Virus record (IMG/VR): IMGVR_UViG_3300027899_000001
Location: 124,001 to 188,000 of that record
Length of the DNA stretch: 64,000 nucleotides
Strand: one strand, 5' to 3'
Part shown: positions 1 to 64,000 of the stretch, one piece after another
Layout of the letters: every line of letters begins with the position of its first letter
Position numbering within the stretch: the first letter of the stretch is position 1
Translations under genes and position numbers: made by a program
The notes under the pieces: generated by a model
Databases searched by the model: none
What the model saw: the letters and a program-made list of their open reading frames with translations, nothing else
Told to the model about the DNA's origin: nothing

Positions 1-539
1 CAAAAAAGAATATTATTATCAACTAATTCTCTAAGATTTTCATATCCTAAACATCTTACTTTTTTTGTAAACATTTCATCTTCTGTAAAATAATGTAAGC
101 CTTCTGCTGTCGTAATAATAAGCATATTATTTTTACTTTTAGGATCTACATCATATCTTAATACAGATGCTGAAGTAAAATTACTTAAATGATCTTGGTT
201 AGCTGTTAATAACACTCTATTATTTGAACGATATTTAACTTGTACTGTAGCGGGTTTTCCGTCTATTCCTATACCTTTTCCATCTACTCCAGTATCATCA
301 CTTGTAATGGGAATATATTTTCCTATAGCTATGCGATTATCTGCAGGAGATAATTTAATTAATGCTTCTACAAATAATTCAAATCCATCTCCTTTATATT
401 TTTCAGGCTCATATCTATTAGGAAATAATAATGATTGTTGTTCAAGACGAGTACAAAAAGTTGAAAGCTTTTTTACATTTACTAGTAATCCATTTATATC
501 ATGTGAATTAAATAAAAAAGGATGAATTAAGGTTTCCAT
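1..539 (-). CDS. Mrr-like PD-(D/E)XK endonuclease domain protein (runs off the left edge; absent from the ORF track)
   Basis: Translated by hand from the ATG at 539: METLIHPFLF...KGDGFELFVE...DDTGVDG...TVQVKYRS. This has the E...D...QxK pattern of the Mrr family and is open to the window edge. Confidence 0.65.
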   Translation of the reverse strand, partial: METLIHPFLFNSHDINGLLVNVKKLSTFCTRLEQQSLLFPNRYEPEKYKGDGFELFVEALIKLSPADNRIAIGKYIPITSDDTGVDGKGIGIDGKPATVQVKYRSNNRVLLTANQDHLSNFTSASVLRYDVDPKSKNNMLIITTAEGLHYFTEDEMFTKKVRCLGYENLRELVDNNILF

Positions 540-564
540 TGTTTATGTTTTTAACTTATTCTGT

Positions 565-635
565 AATGTAAATATAAACAAAATATCCGAAACAAAAAAA
601 TTATTTCGGATATATTTTAACAATTTCTTAATTTT
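565..635 (-). promoter_or_regulatory. Promoter/operator block, copy 1: TATATTTACA, a 10-bp inverted repeat and a TTAAC repeat
   Basis: ATATCCGAAA (583-592) and TTTCGGATAT (604-613) form a perfect inverted repeat; a closely similar block lies at 956-1025. Confidence 0.6.
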
Positions 636-640
636 TTTCT

Positions 641-937
641 TTATTTAAGTCTCAATGACATCTTTGCAGCTGCCAAATACGTGTTTGTTACGAATTTCTG
701 CATCATATTAAGATTGTAAATTCTTGCCATATCATCCTTATATCTATTTGCTGCCATAGGACTTACATGAGTAGCAGGGTCATCAAGAATTCGAGTCACT
801 TCAGCTTTTAACTGAATAAGATTATACTTAGTAATGTTTTTAATAAGTGTTTCAAGCTGAGCTCCTACACTTTTCGATGCCGTTACTGTTCTAGTAAGGT
901 CCGGCATGTTTCGATTTAATTTTTTATCTTTATACAT
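641..937 (-). CDS. Hypothetical protein (likely start MYKDKK at 937)
   Basis: Track ORF 641..973; the extra 5' part overlaps the duplicated promoter block. Confidence 0.7.
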   Translation of the reverse strand: MYKDKKLNRNMPDLTRTVTASKSVGAQLETLIKNITKYNLIQLKAEVTRILDDPATHVSPMAANRYKDDMARIYNLNMMQKFVTNTYLAAAKMSLRLK

Positions 938-955
938 AATCTTATTTTTAATTAC

Positions 956-1025
956 AATGTAAATATAAAACAAAAATCCGACAAATAAAAATATTTATCG
1001 GATTATTTTAACAATTTCTTAATTT
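956..1025 (-). promoter_or_regulatory. Promoter/operator block, copy 2
   Basis: AATCCGA (975-981) pairs with TCGGATT (998-1004); flanks match 565-635. Confidence 0.6.
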
Positions 1026-1517
1026 TTATTCTATAATATACATTTTTACAGAATCTCCAAAGAAATCTGAATGTTCTTTCACGTAATCAAGTATTCTTAA
1101 AAATTTACTTTTATTATTAGGTTTATATGAATCCTCTAATTCAAACTCATATTTTTCTCTACATTTTTTCAACATTTTTACACTTATCCACCATAACTCT
1201 TCTGGATTTTTAGAATTATTTATTATTAAATACTTTGCTTTACTTTGTTCTAAAGAATCGTTTTTATTATTATCTATTACAGTATATGTACTTCCATATT
1301 TTACATCTACAGGAAGTATTAATTTGCCTAAAAACGGTGTTAATTCATCAAATATAAAATAATAATCTATTTTATCATTCATATCTTCTTGCAAAGTTGC
1401 TTCTTCGCTATGAACTATATAACCTCTTTTTCTTAAAAGTTCAATAGCTCTTTTAGCAACTAATGGCTGATTATAAATTCCAAGCTGTTGATCTGCAGTG
1501 CTTCCGTATGTTGACAT
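1026..1517 (-). CDS. Putative PD-(D/E)XK-fold nuclease
   Basis: D..DKIDYY...VDVK pattern. Confidence 0.45.
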   Translation of the reverse strand: MSTYGSTADQQLGIYNQPLVAKRAIELLRKRGYIVHSEEATLQEDMNDKIDYYFIFDELTPFLGKLILPVDVKYGSTYTVIDNNKNDSLEQSKAKYLIINNSKNPEELWWISVKMLKKCREKYEFELEDSYKPNNKSKFLRILDYVKEHSDFFGDSVKMYIIE

Positions 1518-1524
1518 TTTATGT

Positions 1525-1746
1525 TTATTTGTGAGTACTAAATAATTCTTTTAACATTTCCATAGCGCAATTGTTACAAAATAATACCTTTGTCTTTCCT
1601 CTTATTTCGTCCCATGTAAGATTTTCCTTTACAATCACTCTACACTTATGACATAAGATAGCACCACGCCCACCATTGAATTTAATGATAGGCTTTAACT
1701 TTTTCTTAGTTACAGGATCGTATCTTAATTTGGATAACATAAACAT
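1525..1746 (-). CDS. Small Zn-binding hypothetical protein
   Basis: CHKC and CNNC pairs. Confidence 0.6.
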   Translation of the reverse strand: MFMLSKLRYDPVTKKKLKPIIKFNGGRGAILCHKCRVIVKENLTWDEIRGKTKVLFCNNCAMEMLKELFSTHK

Positions 1747-1764
1747 CTAATCTTTATATTATAT

Positions 1765-2304
1765 TTATACGCATAAGTTTTTTCGTTTTATAATTAAATC
1801 TGAAAGTTCTTTTTCAAAATTTGTATTTACTTCTCTTGCCATTGGCAAAACATATTTCTCTGTTTGTTCAAGATACTCTAATATTTTACCAGCAGTATGT
1901 GTATCTAAATGTAAATCAGTAAGGTTACTTATTCTATCTGCACACTTAAGAATTTTTGCATTCTTTGAACCTTTTTCTAACAATCTTTGAAGATATTCTT
2001 CTTTTGTTTCATCTTTAGTTTTTGTAACTTCTAAAACTAAAGTTGCCACTTTATCACCATCACCATCTATGAAACGAATTTCATTAATATTATTATCATT
2101 ATAATCTTCTACAAGATCATGTAATACAGATGCTTTAAGAAGAACTGAGTCATTAAAATATTTATAATCCAATAAAATTCCAAGTGTGGCAAATTGATGT
2201 CTAAATTGATTTCCACCAACTTTACGACTTACACCTATTAATGCCATTGCTTTCATTATATAAGGAGCAAGGACTAAATTTTGTAATGCAAGTAAATTAT
2301 CCAT
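1765..2304 (-). CDS. HD-domain (p)ppGpp hydrolase-like protein (SpoT/Mesh1-type small alarmone hydrolase)
   Basis: H...LHDLVED...LEVTK...KCADRISNL signature. Confidence 0.8.
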   Translation of the reverse strand: MDNLLALQNLVLAPYIMKAMALIGVSRKVGGNQFRHQFATLGILLDYKYFNDSVLLKASVLHDLVEDYNDNNINEIRFIDGDGDKVATLVLEVTKTKDETKEEYLQRLLEKGSKNAKILKCADRISNLTDLHLDTHTAGKILEYLEQTEKYVLPMAREVNTNFEKELSDLIIKRKNLCV

Positions 2305-2325
2305 TTTTTAATATTTAGTATAAGA

Positions 2326-2333
2326 CAAATATA
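2326..2333 (-). promoter_or_regulatory. Bacteroidota-type -7 promoter element TATATTTG
   Basis: Matches TAnnTTTG just upstream of the HD gene; the same element occurs at 4043-4050 (-) and 20835-20842 (+). Confidence 0.55.
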
Positions 2334-2346
2334 ACAACTATTTAAC

Positions 2347-2430
2347 GAATATATAATAAAAGATGGTTAGCTTGCTGAAACAAGCAATGGAAAGGTAAAT
2401 AACCACTGTCCCATCTTTAAATATTTATTC
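2347..2430 (+). ncRNA. Candidate structured 5' leader (three-way junction), copy 1
   Basis: AAAGATGG-TTA-GCTTG(CTGAAA)CAAGC-AA-TGG(12 nt)CCA-CTGTC-CCATCTTT; covaries with 54482-54573. Confidence 0.55.
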
Positions 2431-2454
2431 AATTAAAATAAAAGGTAAAAAATC

Positions 2455-3255
2455 ATGAAAGAATTTAAAAAAACAGAAGATGGGTTTTTCATATGTGAAG
2501 AATGCGAAAAAATATGCGCTGGAAAAATTGGTTTATCTATGCATATAAATAAATATCACAAGTTACAAAATTATTATGATAAATGGCTAAAAGAAGAAAA
2601 TGAAAGTGTTTGTAAAATCTGTGGTGATAAAACTGAATTTATAGGATTATCAAGAGATAATGGATATAAAACTTATTGTTGTAAAGAGTGTGTAGATAAA
2701 GGTAGATATATACAAACGTGTTTAGGAAATGAAAAATTATATGGAGTAAAAAATCCTTATCAGCGTAAAGATATAAAACAAAAAATAAAACAAACTATCA
2801 AAGAACGTTATGGTGATGAAAATTATCGTAATTATAACAAAATAAAAGAAACATGGTTAAAAAAATATGGCGTAGAACATAATATGTATAATAAAGAAAT
2901 TTATGAAAAACAACAGCAAGCGGGGTTTAATGCTAAAACATATAAGTATAACAATATTTTTTATAGAGGCACTTACGAATTTGATTTTTTAGAAAATTTT
3001 TCGTCATTATTTCCAGATATCATAAATTCTATATCAATTAAATATAATTTTGAAGAAAAAGAACATTATTATTTCCCAGACTTCTTTATTCCATCTTTAA
3101 ATCTTATTATTGAAATAAAATCATCATATTTTTATAATAAATTTAAAGATAAATGTAACGTAAAGAAAGCAGCTGCTATTTCCAACGGCTTTAACTATAT
3201 TATGATTATAGATAAAGATTATTCAGAAATAAATTTATTTTTAAAATCTTCGTAA
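2455..3255 (+). CDS. Free-standing homing-endonuclease-like protein (Zn finger, KYGV repeats, C-terminal PD-(D/E)XK)
   Basis: CEEC..H...H; YFPDFFIPSLNLIIEIKS; paralogs at 54597 and 56992. Confidence 0.75.
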   Translation: MKEFKKTEDGFFICEECEKICAGKIGLSMHINKYHKLQNYYDKWLKEENESVCKICGDKTEFIGLSRDNGYKTYCCKECVDKGRYIQTCLGNEKLYGVKNPYQRKDIKQKIKQTIKERYGDENYRNYNKIKETWLKKYGVEHNMYNKEIYEKQQQAGFNAKTYKYNNIFYRGTYEFDFLENFSSLFPDIINSISIKYNFEEKEHYYFPDFFIPSLNLIIEIKSSYFYNKFKDKCNVKKAAAISNGFNYIMIIDKDYSEINLFLKSS

Positions 3256-4022
3256 GTGATAATATCAATATTTTTCTTTTTTGCATTTTTCATTTTACTA
3301 CTTGTTGATGAAAGAGAATCAGTTATAAGATAATTGCAGTTTTTATCTGTTAGTGATACTTCTATAACATTTGAAAATTGTAAAATAAATTCTTCTTTTG
3401 TTTTTGAAATTGGCGAAGGACTTCCTGTCATACAAACTTTTATCGTTCCATTAGGATCATCACCATCTTTTGGTTTATCGATGATAACACCCAATGCTTC
3501 GAGTTCACTTACTGCTTTCTTTATATAGGATACCTTAGACGGTTCTTGAAGCATAGAAACAAGTGCTCTCTCCATACTTGTATAATCTGGAACTAAACCA
3601 CAATATTCTCTTGCAACTTGTTCAGAAAGTTTTCTTCCAACACCATCATATCCCATCATAAGTATTACCTGAGCATATGTAAGAGATTTTATATTTTCAA
3701 ATGCTTCAACAAAAATTTCAAAAGAACGAGAATTATCTTTAATTCCATATTTTTCCATTGAAAATGAACACCTAGTTCTTATTAACTGTAACATATTACG
3801 AACTAATTCATACATGTTATTGAAATCTTCTGCAAAAGGTTCTATAGTTTTTCCACCTATATTTTTAAGATCAAGCATATTAACTGCAGCTCCAAGTTTA
3901 CGAGCTATTACTCCTCCACAATCGGGATTATTACACATTAAATGAATATCATCAAAAGTAAGAGGCTCTCCACATGCAGGACAATATATTGGCATGTATT
4001 TTTGTAATTCTTTATTTATCAT
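3219..4022 (-). CDS. ligA: NAD-dependent DNA ligase, C-terminal part (Zn finger, HhH, BRCT)
   Basis: CPACG..CNNPDC, IGGKT/GVGRK HhH motifs, VCMTGS...SSKMKNA BRCT. Confidence 0.85.
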   Translation of the reverse strand: MINKELQKYMPIYCPACGEPLTFDDIHLMCNNPDCGGVIARKLGAAVNMLDLKNIGGKTIEPFAEDFNNMYELVRNMLQLIRTRCSFSMEKYGIKDNSRSFEIFVEAFENIKSLTYAQVILMMGYDGVGRKLSEQVAREYCGLVPDYTSMERALVSMLQEPSKVSYIKKAVSELEALGVIIDKPKDGDDPNGTIKVCMTGSPSPISKTKEEFILQFSNVIEVSLTDKNCNYLITDSLSSTSSKMKNAKKKNIDIITYEDFKNKFISE

Positions 4023-4089
4023 AATTATTTATTTTTTATATACAAATATAATCATTTTTTATGAAATAGAAAAATATTTAATAGATTAT

Positions 4090-5064
4090 TTACAATATAG
4101 TAAGATTTTTGTTTGAATCAAAAATCCAAAAATTAAAATTGAACCCTTTGTCTAAACATATTTTGCGTTTTACTAAAATTATTTCATTTTTTTTCTTAAA
4201 TGTCCACCAAGATTTAACTTCTATTATTAAATTTTTAGATTTAATAAAAATATCTGGATAATAACTGTGTATTTTATTGTCATGTTCATATTCTATTTTT
4301 CCAAGATGAGTAAATATTTGATGTTTGCCAACTATTATATCATCTTCATTGTATTTTAATAGTAATAAATCTATCGCCCAATCTTCATATCCTTGAATAG
4401 ATACTTGTTTAGAAGAAAAATTATATATTTTATTATTAAATCCTTGTACATACTCTGGAGATTTAGTATGATGATCGTATCCACATTTCTCAATACTATT
4501 TATTTTAATTTTATCTCTTATTTCTTTAATCCATAAATTACTATTTACATCATATCTTTCTTTACATGTTTTTTTTCCTTTTTCCCAATTAGAAAAATAT
4601 TCATCACCATATAATTTTAATTTTGTTTGTTTTGTTTTTTCCTTTATTTGTTTATTTTGAAAAGTGTATTCTGTTCCATATTTTTCTAAACATGTTTGTT
4701 TTGCTTTTTCATTATTATTATATTTTTCATTACCATATTTAAATAATTTAGTAATTTTTGCCTTTTCTATTCTTTTAGCATAATTAGCGTCAAAAATTTT
4801 GCATTTATTAGAACAATATATTCTATATTCTCTATAACTGTTAAATTCTACTAAATGCCCGCAATATTTACATTTAGGTATATCTTTAATATTATTAATA
4901 AGATGATAAAGTCTCTGTACTATTTTTATTTTATAATTATCAATTATTTGATCATCTAAAAATTTAGTATTAGATAAAAGATAAAGATATTCCTTTTTAT
5001 ATTTTTTACAAATTAATTTACTGGGTTTTCCGTAATCGTAAATTTTTTTAAGTTCTTCAAACAT
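4090..5064 (-). CDS. Homing-endonuclease-like protein between the two ligase halves
   Basis: CKYC/YCSNKC, KYG repeats, YYPDIFIKSKNLIIEVKS; GAATATATAAA promoter at 5073-5083. Confidence 0.75.
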   Translation of the reverse strand: MFEELKKIYDYGKPSKLICKKYKKEYLYLLSNTKFLDDQIIDNYKIKIVQRLYHLINNIKDIPKCKYCGHLVEFNSYREYRIYCSNKCKIFDANYAKRIEKAKITKLFKYGNEKYNNNEKAKQTCLEKYGTEYTFQNKQIKEKTKQTKLKLYGDEYFSNWEKGKKTCKERYDVNSNLWIKEIRDKIKINSIEKCGYDHHTKSPEYVQGFNNKIYNFSSKQVSIQGYEDWAIDLLLLKYNEDDIIVGKHQIFTHLGKIEYEHDNKIHSYYPDIFIKSKNLIIEVKSWWTFKKKNEIILVKRKICLDKGFNFNFWIFDSNKNLTIL

Positions 5065-5110
5065 GTTTTTATTTTATATATTCAAAGAAATTTTATAACT
5101 AATGTCCAAA

Positions 5111-6262
5111 CTATTCAGGCGAAAAAATAACTTCTTGAATAGCGGGTATGATATCACCTCGTTTACATAAACTAACTATAGTTCCGGGTTGTATATGATT
5201 TTTGATAATATATCCTGCATTATAGCCCGATGCTCTTTTAACAGTTGTACCGGCTAACTGAACAGGTTTTACTAAAACAACTGGACATAATTCTCCGGTT
5301 TTACCTAAATTCCATTCAATACCTATTACAGTTGTAACAGCTTCTTCTGGCACGAACTTTATCGCAACTGCCCAATTCGGGTCATGTTCATTTTCTCCAA
5401 GAAGTTCTCTATATGCATAATCAAATGAAAATACAACTCCGTCAAGACCTAAATCAAATTGTTCACGAAGTCTTTCATTATTTTTCATTACAGTAATATA
5501 GAGTTGTTCTCTTGGAGGTATTATAGCAGAATATGAAGTTGAAAATATAGGATATTCTTTTACAAGTTTTGTAAAATGTGTTATATCTTCATGATATCCA
5601 TCAATTAAAAAATGAAGAGGAACAAGAGTTATTTCGCTTACCTTTTGAACATCAAAATCATCTTTTCCTATAACTCCTGCAACATAATTACGAGCATTTG
5701 CGAAATCTGCAGCATATTTTTCATTAAAAATCTTTTTACTTATTACTGCCTCACATCTAATTTCTGTAAGAGGTGTAGTGTTGTATTCTGAAAGTTCTTC
5801 ATCATAAAAAAGTTCTGGAAGATATTTCCTAAATCTATCAGTAACATCTTTTCCTGTTTTTCCATCTCCACGAGTAAGAACTGCTTCAAGTTTTGGACCA
5901 CGATATATTATATTAATCGCGCTGCCATCAAATTTAGGAGAATAATGAATGTAAGCACTTTCTCCACCTGCAGCTTTAACTCTGGATTCTCTTTTATTAA
6001 ACCAATCAAAGAATTCCTTTTCCATATAATTGGTTACGCCATCTTTGCTTTCAGTTTGAATTTTTGAAAGAGAACGCATGGGATGTGGATGCGGAAAATC
6101 AAAGTCTTTACGTTTTGATCCTACCTGTTCAATGACTTTAGATCCAGCTTCTTTAAGTTCTTTTTCAAGGACATCAAATGCCGAGTCTGTCATTATTGGA
6201 GTTCCTTCGTAATATGCTATTTTAGCTTTAAGATACTGAGTTTCAAGATTTTGAATATTCAT
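5111..6262 (-). CDS. ligA: NAD-dependent DNA ligase, N-terminal part (adenylation and OB domains)
   Basis: YYEG..D..FD, KFDG, TRGDG..G.DVT, RNY.AG, DGVV, WAVAIKF, RGDIIP. Confidence 0.9.
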   Translation of the reverse strand: MNIQNLETQYLKAKIAYYEGTPIMTDSAFDVLEKELKEAGSKVIEQVGSKRKDFDFPHPHPMRSLSKIQTESKDGVTNYMEKEFFDWFNKRESRVKAAGGESAYIHYSPKFDGSAINIIYRGPKLEAVLTRGDGKTGKDVTDRFRKYLPELFYDEELSEYNTTPLTEIRCEAVISKKIFNEKYAADFANARNYVAGVIGKDDFDVQKVSEITLVPLHFLIDGYHEDITHFTKLVKEYPIFSTSYSAIIPPREQLYITVMKNNERLREQFDLGLDGVVFSFDYAYRELLGENEHDPNWAVAIKFVPEEAVTTVIGIEWNLGKTGELCPVVLVKPVQLAGTTVKRASGYNAGYIIKNHIQPGTIVSLCKRGDIIPAIQEVIFSPE

Positions 6263-6344
6263 ATAAATTTATTTGTTGTAAATATAATACAAATTCTTGA
6301 TATAAAAAAATATTTGGTGACTTATTTAACAAAACATTAACAAT

Positions 6345-6842
6345 TTATTCAGGGAATACGATTTCAATTTTATGTTCTTTAGACATATGACACATACTAC
6401 TTTGAAGAATTTCAAATTGAATAGTAGGGTTTCCGTAATCTGTATCTGTATAAATTTCTATATCTATTGAACCTATAATTACATCATTTATATAATAGAT
6501 ATGTTCTTTTGCATTATCTTCAAATTCTACTATTCTATCATAAATAATTTCAACTTCATCATCTCCTGATACAGTATATGTTATTTTAATTTTGGTTCTA
6601 AATTTGTGATCTGAATAAAATTTAAATCCTAATGGAAAATCACGAAAATATCTATCTTTGTTTTTTGTTAATACACTATATTTAGCAATTTTTACAGTAT
6701 CATGTATATTAAATTTTGGATCAGTTATTGAAAATTTACACTCAGGAATAACCTGTTTTTCAATATTATTATGTTTTAAATATTGAAAAAGTATAATAAT
6801 TGCAATAATTACCAGTGACAATAAAATAAGATTTAATAACAT
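6345..6842 (-). CDS. Hypothetical membrane-anchored protein
   Basis: N-terminal hydrophobic helix. Confidence 0.6.
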   Translation of the reverse strand: MLLNLILLSLVIIAIIILFQYLKHNNIEKQVIPECKFSITDPKFNIHDTVKIAKYSVLTKNKDRYFRDFPLGFKFYSDHKFRTKIKITYTVSGDDEVEIIYDRIVEFEDNAKEHIYYINDVIIGSIDIEIYTDTDYGNPTIQFEILQSSMCHMSKEHKIEIVFPE

Positions 6843-6871
6843 TATGTTTTTGTAATTTTTTTATTTTCATG

Positions 6872-7546
6872 TTATTTTAGTTTTAATTCGTTAATCTGTT
6901 TTTGTAAATCTCTTATAATTTCTAAAAGAGATAAGTTATTAATCATTATATCTGTTGCTGATATATTACCTTTTACGTTTAAATTGTGTGAAGTATCAAC
7001 TACTACAGAGTATTCATTATAATTTGCAGAAGTTATTCCAAGTATTGGACGATTAGTTAACTTATCATTATAAGTATTTCTACCATCTAAAACAATAAGA
7101 GGAATGTTGGATGACTTATCATTACCAGCTATACCTACAAAATATAACCCTGTATCATTTTCATCACTTCCGATTCCTATTATCTCTGGAATAAATCCTT
7201 GAGATGTGCCATTTCCAAATGAAAATCCAAAAGAACCATCGCCTATATGAAGAGCCGTTATAATCGTATCTTTCGGAATAGCCACATCAATCTTATAATT
7301 GAATAATGGATAACGATTTATGCCAATTCTACCATCTGCATAATATATATCTGTATCCTTAAATTTATTATTGACTATAATATTAAGGCTTAAATCTAAT
7401 TCTGACCAAAAAATATTATTCTTTTTATCTTGTGTAAGATATTGATATGTATCAGTATATGAATATTCTGGAACAATTTCTTTCAATGAAAACAAAGAAT
7501 TGTCAAATATTATTTGATTTAAAATTATGTTTCCTTTATTTATCAT
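6872..7546 (-). CDS. Putative virion/tail-associated protein with C-terminal coiled coil
   Basis: GRIGIN motif, Gly-rich beta segments, LLEIIRDLQKQINELK end. Confidence 0.4.
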   Translation of the reverse strand: MINKGNIILNQIIFDNSLFSLKEIVPEYSYTDTYQYLTQDKKNNIFWSELDLSLNIIVNNKFKDTDIYYADGRIGINRYPLFNYKIDVAIPKDTIITALHIGDGSFGFSFGNGTSQGFIPEIIGIGSDENDTGLYFVGIAGNDKSSNIPLIVLDGRNTYNDKLTNRPILGITSANYNEYSVVVDTSHNLNVKGNISATDIMINNLSLLEIIRDLQKQINELKLK

Positions 7547-8310
7547 GAGTTATTTTCTGCAGAAGATTTTTTTCTGATTTTTTTAGGTTTAGGGGGCCAT
7601 TGTTTTATCATTTTTAAAATATTTGGGCACATCTCGTATTCTTCTCTACTTATAAATTTATTAAGTATAGAATGTAAAAGAGTTTTTACGTGTTTATCCT
7701 CAACGATAATTATAGCATTTTTATCTGCATATATAGTAAATGGAGATTTTTCTTGTTTATTATGTAATAAATACTCATATACTTTTTGAGAAAATTTATA
7801 AAATTCATCATTTTCATAAAATTCTTTAGTCTGTTCTTCAGGATTAAATCCAAATAAAACTCTTTTATCATCAGTTGATCCTATTGATATTAATTGAGGC
7901 ATAAACATCGCCTTTTTTTCATAACTTTCTGATGATTGAAATTCAGAAACGATATTTGATGCAGCTTCTTCTATAAGAGTTTTTATTTCATATATGAATT
8001 CTGTATAATTCTTATACAATATTGTATCTGTTGTATTCCAATCTGGATTTAATTCAGAATCATGAAGAAATAATATATGAGAATATATTCCGTTTCTTAA
8101 AATATCTGAAGCAATTCTATTAAAATCTGATGCATCTGTTAATTTAGAAGCATAACCGTATACACACCATGCATTTAATATTTTAAGTAAACGAACTGTT
8201 TTAATTTCTGGAAATTCAGCGAATATATCTATTATTTCCTTTTCAGTAAACACTAAATTTTTTGGTTTAAACTCTTCAATAATTCCGTTTGCGTATAATA
8301 TAAGTGCCAT
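7543..8310 (-). CDS. Hypothetical protein
   Basis: 255-aa ORF coupled by an ATGA overlap; weak UVR-like C-terminus. Confidence 0.6.
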   Translation of the reverse strand: MALILYANGIIEEFKPKNLVFTEKEIIDIFAEFPEIKTVRLLKILNAWCVYGYASKLTDASDFNRIASDILRNGIYSHILFLHDSELNPDWNTTDTILYKNYTEFIYEIKTLIEEAASNIVSEFQSSESYEKKAMFMPQLISIGSTDDKRVLFGFNPEEQTKEFYENDEFYKFSQKVYEYLLHNKQEKSPFTIYADKNAIIIVEDKHVKTLLHSILNKFISREEYEMCPNILKMIKQWPPKPKKIRKKSSAENNS

Positions 8311-8319
8311 ATAATATCA

Positions 8320-8979
8320 TTATTTTTCAAACCTTTGTCGGGCTGCATCTGTTATGTGTATATAATGTGCTTTTCCTATAAATTCGTCTAATGTTTTTGC
8401 ATTACAATAACTCATTGCTGACTTAAAATAATCTGTAAAATCTTCTGTCCATTGTTGTAATGTGTATTCAACTTTTTGATATTTTGTTATTCCTTCAGCA
8501 GTAACTAACTTTGTTTTTCCCCAACTTCTTTGTACTGCTTTGGTACTCATTCCTCTATATTTCTTTTTAACAGGAAATCCGTATCTCCAAAGTGTTTCTG
8601 CTATTTTATTATTTATTCGTATTCCCCACAGATAATTAAACCCTGCGGATTCGATTGATTTATTAAAGATTGAACCTATCATTACGTAGTCTGCGCCGAG
8701 CGCGAGCGATTTAATTATATCTGAATAATTCCTCATTCCGCCGTCTGCAACGATTTTAGTTGTAAGTCCATATTGTTTTCTCAATTCATAACATTCAGAT
8801 ATAAGAGATCCTAAAGGATAGTTAATAGCTACGTTTGCAGCAGTTGTACATCCACTATTATGTACAATTACTCCATTTATATTATATGAGTGATTATCTT
8901 CTACTTCTAAATCATATATTTTTCCTTCATATAATGATTTTTTAATAGCGTTAATTTTTACTAATTTAAATGTGTTCAT
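8320..8979 (-). CDS. IMPDH/GMP reductase C-terminal half, preceded by the C-part of a split intein
   Basis: 41-aa IntC ending VHN, then SGCTT, ADGG, ALGADYVMIG, YRGMS, AEG. Confidence 0.9.
   Translation of the reverse strand: MNTFKLVKINAIKKSLYEGKIYDLEVEDNHSYNINGVIVHNSGCTTAANVAINYPLGSLISECYELRKQYGLTTKIVADGGMRNYSDIIKSLALGADYVMIGSIFNKSIESAGFNYLWGIRINNKIAETLWRYGFPVKKKYRGMSTKAVQRSWGKTKLVTAEGITKYQKVEYTLQQWTEDFTDYFKSAMSYCNAKTLDEFIGKAHYIHITDAARQRFEK
8857..8979 (-). mobile_element. Split intein C-part (IMPDH-1-like)
   Basis: YDLEVEDNHSYNINGVIVHN|S, i.e. blocks F and G. Confidence 0.9.
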
Positions 8980-8982
8980 TAT

Positions 8983-10014
8983 TTATTGATTTATAAAATT
9001 TATACAATCTAATATTATAGTTTCTTTATTTTTTAAATATTCAGATTCCCATATTATTTTTATATCATATCCATTTTTTCGAGCTTTATCTAATTTAATT
9101 TTTTCATTTTCCCATATTTCGCTTGCATGTAATTTTAAAAATGATAAAGGTATATCATGTGCTTTATATAATTCGGGATTTGCATGAAATTTATCACCAT
9201 TAAATTCTATAATTTTTTTATTATCTTTTACTACAAAATCAAAATTTTTATTAGTTCCACATGCAAATTCGTGATTTAATTCTCCAAAATATATACTTTC
9301 ATATTTATCACATATCTGTTCATAAATTTTCCAAAATATCTGTTGCGATATTTTAGACCAATTTTGTTTATTAATTTTATTAAATTTATGCCAAAATGAT
9401 GTATCAGATAACGTTTGTTTGTATTCTTTATATTTTTTATCTGCTTTTTCTTTTCCTAATTTTTCTATCCATACATCATAAACTGATTTTCCATACATAG
9501 GGTTATTACTTCCGCTTAATGATTGTGATACTTTTTCTCTTTTTAATTCTTTTCTTTTATCTGCTTCTTCTTTTCCATATTTTTTAACCCAAATATCATA
9601 TACAGTTTTTGCATACATTGGATTTTTTTCACCAATATATTTTCCTTTATTTTTTCCTAATAGACTATTATGTAACTTGATACGAGTTTCGGGTTTAACA
9701 ATTTTTCCAGTTTGGGAATCACTTTGTTTTTTTCGGGTTTCATTAGATACAATTTTATGATACATAGGGTTTTTTTCGCCTAATCTACGACAATGTCTAC
9801 AATAGAATTTTTTATTTATATTGGGCAAATTTTGTAAAATAATTTTTTTCCCGCACTCATCACATATAACTATAAATTGGTTGTTAAAAAAATCTTTTCT
9901 TGGTATTTCAACACCATTTTCAGATATTAAAATGTGTTTATTTTTATTTATAATTTTATAAATTATAAATTTTTCATTCTTATAAATTATAGTAGGTATA
10001 ATTTTTTGTTCCAT
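8983..10014 (-). CDS. Vsr-like (EDxHD-type) homing endonuclease with NUMOD3-like repeats
   Basis: Three NPMY repeats; IIEFNGDKFH...GYDIKIIWE. Confidence 0.8.
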   Translation of the reverse strand: MEQKIIPTIIYKNEKFIIYKIINKNKHILISENGVEIPRKDFFNNQFIVICDECGKKIILQNLPNINKKFYCRHCRRLGEKNPMYHKIVSNETRKKQSDSQTGKIVKPETRIKLHNSLLGKNKGKYIGEKNPMYAKTVYDIWVKKYGKEEADKRKELKREKVSQSLSGSNNPMYGKSVYDVWIEKLGKEKADKKYKEYKQTLSDTSFWHKFNKINKQNWSKISQQIFWKIYEQICDKYESIYFGELNHEFACGTNKNFDFVVKDNKKIIEFNGDKFHANPELYKAHDIPLSFLKLHASEIWENEKIKLDKARKNGYDIKIIWESEYLKNKETIILDCINFINQ

Positions 10015-10064
10015 AGTTTTTAATTTATATATTCATACAAATTATGTATGTATGTATATTGATA

Positions 10065-10898
10065 CTAATACTGAATAAGTAAATGTTTATTTATGTCTAA
10101 ATCTTTCGCAGATATCCATTTAGCATATTCTAATAAATTTTCATCATTAACAATATTTTCATATTCCTTTTCTATTATAAAAAATTCGTGATTTTTTGTG
10201 CATTTTATATCATTAATTTCATAAATTTCTTCATTAGTTTCATATTCAAATTTATTAATTACTTTTTTATATTCATTTGAGTGTGTTAATACTTCATCAC
10301 CAATATCAATATTTTCAATATTTTTTTCTTCTTTTTTTAATTTAATATTTTGTCCAGGAATAAAACAGCCGGTGCCTATTGAAATTCTCACATAATCAGC
10401 TCCAGCATTTCCAAGATTAACAAAGGTTTCTGGATTTGCCACATTACCAACCATTAAAATAAGGTGAGGCCAGTTTTTCTTTATTTTTCCAACTAAAGGA
10501 ATTAACTTACTCATATGGCCATTAGCAATATCTATAAGAACATTAGGATAATTATAAAATGCATCATTATTTAAAGGAACCCAAATATCTGGTCTATTAC
10601 ATTCTTTTTCATAATGTTTTAGTTGTGTTTCTATTTCACATAATCCAAATGATTGAAAATAAGAAGATGTAGCTATAAGATGTTTATCAGAATTTCCACG
10701 AGGAATACATGGAATAATGCCTTGTTCAATATATTTGCCATAATTTTCTTCAGATACAACAGTATCCATAGGACTTGCCATTAAAGGTAGTTTATTATTT
10801 TCAGTATATTTTATTTCGCATTCACTTCTACTTGATATTTCGCTTTCTTCAGCAGGATACAAGACGATATCATTTAAATCGAATTTTAATTCTCTCAT
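10065..10898 (-). CDS. IMPDH/GMP reductase N-terminal half plus split intein N-part
   Basis: ASPMDTV, IDIANGH, GNVA, GADYVRISIGTG|CFIPG; no CBS domains. Confidence 0.9.
   Translation of the reverse strand: MRELKFDLNDIVLYPAEESEISSRSECEIKYTENNKLPLMASPMDTVVSEENYGKYIEQGIIPCIPRGNSDKHLIATSSYFQSFGLCEIETQLKHYEKECNRPDIWVPLNNDAFYNYPNVLIDIANGHMSKLIPLVGKIKKNWPHLILMVGNVANPETFVNLGNAGADYVRISIGTGCFIPGQNIKLKKEEKNIENIDIGDEVLTHSNEYKKVINKFEYETNEEIYEINDIKCTKNHEFFIIEKEYENIVNDENLLEYAKWISAKDLDINKHLLIQY
10068..10367 (-). mobile_element. Split intein N-part (100 aa)
   Basis: CFIPG block A and CTKNHEF block B; ends at a TAG stop. Confidence 0.9.
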
Positions 10899-10913
10899 AT
10901 TTTTACATATTAA

Positions 10914-10936
10914 AAGTCCTTAGAAATTAAGGACTT
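10914..10936 (-). terminator. Intergenic hairpin, possible terminator
   Basis: AAGTCCTTA-GAAAT-TAAGGACTT. Confidence 0.5.
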
Positions 10937-10940
10937 ATGA

Positions 10941-11810
10941 TTATTGAATATCTTCAGCTTCCACATTTTCTAAATCTTTACCGGGTTTATTTATTATATT
11001 TCGCAAGATCGGTTTAGTTTCTTTTTCCGGTGTTTTTGGTTTAGATAATATTTCTGGTTCTTCTTCTGATTTTTGTTCTATTTCTTCTTCGCGATCTTCA
11101 TATTCTTCCTGAGTGGTTAATTCCCAATCTTTTCCTAATTTTTTAAGTTCTTTTATAGTATCTTTTGCTGTTATATCCATTATTTTTGACGCACCCGTTA
11201 CAGGATTTATAAAATAGAATTTTTTAGTAATATCTGTTTTATCTACAGGCTTAACTTTTGATATTTCTGGTTCTTTTTCTTCTGGTTCTTCAAATGGTTC
11301 TTCTATAGGTTTTCCATCTACAGTTACTTCTGGTTCTTCTATAGGTTCTTCTATTGGTTCTTCTGGCTTAACTGCAACATCTCCGCCATCAGGCTTATCT
11401 TTAACCATAATAACAGGTTTTCCAGTATCTTCATCCTTTTGAAGAACTATTTCTTTGCTTCTTTGAGATACACTTCTCCAATCTCTTTTTTCAAGATCAT
11501 AAAACGTAGCAACTTTAGGAGATGATGGACGAATTCCTTTAGGATGTTGTTCTCCTGGTATATATTTCATCATCGTAGTCCCCTTTGCAGGACGAACTTC
11601 ACCATCAAGTTTTATGAATTCAAAGTTAACGATTTTATTATGAAGTAACTTACGTAGCTCGGGAACTGTGATTGGTTCTCCGTAAAGTAAGCGATCTAAT
11701 AATAATTCTTCATAAAGATAATTTACAATGACTCTATCCTCAAAAGATTCACATACTCGATTTCCAAAGAGTATCTCGGTCATTATATTTTTTATCAATA
11801 ATTCTGTCAT
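10941..11810 (-). CDS. WYL_2/DUF2693-like SH3-fold protein with acidic Pro/Glu tail
   Basis: VNFEFIKLDGEVRPAKGT...FYDLEKRDWRS; EEPIEEP repeats. Confidence 0.6.
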   Translation of the reverse strand: MTELLIKNIMTEILFGNRVCESFEDRVIVNYLYEELLLDRLLYGEPITVPELRKLLHNKIVNFEFIKLDGEVRPAKGTTMMKYIPGEQHPKGIRPSSPKVATFYDLEKRDWRSVSQRSKEIVLQKDEDTGKPVIMVKDKPDGGDVAVKPEEPIEEPIEEPEVTVDGKPIEEPFEEPEEKEPEISKVKPVDKTDITKKFYFINPVTGASKIMDITAKDTIKELKKLGKDWELTTQEEYEDREEEIEQKSEEEPEILSKPKTPEKETKPILRNIINKPGKDLENVEAEDIQ

Positions 11811-11834
11811 TATAATTATCTTTATTTATATATC

Positions 11835-12338
11835 TTAAAACTCAGTATCACTAAAATATTTTACGTATTCAGATTTTATAACAAAACTTACACCAAAAAA
11901 ATCATATTCATCTTCAAATGGTTCAGAAGGATGTGTAGTTATTTCTTCAGTCATACAATCTAAAATATTTGCTTTTTTTAATAAGTATTTTGATAATTCT
12001 ATTTTATTTACTGGATTTTTATCTTTGTTAAAATACCTATCTGAATAATACTGAAAATGAAATATATGCTTTCCTAAATCTTCATATACTCTCATATACT
12101 GTAAACAATTACTTGGAGATATTGGTCTAACTCCTTTATCAGGACGATTTGAATCTGTGTATATATAAATCCGTGTGTTACTTATTAAATCATATATTAT
12201 CTTTCTAGACTTTTTAATTATATTAGAAATTCCTATTCCTAAATCATGAACAGGATCTGATTCTTCAGTAAATTTCTCATTTACTGATTCTAATAATTTA
12301 TCTACAATTATATTTACAAATTTCAAAATATTTTTCAT
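11835..12338 (-). CDS. DPxxDLGIG-tag family, 1 module (probably the frameshifted 4th module of the upstream gene)
   Basis: Internal-type tag ESVNEKFTEESDPVHDLGIG; payload resembles module 3 of 12298..13560. Confidence 0.65.
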   Translation of the reverse strand: MKNILKFVNIIVDKLLESVNEKFTEESDPVHDLGIGISNIIKKSRKIIYDLISNTRIYIYTDSNRPDKGVRPISPSNCLQYMRVYEDLGKHIFHFQYYSDRYFNKDKNPVNKIELSKYLLKKANILDCMTEEITTHPSEPFEDEYDFFGVSFVIKSEYVKYFSDTEF

Positions 12339-13560
12339 ATTCAGGTTTTATTGTAAATTCAAAATCCCATACAGAAAACTCAGAATTTTTATTTGTGTAC
12401 TTATTAACTTCTGGCGCCATTTGAAAATTTGGTTCTAAAAAGGCGTCCAAATTTGATTCCTTTAATAAATCTTTTATATATTTTATTTTGTTTATTTCAA
12501 TGCCATTAACATCTCTATAGATATTACTAAATAAGCCTATATCTAAAATTAACTTTTCTTCGTTAGATGTATTTAATCTATTAAATATACGTAAATGTCT
12601 TAGACTTGATGGCCCTGATATTAATCTAAGATTTTCTTTACGAATGTCAGAATCGTATACATAAATCTTTTTATTAGTACAATCATCTAAGCATCTTTTA
12701 ATTAATTTTTTAATAGAATTTTTAATAGATACTGGCAGTCCAATTCCTAAATCATGAATTGGATCACCTTCTTCTGTAAATTTTTCATTTACATTTTTAA
12801 TACTTTTAAATAAATCTTGATATTCTGGTTTAATATCATATTCTATGGTCTTATTATCATATCCATAATCTCTTTCTTTTCCAGGAAATATTAAATAAGA
12901 ACTTAATCCTACATTTTTTAATGCTCCATTCATACGTGCTTTTAAATGCCATTTATAATATGATTCTATTATAGCTATAATAAATTTATTGTTTGATATA
13001 TAAAGCGATTTAACAAAAAATTGATTATGTCTATACGCTCTGAATTTTTTTAATTTATCTTTAATCTCTTGAGTATATCCTATACCCATATCAGCAATAG
13101 GATCGCTGTCTTCTGTAAAAGCTTCATTTATACGTACATAGTGTTCTTTTTTAGAGGTATCTATTACGCCTGGATCAGATACCCACCTTGAATCTCCATG
13201 TATTCCTGCCGTTTCATAATCTGGAAATTCTCCTCTACGAATATAGAGATCAGTGCCGTTTCTTCTTGATATACGTGGACCATACATAATTCCAGTTCCT
13301 GAACCTTTTATATAAAGACCTACTTTTTCCATTAATCTTCTTCCTCTTTTTACCTCTGCTTCAGTAAGAAACTGCTTATAATATTTCTGCAGCCACTTAA
13401 GTAAGTCAACATGATCAGGATTAGAAAAATCTATTAAACGATTTATAACTGGTTGGCTTACATAAAAATAATAATAAACACGTTTTGCTCCTATATTCAA
13501 ATCATGAACAGGATCTGATTCTTCTTTAAATTTTTCGTTTATATGTTCTCTTACTATCAT
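12298..13560 (-). CDS. DPxxDLGIG-tag family polyprotein, 3 modules (start MIVREHINE at 13560)
   Basis: Three tag copies; ATGA overlap with the upstream gene. Confidence 0.8.
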   Translation of the reverse strand: MIVREHINEKFKEESDPVHDLNIGAKRVYYYFYVSQPVINRLIDFSNPDHVDLLKWLQKYYKQFLTEAEVKRGRRLMEKVGLYIKGSGTGIMYGPRISRRNGTDLYIRRGEFPDYETAGIHGDSRWVSDPGVIDTSKKEHYVRINEAFTEDSDPIADMGIGYTQEIKDKLKKFRAYRHNQFFVKSLYISNNKFIIAIIESYYKWHLKARMNGALKNVGLSSYLIFPGKERDYGYDNKTIEYDIKPEYQDLFKSIKNVNEKFTEEGDPIHDLGIGLPVSIKNSIKKLIKRCLDDCTNKKIYVYDSDIRKENLRLISGPSSLRHLRIFNRLNTSNEEKLILDIGLFSNIYRDVNGIEINKIKYIKDLLKESNLDAFLEPNFQMAPEVNKYTNKNSEFSVWDFEFTIKPEYEKYFEICKYNCR

Positions 13561-14033
13561 ATCGTTATTCCATGTATTGGTGTTTTGCAAACTGCTAAAA
13601 CATCTTCTGTTGTAAATTTTCCAGGATTACCAGAACATATAAAATGATGTTGAACTTCTAGCGGCGCGTATTTTAAAGAACGTAATCTATTGTTTGCGCA
13701 AGAAAAAGTTCCCCAATAATCATTCGATTCTAATACATATTTTGGACATCCTCTTAATGTTGTTAATTTATTTGATTGAATATTAAATGCTCCTATAACT
13801 GTTCCAAATTGAATGTATGGAGGTAATTCTGAATAAGGCCCAAGTTTTCCTTGTGATAAAAAAACATGGCATTCTTCAACATCTATAGTCAAATCATTAT
13901 TTATTGTGTATTTATTTGAAGGTATTCCCATTTTATCTAACCACTCAATTATCATTTTTTTAGAGCCAATGCCCATATCATGAACAGGATCAGATTCTTC
14001 TGCAAATTTTTCATTTATATATAGTGCTCTCAT
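13557..14033 (-). CDS. Tag family, LRR-like payload
   Basis: INEKFAEESDPVHDMGIG; NKLTTLRGCP..V, NRLRSLKYAP. Confidence 0.8.
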   Translation of the reverse strand: MRALYINEKFAEESDPVHDMGIGSKKMIIEWLDKMGIPSNKYTINNDLTIDVEECHVFLSQGKLGPYSELPPYIQFGTVIGAFNIQSNKLTTLRGCPKYVLESNDYWGTFSCANNRLRSLKYAPLEVQHHFICSGNPGKFTTEDVLAVCKTPIHGITI

Positions 14034-14470
14034 ACGACCTCAAAATGTTTATTCCAAATTAAAATATTGGCCTTTTTAGCCCACCATGTCCAGTGTTTTT
14101 TCCAAAAATTGTAATCATAAGAACGAGAAGCAGAGGTATCCCAAGCATTTTTACAATCATCTGGGTCTCCAAATGGAACTGCTTCAATATAGATATTGCC
14201 ATTTTTATATTTTTTAACAGTCATAACTATATAATAAAAATCATTAGCTGTAAGAGTATATCTAACATCACGTTGAGTTTTTTCAAATTCTAACCTATAT
14301 TTATCGCCCTCATCTGCTTTAACATGTGTATATATCATGTATACATCAGTTTTATTATGTATAATATCACTCGGTTTGATATAAGCCCATTTTAATCCTA
14401 TTCCTAAATCATGAATAGGATCACTTTCTTCAGTAAATTTCTCGTTTATGTATTCTTTTACTATTTTCAT
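14030..14470 (-). CDS. Tag family, 1 module
   Basis: MKIVKEYINEKFTEESDPIHDLGIG. Confidence 0.8.
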   Translation of the reverse strand: MKIVKEYINEKFTEESDPIHDLGIGLKWAYIKPSDIIHNKTDVYMIYTHVKADEGDKYRLEFEKTQRDVRYTLTANDFYYIVMTVKKYKNGNIYIEAVPFGDPDDCKNAWDTSASRSYDYNFWKKHWTWWAKKANILIWNKHFEVV

Positions 14471-14493
14471 ATATTCTATTTATCTAAAAAACA

Positions 14494-14517
14494 AAAGCTC
14501 CAATTTCTTGGAGCTTT
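14494..14517 (-). terminator. Rho-independent terminator after nrdJ
   Basis: AAAGCTCCAA-TTTC-TTGGAGCTTT followed by a T tract on the minus strand. Confidence 0.75.
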
Positions 14518-14521
14518 AATT

Positions 14522-17500
14522 TTAGCACTTGGAATATTCGCAGGAATCGCAATGCACACATCCTTCTTCTCGAACTAAATTGCCACCACATTCTGGACAT
14601 TTTTCTTCAAGTTTTTCAATTATATATTTTGAAAGTATTCTTGTTGTAGCAGAACTAAAGGATGTTATATTATCATCAATTTTTCGAATAACTTTTATAA
14701 CATATTGTATTGGTGCTCTTTGTCTTAATAACATTGATGCTGTTAAAGTTAAAGTTCTTTGTTGTACTCGTTCTTCTGCTAATTGAAGATTATCTATTTC
14801 AAACTCACCGTTAATAAATTTGTAATGGCCCTTTTTAACTTTAACAGTTCTTCCGTGTGTATTTTTATCCATTGGTGGATTTTCAAATGCAAATATCTCA
14901 TAAGGCTTTCCTTTATATAAACCTACAATTACAGCAAACTTAATTCCACTTGCAGTTACAACATAATAATCTGCTTTTAATTCTTTAGGACGTTTTGGTG
15001 CATGAACTTCTGAAAAATCGTTTTCTTCTTTTTTGGTTATCAATACTCCTTGTCTTGAACCCTCTCTATAAATCGTACACCCTTTACATCCTGATTTCCA
15101 TGCGTGAAAATAAATTTTATTTACTTCTTCCAAAGATATATTTTCTGGAAGATTATGTGTTACTGAAATACTATGGTCAATCCATTTCTGAATTACTCCT
15201 TGCATTGTAACTTTTTCAATATAATCTATTGTATGAGATTCTGAACCATACCAAGGTGAATCTTTAACAAAACTTTCTACTTCTGCATCAGTTAAACTTT
15301 GTAAAAATTTAAGAGCTCCGTCTTGAGTAAATGTATTATCTGTAGCAGTTGTATACCACTTAATAAATTCAGGATGAAATACATTGTATTCTTGCCATGA
15401 ATCTCCGTTTTCATCTTTATAATCTACTTTGACTCCTGATTCGTTAGGATTTATTTTTCTTCTTCTCTTGTAATAAATCTTAAAAACAGGTTCAATGCCA
15501 GAGGTTGTTCTTGCAAGTATAGCAAGGGAGCCTGTGGGTGCAATAGACAGTGTCGCTATATTTCTTCGACCGTATTTCATATAATCTTTATACTCTGCAT
15601 TATCAAAGTGATTACTGATTACACGAATAATGAAAGGGTTTTGAGCTTCTTTATCTGCATTCCATATTGGAAAACAACCTCTTTCTTTGGCAAGTTGAAC
15701 CGATTCTTTATATGAGTTTACTGCAATAGTTTCAAATACTTTATCAATAAGTGTTGTAGCTTCTTTAGTTCCATATTTAATTCCAAGTTTAGCGAGCATA
15801 TCACCAAGGCCAAGAACTCCAATGCCTGTTCTTCTTCCTTTTCTTAAAACTTCAAGAACTGTTGTCCATACTCTTAATTCTGTTTGTTTTAAATAGAGTT
15901 CTTCTGGGTCACTATTTATTTTGGATATAATAGCCAATATCTTCTCTTCTTCCAATGACACGAGATCATCCATGAGTCTCTGTGAGACTCGAGCCGCTTT
16001 TGCTAATACATTAAAATCAACTTTTGCATTTGATTTATAAGGATTGGATACTACATTATTAAGATTTATAGATAATAACCTGCATGAATCAAATGGTGAC
16101 AGAGGTACTTCTCCGCAATTTTTTACACATATACCCGATGATGTTACAAATAAAGAATCTTCATAATTAGTTATAACGTGATAATTATGATTATCATCAA
16201 CTGTTATATTATAAACATCTTCATATCCATAAAATTCAATCGATTCAACTTTATGATTATTAGCAACTTGATTTCTAAAATTATCAAATGTAGTAAATCT
16301 AAATTCGTTTTCAATTTTTTGAGGATAGCCATTTTCTTTAGCATATTTTCTCCATCCATTTCTAGTAAGCTTTCCTTCTTTTTTAAATAATGTTTTTCCT
16401 GCTGCAATTAAATCGTCATTTGTATACGGGATATATCTTCCATTTTTTTCACCGGGATGAGAAGCAAATGATTGTTTGAATTCATCTGACATTTTATGAT
16501 AAGGATTTTTATCTCCTCTCATTCTTGCTGCATGAAATTCTATATGTTCATCACGTAACATTTTTACTAAATTTTCTGGACGATCATTTTTATTATTAAA
16601 ATCATAATGATGTATAGAATAAAGTTTATGATCAGTTTGTTCATCTTGATTAAAAAATTCATAAATTAGATGATATTGTCTTCTATTTCTAAAATTTCCT
16701 CCTGACATTTTGACTCCAGTTCTTGATACTTGTCTATAACCATTAGCGTCAAATGAATAGAAAGGTATTAAAGATTCTCCTAAAGATAAATCTTTTAATT
16801 GTTTATAATCTAATTTTGATGTTAAAATTTTATGATCGGGTGTTGCAATAAGTTCTGAACCATCATCCAATTTTAATTTCCATACTTCTGCTTTTTTCTT
16901 TGTTAAACGAGGATTTCTTGCCCATTTAATTTCAGTTTTTCCAGTTATTGGATTTGTAGAATATACTGGCACATCTAGTCTTTCATCAGTTAATTGTTTT
17001 ATTGATACCGCGTTTCTTCCATCAGCAGTTGCAATTAAAGTATTTCCTACAATACAAGGATTCGTTCCTTTAGTTGTAAAGCCTTCATCAGCATAACAAT
17101 CTGCTGGAGATTCTTTAATAATGTTATCCCAAAAGAGAATACCCGGCTCGGCATTTTTATGAGCTTGTTTAATTATTAAATCCCACAGTTCCTTTGCCTT
17201 AACTTTCATTATATAAGAACCGTCATCTCTTTTATATAATTTATTGTAAACCATTTGTTCTAAGAATACTGGTTGGTCATCAGTTATAGGCCATCTTAAA
17301 ATATAATCTGCATCTGCTTCAACTGCATGCATAAATTCATCAGTTATTTTCACAGACACATTTGCTCCTGTTACTTTTGTAAGATCATCCTTTTTTGTAA
17401 TAAATTTAGGACTATCTGGATGAGCGATATGCATAGAAATCATAAGTGCTCCACGTCTTCCATCTTGTGCAACTTCACGAGTAGAATGAGAATATCTATC

Positions 17501-17986
17501 CATAAATGATATTGAACCTGTCGATGTTTGAGCAGCGTTATTAACTTTAGCTTGTGAAGGTCTTAAGCCTTCAAGTGTTATTCCAACTCCTCCTCTACGT
17601 TTCATTAACTGAACCATAGATTCGTCTATATTAAAAATTCCTCCATAAGAATCTGCTCCATTATCTATAAAAAAGCAATTTCCTAAAGATGAAATCTGGT
17701 GTTTATTTCCTAATCCAAAAAGTATTGAACCTCCAGGAATGCAATACTTAAAGTGTTCTAAATGTTCTTTTATTGTTTCTCTTGTTAGAGCGTTAGGATA
17801 GTTCATTTCCATTCTATGAAATTCGTCTATCATTCTTGTTATTGTTTCTGTTGGGTGGCCTTCTTCCCATTTGCCATTGTTTTTAAGGGCGTACTTCTTT
17901 GCCCACACGTCGGAGGCGAGAGAGTCATTTTCAAAATAAGACATTCCCGCCTCTACTAACTGTTTTTCAGTATATTCAGTACTCAT
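14522..17986 (-). CDS. nrdJ: Class II (B12-dependent) ribonucleotide reductase with intein and C-terminal Zn ribbon
   Basis: SLGNCF, RRGALM, TNP|C..N|CGE, SIAPTG, SGIEP, IDHSIS.T.N, KGCTIYR; CPEC..CDSC. Confidence 0.92.
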   Translation of the reverse strand: MSTEYTEKQLVEAGMSYFENDSLASDVWAKKYALKNNGKWEEGHPTETITRMIDEFHRMEMNYPNALTRETIKEHLEHFKYCIPGGSILFGLGNKHQISSLGNCFFIDNGADSYGGIFNIDESMVQLMKRRGGVGITLEGLRPSQAKVNNAAQTSTGSISFMDRYSHSTREVAQDGRRGALMISMHIAHPDSPKFITKKDDLTKVTGANVSVKITDEFMHAVEADADYILRWPITDDQPVFLEQMVYNKLYKRDDGSYIMKVKAKELWDLIIKQAHKNAEPGILFWDNIIKESPADCYADEGFTTKGTNPCIVGNTLIATADGRNAVSIKQLTDERLDVPVYSTNPITGKTEIKWARNPRLTKKKAEVWKLKLDDGSELIATPDHKILTSKLDYKQLKDLSLGESLIPFYSFDANGYRQVSRTGVKMSGGNFRNRRQYHLIYEFFNQDEQTDHKLYSIHHYDFNNKNDRPENLVKMLRDEHIEFHAARMRGDKNPYHKMSDEFKQSFASHPGEKNGRYIPYTNDDLIAAGKTLFKKEGKLTRNGWRKYAKENGYPQKIENEFRFTTFDNFRNQVANNHKVESIEFYGYEDVYNITVDDNHNYHVITNYEDSLFVTSSGICVKNCGEVPLSPFDSCRLLSINLNNVVSNPYKSNAKVDFNVLAKAARVSQRLMDDLVSLEEEKILAIISKINSDPEELYLKQTELRVWTTVLEVLRKGRRTGIGVLGLGDMLAKLGIKYGTKEATTLIDKVFETIAVNSYKESVQLAKERGCFPIWNADKEAQNPFIIRVISNHFDNAEYKDYMKYGRRNIATLSIAPTGSLAILARTTSGIEPVFKIYYKRRRKINPNESGVKVDYKDENGDSWQEYNVFHPEFIKWYTTATDNTFTQDGALKFLQSLTDAEVESFVKDSPWYGSESHTIDYIEKVTMQGVIQKWIDHSISVTHNLPENISLEEVNKIYFHAWKSGCKGCTIYREGSRQGVLITKKEENDFSEVHAPKRPKELKADYYVVTASGIKFAVIVGLYKGKPYEIFAFENPPMDKNTHGRTVKVKKGHYKFINGEFEIDNLQLAEERVQQRTLTLTASMLLRQRAPIQYVIKVIRKIDDNITSFSSATTRILSKYIIEKLEEKCPECGGNLVREEGCVHCDSCEYSKC
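16118..17056 (-). mobile_element. Intein (313 aa) with HNH endonuclease, in the RNR active-site loop
   Basis: CIVGNT, ATPDHK, IHHYDFNNKND..NL, VYNITVDDNHNY...VKN|C. Confidence 0.9.
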
Positions 17987-18055
17987 TTTATATTAGAAAG
18001 TTTATTTTAGTTTGGTATAGAATATATATAAGTCATTAACATTCCTTAACAGACA

Positions 18056-19531
18056 TTATGCAATAAAAGTGCTAGCAGTTGACTTCCTTTTATTTAGAAT
18101 TTCTTTCAATGCTTCTGCTTCTTTTTCTGCTATAAATGATAGTTTTTTAGACTGTCTTCTTTGAGTATAATATTCAGTTAAAATTTCTGGAAGTAAAGGT
18201 TCATAAGATGCATCAAAGACTGCGCCGCTTGATGTTTTGATTTCTGTGTTCTTTGGAATATATGATTTATCTTTCTTTATGAAATTTTCAATGGATAACT
18301 TAAACTGTCTCATTATTGAGGGATAAAGAGACGCAAAGTCAAAAGATGCAACCCAAGGATAAAGATTAGGAATTGGTTGAAAAACAAAAGCTCCTTCATA
18401 AGATTCTCTATCTTTTTTATCTTCTCTTTTTGGAAAAATTTGGCCTCTTTTATATGCATATCTTACTAAAGTTGCTTCTAAAGTAAAGATAGGTGAAAAT
18501 GCATCCATTGCCTCAACTCTTGTGATATTTGCTAATCCTAAGAATGTTCCCATAGTTTTTAACTTTGTATCTAAAAGTTCTACAAGAACACTGTCTATGG
18601 CATTATAAAATACGTATTGAGGAAAATCTTTTTGATATTGTTCTTGAAGTGTGCCAGGATATTTTACTTTTCTAACTTCTAATGCTTCTTCTGATACAAA
18701 ATCTAATGTATCATTTTCTTTTACTTCAATAGTTCTATCCCATTTTTGATATATTGACATATAATCAACAATAAGTTTATGTTGAGGCAACATTATAACC
18801 ACATCAGCATTTTTATCTTTAATTTTATGTTCATACCATTGTCCTGTTGGAGATAACCAAGATACATCTAAATTAAGTTTTTTGCATCTATTCATTAAAT
18901 ATCTCCAATCATATCCCCAAAAGTTCCAGCCTGTTATAAGTGGAGAAACTCTAACATAATTATAAAGAAAATCATAAAGCATATCTGCTTCATTTGCATG
19001 GTATTTATAAATAAAGCGATATTTTTTTCCAAATTTCTTAACATGATCATTTATATTTTTTTCAATTGTTTTACAATCTTCTCCACTTAATATCTTACTT
19101 CCGAAGACTGTTATATCAGGATATTGAGAAAAAGCTACTGTAGTTACTTTATTTTGTGCAGTTTCAGGATCTGCAAATCCTTCATCTGTTACCTCTACTT
19201 CAATATCTGCTACTGAAAGCTTAGGCATATTAGGTTCAAATAAATGTGATGTAAGTTCTTCACCAGCATCTATAAAGAATTCTTGAGTTCTATATCTATT
19301 AAGAAATTGTGTCGGAACTTTTCTTACTGGCTTAAAATCCCAAGATTGCAATCCTTGAACTGCTCCGCCTCTTTGAGCATACATATACATATACTGTTGA
19401 TTAGCCGGAATGTTTAATTGTGTAAACCCAATCATTCCATCTTTTTTTACATATGATATGATAAATTTTTGAGGTCTCTGTTCTATATTTATAATCATTT
19501 CTTTTGTATTTTGTATTATATGTATTGACAT
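18056..19531 (-). CDS. Family B DNA polymerase, N-terminal subunit (exonuclease plus motif A; gp43A-like)
   Basis: DIE, TGWN..YD, YNAIDS, SFDFASLYPSIM; stops before motifs B and C. Confidence 0.85.
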   Translation of the reverse strand: MSIHIIQNTKEMIINIEQRPQKFIISYVKKDGMIGFTQLNIPANQQYMYMYAQRGGAVQGLQSWDFKPVRKVPTQFLNRYRTQEFFIDAGEELTSHLFEPNMPKLSVADIEVEVTDEGFADPETAQNKVTTVAFSQYPDITVFGSKILSGEDCKTIEKNINDHVKKFGKKYRFIYKYHANEADMLYDFLYNYVRVSPLITGWNFWGYDWRYLMNRCKKLNLDVSWLSPTGQWYEHKIKDKNADVVIMLPQHKLIVDYMSIYQKWDRTIEVKENDTLDFVSEEALEVRKVKYPGTLQEQYQKDFPQYVFYNAIDSVLVELLDTKLKTMGTFLGLANITRVEAMDAFSPIFTLEATLVRYAYKRGQIFPKREDKKDRESYEGAFVFQPIPNLYPWVASFDFASLYPSIMRQFKLSIENFIKKDKSYIPKNTEIKTSSGAVFDASYEPLLPEILTEYYTQRRQSKKLSFIAEKEAEALKEILNKRKSTASTFIA

Positions 19532-19534
19532 AAA

Positions 19535-19563
19535 AAAAGTTTAATCGACTTGATTAAACTTTT
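19535..19563 (-). terminator. Intergenic hairpin/terminator
   Basis: AAAAGTTTAATC-GACTT-GATTAAACTTTT. Confidence 0.5.
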
Positions 19564-19573
19564 GTTAATTGAT

Positions 19574-19939
19574 TTAATTTTCAAAAGGATGTGTTTCTAA
19601 ATATTGAATCATTTCTTCTATTGTATGAAATGTAAATACAGGAATTTTTAGATTTTTTGCGTGAATTTCTTCTTTATCAGCACCCATACTCGTTATTTCT
19701 TTTTCATTTTTAATTGGTTTAATTCTGATCATAACATCACAACAAGACAGAAATTCAAAATCAAGTGTTAACCAATCCTTTTCAGGACGGGGATGTCTCA
19801 TATGTTGAAAATGAGTAAGTAATGGAGTATATGGAGCATATCCTCGAGTTATAAGTTCTTCTGCTATGTCCATCTGTAAATTTACATTTTCATCTTTGTC
19901 TCCATTTGTATATGGAGAAGCTATGTATACTTTTACCAT
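19574..19939 (-). CDS. Nucleoside deoxyribosyltransferase-like (DUF1937/DUF4406-type) protein
   Basis: VYIASPYT...D..FLSCCD...SMGADKE. Confidence 0.7.
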   Translation of the reverse strand: MVKVYIASPYTNGDKDENVNLQMDIAEELITRGYAPYTPLLTHFQHMRHPRPEKDWLTLDFEFLSCCDVMIRIKPIKNEKEITSMGADKEEIHAKNLKIPVFTFHTIEEMIQYLETHPFEN

Positions 19940-19943
19940 GTAA

Positions 19944-20171
19944 TTATGAATTTAATTGTTGAGGTTTTTCTTTTACTTTTTCATCAACTAATACGCCAAG
20001 ACCGGTAAGAGTTTCATACGCTATTATATAATTGAGGGGTAAACTTTCTGGTTTATTGCCCGTGTTAGCTAAAATTATATCTAACATTGATTGAAGTGAA
20101 TTCTGACATACTGGATTATCATAACGATATTCCTTTTCTACTTTTGCTAATTTTTTTAAATCTATTCTCAT
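19944..20171 (-). CDS. Hypothetical protein
   Basis: 75-aa ORF within the operon. Confidence 0.6.
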   Translation of the reverse strand: MRIDLKKLAKVEKEYRYDNPVCQNSLQSMLDIILANTGNKPESLPLNYIIAYETLTGLGVLVDEKVKEKPQQLNS

Positions 20172-20183
20172 ATTTTTTAATTT

Positions 20184-20699
20184 TTAATTTTTATCTGTTG
20201 AACCAAATCCATCTGCTCCACGAGTTGTTTCCATTTCATAAAATTCTTTTGGAGTTTTATTTTCATCAATATGTATAGTTGATGTATAAATAGGTAATTC
20301 TAAGAATTGTAATATTTTTTGTCCTGGAAGTATTTCACAAGATCCATGTCCAGTGTATATAAGACTTAAATGAATTTCTCCTTGATATTCATAGTCTACG
20401 ACTTGAGCCCCAAATATTAATCCTAGTTTTGTTGCAACTCCTGATTTATTTGCAGCAACAAGTGCTCTATCAGGAGAAGCTAATTGGCAATGAATACCCG
20501 ACGGTATTAATACTCTTTGTCCAGGTTCAAGAATTATACTAAATTTACTAATATTTACATCGGAATTTTTTTCTTTAAGAACATTGACAAATTCTGGCGT
20601 AAATTCTGGAACATAAAAATCTATTCCTGCATCATATTTATTTGCTCTACTTGGAGATTTAACTTCTCTAGTCTTTAAAAATTTAATTCTTTCTATCAT
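20184..20699 (-). CDS. dut: Trimeric dUTPase
   Basis: AGIDF, KSG, VDYEYQGEI, RGADGFGST. Confidence 0.93.
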   Translation of the reverse strand: MIERIKFLKTREVKSPSRANKYDAGIDFYVPEFTPEFVNVLKEKNSDVNISKFSIILEPGQRVLIPSGIHCQLASPDRALVAANKSGVATKLGLIFGAQVVDYEYQGEIHLSLIYTGHGSCEILPGQKILQFLELPIYTSTIHIDENKTPKEFYEMETTRGADGFGSTDKN

Positions 20700-20882
20700 A
20701 TATTATCTTTTAAATATTATATTATAAGTCTTTAAAAAGTTTTTAATATTCGATAAGTATTTTCAAAATTATACTATTTGTATATTCAGCTATGTCATGT
20801 GTTAAATAGGTAATCCAGATTCACAAAAAATGATTATATTTGTTATAAATATTATAAATACTAACTAAAATTATTAAAAATT

Positions 20883-21344
20883 ATGAAAAAATTTATCTTT
20901 ATGGCATTACTTTTAGTAGCTATTAGTATTGCATCTTTTGCAAAGGACAAAGAATTTATTGCTGAAGGTAAAACATATTCAGCAGTTGGAGACTATAAGA
21001 TTGAAATGGCTGATGCACCTGCCATTGTTAATGGAGAAGAACTTAAAGCATATGTTATAAGTTATCAAAATTCTCCTTTAGAAATCACTGTTGCTATTAA
21101 ACAAGAAAAAAAATGTAAAAACTTTATTGTTCTTTCACAAAAATTATGTGTTAAATACGTTTGTAATAAAAAGTATTTTGGAGTAGAAAAACTTAATATG
21201 AAAGATGATGGATATGAAACTTCTGATAATTCTTTAAATAAAGAAGAATATTATCATCAAAGAATTATAACTTCTGGTGGAAACTCAGAATTAGACAATA
21301 CAAGATTAATAGCAGCATATTTTCATGCTCTTATTAAAACTTAA
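20883..21344 (+). CDS. Secreted protein, host-like
   Basis: Signal peptide MKKFIFMALLLVAISIASFA; own TATATTTG element; opposite strand to neighbours. Confidence 0.7.
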   Translation: MKKFIFMALLLVAISIASFAKDKEFIAEGKTYSAVGDYKIEMADAPAIVNGEELKAYVISYQNSPLEITVAIKQEKKCKNFIVLSQKLCVKYVCNKKYFGVEKLNMKDDGYETSDNSLNKEEYYHQRIITSGGNSELDNTRLIAAYFHALIKT

Positions 21345-21364
21345 AACTTAAATAAAGAATTTAG

Positions 21365-21390
21365 AGGGTGTATTAAATATGCACCCTTTT
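21365..21390. terminator. Bidirectional terminator
   Basis: AGGGTGTAT...ATGCACCCT between convergent genes. Confidence 0.7.
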
Positions 21391-21610
21391 ATTTGTTTTC
21401 TGTTTTTTCTTTTTCACTAAATGCTATTGCGAGAGCTTGTTTCTGGCCAGCCTTTGTTCTTGGAACTTTTTTCTTTGATTTACCTATATGTTGTTCACCT
21501 TCTTTCCAGTGATGCATTACTTTTTCAAATTTTTTGTCACCTTTAGTTTTCTTTTCTTTTTTAGCTTCATTAAGAAACTCGTCTAAATTTTGATTAACTA
21601 AATTTTTCAT
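21389..21610 (-). CDS. Small basic DUF6496-like protein with LDEFLNE leader
   Basis: EKVMHHWKEG..H.GKSKKKV...KQALAIAFSE. Confidence 0.6.
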   Translation of the reverse strand: MKNLVNQNLDEFLNEAKKEKKTKGDKKFEKVMHHWKEGEQHIGKSKKKVPRTKAGQKQALAIAFSEKEKTENK

Positions 21611-21621
21611 AGTGTTTTAAT

Positions 21622-22773
21622 TTATTTATTTTCATTCATTTGTTGTGAAAACTCATCAAATGTAATAATTTCATGTTCAAACTTTTTTGTAGTTATAGCG
21701 TTTTGATTTCCCTTTTCTTTTTTCGTTTTAAACGGAGATGTTTTTCCACCTTTTAACATTTTACCTATTGTAGTATTATCATTGTGTGGATTAGTGTTCT
21801 CTTCTTCTATCTTTTTAGGACGTTTTTTAGCAACAGTTTTCCTTTTTTTCTTAGGATTTGGTGATTGTGTATATGGTTTCTTATTTATAGAATTACCCCA
21901 ATTATCTCCAGAGCCTGTTGATGATGTACCTGTCATTTGAGCTCCAGTTGTAGCTGCCATAGAAGCTGGTGCTCCTGTACCCATTCCTGGTGTAGCTCCG
22001 GCTCCCATCATTTCACTTACTGTTCGTGCTTTCATATTTGAATTTTTATTTTCATTTTTTTGAACTATTACATTTCTTAAAAATCTTGATTGAAAAAGTT
22101 CATCTTTATCTCCTTTTCTAATCGTAATATATCTTCTATAATATCTATTTAATATTTGCCAATATTCTTCCTTTAAAATAGAACTCTTATCTTCCTTATC
22201 TGCTATAATTTCATTTAAATCATCTACTTTCAATATATGAGGAGCAACTTCATAAAGCCATTCAGCAAAATCCTCCCAAGTATCAAAAGTTCTTTTAGCA
22301 TATACGCCTATTCCTAAATCTTTAATAGGATCTGAATGTTCTGTAAATTTTTCATTTACACTTGAGTTTTGTTTTTTCTTTAAGATTTTTAAAAATTCTT
22401 TAAAACTATTATAAGTATTAGGAGCTAATAGTTTTTCAGATATTATTTGTTTGCTAATTTGTTTTAAATCTAAGTCAATTCTATCTAATAAAAAGAATGC
22501 CTGATCAAAATATTTTTTCCAAATTAAATTTATAAAAAGATGTCTTCCTTGTTCTTCTTTATCAAATTGATTAGTAGACATAAAGTAATCTGCAAAATCA
22601 TATCTATTATGAACTAAAAGATATCGTAATGTATAGTATCCTCCTGCATTTTCATCATTTTTTAACCCATGATATCCTCTATATTTGTCTAAAGCCCGTT
22701 TCATTCCAATACCCATATCATGAACAGGATCAGTATCTTCAACAAACTTTTCATTTATTTTAAGCTTTTGCAT
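21622..22773 (-). CDS. Tag family polyprotein, 2 modules plus a Gly/Lys-rich tail
   Basis: INEKFVEDTDPVHDMGIG and VNEKFTEHSDPIKDLGIG; ATG at 22773. Confidence 0.8.
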   Translation of the reverse strand: MQKLKINEKFVEDTDPVHDMGIGMKRALDKYRGYHGLKNDENAGGYYTLRYLLVHNRYDFADYFMSTNQFDKEEQGRHLFINLIWKKYFDQAFFLLDRIDLDLKQISKQIISEKLLAPNTYNSFKEFLKILKKKQNSSVNEKFTEHSDPIKDLGIGVYAKRTFDTWEDFAEWLYEVAPHILKVDDLNEIIADKEDKSSILKEEYWQILNRYYRRYITIRKGDKDELFQSRFLRNVIVQKNENKNSNMKARTVSEMMGAGATPGMGTGAPASMAATTGAQMTGTSSTGSGDNWGNSINKKPYTQSPNPKKKRKTVAKKRPKKIEEENTNPHNDNTTIGKMLKGGKTSPFKTKKEKGNQNAITTKKFEHEIITFDEFSQQMNENK

Positions 22774-23308
22774 TTTCAATCAATCTTGTTTTTATGCCTC
22801 TTATAGATTGCGCTAGTCTAATATTAGCAGGATCATCATCAAAGAAAGTAATTTCATCGTATTTAGTCATAAGTTTACGAAGAATTTTACGCTTTTCTTC
22901 TGCAATGTTTATATCTCCTTTATCATCACCTATTGTAATAATATGTTCCAATTCAATCTCAATTCCGTGTTTCTTTAGAAATTCATAGATATAAGATTTA
23001 ACTGCTTTACTTCTTGCTGTAAGTATGTAAATATCTGATGTGGTTCTATCTTCTCTAATTGCATTACTTATATTTCTTAATATAGGCCATGCATTATGTT
23101 TCTTAGCATTAAGTATTAAATCACCATTCACGAAATCAGAAAAATCTAATTTATCACCGGGTTTCTTAATATAAAAATTATATTCTTTAGGTGTTATAGA
23201 AGTGACAAATGCTCCCCTATTGTAAATATGAATTTTTGCATCTGTTTTGACAAGAGTCTCATCAAAATCAAAAATGTACGCTTTCTTATATATTGTCTGT
23301 GCTCTCAT
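22760..23308 (-). CDS. HAD-superfamily phosphatase
   Basis: FDFDETL, ILTAR, K, FFDDD. Confidence 0.8.
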   Translation of the reverse strand: MRAQTIYKKAYIFDFDETLVKTDAKIHIYNRGAFVTSITPKEYNFYIKKPGDKLDFSDFVNGDLILNAKKHNAWPILRNISNAIREDRTTSDIYILTARSKAVKSYIYEFLKKHGIEIELEHIITIGDDKGDINIAEEKRKILRKLMTKYDEITFFDDDPANIRLAQSIRGIKTRLIENAKA

Positions 23309-23310
23309 AA

Positions 23311-23784
23311 TTAATAACGTAATAAAAATTGTTTTGTGTTAAATTGAATGACAGCTTCTATCGTTCCTATAAATTGTTTCATATTATCTTCAGATTTATA
23401 TTCATCTTCATTATATTCATATTGAAATGTTCCTATTTTTCCAGCACTTGTATTATATAATTTAAATATACATATTTCTTCATGTGCTCCCGATGTTCTA
23501 AATTTGCTATTATGTATTAATCTTCCTTTTCTTATAACATTTCTAATTTCACTTATATTAGCAACTCTATTATTTTGTGTATCAGCAAGAAAATATACAT
23601 GACCTAAAGGCAAGTTAAACGCTTTTAATACTCTTTGCACCCAATCATTATCCATGCCGCCCATTTTACCATTAAATAATTCTGCACTTTTTACCTGTTC
23701 TCTTAGTTTTTTTAATCCTATACCCATATCATGAACTGGATCTGATTCTTCTCTAAACTTTTCGTATATATATTGAGCTTTCAT
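23311..23784 (-). CDS. Tag family, 1 module
   Basis: IYEKFREESDPVHDMGIG; payload resembles that of 46207. Confidence 0.8.
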   Translation of the reverse strand: MKAQYIYEKFREESDPVHDMGIGLKKLREQVKSAELFNGKMGGMDNDWVQRVLKAFNLPLGHVYFLADTQNNRVANISEIRNVIRKGRLIHNSKFRTSGAHEEICIFKLYNTSAGKIGTFQYEYNEDEYKSEDNMKQFIGTIEAVIQFNTKQFLLRY

Positions 23785-24137
23785 TCTTCTATAAAAATTT
23801 TTTCATCTCCTGTAGAAAAATATTCATTATCTTCTTCACTAATAAACGCAAAATTTGAAGAGGTTTCAATAGATTTATTTGTAGTATCATCTGTAAAATG
23901 AAATCTAACAGATTTTACAGGAAATGTATAATTTTTTTCTGGACTATTCCATCCACCTTTATGAAATTTTCCTGATACTTTTTTTCCTTTGAATTGTGAT
24001 ATCCAATCTCTCCATTCTACATAAGCAACTCCTAAAATATCATGGTGTACTTTTCTAGGACTTACTCCCCCAATTCCCATGTCATGAACAGGATCTGATT
24101 CTTCGTCAAATTTCTCAAATATACCATGTGCTCTCAT
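23781..24137 (-). CDS. Tag family, 1 module
   Basis: IFEKFDEESDPVHDMGIG; payload resembles module 2 of 45560. Confidence 0.8.
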   Translation of the reverse strand: MRAHGIFEKFDEESDPVHDMGIGGVSPRKVHHDILGVAYVEWRDWISQFKGKKVSGKFHKGGWNSPEKNYTFPVKSVRFHFTDDTTNKSIETSSNFAFISEEDNEYFSTGDEKIFIEE

Positions 24138-24151
24138 TACATGTATTTTAT

Positions 24152-24189
24152 TTTATATATTCAAAACAAAGGGAGCACTAAGGCTCCCT
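24152..24189 (-). promoter_or_regulatory. Terminator fused to putative late promoter GAATATATAAA
   Basis: GGGAGC-6-GCTCCC, then TTTGTTTT, then GAATATATAAA. Confidence 0.65.
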
Positions 24190-24213
24190 CGCTATCGTAA
24201 TTAAGTTTGAAAA

Positions 24214-26199
24214 TTATTCTTTTTCTTTCTTTTCGTCGTCTTCGTCTTCATCTTCTTCGTCATCTTCATCTTCAACTTTAGTATCATCATCTTCACCTAT
24301 ACCTGAAAAATCAATTTCACTATCATCTACTTCTATTGGAGCTGCTGATGTTGTTTCTTCTGGTCCTGCTTCACCTTCTTCTGGAACTTCTTCCATTTCA
24401 ATTTCTCCACCAAACATTTCAGCTACATCTACGCCCTTTTCTTCTAACCAAGTTTTAAGAGTAGGCCATGATTCTGCAGAAACTTTTATCTTATTTTCTT
24501 CAAATTCAGTTGTTGCTTCTACGGGTTCTTCTCCTTCTGCAGGAACCTCTTCTGTAGGTTGATCTGTTAATTCTGGAGCTTCTTCTCCTTGATCACCTAA
24601 ACTAAGATCATCACTTGCTCCTAAATCTTCTTCTGGTTGTTCATCATCTGCCTCATTCATCGATTCTTTAACATTTCCTTCTGGAGCGGCAGGAACTTCT
24701 GCACCTTCTACAGGTTCTTCTGCTGGAACTTCTTCTGGAGTTTCTTCTGGCATTTCCGGTTCTTCAACTTCTGCAGGAACTTCAGTTTCTGGAGCTTCTA
24801 CTGGAACTCTTTCTGCTTGAACACCAAGTTCTGAAAGTTCATCAATTGCTGAATCAACATCGTCTACTGTAATAATAAATTCAGTTATTTCAACTTTTTC
24901 AACATTATCTTCTTCAGGATTTTCTTCTGGTACTTCACCTTCTGGTGTTTCTTCTTCACCTTCAACATTTTCAAGATCTTCATCTTTTAATTCATCTTCT
25001 TCATCAGCTTCTTTTTCAGCTTCAAATAAATCATATGAAGCAGTATTTTTAGCTTTAAGATTTTCAATTAATTTTTTCATTTTATCTTTAATAGCTAAAG
25101 ATTCATTTGATTCATCATTAAGACCCGGGCGTCCTTTATCTTTAAAATCATATTTACGAGGATCTTCTTCTGGACGATTAGCATCATTATCTAAATCATC
25201 TTCATCTTCACTATATTCATTAAGTTCTTCTTCATCTTCATCGTCCATGTCTTCATCGTCCATGTCTTCATCGTCCATGTCTTCATCATCAAGATCTTCG
25301 TCATCAAGATCTTCATCATCTTCTGGATAATCTTCATCTTCTGGAAGATCTTCTCCTATATCTTCAATATCTTCATCATCTTCAAGTTCTTCATCTTCGA
25401 ATTCTTCGTCTTCAAGTTCTTCATCTTCTCCTTGCGGAGTTTTCCAATATGTTAAAACGATTTTTTCGTCATCTTCTTCATATTCAAATTGATCTGTTTC
25501 AGCATGATCTCCTGCTTCTTCAGCACCATTGAATCGATTTTCATCAAATTCTACTTCATCTGCAGGACCTTCATCATCCATATCTTCATCATCAAGATCT
25601 TCATTTCCTTCATAATCGCTAGCTTCCATATCTTCATCTTCTACTTCGTCTAGATCATCATTATCTTTATCATCATCGTCCATAGATTCTTTAACAAATC
25701 TTCCTCTTAAACTTTCATTCTTCATTTTATTAGGAATATCTGCATATTCATCTTCTGAATATTCTTCTTCTACTTCTTCAGATTCAACATTAGCAGCTTT
25801 TCCTCTTTCTGCTTTGAATCTATTATCTTTTTTAGCTTCATTAACAACAGTATCATTTACAGATACAAATTTATTAACTAATCTTTGTCCGATATTAGAT
25901 AGCTTAAAATACGTAACGCCATTTCTACTTTCAGTAACAAAGTATTTGGCGTTTCTTTTAATAAACATATTTGCAGCAGCTGGAGTTGAACCGCCTTCTT
26001 TAAGACCTACGATAAATCTTTTAAGATCTATTTTACTTACTGATGCGTTTTCAGCTACAAATGATAATACCTGATTACGTAAAGGAGCATTTGTGCCTGC
26101 TGTTATTGTAGGTCTCATGCCATATTTACGTTTCAACGTTATAGAATTTGATTCGCCTAAATACTCACTAAGTGTTTTGGGAACATACATTTTTTTCAT
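24214..26199 (-). CDS. Extremely acidic protein, putative prohead core/scaffold or internal head protein
   Basis: D/E-rich 661 aa with many [ILVM]xE sites; GAATATATAAA upstream (26228-26238). Confidence 0.5.
   Translation of the reverse strand: MKKMYVPKTLSEYLGESNSITLKRKYGMRPTITAGTNAPLRNQVLSFVAENASVSKIDLKRFIVGLKEGGSTPAAANMFIKRNAKYFVTESRNGVTYFKLSNIGQRLVNKFVSVNDTVVNEAKKDNRFKAERGKAANVESEEVEEEYSEDEYADIPNKMKNESLRGRFVKESMDDDDKDNDDLDEVEDEDMEASDYEGNEDLDDEDMDDEGPADEVEFDENRFNGAEEAGDHAETDQFEYEEDDEKIVLTYWKTPQGEDEELEDEEFEDEELEDDEDIEDIGEDLPEDEDYPEDDEDLDDEDLDDEDMDDEDMDDEDMDDEDEEELNEYSEDEDDLDNDANRPEEDPRKYDFKDKGRPGLNDESNESLAIKDKMKKLIENLKAKNTASYDLFEAEKEADEEDELKDEDLENVEGEEETPEGEVPEENPEEDNVEKVEITEFIITVDDVDSAIDELSELGVQAERVPVEAPETEVPAEVEEPEMPEETPEEVPAEEPVEGAEVPAAPEGNVKESMNEADDEQPEEDLGASDDLSLGDQGEEAPELTDQPTEEVPAEGEEPVEATTEFEENKIKVSAESWPTLKTWLEEKGVDVAEMFGGEIEMEEVPEEGEAGPEETTSAAPIEVDDSEIDFSGIGEDDDTKVEDEDDEEDEDEDDEKKEKE
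25235..25320. repeat. 15-bp coding tandem repeat (D[ML]DDE, about 5 units)
   Basis: Three exact TCTTCATCGTCCATG units plus variants. Confidence 0.85.
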
Positions 26200-26275
26200 A
26201 TTATTAACATTAATTTTATTTTTATAGTTTATATATTCATATACAAAATAACACTTTGAACATTTTTTGTAACAT

Positions 26276-27370
26276 CTATTTTAAATTAAAATATTTAAAA
26301 TATTCATCTTTAATCTTCCAATAATATATAATATTATCTATTGTGTTTTTATACCCATACACCTTTTTAGTTAAACCCGGTTGAAAAATAAGATACTCTA
26401 ATAATCCCATTTCTTTTAATATATCAGTTATATGTTGCAAAGCATCTTTATGCGGCATTTCTTTTCCAAACAAAATAAGATGTCGTTGTATATCAAACGC
26501 ATATTGATATGATCCAAAATGATTTTTATTTACCTGCCATAATTTTCCTAATTTATTTTGTATAACATGTTCAATACCAATTCCCAAATCAGTAATTGGA
26601 TCCGATTCTTCAGAAAATTTCTCTTGTAAATATGGCTTTTTGGGCTTAAATGGTTTTACTTCTATATAAAAAAATTTCTTTAGCGCATAAATAACTTTAT
26701 CAAGTTCTATCTTATCGCCCCTTCTAATGATTAAATCATTTATTGTATCTTCAAATATTTTTTGTATATCTTCTTGATTATCAATATCTTTATTTACAAT
26801 ATGTTTTAAAACTTTAAAAACGGCAAATGCTTCATTTGTAAATTTTTCATTTCCATAATAATGTATAGCAGACTCAATTGAATTTATTCCACCTTCTCTT
26901 TTAAGTTCCTTTTCCCAGAATTTTTTTATGCCTATTCCTAAATCAGCGATTGGATCTGATTCTTCTTCGAATTTTTCGTATACTTTTCGTCTTTTTGGCT
27001 TAACAGGATTTATAATTATATGAAAATATTTATCTAAACACTCAGCTATTTTTTTAAGATCTATATATTCATCACTACTATATCTATAATATCTGTTTAT
27101 AGCTTTTTCATATTGATATTGAAGATCTTTTGATTCAATAGAACCTTGTTGTATAACACCTTCTAATACTAAATATACTACATAAATTTCTTCGCCGTAT
27201 TTATCTGTTCCATAATACTCTTTTGATAATGTTCCGACACCCTTTCTGCCCATATCATAATAGGCAGTTCTCCATGATTTTAATAGATATTCTTTTCCAA
27301 TACCTAAATCATGGACAGGATCTGTCTCCTCAGAAAATTTTTCGTTTATATGTTCTTTAATTATCTTCAT
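26276..27370 (-). CDS. Tag family polyprotein, 3 modules (start MKIIKEHINE at 27370)
   Basis: Three tag copies; modules 1 and 2 resemble each other. Confidence 0.8.
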   Translation of the reverse strand: MKIIKEHINEKFSEETDPVHDLGIGKEYLLKSWRTAYYDMGRKGVGTLSKEYYGTDKYGEEIYVVYLVLEGVIQQGSIESKDLQYQYEKAINRYYRYSSDEYIDLKKIAECLDKYFHIIINPVKPKRRKVYEKFEEESDPIADLGIGIKKFWEKELKREGGINSIESAIHYYGNEKFTNEAFAVFKVLKHIVNKDIDNQEDIQKIFEDTINDLIIRRGDKIELDKVIYALKKFFYIEVKPFKPKKPYLQEKFSEESDPITDLGIGIEHVIQNKLGKLWQVNKNHFGSYQYAFDIQRHLILFGKEMPHKDALQHITDILKEMGLLEYLIFQPGLTKKVYGYKNTIDNIIYYWKIKDEYFKYFNLK

Positions 27371-27626
27371 GAGTTTTTGCATAACGATCATGGCCAGCTT
27401 TCCATGCTTTATGCAATGGTGTTCCCACATTTATACTATGTGAAATCGTTTTTCCTGCTAATCCAGATAAAAACATTTTATTTATAGTTTTACTTTTATC
27501 CAATTTTTCTGGATCTACTTTAGCATAATAATTATATACTTTAGTTAACTGTGCCTCATTTTCATTAAGAAATTCATCAAGAGATTCTGCTATGAAATTT
27601 TCTTTTTTATTAACATTTTTTTCCAT
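27357..27626 (-). CDS. Small hypothetical protein with ESLDEFLNE leader
   Basis: Leader shared with 21389..21610. Confidence 0.6.
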   Translation of the reverse strand: MEKNVNKKENFIAESLDEFLNENEAQLTKVYNYYAKVDPEKLDKSKTINKMFLSGLAGKTISHSINVGTPLHKAWKAGHDRYAKTHEDN

Positions 27627-27646
27627 TTTCTTATATATTATTTTTA

Positions 27647-28615
27647 TTACAATATTTCATTATTATTAATATAATCTTCAAACGTTGGTATTTTGTGTAA
27701 AGATTCTTTTACTTCTTCTTCAGGTTCTTCAACATGATCATTAAATTCTTCTTTATTTATTAATTCTGCTTCGTCATAATTTTCTCTTAAGAAAGCAACA
27801 ATATCAAATTCATCCCAATCAGGATCGTAATTAAGCTTCTCAAATGTTCCTGATTCACCATCAGTTACTTTTGCTCTCCAATCTCCTTTATCAAATAGTT
27901 TGTATATTTTTCCTGTAAAATCTCCATCTGCATCTTTTATTTCAACATAAAATACTTTATCTTCTTTTATATCATCATGAACATCTGTAACATCTTCATC
28001 ATTTTCATCCTCAATTTCTTCGTGTTCTTCTTCGTCTTCATCTTCTTCATCTGTGTAATCAAGAATATCATCAGTTTCAATATTTTTATCTGATGGTTCT
28101 AATCCCATATCTTCTAATCTATCTGCCCATTCAGGATCTAATTCATTTTTATTAATACCTAATGTATCTCCATCTTCATCTTCAACATAAGATAAATTCT
28201 CTGAGTCCATATAATTTTTAAGTTCTTGAACTTCTTCAGGATCTGCATTTTCAGTATTAAATGTTTCTTCGTTTATATTTTTAATTCTTAATATATCAGA
28301 ATATGATTCGACTGTTGGTGGATTGCCTTGAGCATTTACAGGACGACCAGTTGTATCAACAGCTCCAGTATTTGCTGCAATTGTGTTGGGCTGTGGTTTA
28401 GCGCCAGTAGTCTGAGCCTGTGCTTTCTGCGTTTGTTGTTGTATCTTAGCACGTTGTTGATATTTAACAAGAGCATCATTTCTTTTTTTAGCTAATAGAT
28501 TTTTTAGTTTCAAATCTTCTTGATTATACCATGTTTGTATACCTAAAAGTTCTTTTGCTAAAACATCATCACCTGTAGTAATTTCGTCTTCGTTAAGATG
28601 ATATAAATTTTTCAT
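27647..28615 (-). CDS. Acidic hypothetical protein, putative head-associated
   Basis: LNE/INE sites; IPTFEDYIN at the C-terminus. Confidence 0.55.
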   Translation of the reverse strand: MKNLYHLNEDEITTGDDVLAKELLGIQTWYNQEDLKLKNLLAKKRNDALVKYQQRAKIQQQTQKAQAQTTGAKPQPNTIAANTGAVDTTGRPVNAQGNPPTVESYSDILRIKNINEETFNTENADPEEVQELKNYMDSENLSYVEDEDGDTLGINKNELDPEWADRLEDMGLEPSDKNIETDDILDYTDEEDEDEEEHEEIEDENDEDVTDVHDDIKEDKVFYVEIKDADGDFTGKIYKLFDKGDWRAKVTDGESGTFEKLNYDPDWDEFDIVAFLRENYDEAELINKEEFNDHVEEPEEEVKESLHKIPTFEDYINNNEIL

Positions 28616-28629
28616 TTTATATAATTTAT

Positions 28630-29091
28630 TTAAGTTGTTACTTTTCCGCCTACGTTACATTTTTCACGCACCGTTTCTTCTGTAAATATTGTTTTATTAT
28701 CTTGACATAAAAAATCTCCTGATACTTCTTTTGGACAATAATCTAAAGATTTTAATCTATTTCCGCTACAATCAAAATATCCTTTAACGATCTCAGGACA
28801 TCCTCGTAATGTTGTCATTTTTGTTTCAGAACAATCAAATGATTTACTTTCTTTAAAATTAATATAATCTGGAAAGTTTCCATTCATTTTTACTCTTCCA
28901 AATTTTACATCGTCGTTTAATATTAATGTGTAATCTGAATTAATTTTAATATGTTTATTAAATGTAATTTCATCTACTTTAAATTTTGCAAACCACTTTT
29001 TAATTAATGTTGGTAATCCCACATTTAAATCCCATATAGGATCGCTTTCTTCTATAAATTTTTCATTAATATATTCTCTAACAATATTCAT
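28630..29091 (-). CDS. Tag family, LRR-like payload
   Basis: INEKFIEESDPIWDLNVG; FDCSGNRLKSLDYCPKEVSGDFLC. Confidence 0.8.
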   Translation of the reverse strand: MNIVREYINEKFIEESDPIWDLNVGLPTLIKKWFAKFKVDEITFNKHIKINSDYTLILNDDVKFGRVKMNGNFPDYINFKESKSFDCSETKMTTLRGCPEIVKGYFDCSGNRLKSLDYCPKEVSGDFLCQDNKTIFTEETVREKCNVGGKVTT

Positions 29092-29114
29092 TAAAGACTT
29101 TATTTTATATATTT

Positions 29115-29468
29115 CTATTTTTTCCTCATATGTTTTTTTACATAGTCAAATGAGTGTTGATGTCCACCTGTTATTAGATATAAAATTATATCGTTATCTT
29201 TTTTACCATCAATCGCCATTTTTAACACGCCCTCTTCTATTTTAGCTTTTTTATCATCTATTAAATATTTAACAAGTTTAAAATTATTGGCAGAAACTGC
29301 CATCCATAAAAAAGTTTCGTCTGTAAGTGCACTTATTGCTTTATCTGATAAGTGAAATCGTTCTTTAGCTAATTTTATAAGTTGGTTTTTCATTCCTATA
29401 TTCATATCTTCAATAGGATCTGATTCTTCTTTAAACTTTTCATTTATATGTTCCCTGACTAATTTCAT
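29115..29468 (-). CDS. Tag family, ankyrin-like payload
   Basis: INEKFKEESDPIEDMNIG; LWMAVSANNFKLVKYLID. Confidence 0.75.
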   Translation of the reverse strand: MKLVREHINEKFKEESDPIEDMNIGMKNQLIKLAKERFHLSDKAISALTDETFLWMAVSANNFKLVKYLIDDKKAKIEEGVLKMAIDGKKDNDIILYLITGGHQHSFDYVKKHMRKK

Positions 29469-30225
29469 ATTCTCACTTTATATTTTACAAATAAATCGTA
29501 ATATTGTTCAGGTATACTATAGTAACGATCTTCATCCATCATATCTTTAGGAATTGTCATCATATAAACTCCGGCTTCTGTAACTCCCCCATATTGCGCA
29601 TTACATCTATGTTTCATCATAGTAATGCTTCCTAATTGTCCAACATCATATTTATCAAATTTTACAAGAGTTTCTGTATTGAATCCATCTTTATAGTATT
29701 TTTTACCACCAACTGTAACAGGAATTTTATCCATAAATCCTATAAAAACATAAATATTATTTTCACTTTCTTCTTTTATTTGTTTTCTTGTTCTTCCTAA
29801 TTTTTTAATGTATATTTGTGCAGTAGATAAATCATGAGATCCTGTTTGATGGCAAGGATTATTCCAATTAATATCATCTAATCCATTTTAATAATTTCCA
29901 ATATTTCATCTTTATCTACATTGTTAGCAACAGCTTCATCTATAATATCTTTTATATCTTTTTTTGTATAATGCACATCTTTTAAAACTTGTGCCTTTTC
30001 TTTAGGAAAATGTTTTATTTGAACATCAATAAAGTCTTCTTTAGATTTACTTTTCCATCCTTTTTTGAAGAATGTATAATCATCACGGAAATCAACATCT
30101 TCTTCAGTTAATCCTATTTTCTTAAGATCAGCAAGAATTTGATTCTTTTTTCCTATATTTAAATCTTGAATCGGATCCGATTCTTCTTTAAATTTTTCGT
30201 TTATATGTTCTCTTACTTTTTTCAT
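29465..30225 (-). pseudogene. Tag family gene interrupted by a 1-nt frameshift near 29885 (track ORFs 29878..30225 and 29465..29734)
   Basis: The frame of the 29734 ORF stays open upstream to ATT AAA A|AT GGA; one extra A gives ...EIIKNGLDDINW...GFMDK. Confidence 0.65.
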
Positions 30226-31040
30226 TAATATGCGCTAAATCTTAATTTTCCTTTTATTTGACAATATTTTCTAACTGACGTACGAAAAGTGGGTTTACCG
30301 TGTGCTGCGTTATAAAAAATTACATAATCACCATCCACTATTTTTGGTCCATTTATTTTAATAGTTCTTAAATTATCAAAACAACAAGCAAATCTTCCAC
30401 GTATATAATTAAATTTTATATAACTGGGAAGCCTACTTAAATCTTCATAAGATATATCTATATCGTCCTTTGAATCTAACGTTAAATCATTATTTATTAT
30501 AAAATCTCCGCCTTCAACTACTTTTCGTTTTGTAAATTCTTTTATCCAATCATTAATTTGTCTTGGCAATCCTATACCCAAATCATAAATAGGATCTGAT
30601 TCCTCAACAAATTTTTCAGCTAATATATTTTTTTCTTTTAATTTTCGTATACCCATCAAAAGATCATTACACGTTTCATCTAATCCTCTTTTTCTAAGTT
30701 CTTTAAGCGTCTGTTTAACATCAGCGCCATTGTCTATTAAAAATTTGCATCCTTTCCAATTATGATCGTATGCACAATTACCTAAAAAATATCCATAAGA
30801 TTTAGAATGTGATGCGTTTATATCTACTAATTTAGAATCTAATAAAAATTTTGCAAAAATATATTCATTATTACTTAAGCATATTTCAAACATAGAATCG
30901 TAATGTTTACCATTTACTAACTCACGTCTGCCTTTTTTTATTATATAGTCTTCAATTTTAGCTAACATTCCTATACCAAGATCACGAATGGGATCTGATT
31001 CTTCAGCAAATTTTTCGTTTATATGTTCTTTTACAATCAT
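30225..31040 (-). CDS. Tag family polyprotein, 2 modules (ankyrin-like, LRR-like)
   Basis: Two tags; CKFLIDNGADV; LPSYIKFNYIRGRF. Confidence 0.8.
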   Translation of the reverse strand: MIVKEHINEKFAEESDPIRDLGIGMLAKIEDYIIKKGRRELVNGKHYDSMFEICLSNNEYIFAKFLLDSKLVDINASHSKSYGYFLGNCAYDHNWKGCKFLIDNGADVKQTLKELRKRGLDETCNDLLMGIRKLKEKNILAEKFVEESDPIYDLGIGLPRQINDWIKEFTKRKVVEGGDFIINNDLTLDSKDDIDISYEDLSRLPSYIKFNYIRGRFACCFDNLRTIKINGPKIVDGDYVIFYNAAHGKPTFRTSVRKYCQIKGKLRFSAY

Positions 31041-32827
31041 TAGTCGTTAATTGCTTTTAATAATTGACCGCTCCAATATCTATACTCTGAAAAAATAGTA
31101 TCATATAAATTATGAATAGAGCTGGGTGTAAGTTCCAAAAATAATGATGGATTATTATCTTCAATTGAGCGAAAAGCTGGAAGTCTATCTTCATTTTCAA
31201 GTTCACCAACATTGAATTTATCTTCAACATTTAATCTTCCACCCATGATTTCTTCTTCAAAGAACAGTTGAATAGTTATTTCAGATTTCTTACCTGCATC
31301 TGTAATAATCACAATGGGTTCAAAATCTGGACGACAATATTGAAATACTTCTGTTATATTCCAAGAATCAAGTAATCCAAATCCTGGAATAAGAGCATTA
31401 TTATCATTCATTAGAGCTTGCATTTGCGCTTTTACAGTTTCATCTGAAGCATGAAAATCTTTTCCTTCTATTCTAAATTTATTACTTATACAAAATAAAA
31501 TAACAGGAGCTTTCCACATTTGATTTATTCTGATAACATTTGTCATCTGAGCAACTGTAAAAGGCTCAAATGTTGTAATATAAACTGCACATGGTTTTTG
31601 ACCTTTTGCAACATCTCGTATTTTAGGTTCAAATGCTTTCTGAATTGATGCTATAACTCTCATGTTATCTACATCAGTAGGGTTTCTTTTCTTAAATGCA
31701 TCAACTACTATATTTTCTGAACGAGCTTCATTCAACATATAATAGCCTTCGCCTTCTTGAAATTTATTAGTGTAATTATTTATTAATGTAACATATGAAT
31801 TGAATTTTTCAACAATCATTTCTGTTAATAATCCATAAGACTTTTTATACTTTCTAAATGAAGATAATATAACTTTAAATAGTGCTTCATATATTGGAGC
31901 TTTTTCAATCCATTTTAATGTTTCTTCATTAGTAATAAATTTTTTATTTAATTTTCCATTATGTCCAAACTGAGGAGGCATTAAATATTTTGAATCTATT
32001 GTTTCGTTTACAGTTTTAATATCACAATACTTATTAAATATATCACAAACAATATTTATATACCTTTCATCTTTAGAATCTGCTTCTAATATTGGAAAAT
32101 TATATCCACTCATAAATGTATTTAAGTCTGTAATTATTATATCATATACATCTCGTGATTCATTTTCTTTTTCATATGCTTCATTAAGAAGTTCAAATTC
32201 ATATGATATAATTTGAGCTAATTTATCTTTAGATTTAATGACGATTCCTTCTATGATATCTTCTCTTGAATATACATTATGAAGAGTTTTTTCAATCATT
32301 TTTGCAAATGTCATGGTTTCTCCTTCATATTGTTTTGTATCATATGCAATAAGAAGTTTCTTTTGTTCTTCATTCAATTTTCCTTCAAATAATACAGGAG
32401 GTCTTCCCATACACAATACAGAAGCCCATTCTTTAACTGTATTATAATCAAAAGATTCTGATACTTTATCACCATTTCTACGAGTTACATCTGTAAGAAT
32501 ATACTTTGGAAGTTTTGAATATGGAATTCTTAAAGGTCTTTCAACTGGAGTATAATATAAACCAAAGAATAATCCTTCAGGAATTTGTGCATCTTTAGTT
32601 ATGATAGGAATTTCAAGCATAGCGCTCTCATAAATATCGGTGAGAGTTCTATCTATTAAAGTAATTGGACTATTATCTTTTTTATAAAAGAGAATTTCAT
32701 CTCCCTTTTTTTCAAAGATTAAACGATAAGTGTCAATTTTTTCGGTAATAACGACATCTTCATTTAATAAAGAATCTACGTATTTTTGTCCTTTTCGTTC
32801 TAAGACTTTTGATAACGTGTTTAACAT
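31040..32827 (-). CDS. RNA-ligase-like nucleotidyltransferase domain fused to a degenerate cytidylyltransferase-like domain
   Basis: ITEKID and EGIVIK motifs; C-domain YITTFEPFT; likely start MLNTL at 32827. Confidence 0.5.
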   Translation of the reverse strand: MLNTLSKVLERKGQKYVDSLLNEDVVITEKIDTYRLIFEKKGDEILFYKKDNSPITLIDRTLTDIYESAMLEIPIITKDAQIPEGLFFGLYYTPVERPLRIPYSKLPKYILTDVTRRNGDKVSESFDYNTVKEWASVLCMGRPPVLFEGKLNEEQKKLLIAYDTKQYEGETMTFAKMIEKTLHNVYSREDIIEGIVIKSKDKLAQIISYEFELLNEAYEKENESRDVYDIIITDLNTFMSGYNFPILEADSKDERYINIVCDIFNKYCDIKTVNETIDSKYLMPPQFGHNGKLNKKFITNEETLKWIEKAPIYEALFKVILSSFRKYKKSYGLLTEMIVEKFNSYVTLINNYTNKFQEGEGYYMLNEARSENIVVDAFKKRNPTDVDNMRVIASIQKAFEPKIRDVAKGQKPCAVYITTFEPFTVAQMTNVIRINQMWKAPVILFCISNKFRIEGKDFHASDETVKAQMQALMNDNNALIPGFGLLDSWNITEVFQYCRPDFEPIVIITDAGKKSEITIQLFFEEEIMGGRLNVEDKFNVGELENEDRLPAFRSIEDNNPSLFLELTPSSIHNLYDTIFSEYRYWSGQLLKAIND

Positions 32828-32843
32828 AATTTTAGATTTTAAT

Positions 32844-33194
32844 TTATATTTTTTTAGTAATTGGGTGTTCTTTTTTTCTTTGGTGATCAATAATATATTG
32901 TCGTAAAGAATGGTACTGAGGAGAAGCTTTTTCTCTATTAATAGTTATATATTGTTCACAATATTCTTGTAACATTTTTGCATAATCAGTAGTAATAAAA
33001 TGAGTAGAATCAGTAGATATTAATAACATTCTATTATCAACTTTACATACTATTGGAATAATATCATATAGCCATTTAACAAGATCCTCGATAGATTTAA
33101 AATCACGCACGTGAAAAACACCAATACCCATTGTTTGTATAGGATCGGGATCTTCTAAAAATTTCTCCCCTAAATATTCCCTAACTTTTTTCAC
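32844..33194 (-). CDS. Tag family (degenerate tag), 1 module
   Basis: LGEKFLEDPDPIQTMGIG; RDF...WLY payload class. Confidence 0.7.
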   Translation of the reverse strand: MKKVREYLGEKFLEDPDPIQTMGIGVFHVRDFKSIEDLVKWLYDIIPIVCKVDNRMLLISTDSTHFITTDYAKMLQEYCEQYITINREKASPQYHSLRQYIIDHQRKKEHPITKKI

Positions 33195-33211
33195 GTATTA
33201 TTACAATTTAT

Positions 33212-33249
33212 TTTATATATTCAAAACAAAAGGAGCCGTTGAGCTCCTT
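33212..33249 (-). promoter_or_regulatory. Terminator fused to putative late promoter
   Basis: AAGGAGC-6-GCTCCTT, T tract, GAATATATAAA. Confidence 0.65.
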
Positions 33250-33271
33250 GTTAGAATTTTAGAATTTAATA

Positions 33272-33433
33272 TTATTTTTTAGTTTGTTTAGGTGGTTTAG
33301 TATCACGTTTAAATCCTAAAGCAAGTGCTATAAGTTTTATTGCTTCCCATCCAATAAGTCCTAACATAAAGAAAACAAATAGATATACGGGAATAAGCCC
33401 AGGTTTTTGAAAAATTTGTAGAAGTTGATCCAT
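33272..33433 (-). CDS. 53-aa membrane protein (absent from the ORF track)
   Basis: MDQLLQIFQKPGLIPVYLFVFFMLGLIGWEAIKLIALALGFKRDTKPPKQTKK fills the gap between a gene and a terminator. Confidence 0.65.
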   Translation of the reverse strand: MDQLLQIFQKPGLIPVYLFVFFMLGLIGWEAIKLIALALGFKRDTKPPKQTKK

Positions 33434-33438
33434 TTTAT

Positions 33439-33984
33439 TTACTTTTTAACTTTAATAATATATTTCTTTTTAGGTTCAATACTTTCTCTTAGTTCTTTAT
33501 TAATAGTTTCATTAAATTCATTAAGAGATTTTACAAAAGCTTCACTAATTATAGATGTGATCATATCAGGTGTTAAGATATCTCGTAAACTTGATGCATT
33601 AAGTTGTTTATACATTTCGTCTATAACATCATACAATTTATATTTAAGGTCTGATTGTCTTATAGTTTCGTTAATAACTGCATAAGATTTTTCTTTTAAG
33701 AAATTTTTCTTTTGAACTGCAGTAGAATTCTCATTTAAAGTCATTGAACGCTTAGTAAGGAATTTTTCTCCTTTTTCACTAATACCTTCTTCGTCATTCC
33801 AATAATAGTTGAGCTCTGTTAAGAAAGACATCTGAGACTCTTCATTAAGTTCGTGAACAGAATTAAGACCATAGTGCTCAAGCATTGCGCTATAAACTTT
33901 CTTAAAACCGTCTAATACCTTGTTTTCCTGAAGTATTTCAGCTTCATTAACTTTCTCTTTATATTTTTCAGAAAATTTCTTCAT
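33439..33984 (-). CDS. Hypothetical helical protein, putative head-associated
   Basis: MKKFSE..VNE leader, several [LI]NE sites, GAATATATAAA at 34000-34010. Confidence 0.55.
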   Translation of the reverse strand: MKKFSEKYKEKVNEAEILQENKVLDGFKKVYSAMLEHYGLNSVHELNEESQMSFLTELNYYWNDEEGISEKGEKFLTKRSMTLNENSTAVQKKNFLKEKSYAVINETIRQSDLKYKLYDVIDEMYKQLNASSLRDILTPDMITSIISEAFVKSLNEFNETINKELRESIEPKKKYIIKVKK

Positions 33985-34198
33985 ATGTCAATAATTTATT
34001 TTATATATTCATCTCTTTTTGTGCCATTGTGCAAAAATAAATGATAAGATATATTTTATTTATATATCTATATAACTTAAAAGTCTATTTAATTTAAAAC
34101 ATTAACAATAATTTAATTCTTGAGTGATAGTTTGGCATACTTTTAGATAGTAGACAGTATATAGAGTCTTTTATAAACTTAAATAAATATAATAAAAA

Positions 34199-35284
34199 AT
34201 GAAAAAATTATTTATTGTTTTCGTAATGTTCTTTTTCTCAATTATTCTAATAGGACAAGATATGTCTGATTATGAAAGATATGTAATAGAAAAAGAAAAA
34301 GCAGAAATACGTGCAATGAAAGATACTGTAAGACCAGTAGAATCGGTACAGATTGTGCATGATACTGTATATGTAAAATCAGAAGAACAACCCATTGTTG
34401 TTAATTACTATGATGATGACCCCTTTTATTATAGTCATAATATAGGAATGTTTTATCATGGTGGATTTAATTATTATATGTATGCAGATCCTTATTATTG
34501 GTATATGAGTCCTTATGTAGGATTTGGGTGGGGATATGATAATTTCTATTTCGGTTTTGGATGGGGGTATCCTTATTATGGTTATGGCTATCCCTATTAT
34601 GGTTATGGATATCCTTATTATCCATATTATGGCTATCCTTATTATGGCTATGATTATGGACATTATGGACATGCTAATCATGGTTCAGGTATGTTAGGAT
34701 ATCATAGTTATGGTAGTTATCCTGGACACTCTAGTAGTGGATCTACAAACTATAAAAATTATAGTAGTGGAAAAGTTTATTCGTCTGGAATGTCTAATAA
34801 CACATTTTCAAGTAAATCTAGCACAAGAACTACACAGCAATCTACACAACAATCTACTAGAAGAGCTTCTAATTTTGCATTCAGTAAAAATAGTTACGCT
34901 AATAGATCAAGAACTGCTACACAGCCTGAAAATAAACCAGTGTATAATAAATCTAATAGATCATATACACCGAGTTACACACAACCTAGCACTCGTACAC
35001 GTCCGCAATATAATAATAGTAGAGCAACTACTCAACAAAGAACTATGAAGAATTCTTATCCTACACAATCATCAAGATCATATTCAACGCCTAAAAGTTC
35101 ATCGAGTTCTGGATCAAGAAATTTTTCAAATAGTAGAAGTTCAAATTATTCTGCACCGTCAAGAAGTTCATCACCTTCTTATTCAGCACCAAGAAGTTAC
35201 AGTAGTGGATCGTCTTTTAGTGGAGGAGGAAGTTCATCATCAAGATCTTCAGGATCAAGTGGTGGAAGTCATGGAAAAAGATAA
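34199..35284 (+). CDS. Secreted low-complexity Tyr/Gly- and Ser/Arg-rich protein, host-like
   Basis: Signal peptide; YPYYGYG repeats; SSG-rich tail. Confidence 0.7.
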   Translation: MKKLFIVFVMFFFSIILIGQDMSDYERYVIEKEKAEIRAMKDTVRPVESVQIVHDTVYVKSEEQPIVVNYYDDDPFYYSHNIGMFYHGGFNYYMYADPYYWYMSPYVGFGWGYDNFYFGFGWGYPYYGYGYPYYGYGYPYYPYYGYPYYGYDYGHYGHANHGSGMLGYHSYGSYPGHSSSGSTNYKNYSSGKVYSSGMSNNTFSSKSSTRTTQQSTQQSTRRASNFAFSKNSYANRSRTATQPENKPVYNKSNRSYTPSYTQPSTRTRPQYNNSRATTQQRTMKNSYPTQSSRSYSTPKSSSSSGSRNFSNSRSSNYSAPSRSSSPSYSAPRSYSSGSSFSGGGSSSSRSSGSSGGSHGKR

Positions 35285-35287
35285 ATT

Positions 35288-35315
35288 AAAAGGGGGTTAA
35301 ATACTCCCTTTTTTA
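35288..35315. terminator. Bidirectional terminator
   Basis: AAAAGGGGGT...ACTCCCTTTT between convergent genes. Confidence 0.7.
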
Positions 35316-36251
35316 TGTTTTAGAGGCTCCAGGCCTTGGTCTTGAACTTGGTCTAATTGTTGGTTTTCGAACTGGGGTCGGGCGGCGCGTTAGTGTAAAC
35401 TTTTTTTTTCCGCCACAGTTACAGCCTTCATTTAATAAAGGTTTTATTAAATACTCTTCATTTAATGCATCTTCAATATGATATGCTAAAAATGTATTTT
35501 CTTTAATATAAGGCTGTATCTTTTTAAGTGTTTCAAAATCTCCTGCTTCTATAGCTTTATCAACTTCATCTCTAAGTTGATTTTTACCCATTTCTGCATA
35601 ATTTTTTGGTTTAGGAACTTTTTGTAATTCTCTACTTTGTCTCATTGCTGCTGCAAGTTTAGGATCTTCTTCCATTTCTTGTTCTCCACCCAGTTTTTGA
35701 TCACTTACAGCATTTCTATCTTCTACTTCAGGAATAGTTAATTCTATAATTGCATAAATTATATTATCTCTATTTTCTTCTAAGTATTCTTTTTCAATAC
35801 CATGATATTTTCTTAATGCAGTGAAAAATTTATCTATATTCGCATCAAAGAAATCATGTAAAATATCAGCTTGTTCTTCAAAATCTAATCCTTCTTCTGA
35901 ATCACCTTTAAGTTTTAATTCATTAACCACCTGTGAAAATTCACGTGTATTAATCCATACTTCTAAATTATTAAATGCAGCTTTAGCAATATCTTTTATT
36001 TCATATTTGCTATAACTTTCAAAAATTGAATTCATTTCATATAATTCGTCTTTCATATCAATATTTATATTTTGATTTTCACTAACACGATGAAATATTT
36101 CACGCATTACTTTATCTTTATTTTTTATAAAATACTCATATTCTTCACCAGATACTCTTTTTTCAAGAATTTCAGGCACATGTCTTAATCTTATACCCTG
36201 TTTTAACATATGTATAATTATGTGTATCAAATGAGTATAATGATCTTTCAT
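35313..36251 (-). CDS. Hypothetical protein with basic GCNCGG C-terminal peptide
   Basis: 312 aa; LLNE|GCNCGGKKK; putative late promoter at 36269-36279. Confidence 0.6.
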   Translation of the reverse strand: MKDHYTHLIHIIIHMLKQGIRLRHVPEILEKRVSGEEYEYFIKNKDKVMREIFHRVSENQNINIDMKDELYEMNSIFESYSKYEIKDIAKAAFNNLEVWINTREFSQVVNELKLKGDSEEGLDFEEQADILHDFFDANIDKFFTALRKYHGIEKEYLEENRDNIIYAIIELTIPEVEDRNAVSDQKLGGEQEMEEDPKLAAAMRQSRELQKVPKPKNYAEMGKNQLRDEVDKAIEAGDFETLKKIQPYIKENTFLAYHIEDALNEEYLIKPLLNEGCNCGGKKKFTLTRRPTPVRKPTIRPSSRPRPGASKT

Positions 36252-36268
36252 ATAAAAATATAATTTAT

Positions 36269-36309
36269 TTTATATATTCTAAAACAAAAAGGAGAAGTTA
36301 TCTTCTCCT
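36269..36309 (-). promoter_or_regulatory. Terminator fused to putative late promoter
   Basis: AGGAGAAG-4-CTTCTCCT, T tract, GAATATATAAA. Confidence 0.65.
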
Positions 36310-37843
36310 AAAATGTTACTTTAAATCTTTTATATGGAAATCCTTTATCTTTATATATACGTTCACGCTCACGAGCGTGACGCATCAAGTAGTTTACTTT
36401 TTGAAATTTATGAGTTCCATATTCAAAATTGTCACAAAAATCTATGACAGTAATAATTTCTTTTCCTTCTAGTAATCGCATTCCTCGTCCAAGAATTTGT
36501 CTTACAATATATTCTGATTTATTTGATTCTACAATAAAAATATTATGAACATTATGTATAGATATTCCTTCTGAAAAAACTCCGATACTTGCAACTATTA
36601 TAATATTTTCAGTTTCTTCCATTTGTTTTTTGAAATATTCTCTATTTTCTGCTTTGGTTCCACCGTCAATATAATAAACAATTTTATCTGTATTTTCCTT
36701 TAACCAATTAAATATATTTCTTCCGTATTCATTTTTAATATCGGAGAACAATACTAATGAATTTTTTGTTGTTTTAGAAATCGTATCACAAATGTATCTT
36801 AATCTTTTATGATTAGATCGTATTATATCCTTTTCAAGATTAAGAAGTTTTACTCCATCCTTTTCATCTGCAGCTACATTACGAAGATTATATAATTTCT
36901 TTTTCATTTCTTCTTCAAGGTAATCCATTTCAATACCTACTACTTTTACCGGTGTGGCAAAATTTGCAGCTATAAGGTCTGCTGATTTAACAAGATAAAC
37001 ACACGGTCCTAAATATGATTGAACTGTAAATGAATCAAGAGATCCTTCTTGAGGAAGTGTTCCTGTCATACCCACACAATATTTAGCATTAAATGATTTG
37101 ACAAGAATTTCTTTAATTGAAGATGCACGTGCATGATGAGTTTCATCTATAAATACCACATCAAATTTAGAAAAGTATTCTAAGTCCTTCTTAGACAAAG
37201 ATTGAAAAGTACCAAATACTATATTAGCATCGTCTTTGCTATCTTTCTTAGCTCCTCCAAATACACTCTGTGACTTCCAGATTGGCTTCTTACCACAATC
37301 TTCTTCGTATTCATAAAACTCTTCTTCTGTTTGAGTTACAAGACTTATATTAGGCACGACATATAACATTCGCTTAGCATAACCTTTATCAAATAGATAA
37401 CGAAAGAGTAAAAATGCCATAAGAGTTTTGCCGCCTGATGTGGATATTTCTTCAGTACAGAATTTATATTTCAATACACGAGATACACCTTCAATTTGAT
37501 AATCACGAGGTTGTTTTTCAGATTCTTCAAAATACGTATTAACCCATTCTACAAATAAAGATTCATCATAATCTTTATCATAAAGATGTTCTATGCCCTC
37601 TATTTCAAGATTAAAATAATACTGTTTAGCAAGTTTTTGAACTTCATTCCATAAACCAATAGGAATTCTTCCATATCTATCAACAAATTTTGTTTCAAAA
37701 CTTTTAGGTTGATTAGATTTTGAACGTATCGCGCCCCAATTCATAACACGTTTTGTAAAGCTTGACTCAATTTGCTCATACTCTAATTGTGTACTATCAA
37801 CTACTACTAAAAATTTATGTGAATCATCAACTTTAAGTCTCAT
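36308..37843 (-). CDS. uvsW: UvsW-like SF2 DNA helicase
   Basis: PRDYQ, TSGGKT, DETH, GMTGT, SEGISI, QILGRGMR. Confidence 0.9.
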   Translation of the reverse strand: MRLKVDDSHKFLVVVDSTQLEYEQIESSFTKRVMNWGAIRSKSNQPKSFETKFVDRYGRIPIGLWNEVQKLAKQYYFNLEIEGIEHLYDKDYDESLFVEWVNTYFEESEKQPRDYQIEGVSRVLKYKFCTEEISTSGGKTLMAFLLFRYLFDKGYAKRMLYVVPNISLVTQTEEEFYEYEEDCGKKPIWKSQSVFGGAKKDSKDDANIVFGTFQSLSKKDLEYFSKFDVVFIDETHHARASSIKEILVKSFNAKYCVGMTGTLPQEGSLDSFTVQSYLGPCVYLVKSADLIAANFATPVKVVGIEMDYLEEEMKKKLYNLRNVAADEKDGVKLLNLEKDIIRSNHKRLRYICDTISKTTKNSLVLFSDIKNEYGRNIFNWLKENTDKIVYYIDGGTKAENREYFKKQMEETENIIIVASIGVFSEGISIHNVHNIFIVESNKSEYIVRQILGRGMRLLEGKEIITVIDFCDNFEYGTHKFQKVNYLMRHARERERIYKDKGFPYKRFKVTF

Positions 37844-38408
37844 GATTATGTTTTATTTTCTTTTTTCCAAAATTAGGATTATTTTTTCCCAATTTTGATA
37901 ATCTTATATTTTCTTTATGTTGTTCAGAAAATTTCATTCCCTTACGTCCTTCTGATATATGTTGTTTATGTAATTCGCTTTTTTCTTTTCCTAACATAAT
38001 ATCACTTACATTTTTCTTTTGTTCAATTGTATGATTTTTATCTTTCCAATAATGTGAATGATTGTCTTTAATTTTCTTTTTTGTTTCTTCTGATTTAGGA
38101 GTAATGGACATTAGTTCTTTAGCAAATTTATAATCCCTTGAAGAAACAACATAACCATTTACTTTACTAAATGTCATTCTAAAAAATGCTTCAACTATTT
38201 TATCATTTTTAGGATAAATAAATGTTAATAATTTATGACATAAATAGTGTTCTTTAGCTGTCAACAATACTTTATTCATATCATTATCTGGCCCTCCTAA
38301 ACATTTAGGCTTTATATGATGTGATTCATAATAAATTCCATTATGCTTAATTCTATTTTCGGATTTAGCCGTTTTAATTATATTATCGTATATTTTTTTA
38401 TGATTCAA
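37833..38408 (-). CDS. HNH homing endonuclease with NUMOD3 repeats
   Basis: ESHHIKPKCLGG.D...N.V.LTAKEH..CH. Confidence 0.85.
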   Translation of the reverse strand: MNHKKIYDNIIKTAKSENRIKHNGIYYESHHIKPKCLGGPDNDMNKVLLTAKEHYLCHKLLTFIYPKNDKIVEAFFRMTFSKVNGYVVSSRDYKFAKELMSITPKSEETKKKIKDNHSHYWKDKNHTIEQKKNVSDIMLGKEKSELHKQHISEGRKGMKFSEQHKENIRLSKLGKNNPNFGKKKIKHNHET

Positions 38409-38806
38409 TTTATTATTATGACTGGTTTATTTAATTTTTTAGCTTTACCTATAGTATCATTAGTTCCATTTGAGATATGTCCTGCTGGAATGAATGCTAA
38501 TAATAAATTACATTCTTCAGCAATAAAACTATTACGTTGAAAAAATTGACTGACATGATAAGGTTGTCCATAAAACTCTTTAGGTTTTCCTGAGTATATA
38601 TTCCACTCTGTATGAGCTGGATTATATTCTACATATTTCAATCCTTTTTCTAAAGCAACTATCTTTCCTAAGTAATCTGCACCCTTAGCACCACCACTTA
38701 TGATACATATATCATTTCCATATTTTTCTATACATTTGTCAACAGCAGTTTCAACAGATAATTTATCTGTATATAATCTTGAACCAACTATTCCTATTGT
38801 TATCAT
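38405..38806 (-). CDS. SLOG-family (DUF2493/YspA-like) protein
   Basis: IVGSR, ISGGAKGAD, RN, S.GT. Confidence 0.8.
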   Translation of the reverse strand: MITIGIVGSRLYTDKLSVETAVDKCIEKYGNDICIISGGAKGADYLGKIVALEKGLKYVEYNPAHTEWNIYSGKPKEFYGQPYHVSQFFQRNSFIAEECNLLLAFIPAGHISNGTNDTIGKAKKLNKPVIIIN

Positions 38807-39267
38807 TTACCACGAGCTATATTTTCAATTTCAACGCGTTTCGGGATGGCAAATATTATGTTATCTAACGTTGCAATAGTACGATCTATAAATTTTGAAT
38901 GATTATCTAGCATTGCTCTTTTTTCTACTAAATCTGCTAAATCTACTTGTATTCTATTATGCTTTGTAGATTCTGTAGGATATCTTACTTGTGATTTATT
39001 TGTATAATAATCATGTTTTTCTGCATATGATTTATTATATGTTTTATTTATCCCTATCATTAAAGATACAAGATAATGATAATATTCAACTGCTCTTTGA
39101 CGTTCTGTATAGAGTGTAGTCATAAGTTCAGGAATTTCAAAGATTTTTTTCATTTGTGCAGACATAGTTGCAATCTTCTCAGACCATTCTAAGCGTTCAC
39201 TAGCAAATCTATCTTCTAAAGATTCTTCTGGCTTTATATTGGGGTTTATATTAAAAAAATCAGACAT
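38803..39267 (-). CDS. UvsY-like recombination mediator
   Basis: Helical 154-aa protein upstream of uvsW; size and synteny as in T4-like phages. Confidence 0.55.
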   Translation of the reverse strand: MSDFFNINPNIKPEESLEDRFASERLEWSEKIATMSAQMKKIFEIPELMTTLYTERQRAVEYYHYLVSLMIGINKTYNKSYAEKHDYYTNKSQVRYPTESTKHNRIQVDLADLVEKRAMLDNHSKFIDRTIATLDNIIFAIPKRVEIENIARGK

Positions 39268-39432
39268 TTAAAATAATTTAGTTGATACGTCAGTAATTTT
39301 CTTTTTATGTTCTATTATCTTTATACTCTTAGGCTTCTTATTTGTTTTCAATTTCATATCAACATTGAATATAGGAATATCTTCCTGATCATCAAAAGTA
39401 AATGAAAGTTTTGTGGTTAATTTAGGTTTCAT
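39268..39432 (-). CDS. 54-aa hypothetical protein (absent from the ORF track)
   Basis: MKPKLTTKLSFTFDDQE...STKLF; ATGA overlap upstream, and its stop abuts the next ATG. Confidence 0.6.
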   Translation of the reverse strand: MKPKLTTKLSFTFDDQEDIPIFNVDMKLKTNKKPKSIKIIEHKKKITDVSTKLF

Positions 39433-39830
39433 TTTTTTATATTGTAGGCGTTTAATGCGTCTTTGTAATAACTGTTTATAGATTTTAGAATATATCTAAA
39501 CGTTTTGCTTGAAAAATGATATTTATATTTTTTTGCTACTTTTAATCCTTCTACCCACGCTTGATATTCAATAAGCATTTGATCATGATTTACCATTATT
39601 TCAAATGCATCAGAAATTAAAGTATGCCCAATTTCATGAAAAAATGCTGCTGTCTTTAATTCTTTATCTTCATATAATCCTAAAATAACATCTTCATCTC
39701 CAATAACATACGCATTATTCACTAAATCAGTTTTATTTATATCATATTTCTTAGAATATCTTATTATGTTATGCTCAGTTATATTTATCAAATTAAGATT
39801 ATAGTCATTGGCTATTTGTTTTATCTTCAT
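39429..39830 (-). CDS. HExxH metallopeptidase-like protein
   Basis: FFHEIGH...EYQAW. Confidence 0.6.
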   Translation of the reverse strand: MKIKQIANDYNLNLINITEHNIIRYSKKYDINKTDLVNNAYVIGDEDVILGLYEDKELKTAAFFHEIGHTLISDAFEIMVNHDQMLIEYQAWVEGLKVAKKYKYHFSSKTFRYILKSINSYYKDALNAYNIKK

Positions 39831-39846
39831 TGATAGATCGTTTTAT

Positions 39847-40533
39847 TTATATATCGATCTTTTTTAATTTACATTTTTCTCCGTGCCATTTTTTATAATT
39901 ACCCGGGTCAAATTCTTTTTTACAATATTCACATATTTTTTTCATATTTCGTATGGGTGCCCACCCATCTTTTTTATACATTCCATTTTTATTTCCGCTA
40001 ATAGATTTTCCAATTTGTTTTTTTGTTTTTTCTGTATGAAATAATCCAATGTGCGAAAATTTCATCATATGAATAGTTTCATTAGTATAAACATTACATT
40101 TTCCTTTATTCCATGGAGAGTTTCCTTTCATATGTTCTTTCCATTCTTTAGAAAATTTTTTTCCTTTATTAATATTCTTATATTTTTTTCTTGTTTCTTC
40201 AGATATTGGCGTATTTTTTCGTAAATATACTGCATATTCATAATCTTTTGAAGAAACAAATTTTCCATCTTTTTTACTACATGCCATATAATGAAATGCA
40301 CAAGCAATATTTCTATTTCCTTTATAAATATATGTTAATAATTTATGACACACAAAATGTTCTCTTGCTGTTAATAGAACAAGATTATCTTGTTCGTTTG
40401 ATCCGCCTAAACACTTTGGAAGTATATGATGATTTTCATAATATACATAATTAGCATTATCTTTTTTTAATTTTTCTCTGTTTTCTGATTTTGCTTTTTG
40501 AATTATACTATTGTATGCTCTTTGATAATTCAT
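39847..40533 (-). CDS. HNH homing endonuclease with NUMOD3
   Basis: ENHHILPKCLGGSN...NLVLLTAREH; PWNKG. Confidence 0.85.
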   Translation of the reverse strand: MNYQRAYNSIIQKAKSENREKLKKDNANYVYYENHHILPKCLGGSNEQDNLVLLTAREHFVCHKLLTYIYKGNRNIACAFHYMACSKKDGKFVSSKDYEYAVYLRKNTPISEETRKKYKNINKGKKFSKEWKEHMKGNSPWNKGKCNVYTNETIHMMKFSHIGLFHTEKTKKQIGKSISGNKNGMYKKDGWAPIRNMKKICEYCKKEFDPGNYKKWHGEKCKLKKIDI

Positions 40534-40552
40534 ATCATTAATATTAATTTTA

Positions 40553-41659
40553 TTAAATATCTAACATATCTAATGGATCATTTGAAAAATAATTTTCAAA
40601 ATTAGGAAGTTTAATATTATTTTGTTTTGACCATATTAATATATCATTAATATCCCATTTTTTTCTATAAGGGGCATTTATATCTCTAAGAAATTTTTCC
40701 CATAAAAATACTTCATCGCCATCATTAATATGTTCTATTGATCTATTAATACCTGTATCATCTTTATCATATAAATATTTTAATTGTATGTCTAACGGAA
40801 ATGTTTTATTAGCACCAGTATTTGCTATTGAATTTGGAATTAAAAATGAGTCAAATGGTCCTTCTAAAAGTATTATCGATTTAGAATAATCTAATAAACA
40901 TATATTAAATATAGAAGAAATCGTATCAATTTCTTCGGGTATCAAAGAAGAATTCATATTAAGCATTTCATATATTTTACTTAATTTATATGTTAAATAT
41001 TTTGTGTTTCCATAAAATAATCTTTTTTGCATACCAAGTATTTTTCCAGATTGGGTCAAATTTAATATAAATAAATTGTTTTCTTGCATATTATATAAAA
41101 ATTTTTCTTTATTAAATTGTAATCTATTGTTTAACCATCTTTGTATATTTGTGTTATCTATATTACTTAAATTTAATTGTTTACATAAATAATTTTTATC
41201 TATGGCGTATTTGTCTATTGCATCCATATCTAAAAAAAGTGACATGTCATACTTTATATTAGAATGGGAAGAAAAATCTTCAATACCTTTTGCTATATAG
41301 TTTATAACACTTAAATCTAAATTAATTTTATAATCAGTAAAAAACTGATCAATTCTTTTTGCTTCTCCACAATTGTGGCATTTAAAAAAATGAGCATATT
41401 TGCCCCTTAAGATAAAGTTGCCTCTTTTCTTATAATTACTTTTCATACTATCACCGCAAATTGGACACGCAAACGAAATACGATCAACATAAGGACGTAT
41501 TTGTTGCTTACCAAAATTTCCCGGAAATCTTTGTTCTAAAATAGGTTTTAATAATGATATAAGATGCTGTCTATATTCTGATTCAGATACGACATCATCA
41601 ATATTAGAAAGGGAAGAGTCGAAACTAATCCCTTTCGTTATATCAATGTTTGTTTGCAT
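40553..41659 (-). CDS. DNA primase (T4 gp61-like)
   Basis: CPICGDS..KRG..CHNC, EGPFDS, D.D, KWDIND. Confidence 0.85.
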   Translation of the reverse strand: MQTNIDITKGISFDSSLSNIDDVVSESEYRQHLISLLKPILEQRFPGNFGKQQIRPYVDRISFACPICGDSMKSNYKKRGNFILRGKYAHFFKCHNCGEAKRIDQFFTDYKINLDLSVINYIAKGIEDFSSHSNIKYDMSLFLDMDAIDKYAIDKNYLCKQLNLSNIDNTNIQRWLNNRLQFNKEKFLYNMQENNLFILNLTQSGKILGMQKRLFYGNTKYLTYKLSKIYEMLNMNSSLIPEEIDTISSIFNICLLDYSKSIILLEGPFDSFLIPNSIANTGANKTFPLDIQLKYLYDKDDTGINRSIEHINDGDEVFLWEKFLRDINAPYRKKWDINDILIWSKQNNIKLPNFENYFSNDPLDMLDI

Positions 41660-41660
41660 G

Positions 41661-42659
41661 TTAGATGCTGTTAAGTGCGTCGCTTAAATCTCCAAATCCC
41701 CCATCATCATTATTATTTAAATTTGGAAGATCGAGATTAGGAAGAGAATTAAGTCCACTTCCAAGGTTTAAATCATCAAGATTCAAATCTGATGCAGTTA
41801 TTCCTGTTCCTGTTGGTGGAGTTTGTTTTCCAGGAGTACCTGCTGGTGCAGATTGTGAAGGATTATTTCTTATATCTGCATAAGCTGCTGATGGAATTTG
41901 TCCAGTTACTGCAAGAATAACTTGATTAACATAATCATGCATTTCTTGATCCCACTCTTTAAATGCATATTTTGTAAGATCTGGACTTTGTTCCTTTAAG
42001 AAATTGAATACAACCTCTCTTGAAGTTTTATCATTAATTGGAAGTAATTTTCCAGTTTTCTCATCAGGAAGTAAAAGAGGAATTTTCTTATCAAGAAATC
42101 TTGATTGATCATAGTTATTAAATCCTGCAGCTTTTGTTATAACGAGTGCAAAAGCTTTTCCATCTAAAAGATCAAATGGTTCATGTGGTTCACCTATTAC
42201 AGGTTTCTTTTCAGCTTCAATTTTTTCAAAAATTTTCTTTCCAAATTTCCAAATCATAAGTTTTCCTTCAGCTTCTTTATTTTGATCGTCTTTAACGATC
42301 TGTACAACTGCTGTGTATAAATGCTTACGACTAAAAATTTCAGATTTCTTTTGTTCCTGAATTGATTCAGATTTACGAAGCTTGAAAAACATATCCTGAA
42401 GAACAGAAGGTTTTCCAACTGAAGATGGACAATCTACAAGTCTTCCTCTATTAGTTACTGGGTCTACCAACCAGCATACCCATTTGTCACTAATTGAGTG
42501 TTGTGGATCTTGCCACCATGTTACGAAACGAATAATTGATTTATAAATACCATTTTGGCCTTTTGCGGCATCGGGCTGATATTCGCCTGTGTTTTTTAGG
42601 TCTTTGCCCATCTCTACATTCGGATGAAAGAGAGAATTTAAGTCATACTTGTTTTCCAT
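41661..42659 (-). CDS. Single-stranded DNA-binding protein (T4 gp32-like)
   Basis: IRF, KFGKKIFEKI, PFDLLDG.AF, NYDQSRF, acidic tail. Confidence 0.88.
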   Translation of the reverse strand: MENKYDLNSLFHPNVEMGKDLKNTGEYQPDAAKGQNGIYKSIIRFVTWWQDPQHSISDKWVCWLVDPVTNRGRLVDCPSSVGKPSVLQDMFFKLRKSESIQEQKKSEIFSRKHLYTAVVQIVKDDQNKEAEGKLMIWKFGKKIFEKIEAEKKPVIGEPHEPFDLLDGKAFALVITKAAGFNNYDQSRFLDKKIPLLLPDEKTGKLLPINDKTSREVVFNFLKEQSPDLTKYAFKEWDQEMHDYVNQVILAVTGQIPSAAYADIRNNPSQSAPAGTPGKQTPPTGTGITASDLNLDDLNLGSGLNSLPNLDLPNLNNNDDGGFGDLSDALNSI

Positions 42660-42822
42660 AGTTTTTAAGAATTTTAGTTAATTAGTAATTTTAGTAATGA
42701 GAATTTAAAGCGCTTTAGTACTCTTACTTGTATTATATATTAATGAAAATATATTAAGTTTTATTAGTTAATGTTAATAAATTGTTAATTTTTTGATGAT
42801 ACGGAGTATAATCGAGAGGATT

Positions 42823-43662
42823 TTATAGTTGTGCGATAATGCGTAACGCGTAATCCTTTTCTGAACCTTTTGGTGTATCTACTTCTCCTGATTTTACAGA
42901 CACCATAGATCTAAATACACCCTTAACTCTATTAAGAGAACGAGGATTTTGAAGGTTATTTTTAATATCAGAAACAAGAGATTCAAAGGATTTATTAAAA
43001 TAATAATCACTTAAAAGAGATTCTACTATACTCCATTTAGTTGTCTTCCAAATATCTACACTATCTAATGTCTTAAAATCTGGTGTTAAATCTACTCTAC
43101 GAAGAGTTAACGCTGAGGAACTTAGATTAAATTCATATTCTTGATTCTTCGCAGGTTTAGGGAGATTTGGAAATTTATTCAAAACTCTTGGATTTTCTAA
43201 TACTACAGTTTTTATTAAACCTAACATAAGTCCTTGTTTAATTGCCGGGAGATTTAAAAATTCTAATTTAAAATTAGTTTCATCTGAAGATAAAGAGATT
43301 ATATTATCAATCTGAACAAATCCGTTTCCATTTTCTATAGGATATAATATCGTAATAATTTCTCCAGAACTTAAGAATTTTTTTCCATTATATTTAACAC
43401 TCTTAAAAGGAACTATTAAATCATCAGGAAGAGATGATACAAATTCTCCAAAATCTTTTTTAACTCTAATCTTATCGTTAGATTTTAATTCAACTATTAA
43501 ATCTATATCTCCAAAATCAGTTTTATTGGAAGTGTTATATGACCCAGATATCACTGAAGTTTTATAATTTCTATATTCAGATAACACATTATCTTGATAA
43601 TGTTGAATTGTAGATTCTACATCTTCTCTTGAAATTCTATTTCCGCCGGCGCTCCCGCTCAT
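42823..43662 (-). CDS. Pol-beta-superfamily nucleotidyltransferase
   Basis: SGS...FGDIDL...VQID. Confidence 0.7.
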   Translation of the reverse strand: MSGSAGGNRISREDVESTIQHYQDNVLSEYRNYKTSVISGSYNTSNKTDFGDIDLIVELKSNDKIRVKKDFGEFVSSLPDDLIVPFKSVKYNGKKFLSSGEIITILYPIENGNGFVQIDNIISLSSDETNFKLEFLNLPAIKQGLMLGLIKTVVLENPRVLNKFPNLPKPAKNQEYEFNLSSSALTLRRVDLTPDFKTLDSVDIWKTTKWSIVESLLSDYYFNKSFESLVSDIKNNLQNPRSLNRVKGVFRSMVSVKSGEVDTPKGSEKDYALRIIAQL

Positions 43663-45563
43663 TTTCTGAATTTATATAAGTTTGAATCTTCTGGTAAAAA
43701 TTTACCTTGTAATCCTAATCTATCTTGATTTTTAATCCAATACTCCTGTAACATAGTTGGAATATCTGTTCTTGTCGAATCTAATATCTTTAAGTAAATA
43801 TCGTAAATCTTATATAACTCAGATTGCGAAAGGTTTTTAACAAGAAACTCTCGAAGTTTATAAAAGTTATTAAGTGTTTCTCGAGTTAAAGTATCTCTAA
43901 AATTATATAACTTATTTAATAATTCTATTACTTCAGTAGGATTAGTCGCATCATATTCTGTAGTTTCTGAATTATATACTCCAGAACCATGACGGAAAGT
44001 TCTTTTCTTATTTGCGAATAGCGCTACTATTAACTGAGTTCTATGTAATCCTTTCACATTACCCTCATAAGATTCTGAGTGATAACTAAAAGTTAACCAA
44101 TCCATGTTTCCAATATTCACATCTATCTGAACATCTTTACCAACTTTCTGTCCTTGTTCATTATATTGTGGAAAACAACAGAATATAGTTCCAGCGCCAG
44201 AGTTCTTAGGATCAGCGAGTAACCCTTTAGCGATTAGTTTATCTACAATTATTTTCACCATTGAACCTAACTTAAGTTGTTTTTCAGACGCTGAGCGAGC
44301 GCGTTTCTTCTTAAGTTCGTATACTTCTGTGAATTCTTCAGGACTTATTCCCCAATCATCTAATTTAACTTCGTTATTCTCAAATATAGTATCTTCACTA
44401 AGCGCTAAATCTATATCTCCTGAAATATCTTTCTTTCCCGCAGATCCGAGTAATTTAAATTCGAAATCAACGTTTGGAAAAATAAAATTAAGTTTCTTTG
44501 TGAATCTATCCATAGTTGGTGGAATATCTTCTCGTTTAATAGGTCCTGTACCATCAAAAATATTACCCCCTTCAAATAATCGAGGAGTAAAAGATTCTTT
44601 AATATTTTGTGTATTTTCTTTAATTGCGCGAGAAATTTTATTATATACGCATTTTTCATTTTCACAATAATACGCCCAATAACTACTATCTTCACGAATT
44701 TCATATTTAAATCTTCTAAATGATGAATCATCATATTCTCCTACTATATTTTCTATGTTATATTTTACTCCCTTTACTTTATAATAAGCGCTCTTTTTAT
44801 GTATAGAAAATTCTTCCTTTTTTGGAATATAAATTTTACCTCCAAATTTTTGTTTAAGTTTATATAGAGCTGCGTGTAGAGGATTTCCTATACCTAAATC
44901 ATGAATAGGATCTGATTCTTGTGTAAATTTCTCGTTTACTGATTCTGTAATAACGTTTTTAGTCATATCCCAAATAGTTTCTACTATCGATTCTCTTATT
45001 CCGGGATAATTGGTTTTAAAGTTTCCATAATCATCGTTTAAAATATCTTGACGTAATATAGTTCCAGATATTATTTCTCCTTCATTTTCATCTGTACGAC
45101 CTTCATATCTAATTGGAGATATATCTATCGGAAGTTCTATAACTTTAACATCTGGGTGTTTTAGATGATAATATTTTCCGGTTTCAAGATGATCTTTAAC
45201 GAATTTAGTAACTCTGCCATAATCAGTATCTTTTTCTGAACCACCCATCGCATAAACTCCCGGTTGCGCTGCTTCTATAAACTTATACGCTGCCAACACA
45301 GGAACTTTAACTTCTTCTACACTAACATTATGTAAATCTTCTAAAAGTAATAAAGCGATCTGTACAGCCTCTACTGGAGTTATTCCATTACGAACGCCTG
45401 AACCTATAAAAATTCTAACTTCTTTAACTTTCGGATTTTCTACATAGCGCCTAATCATATTTACATGACCTATGTGCATAGGTTTAAAACTTCCAGGTAA
45501 TAACACGGTTATTCCTTCGTTTATATTTTCGTTTAACCAACTTATATATGATGAAAATTTCAT
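43659..45563 (-). CDS. Three-part protein: HxGH cytidylyltransferase-like, tagged module, pol-beta nucleotidyltransferase
   Basis: PGSFKPMHIGH; ESVNEKFTQESDPIHDLGIG; LGSAGKKDISGDIDL...VQID. Confidence 0.75.
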   Translation of the reverse strand: MKFSSYISWLNENINEGITVLLPGSFKPMHIGHVNMIRRYVENPKVKEVRIFIGSGVRNGITPVEAVQIALLLLEDLHNVSVEEVKVPVLAAYKFIEAAQPGVYAMGGSEKDTDYGRVTKFVKDHLETGKYYHLKHPDVKVIELPIDISPIRYEGRTDENEGEIISGTILRQDILNDDYGNFKTNYPGIRESIVETIWDMTKNVITESVNEKFTQESDPIHDLGIGNPLHAALYKLKQKFGGKIYIPKKEEFSIHKKSAYYKVKGVKYNIENIVGEYDDSSFRRFKYEIREDSSYWAYYCENEKCVYNKISRAIKENTQNIKESFTPRLFEGGNIFDGTGPIKREDIPPTMDRFTKKLNFIFPNVDFEFKLLGSAGKKDISGDIDLALSEDTIFENNEVKLDDWGISPEEFTEVYELKKKRARSASEKQLKLGSMVKIIVDKLIAKGLLADPKNSGAGTIFCCFPQYNEQGQKVGKDVQIDVNIGNMDWLTFSYHSESYEGNVKGLHRTQLIVALFANKKRTFRHGSGVYNSETTEYDATNPTEVIELLNKLYNFRDTLTRETLNNFYKLREFLVKNLSQSELYKIYDIYLKILDSTRTDIPTMLQEYWIKNQDRLGLQGKFLPEDSNLYKFRK

Positions 45564-46207
45564 TTAGTTATATAATATTTTTCGTATTTTTTTATAGTAT
45601 GTTTAATTCCAATAGTATCTATCAAGATTACTTCTGTTCCCATTCCGTAACTAGCTGAATCTGCTATTTTAAATGTTAGAGATTTTTTACTTCCTTCAAA
45701 AACTCCAGTTATTGTTTTTCCCGGCAAACCTTTTATAAAATATAACCACTCTTCATAACCATCATCTGCATTTATAATACTTCTAATAGTGTTTTCAGAA
45801 AGTTCATAAAAATTTACAACATCTACTCCTATTCCCATACTACTAACAGGATCAAATTCTTCTTCAAATTTTTCGTTAACTTTTTTATATAATTTATCTT
45901 TAACAAGTTGTTTAAATTCATCAACCCATAATGTATCAACTCGCATACCTCGTATTGTTACATATTTGCGTATAAATGCCATTATTTGCACATAATAATC
46001 ATGATTTATAACACATTCACCCGGATCTTTTAAAATATCTTCTATTTTTTCAAGATGTAATAATATTGCCGCATTTTTATATAACCATTTATGAAGATCT
46101 AGATAATTATTAAAATCTCTTTTCATATATAATCCTATGCCCATATCTCTTATAGGATCAGAATCTTCTACAAATTTCTCGTTAATATGTTCTCTAACTA
46201 CTTTCAT
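45560..46207 (-). CDS. Tag family polyprotein, 2 modules
   Basis: INEKFVEDSDPIRDMGIG; VNEKFEEEFDPVSSMGIG. Confidence 0.8.
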   Translation of the reverse strand: MKVVREHINEKFVEDSDPIRDMGIGLYMKRDFNNYLDLHKWLYKNAAILLHLEKIEDILKDPGECVINHDYYVQIMAFIRKYVTIRGMRVDTLWVDEFKQLVKDKLYKKVNEKFEEEFDPVSSMGIGVDVVNFYELSENTIRSIINADDGYEEWLYFIKGLPGKTITGVFEGSKKSLTFKIADSASYGMGTEVILIDTIGIKHTIKKYEKYYITK

Positions 46208-46644
46208 TAAAATTTTCTCTCATGTAATTTTGTATGATACGCCATTTGAATATCACCTAAATAATAAATATAATCACTGCGTGACGCTTCTGTTAGTGTA
46301 GCAATTTTTCCAAATTCTGTAATAAATCCTTTAAATAATTCTTTTTTATTATTATATAATTTTCTTATTTTTAATTGTTTTTTATTATTTACAGTAAATT
46401 GTTTTATTTCTTCTTTCATAAATCCTTCAAATTCACCTTCATCACCTATATAATACACATCTGATAAAGGAAGTTCAAAAAAATTATGTATTAATTTCTT
46501 TTCATGTGGACTTAAAACTAATGATCTGTTAACACCATGTTTTTCAATTTTTGGTGCGATACTGTATATTCCTATACCCATATCATGGATAGGATCAGAT
46601 TCTTCTTTAAATACTTCGTTAATATATTCTCTTACTAATTTCAT
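46207..46644 (-). CDS. Tag family, 1 module
   Basis: INEVFKEESDPIHDMGIG. Confidence 0.8.
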   Translation of the reverse strand: MKLVREYINEVFKEESDPIHDMGIGIYSIAPKIEKHGVNRSLVLSPHEKKLIHNFFELPLSDVYYIGDEGEFEGFMKEEIKQFTVNNKKQLKIRKLYNNKKELFKGFITEFGKIATLTEASRSDYIYYLGDIQMAYHTKLHERKF

Positions 46645-47474
46645 TTTTGTAGTGGAGCATTTAATTTCATTGATGTAATTACATCGCCTTTTACTTCACA
46701 ACGGCTTCTAATCTCTTCTTCTGTAAATTCTACATCGTTACCAACTATTACATAATTTCCACCAATATATTTTGGCATTCCTTCTAAAGATTTCAAACGA
46801 CATGTATAAACTGCAAAATTTCCACCAACGTGTCTAGGAAAACCTTTTAATGTTGTTATTTCTCCTAAAATTATTACGAATCCTAATTTTGTTTTATTAA
46901 ATTGAATATAATCTGGAAAATCTTGAAAATTTTTGCCTATAGTATAAATTTCATCATAAAGGTCAATAGTTCCGTCTTGTCTTATTTTATATCTTTTTAT
47001 CTCATGTTCTTTTAACCATTTCTTAATTTTAGGAATTACACCAATACCTAAGTCTTGTACAGGATCAGAATCTTCTATAAATTTTTCATTTACAGATTCT
47101 TTTAATTTGTCTATTTCTTCTGGTTTAGGAATCTCAAAATGTTCTAAAAACTTTTTTCCTGATAATGTTAAATATTCATCTCCGACAAACACAAAATCTG
47201 GGAACCTGAACCATTTTGGAAATTTCTCATATGTAACTAAATTTAATTTAATTTTTCCTTTAGGTGTAAAATTTATTTCTTTAATTACACAATAAGAATC
47301 AGGAGTAATATGAAAATTAGAAACAGGATATTGAGGAACTCTAGGTTTTATACTTTTTTTACATCTAATAATATCACCGCGCTTTAGTTTATGAAATATA
47401 CCAATTCCTAAATCATAAATAGGATCGCTATCTTCAACAAATACTTCATTAATATATTCTCGTACTATATTCAT
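46641..47474 (-). CDS. Tag family polyprotein, 2 modules (second LRR-like)
   Basis: Two tags; ITTLKGFP..V.G, LKSLEGMP. Confidence 0.8.
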   Translation of the reverse strand: MNIVREYINEVFVEDSDPIYDLGIGIFHKLKRGDIIRCKKSIKPRVPQYPVSNFHITPDSYCVIKEINFTPKGKIKLNLVTYEKFPKWFRFPDFVFVGDEYLTLSGKKFLEHFEIPKPEEIDKLKESVNEKFIEDSDPVQDLGIGVIPKIKKWLKEHEIKRYKIRQDGTIDLYDEIYTIGKNFQDFPDYIQFNKTKLGFVIILGEITTLKGFPRHVGGNFAVYTCRLKSLEGMPKYIGGNYVIVGNDVEFTEEEIRSRCEVKGDVITSMKLNAPLQK

Positions 47475-47947
47475 GTAGTTCTTATCTTATCTTTTGCTAT
47501 TTTACAATATTTCTGTACGTATTCTCTTGTAAATCTTTTTTTATTACCACCACACATAAATTTTTTGCCAATAATTTCTGGACAATATTCTAATGAAGTT
47601 AATTTATTAAATCTGCAATCAAAATCGCCAGTTACTATTTTAGGACATCCCCTAAGAGTTGTCATATTACAATTACATATTATAAATTCTCCATCTATTT
47701 TATTAAAATTTATATACTCTGGAAAATTTCCGCAATTATCTGGAAGCGCAGTAAATCCTTGGCAATCTATAGTGCCATCGTTATTTATAGTGTAATTTCT
47801 AATTCCATCACACTGATTATTATTAGATATTCTATTTATCATTCCTATCCATTTTTCAATTTTGTGTATTATTCCTATACCCATATCTTGTATAGGATCT
47901 GATTCTTCTGAAAATTTTTCGTTGATATGTTCTCGGACTATGTTCAA
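47471..47947 (-). CDS. Tag family, LRR-like payload
   Basis: INEKFSEESDPIQDMGIG; MTTLRGCPKIVTGDFDC. Confidence 0.8.
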   Translation of the reverse strand: MNIVREHINEKFSEESDPIQDMGIGIIHKIEKWIGMINRISNNNQCDGIRNYTINNDGTIDCQGFTALPDNCGNFPEYINFNKIDGEFIICNCNMTTLRGCPKIVTGDFDCRFNKLTSLEYCPEIIGKKFMCGGNKKRFTREYVQKYCKIAKDKIRTT

Positions 47948-47957
47948 AGCGATTTTA

Positions 47958-48002
47958 TTTTATATATTTAAGAAAAAAGGAGATAATTTATTTTATCTCC
48001 TT
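47958..48002 (-). promoter_or_regulatory. Terminator fused to a late-promoter variant
   Basis: AAGGAGATAA/TTATCTCCTT hairpin, T tract, AAATATATAAA. Confidence 0.6.
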
Positions 48003-48011
48003 GTGTTATTA

Positions 48012-49214
48012 TTATATAATTTGAATTTCTGGAAACATTACTATAATCTTTCCTTTATATCCATCGTTTCTTAATGATTCTATAATATAATCTTTAAAAT
48101 TATGAGCCAATATCAAAATATAATCAGGAAATTTTGTTTTAAGAATATCTCTGCTAAAAACTTCTATTCCTGTTCCAGGCACGAATTTTCCTTGTTTTTC
48201 AAGAGTATCATCTATAATAAAATCAATTGTATTATAATCTAATTTACAGGTATTTAAAAATACACAGCCTTTAATTGCAGCACCAAATCCTGCAATTTTA
48301 ACGTTTTGTTCTTTTAATCCTTCAAAGAATGATCTAAAATATTCTATTTTTAAATCAATGCTCATGCCCCAATTGATACAATATTCTTTATCTATAAACT
48401 TTTCAAGATTTAAAAATGATTCGATTGTATTATCAACAAGATCTTTATTTTTTGAAATTATTAATCTTAATGTTCCTGTATGTATATCATGATAAGAAAC
48501 ATTTATAACATAAAGGCCTTCTTGTTCAACTAATTTTTTTACTGCAGTTAAACAATAATAATATACATGCTCATGATATGCTTGATCATAGAAATTGTTA
48601 ATAAAAGTAGACATAAGATAAGGAAATTCTAAGCACCATATTCCTTCTTCATCTAAATTATTATAAATTCCTTTTACAAAAGATCTTAAAGGGGGAGTAT
48701 GCTGAAATACATTTGTAGAAGTTATTAACTTTGCAGTTTTTGGCAAAATTGTAGCTTCATTAAAATATTTGTTGATATATGTTATATTATTTTTTTGATT
48801 TATATCTACAAAACTTTTACTGCATTCTACATTAACATATTCTAAATCGGAATATTTTTTTCTAAATTGCAAAAGTAAACTACCATCATTACCTCCTATA
48901 TCTGCTATTAACGATCCTCTTACAAGATTAACATAATCTGTAACAAAATCTGCCATTTTACTACAGTGTTCAAGATATGGTTTACTTATACTTGAGTGAT
49001 ATAGATAATTAAGATATATGTCATCAGAATTTACAGTTTCAGTAAGAGATACTAGTTTACTATCAGGAAAAAATTGAAGAACCATAGGATACTTTTTAAT
49101 CTTTAATGATTCTTCGCGAGTTGAACTTAAATTTCCTTCAATGGGAATCATTCCCAAATCAAGAAACGCAAATTTATCGGCACTACTAGTTATAGGACAT
49201 ACTTCTATTTTCAT
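48012..49214 (-). CDS. NDP-sugar C-methyltransferase-like SAM-dependent methyltransferase
   Basis: DIGGNDG.LL, NVFQH, EFPY, YHEHVYY, HTGTLR, FGAAIKG, KQGKFVPG, LAHNF. Confidence 0.85.
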   Translation of the reverse strand: MKIEVCPITSSADKFAFLDLGMIPIEGNLSSTREESLKIKKYPMVLQFFPDSKLVSLTETVNSDDIYLNYLYHSSISKPYLEHCSKMADFVTDYVNLVRGSLIADIGGNDGSLLLQFRKKYSDLEYVNVECSKSFVDINQKNNITYINKYFNEATILPKTAKLITSTNVFQHTPPLRSFVKGIYNNLDEEGIWCLEFPYLMSTFINNFYDQAYHEHVYYYCLTAVKKLVEQEGLYVINVSYHDIHTGTLRLIISKNKDLVDNTIESFLNLEKFIDKEYCINWGMSIDLKIEYFRSFFEGLKEQNVKIAGFGAAIKGCVFLNTCKLDYNTIDFIIDDTLEKQGKFVPGTGIEVFSRDILKTKFPDYILILAHNFKDYIIESLRNDGYKGKIIVMFPEIQII

Positions 49215-49239
49215 AATTAATGTATTTAAATATTCTATG

Positions 49240-49887
49240 TTAAATTTTTGATAAAGTTTTTAACATATCTATTAATTCTGGTTGTGAGTGACAATCTGTC
49301 TTAGCGTTTGGGGGTCTATATGATACATGTGTCCATACTCCAGGTTCTCCTTTTAATGCTCTTGGAGATACATCCCACATATCTTCATTATATGTTAATG
49401 GAATATTATATATCATGTGCCAATACAATATTAATTCTCCCGCTGTTTGAATTTGAGCATTTGTATATTTTTCATAATATTTATATCCTCTAAATCCATC
49501 AGGATAATATTGTGTAGTAACATATACTTCATTTCCATAAAAAGTTTTAAACTTTCCATTATTTCCAGGTGTAAGCCAACCCCAATTATCAATTTCTATT
49601 CCTATTGAATGCCTATCTAAATTATGATTTCCTGCTGCTAAATGATATGCCCAATATTTAGATGAAAAAAGTTGCCAAGGAACTCCAGCTCTATCTATAA
49701 TAATTGCAGTTGCAACTCGATCTTTCATTCCTTCCCACGTTGAAATATCTCCGTTAACGCCATCTCCAGAAACTGTATGATGTAATACAATTTGCTTTTT
49801 TTCAAAAGTTTCTTGAAAATAATGGCTTTCATCGAATTGTACAGTTTCTATTTTTCCAAGGTCAATTGGTTTTAAATTATTCCACAT
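49240..49887 (-). CDS. N-acetylmuramoyl-L-alanine amidase (endolysin candidate)
   Basis: IVLHHT, WAYH, SIGIEI, THVS..K.DC. Confidence 0.85.
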   Translation of the reverse strand: MWNNLKPIDLGKIETVQFDESHYFQETFEKKQIVLHHTVSGDGVNGDISTWEGMKDRVATAIIIDRAGVPWQLFSSKYWAYHLAAGNHNLDRHSIGIEIDNWGWLTPGNNGKFKTFYGNEVYVTTQYYPDGFRGYKYYEKYTNAQIQTAGELILYWHMIYNIPLTYNEDMWDVSPRALKGEPGVWTHVSYRPPNAKTDCHSQPELIDMLKTLSKI

Positions 49888-49901
49888 TTTAATAAATTAT
49901 T

Positions 49902-50552
49902 TTATGATTTATATGCAACTTTAAGCGCTTTATACTTTAATTTTTGTTCTTCTTTAATTTTATATCTTTGCATTCCTATTTTAGTGCCTTCTTTTATTCT
50001 TTCTATTTGTTCTAGTGTGCGTTTTTTACCTCTGTGTGAATCGTTTAATTTTTTTTGATGTTCTTCACTTCGTTTTCTTCCTTTCATGTATTCACTATGT
50101 TTTTTATTTTGTTCTTCTGAATGAATTTTTCCTTTATGGGATTTTCTATTTTTTTCAACTGTTTCTAAAGAATGTTTTCTACCTAAATTAATTATACTTA
50201 TTTTTTTTCTTGTTTCTTCTGACACTGGAATTAATGATTTTAATTCTCTAGCATATGCATAATCTTTTGATGATATATTATGTTTTCCAGATTTATCCCA
50301 AGTCATTCTACAAAATGCATTTGCTATTTTTCTATTTCTTTTATAAATATATGTTAACAATTTATGACATAGATAATGTTCTCTAGCAGTTAATAAAACT
50401 AAATTTTCTTCGTCATTACTTCCACCTAAACATTTAGGTAATATATGATGTTTTTCGTAATAAACATAATTTGCATTATCTTTTTTTAATTTAATTCTAT
50501 TTTCAGATTTTGTTTTCTGAATTATAGAATCATAAACTTTTTGATGATTCAT
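49902..50552 (-). CDS. HNH homing endonuclease with NUMOD3 repeats
   Basis: EKHHILPKCLGGSND; SEETRKKIS, GRKHS. Confidence 0.85.
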   Translation of the reverse strand: MNHQKVYDSIIQKTKSENRIKLKKDNANYVYYEKHHILPKCLGGSNDEENLVLLTAREHYLCHKLLTYIYKRNRKIANAFCRMTWDKSGKHNISSKDYAYARELKSLIPVSEETRKKISIINLGRKHSLETVEKNRKSHKGKIHSEEQNKKHSEYMKGRKRSEEHQKKLNDSHRGKKRTLEQIERIKEGTKIGMQRYKIKEEQKLKYKALKVAYKS

Positions 50553-50554
50553 TT

Positions 50555-50881
50555 TTATTTATTATATAATATTTTAAGAGCCTTGTTAAATCTAGATGTA
50601 AACTCAAATCCTTCATCGCCTCTTACAATAAATCCCAATTTTAAATAAAGAGCTATCATAGTAGCAGAAGTTTCTTTAACTTCATCTATACAGTCTTTTA
50701 TTTCTATATCACTTAATATAGGAGTTCCTCCTGTATCTATCTTTTTATTTATTCTTCCTTTAATACTGATATATAACAATTCTCTTGTCATTAACGGCAG
50801 AGTTAAATAAGTATCAAAATCCCCATTTTTAATTCTTTGTCCAATTTTATTTAAGAACACATCATTATTTACATTTTTCAT
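50555..50881 (-). CDS. Hypothetical protein
   Basis: 108-aa ORF. Confidence 0.6.
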   Translation of the reverse strand: MKNVNNDVFLNKIGQRIKNGDFDTYLTLPLMTRELLYISIKGRINKKIDTGGTPILSDIEIKDCIDEVKETSATMIALYLKLGFIVRGDEGFEFTSRFNKALKILYNK

Positions 50882-50973
50882 AAGTTTATTTTTATTGTAT
50901 TTATTTATATTTTGTATATATTATGACCGAATTAAATAATTTAACAATACATTAACAGAGATAAATAGAATAT

Positions 50974-52164
50974 ATGAAAATAGTACGAGAACATATAAAT
51001 GAAAAATTTTCTGAAGAATCTGATCCTGTACATGATTTAGGCATAGGCATAATACATGCTATTGAAAAATTCTGTGATAAACACAGAAAAGTGATAATGC
51101 CTACTTATGAGTGTGATGAAAAAGATATTATGCTATTAATATGTGTTGATAGAAAAAAGCATGATTATGTAGAAGATTTATTAAAATTAGGAGCTAATGT
51201 ACATACAAGCGCTGGAATACATCTGGGTAATGAAGATCTACCTGTTAGATACGCAATATGGAACAATGATTATGAAATGACAGAATTATTATTAAAATAT
51301 GGAGCATCTATAGAAAACGCATTTGATGAGGATGTTCTTGAACTTATAGAAACTGGAGATTATATGGGTGGAAAAAAAAGTAAAGAATTAATAGACTTAG
51401 TAAAACAACATTTAGAAAAACCAGTAAATGAAAAATTTTCTGAAGAATCAGATCCTATATATGATTTAGGAATAGGAATAATTACAAAACTTAGAAAATT
51501 TTTAAAAGATCATCACTGCGATAATTTTGATTTACGTTATAAACCTGATCAAGATAAAGCTCTTTCTTTATGTGTTAAAACCAATACTCCAGATTTTATA
51601 CAGTATTTAGTATCATTGGGAGCAGACCCTAATTTTAGTCCTGAAGATAAAGATTTTGGGTTATATTTAATGAATGCTGCATACGTAGAAGATTGGGAAG
51701 TTTGTAAAGCTTTAGTTAATAGCGGAGCAGATTTAGATAAAACTATAACATGTTCGATAGATAGACAGACTCCGATAACTTTAAAAAATCTTGAAAGATT
51801 TAAAGAAATGATAGAAAATCCTATAAATGAAAAATTTTCAGAAAAATCAGATCCTATTAAAGATATGGGTATAGGTTTATATACAATAAGAAATTTTGAA
51901 AATTTAAATGAAATAGCAGAATTTATCATATCTATAATGCCATATATTTTAAAAACACATAAAATTCCTGAAGATATTATACATTCTGAGGCTTTTATAC
52001 TAAAACAAAAATATATTAAACCTCTTGATAATTATATTTATAAATATATTAGATTAAATAATGAAGAAATAACATCAGCAATAGATTATAAATTATTTGA
52101 AAATATGTTAAGTATTTTAGCAAAAAGAGGCTTTAAATATCCTAAAACTAAATTCATACATTAA
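50974..52164 (+). CDS. Tag family polyprotein, 3 modules (ankyrin, ankyrin, RxF-class), inverted orientation
   Basis: Three tags; LLKLGANV, LLKYGA, LVSLGADPN. Confidence 0.82.
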   Translation: MKIVREHINEKFSEESDPVHDLGIGIIHAIEKFCDKHRKVIMPTYECDEKDIMLLICVDRKKHDYVEDLLKLGANVHTSAGIHLGNEDLPVRYAIWNNDYEMTELLLKYGASIENAFDEDVLELIETGDYMGGKKSKELIDLVKQHLEKPVNEKFSEESDPIYDLGIGIITKLRKFLKDHHCDNFDLRYKPDQDKALSLCVKTNTPDFIQYLVSLGADPNFSPEDKDFGLYLMNAAYVEDWEVCKALVNSGADLDKTITCSIDRQTPITLKNLERFKEMIENPINEKFSEKSDPIKDMGIGLYTIRNFENLNEIAEFIISIMPYILKTHKIPEDIIHSEAFILKQKYIKPLDNYIYKYIRLNNEEITSAIDYKLFENMLSILAKRGFKYPKTKFIH

Positions 52165-52246
52165 CAAAAAATTAACAAAATTAACAAAACCCTAACGCTG
52201 ACATCCATATAACTGAAGACTAAAGCCCTCTAGGAATGCAGATACT

Positions 52247-52888
52247 CTAGACTAAACACTGAATTTCCTCTTTTTTCAATATAGTTTGTATTACCCAATA
52301 CGCATCTACAAGATCATCTACATGTTCTATCCAATTCCTTCCTCCTTTTTTCATGAAAATTTCTCGTTTTTCAAACAATTTTAAACGAAACTTACAATGA
52401 GGTGGTCCTGAACGAATAAATTCGTCGATCATCTCAGATTTTCCCATTCCTTTTTTTGCACAACCAGCTATACTTTTAATTGTAATAGGAGAATAAGTAT
52501 ACATATGATCTAATGAAACATATTGGGAAAGTTCATTCATCAATATATATTTGTAACCACCTAATTGTATTCCAGAATCTCCTCCCGATCCATAAGATAA
52601 CCCTTCAAATGCGAGATAGGTATCTCCATTAAAGTAACACTTAAGTGATTCAGTGATAAGATTTGAAAGGTATCTTGCGTTTTCTACTTCCCAACGCATT
52701 TTGGAAGTTAATCCTAATTCATGTTCTTTATTATCTATACGATCAATTATAGTTATACCAGATTCTCTAAAAGTTTTAATAGATTTGTCAGAAATTGAAT
52801 ATGGCCAACTCATAAAAGAATATTTGCCATTTGAAAAGATGCATGCCGCTGGTTTATTTATTGAAAAATCGAATCCAATTATATTCAT
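52247..52888 (-). CDS. RuvC-like Holliday junction resolvase
   Basis: IIGFDFS, FEG, SP.TIK, DDLVDAYW. Confidence 0.75.
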   Translation of the reverse strand: MNIIGFDFSINKPAACIFSNGKYSFMSWPYSISDKSIKTFRESGITIIDRIDNKEHELGLTSKMRWEVENARYLSNLITESLKCYFNGDTYLAFEGLSYGSGGDSGIQLGGYKYILMNELSQYVSLDHMYTYSPITIKSIAGCAKKGMGKSEMIDEFIRSGPPHCKFRLKLFEKREIFMKKGGRNWIEHVDDLVDAYWVIQTILKKEEIQCLV

Positions 52889-53667
52889 TTATCTTTAAGT
52901 GTTAATGCGTGAAAATCATGATAGTCAGGATAATGATAAGTAAGTATGTTAACTAATCTTACTGCACATTTTTTACGTATATCTTCAAATGTAAAATCAG
53001 GAATAATATCAGTATAAATAGTTAAAGTTCCTCCTACATAATCAGGCAAATATTTTAATTGGTTTTTAGTTTTAAATACACAAGAAAATTGTCCTGTTAT
53101 TTTTCCAAATTTAATATAAGACGGCAAGTTAGTATTTTCTAAAGAAGAAAAATTTACATATTCTGCATTTATCTTTAAATCTTTACTTATATTTTCGCCT
53201 TTAATAAAACCACGTTTTCTTAATTCTGTTACAAAGGAATCAATTTTTTGCCTAATGCCTATACCCATATCATGAATAGGATCAGAATCTTCTGTAAAGG
53301 CTTCATTTAATGGATCTACATTGATATAAAAATGTTCTTTAAGAACTTCTGCAACTATTTTTCTAGCTTTTAACATATCTTTTTTTGTGTCATTTATATG
53401 AGAAAATGCTCGGCATGAATTATTGAAAGCAATTTGAACTGGTATATTTCTAATAGCATCTGAAATAGTAAATGACGCTATAGCAGCATATTTATGTTTA
53501 TAATAAAAAGAATATTTAGAAAAAAATTTTTCTACAAACTCTTCGGGATTTTTATTTATTTTTTCATTTTCAATTTTCCAAAAATTTATTAAACCTATTC
53601 CCAAATCTTTTATTGGATCGCTTTCTTCTGTGAAAATTTCGTTTATATGTTCTCTAACTAATCTCAT
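52885..53667 (-). CDS. Tag family polyprotein, 2 modules
   Basis: INEIFTEESDPIKDLGIG; LNEAFTEDSDPIHDMGIG. Confidence 0.8.
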   Translation of the reverse strand: MRLVREHINEIFTEESDPIKDLGIGLINFWKIENEKINKNPEEFVEKFFSKYSFYYKHKYAAIASFTISDAIRNIPVQIAFNNSCRAFSHINDTKKDMLKARKIVAEVLKEHFYINVDPLNEAFTEDSDPIHDMGIGIRQKIDSFVTELRKRGFIKGENISKDLKINAEYVNFSSLENTNLPSYIKFGKITGQFSCVFKTKNQLKYLPDYVGGTLTIYTDIIPDFTFEDIRKKCAVRLVNILTYHYPDYHDFHALTLKDK

Positions 53668-54440
53668 GCGTATTTTCCCATATCATTTGCTAACATATCA
53701 ACTAAATCACTTACGTATCTTGGGCTTTTATTATACTCATTTTTATATTTTCTTCTAAGATAATTTTTAATATCATCGTCGTATATCATACTTTCTGCTG
53801 AATCATGAATATAAGAATATGCATCATCATCGTCATCAATACTATGTTTTATATCAATGACAGCGCCCTTTATCATTTTTTCATATTCTCGTTTGGTCAT
53901 TATCTTTTCTTTTTCTCGATAGCCTCTTTGTCTTTGTTTAGGAATTATCTTTCCATTTTGTTCTAACCAATCTGAAGCAACTAATTTCTTTTTTCCAGAT
54001 TTATCAATAACTGTTACAAGATCGTATTTATAACTATGGTCTTCTACCTTAATTATATGGTAATGATTATCTTTTGTTTCCACATTCATTCCTTTTCGGA
54101 ACTTACTTACTTCATTAGCTTCGTTTAAAGATTCTTTAAGAGCTCCTTTATCTTGAAATATTTTTTCTAATGCAAGATAATGAACAGATCCTTTAGGAAC
54201 ATATCCTTCATAACCAAAATCATCAGTTAAATCATTATTTTTACAATGAGCAAACCAAAATTCATCTTGACTTTTTATACATCCCCTTCCTGCATCAGGA
54301 ATCCATACTACATTCTTTTTTATAGGATGTTTTTCTCCAAATTGTTCAAGTGCTTTTATTTTATCACGAAGATCAAACCAATAAGTTACACTTCGATAAT
54401 CTTTTGCTTTTAATTTTTCGTTAAGTAATTTTGCTCTCAT
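53664..54440 (-). CDS. Hypothetical protein with MRAKLLNE leader and internal ESLNE
   Basis: Leader resembles those of the tag family but lacks the DPxxD tag. Confidence 0.6.
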   Translation of the reverse strand: MRAKLLNEKLKAKDYRSVTYWFDLRDKIKALEQFGEKHPIKKNVVWIPDAGRGCIKSQDEFWFAHCKNNDLTDDFGYEGYVPKGSVHYLALEKIFQDKGALKESLNEANEVSKFRKGMNVETKDNHYHIIKVEDHSYKYDLVTVIDKSGKKKLVASDWLEQNGKIIPKQRQRGYREKEKIMTKREYEKMIKGAVIDIKHSIDDDDDAYSYIHDSAESMIYDDDIKNYLRRKYKNEYNKSPRYVSDLVDMLANDMGKYA

Positions 54441-54481
54441 TAAAAATAATAATTTATTTTATATATTTAATAAAAAATATA

Positions 54482-54573
54482 GATATATAAAATATAGTAG
54501 TTAGATTAATGTTTCAGCATTAATCAACATTCGGATAGAATAAAATGCTGTCCTACTATAATCTATATATTTT
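54482..54573 (+). ncRNA. Candidate structured 5' leader (three-way junction), copy 2
   Basis: TATAGTAG-TTA-GATTAATG(TTTCAG)CATTAATC-AA-CATT(12 nt)AATG-CTGTC-CTACTATA. Confidence 0.55.
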
Positions 54574-54596
54574 AATTAAAATAAAGGATAGAAATA

Positions 54597-55538
54597 ATGA
54601 AAGAATTTAGAAAAACAAAAGATGACCTTTTTATATGTGAAGAATGTGAACGAACATTTGCATCTTATCAAGGTTTACGAAATCATATTAGGCATTCACA
54701 TAAACTAATATCTCAAAAAATATATTATGATATTTACAGAAAAGAAGAGAACGAAGATAAATGTAAAATTTGTAATAATGATGCGCCTTTTATATCATTA
54801 TTTTATGGATACAAACCTGGGTGTTGTAAAAAACATATAAATTTATATTCCTATAAAAAGAAATCTCAAAAAATGAAAATTAAATATGGAATAGAAAATC
54901 AATTTCAAAGAGCTGATATAAAAGAAAAAATGAAAATAACAAATATTAAAAAATTAAATGTAGAATATCCTTCACAATCAAAAGAAGTAGTATTAAAAAT
55001 CAAAAAAACAAAGAAAGAAAAATATAATGATGAAAATTATAATAATACTGAAAAACGAAATAAAACTACACAAAATAAGTATGGATATAGTACTGTATTA
55101 AAAGACAAACAAAAAATGAAAATTTCTATACTTAATAAATATAATGTAGAAAATGTTATGCAATGTCCTGAAATTTATAAAAAACAACAAATGTCTGGCT
55201 TTTTATCTAATAATTATAGAAATACTGATATTTATTATAGAGGGTCATATGAATTAGATTTCTTAGAAACATTTTATGATAAATATCCTGATATTATTAA
55301 TGGGCCTGTAATTAAATATAAATTTAAAGGAAAAAATAGAATATACTTTCCAGATTTTTACATACCTTCTTTAAATCTTATAATTGAGATAAAAAGTTTG
55401 TATTATTATAATAAATATAAAGATAAGTGTTACGTAAAAGAACGCGCAGTAATTAATAACGGTTATAGCTATAGTTTAATTTTAAATAAAAATTATAAAA
55501 ATTTTAACGAGCGAGAGCATAGCCCATTGCAGCAGTAA
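54597..55538 (+). CDS. Homing-endonuclease-like protein (Zn finger plus PD-(D/E)XK)
   Basis: Paralog of 2455..3255; YFPDFYIPSLNLIIEIKS. Confidence 0.75.
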   Translation: MKEFRKTKDDLFICEECERTFASYQGLRNHIRHSHKLISQKIYYDIYRKEENEDKCKICNNDAPFISLFYGYKPGCCKKHINLYSYKKKSQKMKIKYGIENQFQRADIKEKMKITNIKKLNVEYPSQSKEVVLKIKKTKKEKYNDENYNNTEKRNKTTQNKYGYSTVLKDKQKMKISILNKYNVENVMQCPEIYKKQQMSGFLSNNYRNTDIYYRGSYELDFLETFYDKYPDIINGPVIKYKFKGKNRIYFPDFYIPSLNLIIEIKSLYYYNKYKDKCYVKERAVINNGYSYSLILNKNYKNFNEREHSPLQQ

Positions 55539-55830
55539 CAAGACGACTTGTCATTAATTTTCCTAATACTCCTGTTTCTTCTATTCCAAGAACTTTACAA
55601 ATAGCTTTTCCAATTGCTGGACCAGCAAGAGCGCCAACACCGGCTCCTAATAAACCTGTGAAAATTCCTTCGTCTATTTCTTCGCCCTTTTCAAGTTTAT
55701 CTACAATAAGATTATAAGTTCTTTCAGCTTCTTGAATTTGAGTAGCAGTTAATCCTTTAATATCTTCAGATTCAAATATCTTTGAAGTTGTTGAATATTT
55801 TAAATCGTTATATGTCGGAAATTTTTCCAT
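55504..55830 (-). CDS. Small protein with glycine-zipper hydrophobic C-terminal half
   Basis: EIDE|GIFTGLLGAGVGALAGPAIG; putative late promoter at 55846-55856. Confidence 0.65.
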   Translation of the reverse strand: MEKFPTYNDLKYSTTSKIFESEDIKGLTATQIQEAERTYNLIVDKLEKGEEIDEGIFTGLLGAGVGALAGPAIGKAICKVLGIEETGVLGKLMTSRLVTAAMGYALAR

Positions 55831-56357
55831 GATAATATATTTTTATTTATATATTCTTTATTTAGCGTCCATATAATTGTTTTTTTAATGCTATTTGTTT
55901 TTTTTAATTCTTTTTGTAATTGTTTTATTTTATCTGATAAATATCTTTCACTTCCATAACGTATTATGTCTAATTCTCTAATTATTGGTTTTAAATTATT
56001 TGGAAGAGAATAAAGTGGACCCGCAGTATCATCAGCCTGAGATATTACAAACCAACCTATTTCTGGTTTTAAATTAGTTAATGAATGTTCTGCTATTATG
56101 TCTTCTGCTGCTTCAACAGATTCTGCGAAATAAATATCTATGTCTTCAAAATCAGAATCCCAACAAGTTATATAGTAAATATCATTAGAATCTCCTGATG
56201 TCATAGATATTTTATCATAATCAAATTCTGTATCATATCTTTTATCAATTATATGTATAAATTGTTCTATAATTTCTTCGGGTTTAATACCAATGCCCAT
56301 ATCTTTGATAGGATCTGATTCTTCTTTAAATTTTTCAGTTATATATTGTGCTTTCAT
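55800..56357 (-). CDS. Tag family, 1 module
   Basis: ITEKFKEESDPIKDMGIG. Confidence 0.8.
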   Translation of the reverse strand: MKAQYITEKFKEESDPIKDMGIGIKPEEIIEQFIHIIDKRYDTEFDYDKISMTSGDSNDIYYITCWDSDFEDIDIYFAESVEAAEDIIAEHSLTNLKPEIGWFVISQADDTAGPLYSLPNNLKPIIRELDIIRYGSERYLSDKIKQLQKELKKTNSIKKTIIWTLNKEYINKNILSWKNFRHITI

Positions 56358-56941
56358 AGATCATTACTTGATATTCCTGCGGTACTCATCGAATTATCTA
56401 ATCTTCGACTTATTTTATATCTATTGTATGTTAGATTTAATGTAAATGTATTAAAATCGGCAGCATTCGTTGCATAGCTTATATTAAATTGAGATAACGC
56501 GTTAGGAACTATTTTTTGAAATTCAAATGCAAGTAATTCAAATCCATGATGATCGAGAAAACTAATATACATTGATGGCCAGAAAGGATTTGTTTCATAA
56601 TATTGTTGAAAATATTCTATTTGTTCAAATAACATCCAATATGTAATAAATCCTTCAGTTAATTTAAAAGTTACTGTAATATTTTTATCAAGTATAGGTT
56701 CAAGTTCTTTTCCTCCACGATATTTAATTTGAAACATTGTTTGTGGTTGTATAGCTCCACCTAAAATAACTTCAGGAAATGTAACAGCTTGAACAGATGC
56801 ATTAAAAAAATCTTCAAGAGATTGATATTGTAATTTTAATCGTTTAACAACAGGAGTCCATCTTTCTCTTATTTCTGGATAAAAGAAATCTTTAGGAAAC
56901 CATATACTAAATTGATTTAGCTTACTATTAAGTATTGACAT
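56354..56941 (-). CDS. Putative tail tube/tail-completion-fold protein
   Basis: VQAVTFP, ITVTFKLTE, FTLNLTY beta pattern like T4 gp3/gp19. Confidence 0.45.
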   Translation of the reverse strand: MSILNSKLNQFSIWFPKDFFYPEIRERWTPVVKRLKLQYQSLEDFFNASVQAVTFPEVILGGAIQPQTMFQIKYRGGKELEPILDKNITVTFKLTEGFITYWMLFEQIEYFQQYYETNPFWPSMYISFLDHHGFELLAFEFQKIVPNALSQFNISYATNAADFNTFTLNLTYNRYKISRRLDNSMSTAGISSNDL

Positions 56942-56991
56942 TTTAAAACTTTTTTAATATATATCTATATAATACTATAATCTATATATTT

Positions 56992-58137
56992 ATGAAGAAT
57001 CCGATTAAAAATCAAAACAACGAATTTATATGTGAAGAATGTAATAAAACATATATCAAATTAGATGGATTATCCAAACATATTGGTGTTATTCATCAAA
57101 ATAAAAAAGAATATTACGACAAATATCTAAAAGAAGAAAATGAAGATATTTGTCCCATATGTGGAAATAAAAATCCATATTTAAATAGATGGGACAGAGG
57201 ATATAAGAAAACCTGTTCAATAAAATGTGCTAATATATTAAGACATCAATTACAAGCAAACACACTATTAAAAAAATTTGGTGTAGAAAATGTTATGCAA
57301 ATAAAAGAAGTTAGAGAAAAATATGAAAATACATGTTTTGAAAAATATGGTGTTAAAAATGCTATAGAAAATAAAGATGTTAGAGAAAAATCAAAACAAA
57401 CTTGTTTAAAACATTTTGGAGTTGAAAATCCATTGCAATCATTAGAAATACAGACACGAGGAAGAAAAACAATGAAAGAAAAATATGGAGCCGAATATAC
57501 TTGGCAATCTGAATCCCTTATGAATAAAGTTAAAGAAATAAATATAAAAAAATATGGGGTTGAGTGCCCTTCTCAAAACGAAAAAATAAAAGAAAAAATT
57601 AAAAAAACAACAAAGGAAACCACAGGATATGAATATAATTTTCAAAATAAAGAATTAATGATAAATTCTATGTTAAATAAATATGGTGTTGAAAATATAT
57701 CTCAATTAGAAGAAACACAAAATAAAATAATAAAAACAAATCTAGAAAAATATGGAGTTACTCACCATTTTCAAAACAAAGAGATTTTTTTAAATGCTCA
57801 GAAAAAAGCATTTAAAGTGTTTCAATTTAAAAATACAAATATTTGGTATCAAGGTTCTTATGAATTAGATTTTATTAATAAATATTATGATAAATTTCCA
57901 GATATACAAAGAGGCCCATCAATTCCATATAAATTAAATAATAAAAATAGAATATATCATGCTGATTTTTTTATTCCATCATTAAATTTAGTTATCGAAT
58001 GTAAAAGTAGTTATTATTATAAAAGATTTAAAAAACAAGATATTGCAAAGAAAAAAGCCACTATTTCTAATGGCTTCAAATATATTATGATAACTAATAA
58101 AAAATATAATAAATTCATTAAATTATATTGCGCTTAA
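56992..58137 (+). CDS. Homing-endonuclease-like protein (Zn finger, many KYGVEN repeats, PD-(D/E)XK)
   Basis: Paralog of 2455 and 54597; YHADFFIPSLNLVIECKS. Confidence 0.75.
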   Translation: MKNPIKNQNNEFICEECNKTYIKLDGLSKHIGVIHQNKKEYYDKYLKEENEDICPICGNKNPYLNRWDRGYKKTCSIKCANILRHQLQANTLLKKFGVENVMQIKEVREKYENTCFEKYGVKNAIENKDVREKSKQTCLKHFGVENPLQSLEIQTRGRKTMKEKYGAEYTWQSESLMNKVKEINIKKYGVECPSQNEKIKEKIKKTTKETTGYEYNFQNKELMINSMLNKYGVENISQLEETQNKIIKTNLEKYGVTHHFQNKEIFLNAQKKAFKVFQFKNTNIWYQGSYELDFINKYYDKFPDIQRGPSIPYKLNNKNRIYHADFFIPSLNLVIECKSSYYYKRFKKQDIAKKKATISNGFKYIMITNKKYNKFIKLYCA

Positions 58138-58147
58138 TATATTCATG

Positions 58148-58618
58148 TTACATTTCTTTATTTATTTTATACAATTCTCTTCCGTGAGCTTTAAGTTTCT
58201 TTGCCAATTGTCTACTTGTAAACTCTTCAGCGCCATTATCTTTTAATAATTTAATCATATCTTCATCTTCATTACTTTTTGCAGTGTTTAGGATGCCATA
58301 GTGTATAGAAAGATGTAAATTTGCTCCTTTTTCTATTAGCCATTTTGCTAATTCTAAATTTTTATTAAGAACTACCCACTCTATAACTGATCCTCTATAC
58401 GCATTTATATCTGCGCCGTTTTCAATTAAATATTTTACATAATCTTCTTTATTTTGTTTAGCACAGTATAATAAACAAGTATCAATATCAACATAATCTG
58501 ATTTTGTAAGTTTTTTTACAAATTCTTTTATTTTATGCATCATTCCAATATCCATGTCTTTTATTGGATCCGATTCTTCTTTAAACTTTTCGTTTATATA
58601 TTCTCTAACTAATTTCAT
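58148..58618 (-). CDS. Tag family, ankyrin payload
   Basis: INEKFKEESDPIKDMDIG; VKYLIENGADIN, WLIEKGAN. Confidence 0.82.
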   Translation of the reverse strand: MKLVREYINEKFKEESDPIKDMDIGMMHKIKEFVKKLTKSDYVDIDTCLLYCAKQNKEDYVKYLIENGADINAYRGSVIEWVVLNKNLELAKWLIEKGANLHLSIHYGILNTAKSNEDEDMIKLLKDNGAEEFTSRQLAKKLKAHGRELYKINKEM

Positions 58619-60393
58619 TTGGTTTTTAATGCTGCATTTTCGCTTGTTAGCTGTGTAACTGTAGCTTCTAATTCAGCTATTTTAGTTTGTAAATCTGTAA
58701 CTGTATATAGACTATTATAATTTGCTATTATTTGATCTTGATTAGAGATATCATAATAAACTCCTTCATAAAATGTGTATGAAGTTCCATTAGGATTTTT
58801 AATTATAATAGAATACTTGTTATTCGTTTGTTGTTTCAATTTAAATAATTCATCTTCAGTTAATTTAAATTCAATTTCTCCTATTGTTGTATTCATATTT
58901 GAAGAATATGTTGGAGGTCTTTCAAGTTTACTTCCATCGTCAAATTTAAATAATAATGCATAGTTATACGCACCAGATAAATCAACATTTATTTTGTTAT
59001 TATTTGAGTCAAGTTTTTCAAATTTAAATTTATAATCTGAATCATATGATTTTAAGAATAATGGTCCTGTTCCTGCAGGAAATACTTCATTGAAAGCATT
59101 TAGTAATACTGTTGTAGTATCATAAAATACTTTAACATATTTAGTTTTTTCAAGGCCCGATCCCATATTTATATTCGGTTTTTCTGCTTCTATTCTATTA
59201 AATATTTTATAGGGTATTAAATTATCTACATTTAATCTAGTAAATCTTAATCCATATTTTTTAGGATTTGGCGAAGAAAATGATGCTTTTCTAATAATTT
59301 GAGTTCCATCCATTCTATTTGTTAATCTACATGTATATTGAATTGTATAAGATGCATCAATATCAGCATTTCTAAGAATAGGACGAAAATAATTTGCAAT
59401 TGAAAAATCTGCATCTTGAGTAAAAGAATATTTTTGTGTTAATAATGATGTTCCTCCAGCGCCTGCTAATTGTTCATATACAGAAATTTCATGAATAATT
59501 ATCCATTTACTTGTTCCCATTCCATATATGTCTACAAATGAATTATAATTATCATTTGGATTATTTGAAGTGTATAATTTTATTCTTCCACTTTCAATAT
59601 CACCCATATAATTTCCTATTATTAAATTATTCCATGTAGCATAATACTCTATATAATCTCCAGCAGTTGATTCAGCAATAAAACAATTAAAATTATCTGC
59701 AACACTTGATACTGGAAGTTGAACATTTATTATTTCATCTACAGTAAATTGATTACTAACGATATCAAATATTGTACTATATGTAGCATATACATCACTT
59801 AAAGATGTAATTTGAAGTGCTTGTCCTAAATCTGTAGCTACATCTCCGCCTAATGCTTGAACGCAAGGAACTTTAAATTCTATATATTTATCATAAAATC
59901 TGTTTCCGAGGAACAATGTATTAGTTGCAAATTTTATAACATTAGTTCCAAATGTTTGCGATTGTTTTGCATATGTAAAGTTTGCTAAATCAACTAAAGC
60001 ACCAGCTGTATCAAGTGCTCTCAATTGAAGAAGAAATCCACCTATATCATCAAAATTATATCCCGATACAATATGAATTTTAACAGTATCATAAGTATAT
60101 GTTGTAGTAGTTGTAGGAGTAACAGAAGTAAAATAAGGAGGATATGTAGTTAAATACACAGAAGCATCAAAAAACCAAGTAGTTCGCTGAGAATTAGTAG
60201 GTACTGAATTTAAGGGTAAAATATTATTTGTTCCACCTAAAGCAGCATCTCCTTCATAAAAATATTTAGTTCCAAGTGTTGTTACAACAACACTGGCCGA
60301 TGTTAATGATGTTTCAACAGCATCTTTATTGAATTCGTATTCAAGAAGAAGAAAATCATTTAATTGGATATATTTACTTATATTTGATGCCAT
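58615..60393 (-). CDS. Putative virion structural protein
   Basis: Beta-rich T/N/Y composition, C-terminal coiled coil, structural gene neighbourhood. Confidence 0.55.
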   Translation of the reverse strand: MASNISKYIQLNDFLLLEYEFNKDAVETSLTSASVVVTTLGTKYFYEGDAALGGTNNILPLNSVPTNSQRTTWFFDASVYLTTYPPYFTSVTPTTTTTYTYDTVKIHIVSGYNFDDIGGFLLQLRALDTAGALVDLANFTYAKQSQTFGTNVIKFATNTLFLGNRFYDKYIEFKVPCVQALGGDVATDLGQALQITSLSDVYATYSTIFDIVSNQFTVDEIINVQLPVSSVADNFNCFIAESTAGDYIEYYATWNNLIIGNYMGDIESGRIKLYTSNNPNDNYNSFVDIYGMGTSKWIIIHEISVYEQLAGAGGTSLLTQKYSFTQDADFSIANYFRPILRNADIDASYTIQYTCRLTNRMDGTQIIRKASFSSPNPKKYGLRFTRLNVDNLIPYKIFNRIEAEKPNINMGSGLEKTKYVKVFYDTTTVLLNAFNEVFPAGTGPLFLKSYDSDYKFKFEKLDSNNNKINVDLSGAYNYALLFKFDDGSKLERPPTYSSNMNTTIGEIEFKLTEDELFKLKQQTNNKYSIIIKNPNGTSYTFYEGVYYDISNQDQIIANYNSLYTVTDLQTKIAELEATVTQLTSENAALKTK

Positions 60394-60414
60394 TTTATAT
60401 TTTTATTTTATTTA

Positions 60415-61245
60415 TTACCAACTATATATGCTATATTGAAAACTAGGTCCTACAACCCAGCCAAATTTGCCACTTGTTATATCCCAGCCACTTGTTGTTC
60501 CAACTCCTATACTCCATCCATTAAACCAATGTTTCTTTTTAGTAAGTGTTTTTACCCAAGGATTAGAATTAGGGTCTATTAATACACCTTCCATTTGTTT
60601 TACACTAAATCCTGGATAATTACTTTGTATAAACACTCTTAACATTTTATCTTCAACTTTTTGTCCCCAAGTCAAATCTATTTGAGTTAATCTTTTTGTT
60701 AATTCTGTATCTATATGAGCTAATTCAAGAGTATCTTTTCTTAGTACACCTATGTAAGTTTTTCCTTCAAATATATCATAATTTGTTGAATCATATTTAT
60801 ATGTTAAAGACCAAGGAGCAACATAAGTGTTTTCATCAATTTTTAGTAGTTTTGCAATTTGTTTATCTTTTTCTACAAGATGTTTTCTTAAAGTTGCAGA
60901 ATCTTGTTGTAATAGAACTATTGAATGATTAAGAGAAAGAATTCTTCCATCTTGTTCTTGAATTTTATCCCACAGTTTTCTATTAAGAGTTTTAAGTTCT
61001 TTTTCAGTTGCAATATACCCTGCAATTGAAACAATTATTTCGCCGTTTCTTTTTCTTTCAGTTTTCAGAGAATCTGTCATTGCGTGCATGTTTTGATCTG
61101 TTTTGCTAATATCTTGCTTAAGATTCATAATTCGATTACACGTAATTGCACCAAATATTATCAATAAAATTATAACTGAAATAGCGAAGAACGGACTATT
61201 TAAGAATTTCCAAATTTTTGTTAATGTTTCTTTAAAGGTTGCCAT
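60415..61245 (-). CDS. Membrane-anchored coiled-coil protein, spanin-like candidate
   Basis: N-terminal TM helix, coiled coil, Gly/aromatic beta C-terminus ending in W. Confidence 0.45.
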   Translation of the reverse strand: MATFKETLTKIWKFLNSPFFAISVIILLIIFGAITCNRIMNLKQDISKTDQNMHAMTDSLKTERKRNGEIIVSIAGYIATEKELKTLNRKLWDKIQEQDGRILSLNHSIVLLQQDSATLRKHLVEKDKQIAKLLKIDENTYVAPWSLTYKYDSTNYDIFEGKTYIGVLRKDTLELAHIDTELTKRLTQIDLTWGQKVEDKMLRVFIQSNYPGFSVKQMEGVLIDPNSNPWVKTLTKKKHWFNGWSIGVGTTSGWDITSGKFGWVVGPSFQYSIYSW

Positions 61246-61259
61246 ATTTTTATTATTTA

Positions 61260-63089
61260 TTAAGCTGTATATAAATTAACGAATCCTAAAAATGATCCTC
61301 CTGCAGTAACAGTAAATGAACTAGAATATACATCGTTACCAGAACCTGCTACACCACTCCATGATTGATTACGAGGTCTTAATATTTGTGTTGAATTTGC
61401 TGGATCTATATAAACACTCATTGTATCTGGATACCCTTGATTATTTCCTAAATTAAATCTATATGTTCCTGGCACTGCTGGAACTGTAGTAAATATATAT
61501 GTTCCATTTTGAAGAGGCGTTATAGACATAGCCGTACTATATGTAATCCACGTAATACCGCTTAATTGTTCTACAGTAACTCTTCCTTTATATCCATTGT
61601 AAGGTCCTGGTGTATCTGCCCAATATGCAGTTAATTCAATATTTCCAGTTGAAGGAGCAGTTCCGGGTTGTGAAACCCAGAACCCACGTGCTGTTCCTAT
61701 AGTAGGAGTAAATCTAATTAAAATATCTCTATCAGATGTTCCACTATATGCACTAACTAAAATAGATACATCATGTGGAGCTGACCAATCAGATCTTAAA
61801 CGAGCAGGTTGCGGGTTAGCTGGTGACCAAGTAAGCCAGCTAGTTCCATGACCATAATCAATTTTTGAAACACTATATGAATAATTAGATGATACTTCAA
61901 CATTAAATCCCCATGCAGAAGATGGGCAACGTACTGTAAACCATGAAGGATTTATCTCTCCGCTAACATCAATCATAAATGTTGATATTACAGCATCAGT
62001 AAGTGCTATTCTTTTTGATTGTCTTTGCCACCCTCTTTCATATACGTCAAGATACGCATGATAAAGTTTATCTGTATCTAATCCTGTTATCAATACAGAC
62101 CCACTTGATTCAATTTCTCTAAAAACTAAAGAAGATGGATTTTGTTGAATATCAAAAGCAAAAGATTTATTACTTATTGATGCATCTACATGAATATTTA
62201 AATCTGCTTTTATTACACCAGGATCATATCCATCTATTAATCTAGTTAAATCCCAATATATTGATACTTCAGCAGTTCCATTATTTGCATAATATAAGTA
62301 TGAAGAAGTGTCTGTACTACTATATCCATCATCATAAGTAAAAACTGGATCAACTAAATGATTCATTTTCATTTCATAATTAGTTAATACAGTACCTTCT
62401 AATGTATTAGCATTAAAGAGATTATTTACATCTTTTGTAACTCTTAATGAACTAACATCAAATGTTATATTAACATTTCGTGTTAACCCATTTATATCAG
62501 CATTTCCTATTCTAAAAATATTATCATTAATATCTCTTACTATTGCGATAGCTCTTATATCATCACCATCTGCTGAAGAAAATAAACTAAATGCATTATA
62601 TTGAAAATTTTGATCTATATTTGTAAATTCTATTCTTGTAAAATATTTAGGAATAATTCCATATATTTCAGATGGATAATTAGCATACGGTTGAGCTACA
62701 GTAGTCATTACATTATCTATAATATATCTAGGATTTGTATTGCTATATCTAGAAGCACCATTAATTGCAGTTTCTCCACTATCAGTGAAATATCCTGATA
62801 TGTTTATAGACATAGTAGTTTCAACATACGTGTCTCCAATTATTTCATAAATTCTTCCTTCTGAAGATATAAAAAGATCCCCATCTTGATATGTTCTTCC
62901 GTTTGGTAAAGGCACATCAGCACCAGACCATATCATATAATTGCCTAATATTTTTCCTTCAATGACAGTTCTACTAGTATCTGGATCAATATCTGAAAAA
63001 TACATAGATAATCCTGTACTACCTGCAGATCCATCTGCTCCTTGTGTTCCGTATCCTGGTAATCCAGGTGCATAATTAAATTTTGCCAT
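61260..63089 (-). CDS. Putative virion/tail protein with BACON-like domain
   Basis: Short GxY repeat at the N-terminus; VSSN..Y.VS...SWLTWSP...VSILVSAY...DR. Confidence 0.5.
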   Translation of the reverse strand: MAKFNYAPGLPGYGTQGADGSAGSTGLSMYFSDIDPDTSRTVIEGKILGNYMIWSGADVPLPNGRTYQDGDLFISSEGRIYEIIGDTYVETTMSINISGYFTDSGETAINGASRYSNTNPRYIIDNVMTTVAQPYANYPSEIYGIIPKYFTRIEFTNIDQNFQYNAFSLFSSADGDDIRAIAIVRDINDNIFRIGNADINGLTRNVNITFDVSSLRVTKDVNNLFNANTLEGTVLTNYEMKMNHLVDPVFTYDDGYSSTDTSSYLYYANNGTAEVSIYWDLTRLIDGYDPGVIKADLNIHVDASISNKSFAFDIQQNPSSLVFREIESSGSVLITGLDTDKLYHAYLDVYERGWQRQSKRIALTDAVISTFMIDVSGEINPSWFTVRCPSSAWGFNVEVSSNYSYSVSKIDYGHGTSWLTWSPANPQPARLRSDWSAPHDVSILVSAYSGTSDRDILIRFTPTIGTARGFWVSQPGTAPSTGNIELTAYWADTPGPYNGYKGRVTVEQLSGITWITYSTAMSITPLQNGTYIFTTVPAVPGTYRFNLGNNQGYPDTMSVYIDPANSTQILRPRNQSWSGVAGSGNDVYSSSFTVTAGGSFLGFVNLYTA

Positions 63090-63109
63090 GTTGGTTTATT
63101 TTATATATT

Positions 63110-64000
63110 TTATTTTTCAAAGAGTGTAAACTTAACATAATAAGAATAATTTAAATTCTTAGGAATTGTTATCAAATATTTCCAATCTTTATTTTCAAAA
63201 GATAATTTAGTTGTATAATTTATTTTTATATTTTCTGAAAATTGAGTATCATATGTATAATATAATAATGAAGTAGCATAACTTTTTGTATAAAGATTTA
63301 ATTTAATTTTACTAATGCTTATGTTATAATATGAAATGATAGTGTCATTAATATAAGAATTTATAATTGCGTCTGTTGCTGCTAATCCTGCCCAGTTATT
63401 TAAAAATAGTTTGTTATCTTTAAATAAATTAGATATAATTTTAGTTAAATTATAACTTAAAATATAATTATTAGTATCAGTTATAACTGAAGCTACTGTT
63501 ACATCAAAGGAATCTAAAACTAAATAATCTGGAAGTTTTATTAATTTTGATCCAAAAAATGATGGTAATTCTAAAGATGATTCATAACCATTAATTAATG
63601 TAGATTCTTGTAATGTATAATAATTTGCATCCCAAAGAGCATTAAATACATTAAATTCTTCTTTATAATCAATAGCATTGGCAGCGCTAACATCTGTTTC
63701 AGAAACTCTAGTAGTAACTTTATTGTACCATAATTGATCAATATTTTTATATGAACGTAAATTTGTATTACTTAATGTAAAATCAAGATTCAATATATCC
63801 ATTAAATCTTTGTCTTCGTTAGATTTAAAATCTAATATAGAATCAAATTTAGGTGTATACCAGCCATTATATGTTGTTAAATTATTAAATTGTCGCGGAG
63901 TATTTAATGCAAAATAAAATGGACACGTTTTAAATGTAAGATTATCATATATTACATTTTCTCTAATAATATACGCCATAATGTAATCATTTTCATTATT
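63110..64000 (-). CDS. C-terminal part of a large putative structural protein (probably starts beyond the window)
   Basis: Frame is open from 63979 to the window edge (AAT AAT GAA AAT GAT TAC ATT ATG). Confidence 0.55.
   Translation of the reverse strand, partial: NNENDYIMAYIIRENVIYDNLTFKTCPFYFALNTPRQFNNLTTYNGWYTPKFDSILDFKSNEDKDLMDILNLDFTLSNTNLRSYKNIDQLWYNKVTTRVSETDVSAANAIDYKEEFNVFNALWDANYYTLQESTLINGYESSLELPSFFGSKLIKLPDYLVLDSFDVTVASVITDTNNYILSYNLTKIISNLFKDNKLFLNNWAGLAATDAIINSYINDTIISYYNISISKIKLNLYTKSYATSLLYYTYDTQFSENIKINYTTKLSFENKDWKYLITIPKNLNYSYYVKFTLFEK

What the first reader, a model, noticed from the sequence alone, without database searches (positions are those of the whole stretch)
21622..53667. 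Payload modules are shuffled at the tag boundary among single genes and polyproteins
Seen: the same payload classes recur in different positions and combinations. (a) RxF...WLY class: 21622 m2, 32844, 45560 m1, 50974 m3. (b) W...GK..G.F class: 23781, 45560 m2. (c) FxLPL..VY..GKI class: 23311, 46207. (d) DII..K class: 14030, 46641 m1. (e) class ending F.I...P: 26276 m1 and m2, 52885 m1. (f) IK.EY..F-ending class: 12298 m2 and m3, 11835, 26276 m3. (g) ankyrin. (h) LRR-like. Inference: the roughly 45-50 bp tag-coding DNA also serves as a homologous-recombination handle that fuses, splits and swaps cassettes, like the constant-junction/variable-tip logic of polymorphic toxins.
Basis: partly seen in the sequence, partly recalled or inferred. 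Interest (0 to 1): 0.8.

Follow-up and report, generated by a model that had tools for sequence, protein, structure and literature searches.

The report
Tagged cargo cassettes in huge phage
A 405-kb T4-type phage encodes 88 small protein modules that all start with the same 23-residue tag; related phages show these modules being gained, lost, fused and swapped with breakpoints concentrated in the tag, which is probably a head-targeting and protease-cleavage signal, not DNA kept for recombination.

Summary
The window lies in a complete 405-kb T4-type huge phage. It carries 88 copies (33 in the window) of a 23-aa tag: a leader ending in [ILV]-x-E, then the core K-F-x-E-E-S-D-P-I-x-D-[ML]-G-I-G. 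Each tag heads an 80-150-aa payload, in single genes or in polyproteins of 2-6 modules. Payload classes a, b, c, ankyrin and the LRR-like class are confirmed. Classes e and f are partly confirmed; d is borderline.

In relatives the module order is not conserved. Of 166 homology breakpoints between closely related contigs, 32% fall inside the 69-nt tag, against 4.8% expected. Two well-resolved cases put the crossover inside the tag core.

The "DNA handle" idea is only partly supported:
- Synonymous sites of the tags are at codon-usage equilibrium (0.665 observed, 0.653 expected).
- Tag pairs typically share only about 10 exact nucleotides.
- No paralogous payloads in this genome exceed 49% identity.
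- Other routes also act: small indels in the leader, recombination inside ankyrin repeats, whole-gene indels and microhomology deletion.

The tag is a disordered protein-level motif, absent from Pfam, PHROGs, GenBank phages and cellular genomes. It most likely acts like the T4 capsid-targeting sequence plus a gp21-type cleavage site for packaged cargo. That function is inferred, not shown.

The parts
11835..12338 (-). Tagged gene, 1 module (tag 12231-12299); class f payload
   Evidence: payload z 17 against 12298 m3
12298..13590 (-). Polyprotein, 3 tags (13489-13557, 13078-13146, 12739-12807); m3 is class f
13557..14033 (-). Tagged gene (tag 13965-14033), LRR-like solenoid payload
14030..14470 (-).
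21622..22779 (-). Polyprotein with 2 tags (22705-22773, 22306-22374): an unclassified module, then class a, then a tail that copies the major capsid protein N-arm and ends in a basic stretch. Its ATG overlaps the end of the HAD-like gene 22760-23308.
22760..23308 (-). Untagged HAD-like hydrolase. In relative G001 it is fused in frame to three tagged modules; here a 10-nt length difference in the leader splits the two.
23311..23784 (-). Tagged gene (tag 23716-23784), class c
23781..24137 (-). Tagged gene (tag 24069-24137), class b
26276..27430 (-). Polyprotein, 3 tags (27296-27364, 26930-26998, 26576-26644): class e, class e, then an f-like module. The whole gene is absent from the same slot in G001.
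28630..29091 (-). Tagged gene (tag 29017-29085), LRR-like
29115..29468 (-). Tagged gene (tag 29394-29462), ankyrin
29878..30225 (-). Tagged gene (tag 30151-30219). In three relatives its homologue is fused to the homologue of untagged ORF 29465-29734.
30225..31040 (-). Polyprotein, 2 tags (30969-31037, 30570-30638): ankyrin then LRR-like
32844..33194 (-). Tagged gene (tag 33120-33188), class a. The same slot in G001 holds a different, LRR-like gene.
43659..45563 (-). Two-domain enzyme with an internal tag (44886-44954) and an ~82-aa payload inserted in its linker, flanked by a diverged repeat of the linker. L021 has the same two domains joined directly with no tag. G001 has the tag, another payload and a different C-terminal domain.
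45560..46207 (-). Polyprotein, 2 tags (46133-46201, 45827-45895): class a then class b. G001 has class a alone in this slot.
46207..46644 (-). Tagged gene (tag 46570-46638), class c
46641..47474 (-).
47471..47947 (-). Tagged gene (tag 47873-47941), LRR-like. Its closest homologue in G001 (64% aa) sits on the other strand in a different slot.
50974..52164 (+). Polyprotein, 3 tags (50980-51048, 51409-51477, 51808-51876): ankyrin, ankyrin, class a
52885..53667 (-). Polyprotein, 2 tags (53593-53661, 53257-53325): possible class e module then LRR-like
53664..54440 (-). Untagged ORF with a leader-only junction (K-E-S-L-N-E at residue 103). The homologue in G002 begins at that junction.
55800..56357 (-). 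Tagged gene (tag 56289-56357), unclassified payload
58148..58618 (-). Tagged gene (tag 58544-58612), ankyrin

Best explanation
The window is part of a complete 405-kb huge phage with T4-type head genes.

The tag is a disordered protein-level linear motif with two parts. The first is a leader ending in [ILV]-x-E, the specificity of T4-type prohead proteases. At N-termini the leader is a 10-residue peptide that shares M1, K2, E6, I8 and E10 with the T4 capsid-targeting sequence. The second part is a 16-residue acidic core, K-F-x-E-E-S-D-P-I-x-D-[ML]-G-I-G.

Tags head small cargo modules (ankyrin, an LRR-like solenoid, several new folds) and also sit between enzyme domains. My reading is that tagged proteins and polyproteins are directed into the prohead, cut at each leader by the S77 protease, and delivered with the DNA as a large, fast-evolving set of host-interaction proteins.

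The repertoire evolves by cassette turnover between related phages:
- modules and whole genes are gained, lost and replaced;
- open reading frames are fused or split by small indels in the leader;
- modules are duplicated in tandem;
- crossovers fall disproportionately in the tag-coding DNA.

The tag attracts crossovers because it is the only sequence shared by unrelated cassettes and the only place where a junction keeps both partners functional. This recombination role is a by-product of a protein-level constraint. It is not a property the DNA is selected for.

Shown: the tag census, the payload classes, non-conserved module order, breakpoint enrichment, absence of DNA-level constraint, and tag disorder in models. 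Inferred: head targeting, cleavage and injection.
For: Tag and genome:
- 88 tags with a clean score gap.
- 668 unique tags in the family, with [ILV]-x-E in 97.5%.
- 1,617 protein clusters carry the tag among 1.84 billion representatives, with up to 10 tags per protein.
- The genome is complete, with Gp23 and Peptidase_S77 hits.

Link to the T4 head pathway:
- The invariant E is residue 10 in at least 26 ORFs and residue 8 in 16.
- The T4 targeting sequence is MKTYQEFIAE (PMC8442874). Its processing residues are 8 and 10, and gp21 cuts after L/I-X-E (PMC9026906).
- The capsid protein has L-N-E followed by A-A-M-G-G. Its alignment to T4 gp23 keeps the register, residue 89 to T4 mature residue 26.
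- ORF 21622-22779 carries a 31-aa copy of the capsid N-arm, 71% identical, E 6e-11.
- Leader-only junctions lie between enzyme domains in 53664-54440 and in P0042.
- The tag has pLDDT 45-60 in two confident models.

Evolution of the arrays:
- Relatives differ slot by slot.
- Breakpoints are enriched in tags, 32% against 4.8%.
- Crossovers lie inside the tag in two pairs.
- A fused gene in G001 is split here by a 10-nt length difference.
- Codon identity is 0.665 against 0.653 expected.
Against: - No proteomic or biochemical data exist: cleavage, packaging and injection are all inferred.
- In T4 the targeting peptide lies before the cut and is removed. Here the most conserved part lies after the presumed cut and would stay on the mature module, so the analogy is incomplete.
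- The five residues shared with the T4 sequence could be chance.
- Tagged genes are scattered among replication genes, not clustered with head genes.
- The complex prediction gave no answer.
- Breakpoint mapping is limited by conservation of the tag itself, because BLAST blocks extend through it. It also comes from relatives: no close relative of this genome was found.
- Selection for in-frame junctions could produce the enrichment without any role for homology.
Confidence: 0.6

Rival explanations
1. One reading: the tag-coding DNA is itself a homologous-recombination handle, and its conservation is partly maintained for that role, as at the constant/variable junction of polymorphic toxins.
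For: - Breakpoints are enriched in tags.
- In L004/L049 one module is present or absent, with the crossover in about 32 nt where the two flanking tags are 30/32 identical.
- In L048/L050 identity ends about 40 nt into the tag.
- Adjacent tags are slightly more alike than others, 0.697 against 0.666.
Against: - Synonymous sites show no excess identity: 0.665 against 0.653 here, 0.620 against 0.582 and 0.672 against 0.650 in two relatives.
- The median exact match is 10 nt, and only 4 of 528 window pairs reach 25 nt.
- There is no concerted evolution of tags and no recent exchange inside this genome.
- Several events use other junctions.
Confidence: 0.25
2. Survivorship only: recombination is illegitimate and random, and junctions at tags are simply the ones that keep both modules in frame and functional. 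Homology plays no part.
For: - Many breakpoints (102 of 166) lie elsewhere.
- L012/L063 is a 412-bp deletion with 3-4 nt of microhomology, starting in the last tag codon, that truncates the ORF.
- The L086/L112 junction lies in the non-conserved leader.
Against: - The two best-resolved events fall in the most identical stretches of the tags.
- Enrichment is about 7-fold even at internal tags.
- The frame-breaking L012 deletion shows that non-functional products are also visible in the data.
Confidence: 0.3
3. The arrays arose by tandem duplication and divergence alone, with stop-codon gain or loss for fusion and fission. No exchange occurs between unrelated cassettes.
For: - Same-class adjacency is enriched, 26 observed against 16 +/- 3.5.
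- 26276 m1/m2 and 50974 m1/m2 are same-class neighbours.
- The HAD fusion and split is a small indel.
Against: - 144 distinct ordered class pairs occur in 222 adjacencies. Ankyrin is followed by 19 classes and class a by 21.
- In L048/L050, flanks 99% identical enclose non-homologous payloads.
- The closest homologue of 47471 lies on the other strand in another slot of G001.
Confidence: 0.05
4. The tag is a nucleic-acid element, such as a site for a recombinase or a regulatory RNA or DNA motif, and the peptide is incidental.
For: It is a repeated ~69-nt unit found 88 times, almost all on one strand.
Against: - Conservation is at the amino-acid level only, and codon choice matches genome usage.
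- The tag is always in frame inside ORFs.
- The motif is kept across 668 variants with freely varying third positions.
Confidence: 0.02

Closest known systems
T4 internal proteins (IPI-III, Alt) with the capsid-targeting sequence, and the polymorphic internal-protein locus of T-even phages
   Same: - The head machinery is T4-type (gp23-like capsid protein, S77 protease).
- A short conserved N-terminal leader ends in L/I-x-E with E at residue 10.
- Highly diverse cargo shares only the leader (PMC3012670, PMC9026906).
- The cargo repertoire varies between relatives.
   Different: - There are 88 copies, against a handful in T4.
- Tags are also internal, giving polyproteins of up to 6 modules here and 10 elsewhere.
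- An extra 16-aa acidic core lies after the presumed cut and has no T4 counterpart.
- Cargo is ankyrin, solenoid and novel folds, not small basic proteins.
- Packaging and cleavage are untested.
Ejection and inner-body proteins of phiKZ-like giant phages (201phi2-1, SPN3US), processed by a gp21-related protease
   Same: Many head-internal proteins in paralogous families are cut after Glu at a short motif and delivered to the host (PMC9026906, PMC7411985).
   Different: Those phages use S/A-X-E and have no shared long tag or tag-delimited polyproteins. This phage has no detectable relation to them beyond the protease family (S80 hit E 2.5e-8).
Polymorphic toxin systems (CdiA-CT, Rhs), with a constant region, a conserved junction motif and a variable tip (from my own knowledge)
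   Same: A short conserved junction separates exchangeable C-terminal units, and cassettes are displaced and replaced between strains.
   Different: No toxin or immunity domains were found. The tag is N-terminal to each unit and repeated in series. There is no large constant delivery domain. This is a phage, not a bacterial secretion system.
Encapsulin cargo-loading peptides (consensus D-G-S-L-G-I-G-S-L-K-G; T. maritima G-G-D-L-G-I-R-K; PMC7925596)
   Same: A short disordered peptide with an L-G-I anchor directs diverse cargo into an HK97-fold shell. The tag ends in D-[LM]-G-I-G.
   Different: Encapsulin peptides are usually C-terminal and single. The resemblance covers 4-5 residues and may be chance. 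Binding could not be assessed.

Membership tests
T4-type capsid-targeted internal proteins (CTS cargo) | The genome encodes a T4-type prohead protease (gp21, Peptidase_S77) and a gp23-type capsid protein | tested here: met
   PF03420 61 bits and PF07068 102 bits in the own genome
T4-type capsid-targeted internal proteins (CTS cargo) | A short N-terminal propeptide ends in L/I-X-E | tested here: met
   [ILV]-x-E in 97.5% of 668 tags. E is residue 10 in at least 26 ORFs and residue 8 in 16.
T4-type capsid-targeted internal proteins (CTS cargo) | The propeptide is cleaved by the prohead protease and the protein is found inside the head | not testable with these tools
   Needs virion proteomics or a protease assay. 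The complex prediction gave no answer.
T4-type capsid-targeted internal proteins (CTS cargo) | Sequence homology of the leader to the T4 sequence MKTYQEFIAE | tested here: inconclusive
   5 of 10 residues are shared (M1, K2, E6, I8, E10). This is too short for statistics (PMC8442874).
Polymorphic toxin systems | A C-terminal toxin domain with a cognate immunity gene downstream | tested here: not met
   No toxin or immunity family in Pfam or PHROGs for 20 tagged proteins. One sub-threshold Imm40 hit, 13.7 bits against a cut-off of 25.
Polymorphic toxin systems | A conserved junction at which variable units are exchanged | tested here: met
   Breakpoints are enriched about 7-fold in the tag
Encapsulin cargo-loading peptides | The peptide binds the inner face of an HK97-fold shell protein | tested here: inconclusive
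   Complex prediction returned 'no answer'
Ankyrin repeat (class g) | Pfam Ank families above the gathering score | tested here: met
   PF00023 38.6 bits and PF12796 38.2 bits on 50974-52164
Leucine-rich repeat (class h) | A Pfam LRR match or an LRR solenoid fold | tested here: inconclusive
   No Pfam LRR hit. PDB Foldseek hits are LRR proteins but at E > 1. AlphaFold DB clusters named pentapeptide or LRR match at E 1e-5, TM 0.56.

The most novel reading that the evidence does not exclude
The acidic core ending in D-[LM]-G-I-G is a cargo-loading peptide that docks on the inner surface of the T4-type (HK97-fold) capsid or its scaffold, as encapsulin targeting peptides do. The leader is the protease site that frees each module. 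On this reading, a clade of huge phages turned the head into a programmable capsule that injects dozens of interchangeable effector modules, encoded as tag-delimited polyproteins.
Probability: 0.2. Interest if true: 0.9.

Novelty: new variant of a known kind. Interest (0 to 1): 0.75.

Why it matters
If the tag is a head-targeting and processing signal, this phage clade packages by far the largest and most modular cargo repertoire known. This genome has 88 modules, and metagenomes hold more than 1,600 tagged protein clusters. That would extend the T4 internal-protein idea to polyproteins and to ankyrin and solenoid host-interaction domains.

It would also give a ready-made sequence label for finding injected phage effectors in uncultured huge phages, and a natural example of a peptide tag that could be tested for loading foreign proteins into large capsids.

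Independently of function, the data show how a protein-level constant motif becomes the preferred seam for cassette exchange.

Tried and rejected
- Read laying on window 43600-49500. Only the source run is available, as Logan contigs. All listed joints connect tag positions at the phage's own depth (~38) and are paralogy artefacts. It gives no evidence on population variants.
- The search for homologous proteins with 32844-33194 found only the query itself. That protein has a divergent tag, so few words were shared.
- Complex prediction with the protease domain, the capsid protein and a tag peptide returned no answer. I do not use it as evidence.
- Foldseek against PDB and the ESM Atlas for class a found no significant fold match.
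- The look-up of encoding contigs for 46207-46644 returned only the source sample, so no near-identical relative exists with a different context.
- tblastn of 50974-52164 against GenBank phages and the tag pattern against 185,579 species genomes gave no match.
- The weak Pfam DUF5928 hit (22.3 bits, below the cut-off) was not followed up.
- A nucleic-acid-level role for the repeat was considered and rejected by the codon analysis.
Full report
**What the window is.** The window is bases 124001-188000 of a single 405,016-bp contig with 28.8% GC. IMG/VR classes it as complete, with direct terminal repeats. It encodes a T4-type major capsid protein (Pfam Gp23, 590 aa) and a gp24-like protein. It also encodes a 781-aa protein whose N-terminus is a Peptidase_S77 (gp21) prohead protease. 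The window's family-B DNA polymerase is closest, at 36% aa identity, to an uncultured 462-kb phage and to the Prevotella Lak phages. This is therefore a huge phage with T4-type head morphogenesis, from a freshwater metagenome.

**The tag.**
- A regular expression, and then an HMM, find 88 copies of a 23-aa tag in 64 ORFs. Scores are at least 19 bits for these and at most 5 bits for everything else.
- Thirty-three copies lie in the window, between 11835 and 58618.
- Over 668 unique tags from this phage and its relatives, the conserved columns are: 6 = I/L/V (98%), 8 = E (98%), 9 = K (92%), 10 = F (98%), 14-17 = S-D-P-I, 19 = D, 20 = M/L, and 21-23 = G-I-G.
- Payloads between tags are mostly 80-150 aa.
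- Twenty-two window ORFs carry tags, and nine of them carry 2 or 3. One, 43659-45563, has a tag in the middle of a two-domain enzyme.
- No Pfam or PHROGs family covers the tag. GenBank phages give no tblastn match. The degenerate DNA pattern matches nothing in 185,579 species genomes.
- A profile search of 1.84 billion cluster representatives finds 1,617 tagged proteins. Of these, 601 have E at or below 1e-10, and one protein has 10 tags.
- The motif strings occur in no relevant paper of the searchable library.

**The payload classes.** I cut all ORFs at the tag and clustered the payloads. I then ran iterative profile searches over 678 modules of the family.
- Classes a, b and c are confirmed, b and c reciprocally.
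- Ankyrin is confirmed by Pfam.
- The LRR-like class is a well-defined family. Its AF2 model is confident (pLDDT 88.5). It matches AlphaFold DB clusters annotated pentapeptide or leucine-rich repeat at E 1e-5 and TM 0.56, but has no Pfam LRR hit and no significant PDB hit.
- Class e holds for 26276 m1 and m2; 52885 m1 is recruited from one side only.
- Class f holds for 11835 and 12298 m3. 12298 m2 and 26276 m3 resemble each other but are not linked by profiles.
- Class d is borderline.
- Class a is a new small alpha/beta fold with no structural neighbour.
- Positions vary for ankyrin and class a, which occur first, middle, last and alone. The LRR-like class is terminal in 68 of 72 cases, and several smaller classes are terminal only. 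Shuffling is therefore constrained, not free.

**Is the tag a DNA element?** It is not.
- At columns where two tags have the same amino acid, they use the same codon in 66.5% of comparisons. Genome-wide codon usage predicts 65.3%.
- Two relatives give 62.0% against 58.2%, and 67.2% against 65.0%.
- Mean nucleotide identity is 67%.
- The median longest exact run is 10 nt, the 95th percentile is 18 and the maximum is 39. Random coding segments share 3 nt in register and 7 nt in any register.
- Tag similarity is unrelated to payload class (0.662 for the same class, 0.667 for different classes). Neighbouring tags are slightly more alike, at 0.697.
- No two payloads in this genome exceed 49% aa identity.

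The constraint is on the peptide, there is no concerted evolution, and the genome shows no recent internal exchange.

**Relatives.** The degenerate tag pattern retrieves contigs from many freshwater and sediment metagenomes. Together with this genome they make 162 non-redundant sequences carrying 778 tags. Contig G001 (39 kb) is syntenic with window 14000-51000, with core genes at 62-83% aa identity, yet it differs in almost every tagged slot:
- The four tagged genes downstream of the ribonucleotide reductase gene are replaced by other classes.
- The three-module gene 26276-27430 is absent.
- G001 has extra tagged genes where the window has none.
- 45560-46207 (class a plus class b) corresponds to class a alone.
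- The best homologue of 47471-47947 lies on the other strand in another slot.

Five further orthologous loci show the same turnover. A more distant relative of 323 kb, with the flanking core gene at 55% identity, has no tag, no class a and no LRR-like module at all. Across the family, 222 within-ORF adjacencies give 144 distinct ordered class pairs. Same-class neighbours are modestly enriched, 26 against 16 +/- 3.5, which points to some tandem duplication.

**Where the breakpoints are.** I took all blastn blocks of at least 200 nt and 88% identity between different contigs. I kept block ends lying more than 120 nt from both sequence ends.
- Of 166 unique ends, 53 (32%) fall inside the 69-nt tag and 10 within 15 nt of it. 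The shares of sequence occupied are 4.8% and 2.1%.
- Internal polyprotein tags account for 29 ends against 2.3% expected, and N-terminal tags for 24 against 2.5%. The effect is therefore not just gene-boundary mosaicism.
- Blocks arriving from upstream end in the core. Blocks arriving from the payload side end in the leader. This places the exchange within the conserved core, but conservation of the tag limits the resolution.

**Resolved cases.**
- L004 against L049: one ankyrin module of 387 bp is present or absent. The single tag of L004 matches the upstream tag context on its 5' side and the downstream tag on its 3' side. The switch lies in about 32 nt where the two L049 tags are 30/32 identical.
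- L048 against L050: the flanks are 99% identical. Identity runs through the first ~40 nt of the tag, then 5 differences fall in the last 30 nt. Unrelated payloads follow, 551 bp against 256 bp.
- L086 against L112: a segment of 1.13 kb spanning several tagged modules is missing, with the junction in the leader.
- Counter-examples also exist. A 412-bp deletion with 3-4 nt of microhomology starts in the last tag codon and truncates the ORF. A crossover lies inside ankyrin repeats. A homing-endonuclease insertion is unrelated to tags.

**Fusion and fission in the window.**
- The HAD-like gene 22760-23308 and the two-tag ORF 21622-22779 are a single ORF in G001, where the HAD domain runs straight into the tag. 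In the window a 10-nt length difference in the leader creates an overlapping stop and ATG.
- 43659-45563 is a nucleotidyltransferase domain, a tag, an ~82-aa payload, a diverged repeat of the pre-tag linker, and then a second domain. L021 and P0042 have the two domains joined directly with no tag. G001 keeps the tag but has another payload and a ligase-like C-terminal domain.
- Leader-only junctions (E-S-[ILV]-N-E, or I-T-E-S) occur before enzyme domains without the core. Examples are 53664-54440, whose homologue in relative G002 starts exactly there, and P0042. The leader and the core are therefore separable elements.

**What the tag most likely does.**
- In two confident AF2 models the tag is unstructured, with pLDDT 45-60.
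- The leader fits the L/I-X-E specificity of T4 gp21 (PMC9026906).
- At N-termini the invariant Glu is residue 10 in at least 26 ORFs, 8 in 16 and 9 in 4. The common form, M-K-[ILV]-V-[RK]-E-H-I-N-E, shares M1, K2, E6, I8 and E10 with the T4 capsid-targeting sequence MKTYQEFIAE (PMC8442874). In that sequence residues 8 and 10 govern processing (PMC9026906).
- The phage's own capsid protein has L-N-E followed by A-A-M-G-G at residues 41-48. T4 gp23 is cut before A-E-I-G-G; that T4 sequence is from my memory, and its register agrees.
- ORF 21622-22779 and its G001 homologue end with a copy of the capsid N-arm from that site onward, 22 of 31 residues identical, followed by a lysine-rich tail. This suggests a head-internal location.
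- T-even internal proteins are described as diverse anti-defence proteins that share only the targeting sequence (PMC3012670).

I therefore read the tag as a head-targeting and processing signal, and the polyproteins as precursors cut into modules in the prohead. This is inference. The role of the acidic core is unknown. It lies after the presumed cut and ends in D-[LM]-G-I-G, which recalls the L-G-I anchor of encapsulin targeting peptides (PMC7925596). The single complex prediction gave no answer.

**Verdict.** Cassettes are indeed fused, split and swapped, with breakpoints concentrated in the tag, and some crossovers lie in stretches of tag-tag identity. But the tag DNA carries no signature of being maintained for recombination, homology is short, other mechanisms contribute, and the direct evidence comes from relatives, not from this genome. 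The closest known system is the T4 capsid-targeting sequence with its variable internal proteins. This is a greatly expanded, polyprotein-forming variant with an additional conserved core.

Noticed in passing
window 21622-22779 (aa 264-294), against genome 304806-306575: The C-terminal part of this tagged polyprotein copies the N-arm of the major capsid protein (22 of 31 identical, E 6e-11), starting at a V-S-E site that mirrors the capsid L-N-E site. A lysine-rich tail follows. The G001 homologue has the same tail.
   Followed up: partly
window 43659-45563: A tag plus an ~82-aa payload sits in the linker of a two-domain enzyme and is flanked by a diverged ~17-aa direct repeat of the linker. 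Relatives have the two domains joined with no tag, or a different C-terminal (K-x-D-G ligase-like) domain.
   Followed up: partly
P0098 and P0139 (metagenomic proteins): The protein's own N-terminal leader (M-S-F-Y-P-R-L-F-E) is repeated word for word about 650 aa downstream, directly before a tag core. It looks as if a second gene copy had kept only its leader.
   Followed up: no
window 29465-29734 and 29878-30225: The untagged 89-aa ORF is the C-terminal part of a longer tagged payload in three relatives (241-260-aa single ORFs). In the window the two pieces are separated by 143 bp.
   Followed up: partly
window 14522-17986, 10065-10898, 8983-10014, 37833-38408, 39847-40533, 49902-50552, 54597-55538, 56992-58137: The ribonucleotide reductase and a GMP-reductase-like gene appear to carry intein or Hint-like insertions. 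At least six HNH/GIY-YIG-like homing-endonuclease ORFs are scattered among the core genes. One GIY-YIG gene is an indel between relatives L033 and L050.
   Followed up: no
window 24214-26199 and 34199-35284: A 661-aa extremely acidic (D/E-rich) protein is conserved at its N-terminus in relatives. On the + strand lies a signal-peptide protein with a long Tyr/Gly/Ser-rich low-complexity region.
   Followed up: no
genome 306661-309003 and 309697-310901: The S77 prohead protease is the N-terminus of a 781-aa protein with a ~550-aa extension, possibly a fused scaffold. Two tagged genes (3 tags) lie immediately upstream.
   Followed up: no
window 48067-48181 and 49420-49499: Low-depth contigs (about 3x, against 38x for this phage) with about 85-90% identity show that a related strain co-occurs in the source sample.
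   Followed up: no
G006 = IMGVR_UViG_3300035698_018106 (locus L075): A 323-kb relative with the same core synteny has no tag and no class a or LRR-like module. The whole tag-plus-cargo system is confined to a subclade.
   Followed up: partly
window 18056-19531: The family-B DNA polymerase ORF has only 491 aa (exonuclease and part of the polymerase). It matches the Lak-phage genomes over 90% of its length, which suggests a split polymerase gene in this group.
   Followed up: no

What the first reader, a model, noticed from the sequence alone, without database searches (positions are those of the whole stretch)
42823..45563. Nucleotidyltransferase pair built into the tag system
Seen: the 634-aa ORF reads leader (LNENINE), HxGH cytidylyltransferase-like domain, ESVNE+tag+module, then LFE|GGNIF and a pol-beta NTase. 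The next gene is a second pol-beta NTase beginning MSGSAGGN. Domain borders coincide with [ILV]xE sites. Inference: a polyprotein that delivers nucleotide-transferring enzymes from the virion (compare T4 Alt), possibly for RNA repair, NAD salvage or interference with nucleotide-signal defences.
Basis: partly seen in the sequence, partly recalled or inferred. Interest (0 to 1): 0.62.

Follow-up and report, generated by a model that had tools for sequence, protein, structure and literature searches.

The report
Phage polyprotein carrying polymerase-X-like enzymes
A 405-kb freshwater T4-like phage encodes two polymerase-beta/X-like enzymes, one of them fused to an adenylyltransferase-like domain in a precursor whose domain borders look like head-protease cutting sites, so the first enzyme and its fusion partners are probably loaded into the phage head and injected with the DNA.

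Summary
ORF 43659-45563(-) has five parts: a 12-16 aa leader, an HxGH...ISxTxxR (HIGH-superfamily) nucleotidyltransferase, one copy of the genome's 72-copy tag, a unique ~100-aa module, and a pol-beta-fold enzyme that starts at GGN. The ATGA-coupled next gene, 42823-43662(-), is a distant paralog.

The polyprotein reading has strong comparative support. All 62 NTase1 relatives with any N-terminal extension (34 distinct sequences) end it in [LIVT]-x-E directly before GGN; most of the rest start M-GG. Stand-alone HxGH relatives stop at the same ...ITE/VVE. The genome has a T4 gp21-type protease, and its capsid protein carries LNE|AAMGG, like T4 gp23 LTE|AEIGG.

Cleavage and virion location are untested. 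The conserved HxGH-NTase1-NTase2-gp32-primase order and a NAD-dependent ligase in the window favour DNA gap or end repair plus NAD re-synthesis. I found nothing for RNA repair or signal interference.

The parts
45516..45563 (-). N-terminal leader of ORF634 (residues 1-16) with LNE-12 and INE-16. It resembles a capsid-targeting sequence.
   Evidence: The same 'MKF..F..WLNEN' leader occurs on most stand-alone HxGH relatives and is absent from a few. It resembles the first half of tag variants elsewhere in the genome. T4 IPII/IPIII leader MKTYQEFIAE for comparison.
44943..45515 (-). HIGH-superfamily (HxGH, ISxTxxR) nucleotidyltransferase domain, residues 17-207, ending ...VITE.
   Evidence: Family profile against PDB: phosphopantetheine adenylyltransferases, E 1.4e-5, over the first ~65 residues only. 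NCBIfam PPAT and NMNAT models all fall far below cut-off. PF01467 scores 15.6 bits against a cut-off of 21. Motifs are conserved in 25 homologs, many of which end exactly at ITE/VVE.
44886..44942 (-). Internal copy of the genome-wide tag (S-VNE|KFTQESDPIHDLGIG), residues 208-226.
   Evidence: 72 copies; [ILV]xE precedes KF in 70 of 72. The relative P0003 lacks the tag and module altogether; P0006 has the tag with a different module.
44571..44885 (-). Unique ~105-aa module of unknown fold (residues 227-331), ending in a disordered linker with IKE-316, IKE-323 and LFE-331.
   Evidence: No Pfam hit. No paralog in the genome. Residues 322-331 have pLDDT below 50 in the model.
43662..44570 (-). NTase1: a family-X-polymerase-like nucleotidyltransferase (residues 332-634) starting at GGN, with G373-S374, D383, D385 and D481 and a C-terminal helical extension.
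42823..43662 (-). NTase2: a paralogous Pol X-like nucleotidyltransferase (279 aa), ATGA-coupled to ORF634. It has no leader and no tag.
45560..47947 (-). Four upstream, translationally coupled tagged ORFs (six tag copies) in the same apparent transcription unit. A terminator-like hairpin lies at 47977-48002.
5111..6262 (-). Short NAD-dependent DNA ligase, a possible consumer of NAD made by the HxGH domain (context, inferred link).
   Evidence: PF01653, 89.9 bits, E 3e-26.
40553..42659 (-). gp32-type SSB and primase directly downstream. The order HxGH-NTase1-NTase2-gp32-primase is conserved in a 156-kb relative.

Best explanation
ORF634 is a precursor polyprotein of a 405-kb freshwater T4-like jumbo phage.

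Proposed mechanism:
1. A short leader like the T4 capsid-targeting sequence, and/or the internal tag, brings the protein into the prohead core.
2. The phage's gp21-type prohead protease cuts after Glu at [LIV]-x-E sites. These sit at residues 12/16, 207/211 and 316/323/331.
3. Cutting releases three products: a HIGH-superfamily nucleotidyltransferase, a small tag-headed module, and a minimal family-X-polymerase-like enzyme whose N-terminus is GGN.
4. The products leave the head with the DNA.

The coupled downstream gene makes a second, paralogous Pol X-like enzyme. It has no leader, so it may stay cytoplasmic or ride along with the first.

The most likely chemistry is extension of DNA 3' ends by the two Pol X-like enzymes, either gap filling or end tailing on the phage genome. 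The HIGH domain most plausibly re-adenylates NMN to NAD+ for the phage's NAD-dependent ligase.

Shown: the folds, the catalytic motifs, the borders and the synteny. Inferred: cleavage, packaging and substrates.
For: Folds and motifs.

Borders:
- 62 of 120 NTase1 homologs have an extension, in 34 distinct sequences. P1 is E in 34 of 34, and P3 is L, I, V or T in all. The background rate of such a tripeptide is 0.024 per position. Of the other 58, 48 start M-GGN and 10 start M-GGH.
- 9 NTase2 homologs carry MILLE or MILNE before the otherwise N-terminal SG, and 101 start M-SG.
- Nearly all listed NTase2 fusions have [hydrophobic]-x-E right after the core.
- Stand-alone HxGH proteins end at ITE or VVE.
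- The linker before GGN is predicted disordered.

Protease:
- PF03420 scores 61 bits in the same genome.
- The capsid protein has ALNE|AAMGG, against T4 gp23 FLTE|AEIGG.
- The T4 rules come from the literature: 10-19-aa propeptides, processing determinants at residues 8 and 10, and Alt cut at both ends (PMC9026906); cleavage after Glu (PMC5694885).
- N-terminal tag copies share M1, K2, E6, I8 and E10 with the T4 IPII/III leader.

DNA context:
- The order HxGH-NTase1-NTase2-gp32-primase is conserved.
- A PD-(D/E)XK exonuclease and primase lie next to the pair in immuto-like phages.
- A NAD-dependent ligase lies in the window.
Against: - There is no proteomic or N-terminal data. The phage is uncultured and found in one freshwater sample, with no RNA run.
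- The genes lie in the replication module, not the head module.
- About half of NTase1 relatives, and NTase2 here, have no leader, so packaging cannot be essential to the enzymes' role.
- The HIGH domain fails every NMNAT and PPAT equivalog cut-off.
- Both Pol X-like proteins lack the thumb/HhH and 8-kDa domains. DNA rather than RNA, protein or small-molecule acceptors is inferred from fold and context only.
- [LIV]xE is a common tripeptide in this Glu-, Leu- and Ile-rich proteome.
Confidence: 0.55

Rival explanations
1. These are ordinary cytoplasmic replication and repair enzymes that are never packaged. The fusion is just a gene fusion. The leaders and [LIV]xE borders serve another purpose (folding, regulation, or cleavage by another protease), or mark the places where tag cassettes recombine into genes.
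For: The genes sit among gp32, primase and exonuclease genes. Many relatives have no leader. NTase2 has none. Tag plus module cassettes attach to different genes in different relatives, which fits recombinational shuffling.
Against: E is invariant directly before GGN in 34 distinct extensions, with L or I at P3. That is the specificity of the protease family this genome encodes, and that protease acts inside proheads. The leaders resemble the T4 capsid-targeting sequence.
Confidence: 0.25
2. The pair acts on RNA ends. It would repair or tail tRNA or mRNA, like RlaP or CCA-adding enzymes working with an RNA ligase, or it would tail host RNAs as a takeover effector.
For: After the Pol X chains, the next structural matches are terminal uridylyl and poly(A) transferases. 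The Atu_ph07 homolog sits beside a weakly RNA-ligase-like gene (E 0.002, below cut-off). There is a weak RNA_ligase match in the window at 31040-32890. Jumbo phages commonly carry such NTases (PMC7824862).
Against: RlaP (PF10127) is not matched in the genome. The TUTase matches cover only about 100 palm residues, whereas the Pol X matches cover 160-190 residues including the fingers. No firm RNA ligase adjacency appears in any locus examined.
Confidence: 0.12
3. This is an anti-defence nucleotide module. The HIGH domain rebuilds NAD+ that host NADase defences deplete, and the NTases make or modify nucleotide signals. It is injected so that it acts before phage genes are expressed.
For: Phage NAD+ synthesis by HIGH-family NadM and NadR is documented as a counter-defence (PMC9503650; PMC7824862). 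An AAA_28 (NadR-kinase-family) gene lies near the pair in L004, and a NAD synthetase lies in immuto.
Against: No NadV, Nudix or kinase partner is fused here. The HIGH domain is below every NMNAT threshold. CD-NTase and OAS matches are weaker and cover the palm only.
Confidence: 0.1

Closest known systems
Family X DNA polymerases, especially the minimal ASFV Pol X (174 aa)
   Different: No HMMER-level sequence similarity to any solved Pol X. There is an extra C-terminal helical domain. The enzyme occurs as a conserved paralog pair. The N-terminus is a conserved GGN. It is linked by fusion to a HIGH-family enzyme. It occurs in a phage.
T4 internal proteins and Alt (capsid-targeting sequence plus gp21 processing)
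   Same: A short N-terminal propeptide ends in [LI]-x-E. A gp21-type protease is present. Diverse cargo sits behind a shared leader. Alt is an enzyme that is cut at both ends and injected.
   Different: Here several cargo domains are strung in one polypeptide. The conserved tag continues 16 residues past the putative cut (KFxEESDPIxD[LM]GIG). There are 72 copies. The cargo is Pol X-like and HIGH-family enzymes rather than an ADP-ribosyltransferase.
Polyvalent proteins of phages and conjugative elements (Iyer et al. 2017, PMC5512222)
   Same: Unrelated enzymatic domains in one polypeptide, predicted to be injected with the DNA and processed. Relatives fuse NTase2, the HIGH domain and two HExxH regions in proteins of 907-951 aa.
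   Different: ORF634 has no metallopeptidase domain, so processing would be done by the prohead serine protease. The Pol-beta NTases of that paper are minimal four-strand versions from Firmicute conjugative elements. Those here are Pol X-like.
NadR/NadM-type NMN adenylyltransferases and CoaD (PPAT)
   Same: HxGH and ISxTxxR motifs, and a Rossmann-like N-terminal match.
   Different: Scores are 12-23 bits against cut-offs of 103-341. The match covers only the first third of the domain. Substrate is undetermined.

Membership tests
Pol-beta-like nucleotidyltransferase superfamily | hG[GS] motif, DxD, and a third acidic residue on the neighbouring strand | tested here: met
   NTase1: G373-S374, D383, D385, D481. 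NTase2: G40-S41, D52, D54, D119. S, the three Asp and (in NTase2) G are invariant in the 71- and 67-sequence alignments; the NTase1 G is near-invariant.
Family X DNA polymerase | Palm plus fingers (nucleotide-selecting) subdomain fold | tested here: met
Family X DNA polymerase | Sequence-model membership (Pfam DNA_pol_B_palm PF14792, cut-off 25 bits) | tested here: inconclusive
   P0002 scores 18.1 bits and P0001 scores nothing. The NTase2 homologs P0213 and P0256 score 25.5 and 27.7 bits.
Family X DNA polymerase | Thumb with HhH motifs and an 8-kDa dRP-lyase domain (absent from ASFV Pol X) | tested here: not met
   Both proteins begin at the first palm strand. The alignments start at pol beta residue ~145 for NTase2 and at ~94-142 for NTase1.
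Family X DNA polymerase | Template-directed dNTP addition to a DNA 3'-OH | not testable with these tools
   Needs an enzyme assay.
RlaP (RNA-ligase-associated Pol-beta NTase, PF10127) | Match to the family model, and adjacency to an RNA ligase | tested here: not met
   No PF10127 match in the whole genome at E<=1. No firm RNA ligase lies next to the pair in the window, L004, L006, L031 or immuto.
HIGH / cytidylyltransferase-like superfamily (PF01467) | HxGH motif after strand 1, and a C-terminal ISxTxxR motif | tested here: met
   H30-I-G-H33 and I165-S-G-T-I-L-R171, conserved in homologs. Profile against PPAT structures: E 1.4e-5. The Pfam score is sub-threshold, 15.6 against 21 bits.
NMN adenylyltransferase (NadD/NadR/NadM) or PPAT (CoaD) | Equivalog-level model score | tested here: not met
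   The best scores are 22.6 bits (cut-off 103) for CoaD and 20.9 bits (cut-off 127) for NMNAT.
T4-type capsid-targeted, gp21-processed head protein | Short N-terminal propeptide ending in [LI]-x-E, and a gp21-family protease in the genome | tested here: met
   LNE-12 and INE-16. PF03420 scores 61 bits. The capsid protein has LNE|AAMGG, like gp23 LTE|AEIGG.
T4-type capsid-targeted, gp21-processed head protein | Found in virions in the cleaved form | not testable with these tools
   Uncultured phage. One DNA run holds the stretch and no RNA or proteome is available.
Polyvalent proteins (Iyer 2017) | Disparate domains in one polypeptide, usually with a zincin-like MPTase | tested here: inconclusive
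   ORF634 has three unrelated domains but no HExxH. Relatives of 907-951 aa have two HExxH motifs. P0171 gives a weak peptidase hit.

The most novel reading that the evidence does not exclude
The 72-copy tag is a modular cargo-loading and processing signal: a T4-like targeting decapeptide plus a docking motif, D[LM]GIG. From memory, that motif recalls encapsulin cargo-loading peptides. Through this signal a jumbo phage would fill its head with dozens of small proteins, including a ready-made DNA repair kit of Pol X-like polymerase and an NAD-regenerating enzyme. The kit would mend the 405-kb genome, or protect its ends, at the moment of entry and before any phage gene is expressed.
Probability: 0.2. 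Interest if true: 0.8.

Novelty: new variant of a known kind. Interest (0 to 1): 0.6.

Why it matters
The Pol X-like pair is a large family of uncharacterised phage proteins: more than 1400 and more than 430 proteins with E <= 0.001 in the word search. No Pfam or PHROG model reaches its curated cut-off on these two proteins. The pair is conserved next to gp32 and primase in aquatic T4-like phages of Bacteroidota.

Family X polymerases are not, to my knowledge, a recognised part of phage replication or virion content. If the enzymes are packaged, this would be a phage counterpart of the ASFV arrangement (Pol X-based repair; DNA-repair proteins reported in particles), and a natural example of multi-enzyme delivery through T4-type capsid targeting.

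The exact E|GGN junction gives a clean, testable prediction of protease specificity and of mature N-termini. It also offers a natural leader and linker set for loading foreign enzymes into large capsids.

Tried and rejected
- Complex prediction of NTase1 with NTase2 returned 'no answer' (score 0.00). This is not evidence either way, so a heterodimer is not claimed.
- HMMER profiles of NTase1 and NTase2 against PDB sequences found nothing meaningful. Only structure comparison worked.
- PHROGs gave no hit for either ORF or the tagged neighbours.
- RlaP and DUF6267 (an Atlas lead; no match in this genome, T4, immuto or Atu_ph07) were rejected as families.
- The Atu_ph07 gene downstream of its NTase1 homolog is not an NTase2. 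Its upstream 'RNA ligase' is sub-threshold and has no PDB match.
- The tag has no tblastn match in 50,697 GenBank phage records.
- The central module has no paralog in the genome and no Pfam hit.
- Read laying and the large representative search were not used. No RNA run exists, and the word searches had already given deep families.
- No alternative genetic code was needed.
Full report
**Setting.** The window is bases 124001-188000 of a 405,016-bp virus record with direct terminal repeats. GC is 27-29%, and the only run that holds the stretch is a freshwater metagenome. The genome encodes T4-type gp32, a primase, a gp21-family prohead protease fused to a long scaffold (781 aa), and a gp23-like capsid protein. 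Its gp32 is nearest to an uncultured 462-kb phage and to the Lak megaphages. It is therefore a T4-related jumbo phage, probably of Bacteroidota.

**Observation.**
- ORF634 (43659-45563, minus strand) and ORF279 (42823-43662, minus strand) are real and share an ATGA overlap.
- ORF634 is also ATGA-coupled to the last of four upstream ORFs that all carry the tag. A terminator-like hairpin at 47977-48002 precedes this run.
- ORF634 reads as: leader (1-16, with LNE-12 and INE-16), an HxGH domain (17-207, ending VITE), SVNE plus the tag (208-226), a unique module (227-331, ending RLFE), then a domain that begins GGNIF (332-634).
- ORF279 begins MSGSAGGN.
- The tag, consensus [ILV]-N-E-K-F-x-E-E-S-D-P-[IV]-x-D-[ML]-G-I-G, occurs 28 times in the window and 72 times in the genome. 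48 copies are at ORF starts and 24 are internal. Synonymous codons vary freely, including both Ser codon families, so the conservation is at the protein level.

**What the domains are.**
- Neither ORF has a Pfam or PHROG family above threshold.
- AlphaFold2 with family alignments gave confident models: NTase1 (residues 322-634) pLDDT 92 and pTM 0.85; NTase2 pLDDT 95 and pTM 0.90.
- Foldseek against the PDB returns DNA polymerases beta and lambda first for both (E 3e-6 and 3e-7).
- Terminal uridylyl and poly(A) transferases, CD-NTases, OAS and MenT follow, with only about 100 palm residues aligned.
- In the viral structure library the named matches are giant-virus 'DNA polymerase family X' proteins and the Atu_ph07 homolog.
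- Both proteins keep the GS motif and all three carboxylates, invariant across 71 and 67 homologs.
- The two are distant paralogs: hhalign gives 73% probability and E 3e-5 over the first helix, GS and DxD.
- Both start at the first palm strand. They therefore lack the thumb/HhH and 8-kDa domains, like ASFV Pol X, and add a C-terminal helical part.
- They are not RlaP.
- The N-terminal domain of ORF634 has HIGH (H30-H33) and ISGTILR (165-171). Its family profile hits phosphopantetheine adenylyltransferase structures at E 1.4e-5, but only over about 65 residues. NCBIfam PPAT and NMNAT models score far below cut-off. It belongs to the HIGH superfamily with undefined substrate.

**Relatives and borders.** This is the key evidence.

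- *NTase1.* There are more than 1400 homologs. Of the 120 listed, 48 start M-GGN, 10 start M-GGH, and 62 carry an extension. The extension is an 11-18-aa leader or an upstream domain, in 34 distinct sequences. Every one ends in E directly before GGN, with L (21), I (11), V (1) or T (1) at P3. The background rate of such a tripeptide is 0.024 per position.
- *NTase2.* 101 of 119 homologs start M-SG, and nine have MILLE or MILNE before the SG. In nearly all listed fusions the core is followed at once by [hydrophobic]-x-E, for example RLAE, SLLE, ATLE and KLNE.
- *HxGH.* Stand-alone proteins mostly carry the same MKF..F..WLNEN leader, and many stop exactly at ...ITE or ...VVE, where ORF634 continues into its tag.
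- *Module variation.* P0003 (521 aa) is HxGH joined directly to NTase1, without tag or module. P0006 has the tag with a different module. P0148 puts a tag plus module on the C-terminus of NTase2.
- *Accessibility.* The ten residues before GGN are predicted disordered.

**Is this the phage's protease motif?**
- T4 prohead proteases cut after Glu (PMC5694885).
- T4 internal proteins have 10-19-residue propeptides. Targeting maps to residues 4 and 7, and processing to residues 8 and 10. Alt is cut at both ends (PMC9026906).
- T4 IPII and IPIII start MKTYQEFIAE, and gp23 is cut at LTE|AEIGG (sequences read; the cut position is from my knowledge of T4).
- This phage's capsid protein has ALNE|AAMGG at residue 43.
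- The N-terminal tag copies read MK[IL]V[RK]E[HY]INE, which matches the T4 leader at positions 1, 2, 6, 8 and 10.
- The leader of ORF634 is a second leader type that also heads tag variants elsewhere in the genome.
- Together these make prohead targeting and cleavage the most economical reading. It remains inference.

**Function.**
- The order HxGH, NTase1, NTase2, gp32, primase is kept in a 156-kb relative where the three are separate genes.
- In immuto-like phages the pair follows a primase and a PD-(D/E)XK exonuclease.
- An archaeal structural neighbour is fused to a PD-(D/E)XK domain.
- The window encodes a NAD-dependent DNA ligase, and ORF634 holds the genome's only HIGH-family domain.
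- I therefore favour DNA 3'-end extension (gap filling or end tailing), with NAD re-synthesis for nick sealing.
- Fusion of the HIGH domain to NTase1 here, and to NTase2 in hundreds of relatives, ties the three together. If the linkers are cleaved, though, the fusion may reflect co-delivery rather than coupled chemistry.
- Relatives of 907-951 aa add two HExxH regions. That recalls the injected polyvalent proteins of Iyer et al. (PMC5512222), whose own Pol-beta NTases are a different, minimal kind.

**Limits.**
- The NTase1-NTase2 complex prediction gave no answer.
- The role of the free GGN N-terminus, the part of the tag after the cut site, and the central module are unexplained.
- The tag is absent from GenBank phages. 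A strict form of it occurs in 11 other IMG/VR contigs from six samples.

Noticed in passing
window 12231-56315 (28 copies); whole genome G000 (72 copies): Tag [ILV]NE-KFxEESDPIxD[LM]GIG heads modules of about 90-130 aa, singly or in strings of up to six. N-terminal copies mimic the T4 IPII/IPIII capsid-targeting decapeptide. The tag is absent from GenBank phages and present in 11 other IMG/VR contigs.
   Followed up: partly
L003 (G000:C1:306658-309003, minus strand): The gp21-type prohead protease is fused to a ~600-aa coiled-coil, scaffold-like region in one 781-aa ORF, directly upstream of the capsid gene. A two-tag ORF lies just upstream at C1:309694-310515.
   Followed up: partly
G000:C1:304273-304710 (minus strand), outside the window: A 145-aa ORF next to the capsid gene is almost entirely collagen-like G-x-Q/G-I-T triplets. 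It may be a head fibre or decoration protein.
   Followed up: no
window 5111-6262 (-): Unusually short (383 aa) NAD-dependent DNA ligase (PF01653, 89.9 bits).
   Followed up: partly
window 46641-47474 (-), 47471-47947 (-); G000:C1:309694-310515: Several tagged ORFs end in a shared leucine-rich-repeat-like pattern (LTSL.G.P..V.G.F.C..N.L.SLE). The tagged modules therefore include recurring families.
   Followed up: no
window 31040-32890 (-): A 616-aa ORF has a weak RNA_ligase (PF09414) match (E 0.003, below cut-off). A tagged ORF lies just upstream (32844-33194).
   Followed up: no
L004:10835-12875; L031:7905-8270: In relatives, QueD-like (PTPS), radical-SAM-like and AAA_28 genes follow the NTase pair. 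A YopX gene sits between NTase1 and NTase2, and GIY-YIG/HNH homing endonucleases flank the locus, as at window 39847-40533.
   Followed up: no
proteins P0196 and eight others: Some NTase2 relatives carry only a 5-residue pre-sequence (MILLE or MILNE) before the conserved SG.AGGN start. It fits the cleavage motif but is too short to be a targeting leader.
   Followed up: partly
window 48012-49214 (-): A sugar C-methyltransferase-like gene (Methyltransf_14, _13 and _23) lies just upstream of the tagged operon.
   Followed up: no

Follow-up and report, generated by a model that had tools for sequence, protein, structure and literature searches.

The region at positions 54480-54596 is one copy of a previously undescribed, portable leader placed in front of homing-endonuclease genes (HEGs) in an uncultivated T4/Lak-like megaphage, in which a predicted Y-shaped fold carries in one loop, in nearly every copy, a co-varying repeat of the few bases just upstream of the start codon of the gene. 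Seven copies were found in this genome and 67 distinct copies overall in public viral and metagenome contigs, all of them upstream of free-standing HEGs of three unrelated families. The leader is a cassette of HEGs in a lineage of uncultivated, AT-rich T4/Lak-like megaphages. From 5' to 3', the leader consists of a phage promoter-like box, a three-way junction of 60 to 70 nt, an AT-rich linker, and the start region. The junction comprises the closing stem P1 (7-9 bp) and the two hairpins P2 and P3, joined by the single-stranded connectors J1/2, J2/3, and J3/1. The features of the two copies compared first, upstream of the genes at 54597 (copy 2) and 2455 (copy 1), are given in Table 1.

The sequence statements of the first-pass annotation all proved correct, namely, the P2 loop CTGAAA of copy 1 being the exact reverse complement of TTTCAG in copy 2, the repetition of the pre-ATG sequence in the P3 loop of each copy, and the 3' remnant of the leader before a third paralog. 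Its interpretation, either a switch based on CTGTCC or DNA-level hairpin inversion, was only partly supported. The class of the downstream genes, the promoter-like box, and the existence of a large family had been missed.

Table 1 Features of the leader copies and adjacent genes in the analyzed window (64,000 nucleotides)
Position	Strand	Feature	Supporting observation
54480-54494	+	Copy 2, phage promoter-like motif (TAGATATATAAAATA); its TATA-like box ends 9 nt before J1/2	Core of the motif (GAATATATAA) is repeated in the genome and lies at the 5' edge of P1 in essentially all 67 copies
54493-54560	+	Copy 2, predicted three-way junction: P1 54493-54500 paired with 54553-54560; J1/2 UUA 54501-54503; P2 54504-54525 (loop TTTCAG 54512-54517); J2/3 AA 54526-54527; P3 54528-54547 (loop 54532-54543); J3/1 CUGUC 54548-54552 (CTGTC(C) 54548-54553)	Fold z-score of -4.7
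54533-54540	+	Copy 2, first copy of the 8-mer GGATAGAA, in the P3 loop	Identical to 54586-54593
54561-54585	+	Copy 2, AT-rich linker (TCTATATATT ... TAAAATAA); its 5' part is the imperfect mirror image of the promoter motif	Alignments; TATATATT present in 6 of the 7 own-genome copies
54586-54596	+	Copy 2, second copy of GGATAGAA (54586-54593, 4 nt before the ATG at 54597) plus AAT, directly before the start codon	
54597-55538	+	Homing-endonuclease-like gene (C2H2 zinc finger plus DUF7487), antisense to both neighboring genes	Pfam DUF7487 at 6.5e-24, plus zf-C2H2
2347-2454	+	Copy 1 of the leader: promoter-like motif 2347-2360; junction 2359-2418 (P1 2359-2366 paired with 2411-2418; P2 loop CTGAAA 2375-2380; P3 loop 2391-2402; CUGUC 2406-2410); AAAGGTAAA in the P3 loop (2391-2399) and again at 2441-2449	Covariance-model hit of 93.9 bits
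2455-3255	+	Homing-endonuclease-like gene (DUF7487) downstream of copy 1, antisense to its neighbors	
56974-56991	+	Remnant of 18 nt identical to the P1 3' strand plus linker start of copy 2 (54555-54572), fused directly to the ATG of the third DUF7487 paralog (56992-58137); junction and 8-mer absent	The 18-mer ACTATAATCTATATATTT occurs exactly twice; no covariance-model hit

Genomic setting

The window corresponds to bases 124001-188000 of a 405,016-bp IMG/VR virus record with 80-bp terminal repeats and 28.8% G+C. A giant-virus origin, suggested by the AT-richness and the lack of a Shine-Dalgarno signal, was rejected, since no NCLDV capsid was found, whereas T4 Gp23-type capsid genes are present. 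The PolB is closest, at 36% identity, to those of Prevotella Lak megaphages and an uncultured 462-kb phage. Upstream of the ORFs, G is depleted and no Shine-Dalgarno signal was detected, which fits a Bacteroidota-type host by inference only. The only public run holding the DNA is a freshwater DNA metagenome.

Family of leaders and covariation of the fold

Further copies were gathered by a pattern scan of IMG/VR with the 3' half of the element, a scan of metagenome contigs, and a second IMG/VR scan with the 5' half only. All hits were filtered with a covariance model built from 21 copies, giving 67 distinct sequences. The sample is partly biased by the search words used in the first two scans, and the 5'-half scan and the own-genome copies served as controls. 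One chance pattern hit on a contig labeled human-gut metagenome (L112; L numbers designate individual loci) was left out of all analyses.

RNAalifold recovered P1, P2, and P3 with 11 of 13 pairs covarying. Over 57 distinct sequences, the three helices paired in 97.2% of cells, compared to 69.8% in column shuffles (0 of 500 shuffles as high) and 25-56% with slid partners; 12 of 13 pairs showed double changes and the covariation score was 0.771 against 0.226. The connectors UUA (rarely UAA or UGA), AA, and CUGUC, and the closing G-C pair, are essentially invariant.

No Rfam family (including HEARO/omega RNA, hammerhead, twister, pistol, hatchet, and riboswitches) was hit at gathering threshold over the whole window, and in a permissive scan of 54440-54640 the best E value was about 1. 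The connector lengths of 3/2/5 nt do not fit the hammerhead core of 7/3/1. No tRNA or tmRNA gene was detected by ARAGORN in the window, and blastn of the leader against 50,697 deposited phage genomes returned no match.

Downstream genes and their orientation

Every copy sits directly upstream of a free-standing homing-endonuclease-type ORF, either C2H2 zinc finger plus DUF7487 with a weak TnsA/PvuRts1I-like nuclease signature, HNH plus NUMOD3, or SegE-like GIY-YIG plus NUMOD3. The leader recombines freely with the ORF type, as copy 2 (DUF7487) and the copy at genome position 28.9 kb (HNH) have leaders 88% identical that diverge at the ATG. A Logan contig that starts inside the element is explained by the repeat shared with this 28.9-kb copy, so the break is not a transcript end. 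The genome has about a dozen paralogs of each of the DUF7487 and HNH families, and those without the leader either follow a bare promoter motif or lie in-line with their neighbors. In 22 of 28 cases with both flanks known, the leader-bearing gene is antisense to both neighbors, and only 3 are co-oriented with their neighbors; in this genome the figure is 6 of 7.

Promoter-like box and its mirror image

The leader is headed by GAATATATAA(A/T)A..., the core of which occurs 55 times in the genome, 43 of them within 120 nt upstream of ORFs, peaking 16-30 nt before the ATG. In leaderless HEG paralogs it abuts the ATG, and genes other than HEGs use the bare motif. The TATA-like box ends 8-9 nt before J1/2 in 57 of 61 copies, and the most distant copy, L223, has an exact TATAAATA at that place. 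Scans for sigma-70-type promoters and simple terminators gave nothing above shuffle expectation and no terminator, respectively. The 3' flank of P1 (TTTATTTATATATT-type) is the mirror image of the promoter motif, perfect over 17-19 bp in several copies but imperfect in copy 1 and in the copy-2 sub-lineage. The frequency of TATATATT in the scanned copies is biased by its use as a search word, although the own-genome copies were found without that constraint.

In T4-family phages, RNA hairpins with embedded late promoters control the endonucleases I-TevI, I-TevII, I-TevIII, segB, and Aeh1 mobE (PMC2988022). Both there and here a structured leader lies directly upstream of a phage HEG, a phage promoter box (here a promoter-like motif) overlaps the 5' arm of the main helix, and the presumed purpose is tight limitation of nuclease synthesis. 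Here, the fold is a three-way junction with nearly invariant connectors rather than a simple hairpin, one leader family serves three nuclease families, and a loop carries the co-varying copy of the start region. Sequestration of the ribosome-binding site or start codon was not found, since the start region, about 30 nt beyond P1, is unpaired in predicted folds of both long and short transcripts, with P1 ending about 35 nt before the ATG.

The PeSL and PmSL composite promoter-terminator cassettes of T4-type phages (PMC2839356, PMC4122927) are likewise short, conserved, repeated promoter-plus-stem-loop modules that travel with gene cassettes and can mediate modular shuffling; here the same leader is joined to different ORF types exactly at the ATG. 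PeSLs use sigma-70-like or Mot-box promoters with a plain stem-loop terminator and precede many kinds of ORFs of hyperplastic regions, whereas this element has a different promoter motif, a branched fold, and the loop copy of the start region, and is restricted to HEGs.

Identity between the P3 loop and the start region

In nearly every copy, the 7-11 nt that begin the P3 loop equal the 7-11 nt lying between TAAAATAA and AAUC-AUG, at about -12 to -5 of the start codon. Whether this identity would survive a larger alignment had been set as a test beforehand, and it did. About 50 different motif pairs were found (e.g., AAGGTTAA, AGAGTTAA, ACTGTTA, ATCGGT, AAGATTAA, AAGGACGT, TAATAGGGA, GATAGGAA, AGTTTGGA, and GGGTAGA), and closely related leaders differ at the same letters in both places. 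Position-wise identity is 66-100% over eight positions and falls to background on the 3' side. The longest common word averages 7.43 nt for a copy against its own start region and 4.59 nt for mismatched pairs, and is 7 nt or more in 79% against 7% of cases; none of 1000 permutations reached the observed value. The start-to-start spacing is 43-53 nt, with a mode of 49. All nine additional copies selected by their 5' half alone obey the rule, including the divergent L223, which lacks the usual linker.

The motif occurs nowhere else in the cassette in either orientation. The absence of a third copy at the cassette ends speaks against a target-site-duplication or att-like origin, and target-site duplication is also incompatible with P1/P3 covariation across the supposed insertion boundary. 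A Shine-Dalgarno reading was rejected, because the genome shows no such signal and, although many motifs contain GG, ACTGTTA, ATCGGT, AAGATTA, and AAAGTTT were counted as exceptions. The motif class does not follow the nuclease family, which rules out an operator for the encoded nuclease. The I-TevI operator that mimics its homing site (PMC2988022) is similar in that a sequence near the promoter or start of the HEG duplicates another functional site, but it is a DNA site read by the encoded protein.

Programmed bypass between matched sites was also considered, in which a translating ribosome, or a polymerase, would take off at the first copy and land on the second. In T4 gene 60, located next to the mobA endonuclease gene, the gap is 50 nt, which resembles the spacing observed here, and the first copy lies in a hairpin. 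However, no conserved upstream ORF reads into the first copy, start codons are absent or inconsistent, frames after the second copy hit stops, and eight to eleven identical letters are far more than a codon match needs, so this reading was rejected as very improbable. A possible upstream ORF starting from the (A/C/G)UG next to P3 is not conserved, as its stop positions vary with linker length.

CUGUCC pairing

According to the first-pass annotation, the invariant CUGUCC would pair alternately with the motif in the P3 loop or with its copy at the start region, thereby opening or closing the initiation site. Five or more contiguous pairs are possible with the loop in 29 of 67 copies and with the start region in 20 of 67, compared to about 12% in shuffles, and 6-bp matches occur in 14 of 67 loops and 12 of 67 start regions, against about 1% of shuffles. 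These cases are concentrated in the GGAYAG-type lineage; in its GGAUAG-type members, including copy 2, CUGUCC forms 6 bp with either copy (one G-U pair had been noted for GGATAG of copy 2) and minimum-free-energy folds use that pairing. In 25 of 67 loops and 33 of 67 start regions only 3 bp are possible, and the last C of CUGUCC is already paired in P1. Because CUGUCC never varies while the motif does, it cannot drive the covariation. A scan for any same-strand segment between -60 and +110 that stays complementary to the 8-mer found none, and no complement of the motif was found in the leader, ORF, or flanks. The switch may operate in the copy-2 sub-lineage, but it does not explain the family and is unlikely as a general mechanism.

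Inversion of the P2 loop

Among copies with identical P2 stems, the loops fall into two mirror classes. L098 (TTTGAG) and L143 (CTCAAA) are exact reverse complements, copy 2 (TTTCAG) is one change from the reverse complement of L024 (CAGAAA), L099 and L124 mirror L158 and L095, and L026 mirrors L157. In these pairs the direct edit distance is 4-6 and the reverse-complement distance is 0-1. DNA-level inversion of the P2 loop, as proposed in the first-pass annotation, is thus supported and recurrent, but it looks like a tolerated mutation rather than a regulated switch, and it shows that the P2 loop sequence is not strand-constrained. Small hairpin-loop inversions, in which the loop is replaced by its reverse complement between unchanged inverted-repeat stems, are recurrent and homoplasious in AT-rich noncoding DNA, classically in plastid genomes, and arise by a mutational process that needs the stem as an inverted repeat; here they occur within a conserved functional element of phage genomes and affect only P2. 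P3 and the whole core bounded by P1 are never inverted in the 67 copies, although P1 is longer than P2, and orientation relative to the gene is therefore under selection.

A DNA-level origin of the repeated motif is a further, rather unlikely possibility. The junction would form in single-stranded or cruciform DNA, and the two 8-mers would be direct repeats kept identical by templated copying (short-patch conversion or template switching) or would serve replication slippage deleting the 49-bp segment that holds the P1 3' strand, so that no RNA partner would be needed. The P2-loop inversions prove that hairpin-mediated template switching operates on this element, the helices are almost purely Watson-Crick as expected for DNA, identity is near-perfect with very few intermediates, and the first repeat sits in an exposed loop. 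On the other hand, the flanks of the two copies share little homology to guide conversion, no deletion product or core-inverted copy was seen among the 67, and second-order selection for deletability is weak. The invariant connectors and the strict orientation relative to the gene point instead to a strand-specific, transcribed function.

Inferred mode of action

The analysis establishes a portable, HEG-specific leader with a conserved branched fold and a co-varying duplicate of the start region, whereas its mode of action, including any transcription of the opposite strand, the positions of transcript starts, and a role in governing HEG expression after transcription, is inferred from sequence alone. 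Identity maintained through dozens of changes means that either both copies match a third nucleic acid that changes with them or a copying mechanism keeps them alike. Because no partner was found on the same strand and the encoded proteins are excluded, the only automatically co-varying complement is the opposite strand.

The preferred but tentative explanation, with a probability of about 0.4, is sense/antisense control. Transcription of the junction in both directions is plausible, since most cassettes lie antisense within host gene arrays, the 3' flank mirrors the promoter, and in several loci the start codon of the neighbor is only 12-20 nt beyond the leader, so that its mRNA must cross the junction. 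G-U pairs are rare on either strand (10 G-U-type and 15 A-C-type among 740 cells), so both strands can fold, and an opposite-strand RNA would take the same Y shape, although these counts do not single out a strand. The P3 loop of an opposite-strand RNA would, by construction, display the exact complement of the -12 to -5 region in nearly all of the 67 copies, and pairing there would block initiation or trigger decay, each cassette carrying a private antisense address. In this view, P2-loop flips play no part in the mechanism. Most of the core mismatches between loop and start region are A in the loop against G at the start (c7/L017, L050, L027, and L092), which would be U-G wobbles in such a duplex, and L092 looks like an intermediate between GGATAGA and the doubly changed GGGTAGA of L098; however, this bias rests on about 7 mismatches that are not independent. 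Read-through antisense RNA already contains the perfect complement of the start region, and the need for a second copy in a loop thus rests on the extra assumption that only the folded junction is stable or kinetically active. The invariant connectors are not explained by antisense pairing, nor by the other models, and suggest a defined tertiary fold or a bound factor.

Antisense control of this type is exemplified by IS10 RNA-OUT/RNA-IN and by the P1/P7 c4 antisense RNA with covarying loop-target pairs. The shared features would be face-to-face promoters, a folded RNA whose loop addresses the start region of the element's own gene, and specificity set by a few covarying loop letters. In those systems complementarity is direct, either from overlap or from complement on the same strand, whereas here identity is seen on one strand and complementarity would arise only through opposite-strand transcription.

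Alternatively, although this appears unlikely, the junction could act in cis in the HEG mRNA as a mimic or timing device, with P3 as a decoy copy of the initiation region competing for initiating ribosomes or for an RNA-binding factor. The promoter box embedded in the P1 5' strand would make phage-promoter transcripts lack P1, while read-through transcripts would form it, following the I-TevI/segB/mobE logic of restricting nuclease synthesis to one transcript class. The constant spacing of the box is consistent with this, because by the T4 late-promoter rule (start about 6-7 nt downstream), if it applies, transcripts would keep only 2-4 nt of the P1 5' strand. Promoters inside regulatory hairpins are a documented theme for T4-family HEGs (PMC2988022), in the copy-2 sub-lineage the mimic extends to an AUG at the right spacing, paired within P3, and the conserved junction nucleotides suggest a specific RNA fold or ligand. 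However, a decoy needs affinity rather than letter-for-letter identity, yet the copies track each other through non-purine-rich motifs such as ACTGTTA, ATCGGT, and AAGATTA. The independence of the motifs from the nuclease family excludes the encoded protein as the partner, the start region is not sequestered in predicted folds, and in about 80% of cases there is no same-strand gene upstream to supply read-through transcripts.

A more far-reaching and doubtful version of the antisense model is that the junction is a two-faced regulatory gene read from both strands. The sense face would be the HEG leader and the antisense face a small folded RNA, or the 5' leader of the mRNA of the neighboring host gene, with the P3 loop as a private anti-start address. 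Each selfish nuclease cassette would then carry its own orthogonal silencer, and this genome alone has four address classes among its seven cassettes. Identity on one strand would be the genomic footprint of an intermolecular loop-to-start pairing, a design that has not been described for homing endonucleases.

Homing endonucleases are the commonest selfish genes of large phages, and how they are kept harmless is known from only a handful of T4 examples. The leader described here is a new, well-supported structured element that is shared by three unrelated nuclease families and swaps between them as a module, and it also provides a clean natural record of recurrent hairpin-loop inversion in phage DNA. 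Its hallmark, a hairpin loop that keeps identity with the start region of the gene through dozens of changes, is an unusual covariation for identity that points to an unseen partner and gives a directly testable handle on how mobile nucleases are governed in megaphages whose hosts probably do not use Shine-Dalgarno pairing.

Additional features of the window and of related loci

A very large paralog family is represented in the window by more than 25 copies (coordinates of this and the following features are listed in the table below), all of which share an N-terminal motif of about 25 residues of the type (I)NEKF.EESDPI.DMGIG, and in the single ORF of this group on the plus strand the motif is present three times, fused to ankyrin repeats with a weak hit to DUF5928. 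Three paralogous ORFs of about 215 to 228 aa are 66 to 79% identical at the DNA level over their 5′ parts (repeat families D11, D14, D18, and D19). A 661-aa ORF is made largely of acidic D/E-rich repeats with a 15-nt period (repeat family D1), and tandem 21-nt repeats encode a tyrosine/glycine-rich stretch of the GYGYPYY type inside ORF 34199-35284.

The large subunit of ribonucleotide reductase is interrupted by an intein (Pfam Intein_splicing, residues 321 to 603), which is another selfish element in the same region. The ORF for the family-B DNA polymerase, whose closest relatives are Lak megaphages at 36% identity, stops after 491 aa and covers the exonuclease domain and only the first third of the polymerase domain. 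The rest was not located, and this may be a split polymerase gene, as in some T4-like Aeromonas phages, where a seg gene splits gene 43.

Features observed in the window, the whole genome, and metagenomic loci (L, loci of the leader collection)
Location	Coordinates	Strand	Feature
Window	12200-14470, 22290-24120, 26550-27370, 28990-31040, 44870-47950, 53240-53667, 56270-56357, 58520-58618	-	Large paralog family with shared N-terminal motif
Window	50974-52164	+	Member of the same family with three motifs and ankyrin repeats
Window	14522-17986	-	Ribonucleotide reductase large subunit with intein
Window	18056-19531	-	Family-B DNA polymerase ORF, possibly split
Window	24214-26199	-	ORF with acidic D/E-rich repeats
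Window	34463-34673	+	Tandem 21-nt repeats
Window	38071-38411, 40181-40536, 50200-50555	-	Three paralogous ORFs
Whole genome (G000:C1); L002; L017	L002 1611-2348; L017 315-1067		Homing-endonuclease genes
Window; L012, L105, and L115	54451-54469 (window)	- (window)	Phage promoter motif of the divergent neighbor of copy 2 (window); neighboring gene close to the leader
L037 / L139	11344-11452 / 1537-1645		Weak leader family member without an endonuclease gene

Homing-endonuclease genes and the surroundings of the leader

The whole genome carries about 12 DUF7487-type, about 13 HNH-type, and at least one GIY-YIG homing-endonuclease gene, and the HNH and GIY-YIG enzymes share NUMOD3 DNA-binding motifs. 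All seven leader-bearing copies are on the plus strand, whereas 75% of genes are on the minus strand. A weak member of the leader family, with a score of 54.8 bits, was found in which the junction and linker are followed not by an endonuclease gene but by a GC-rich hairpin with a T-run, and it may be an orphan leader left after gene loss or a stand-alone small RNA gene.

The divergent neighbor of copy 2 of the leader has its own copy of the phage promoter motif between its ATG and the leader. In several metagenomic loci, the neighbor's ATG lies only 12 to 20 nt from the leader. Its mRNA must therefore begin inside or beyond the cassette and would carry the antisense junction in its 5′ leader.
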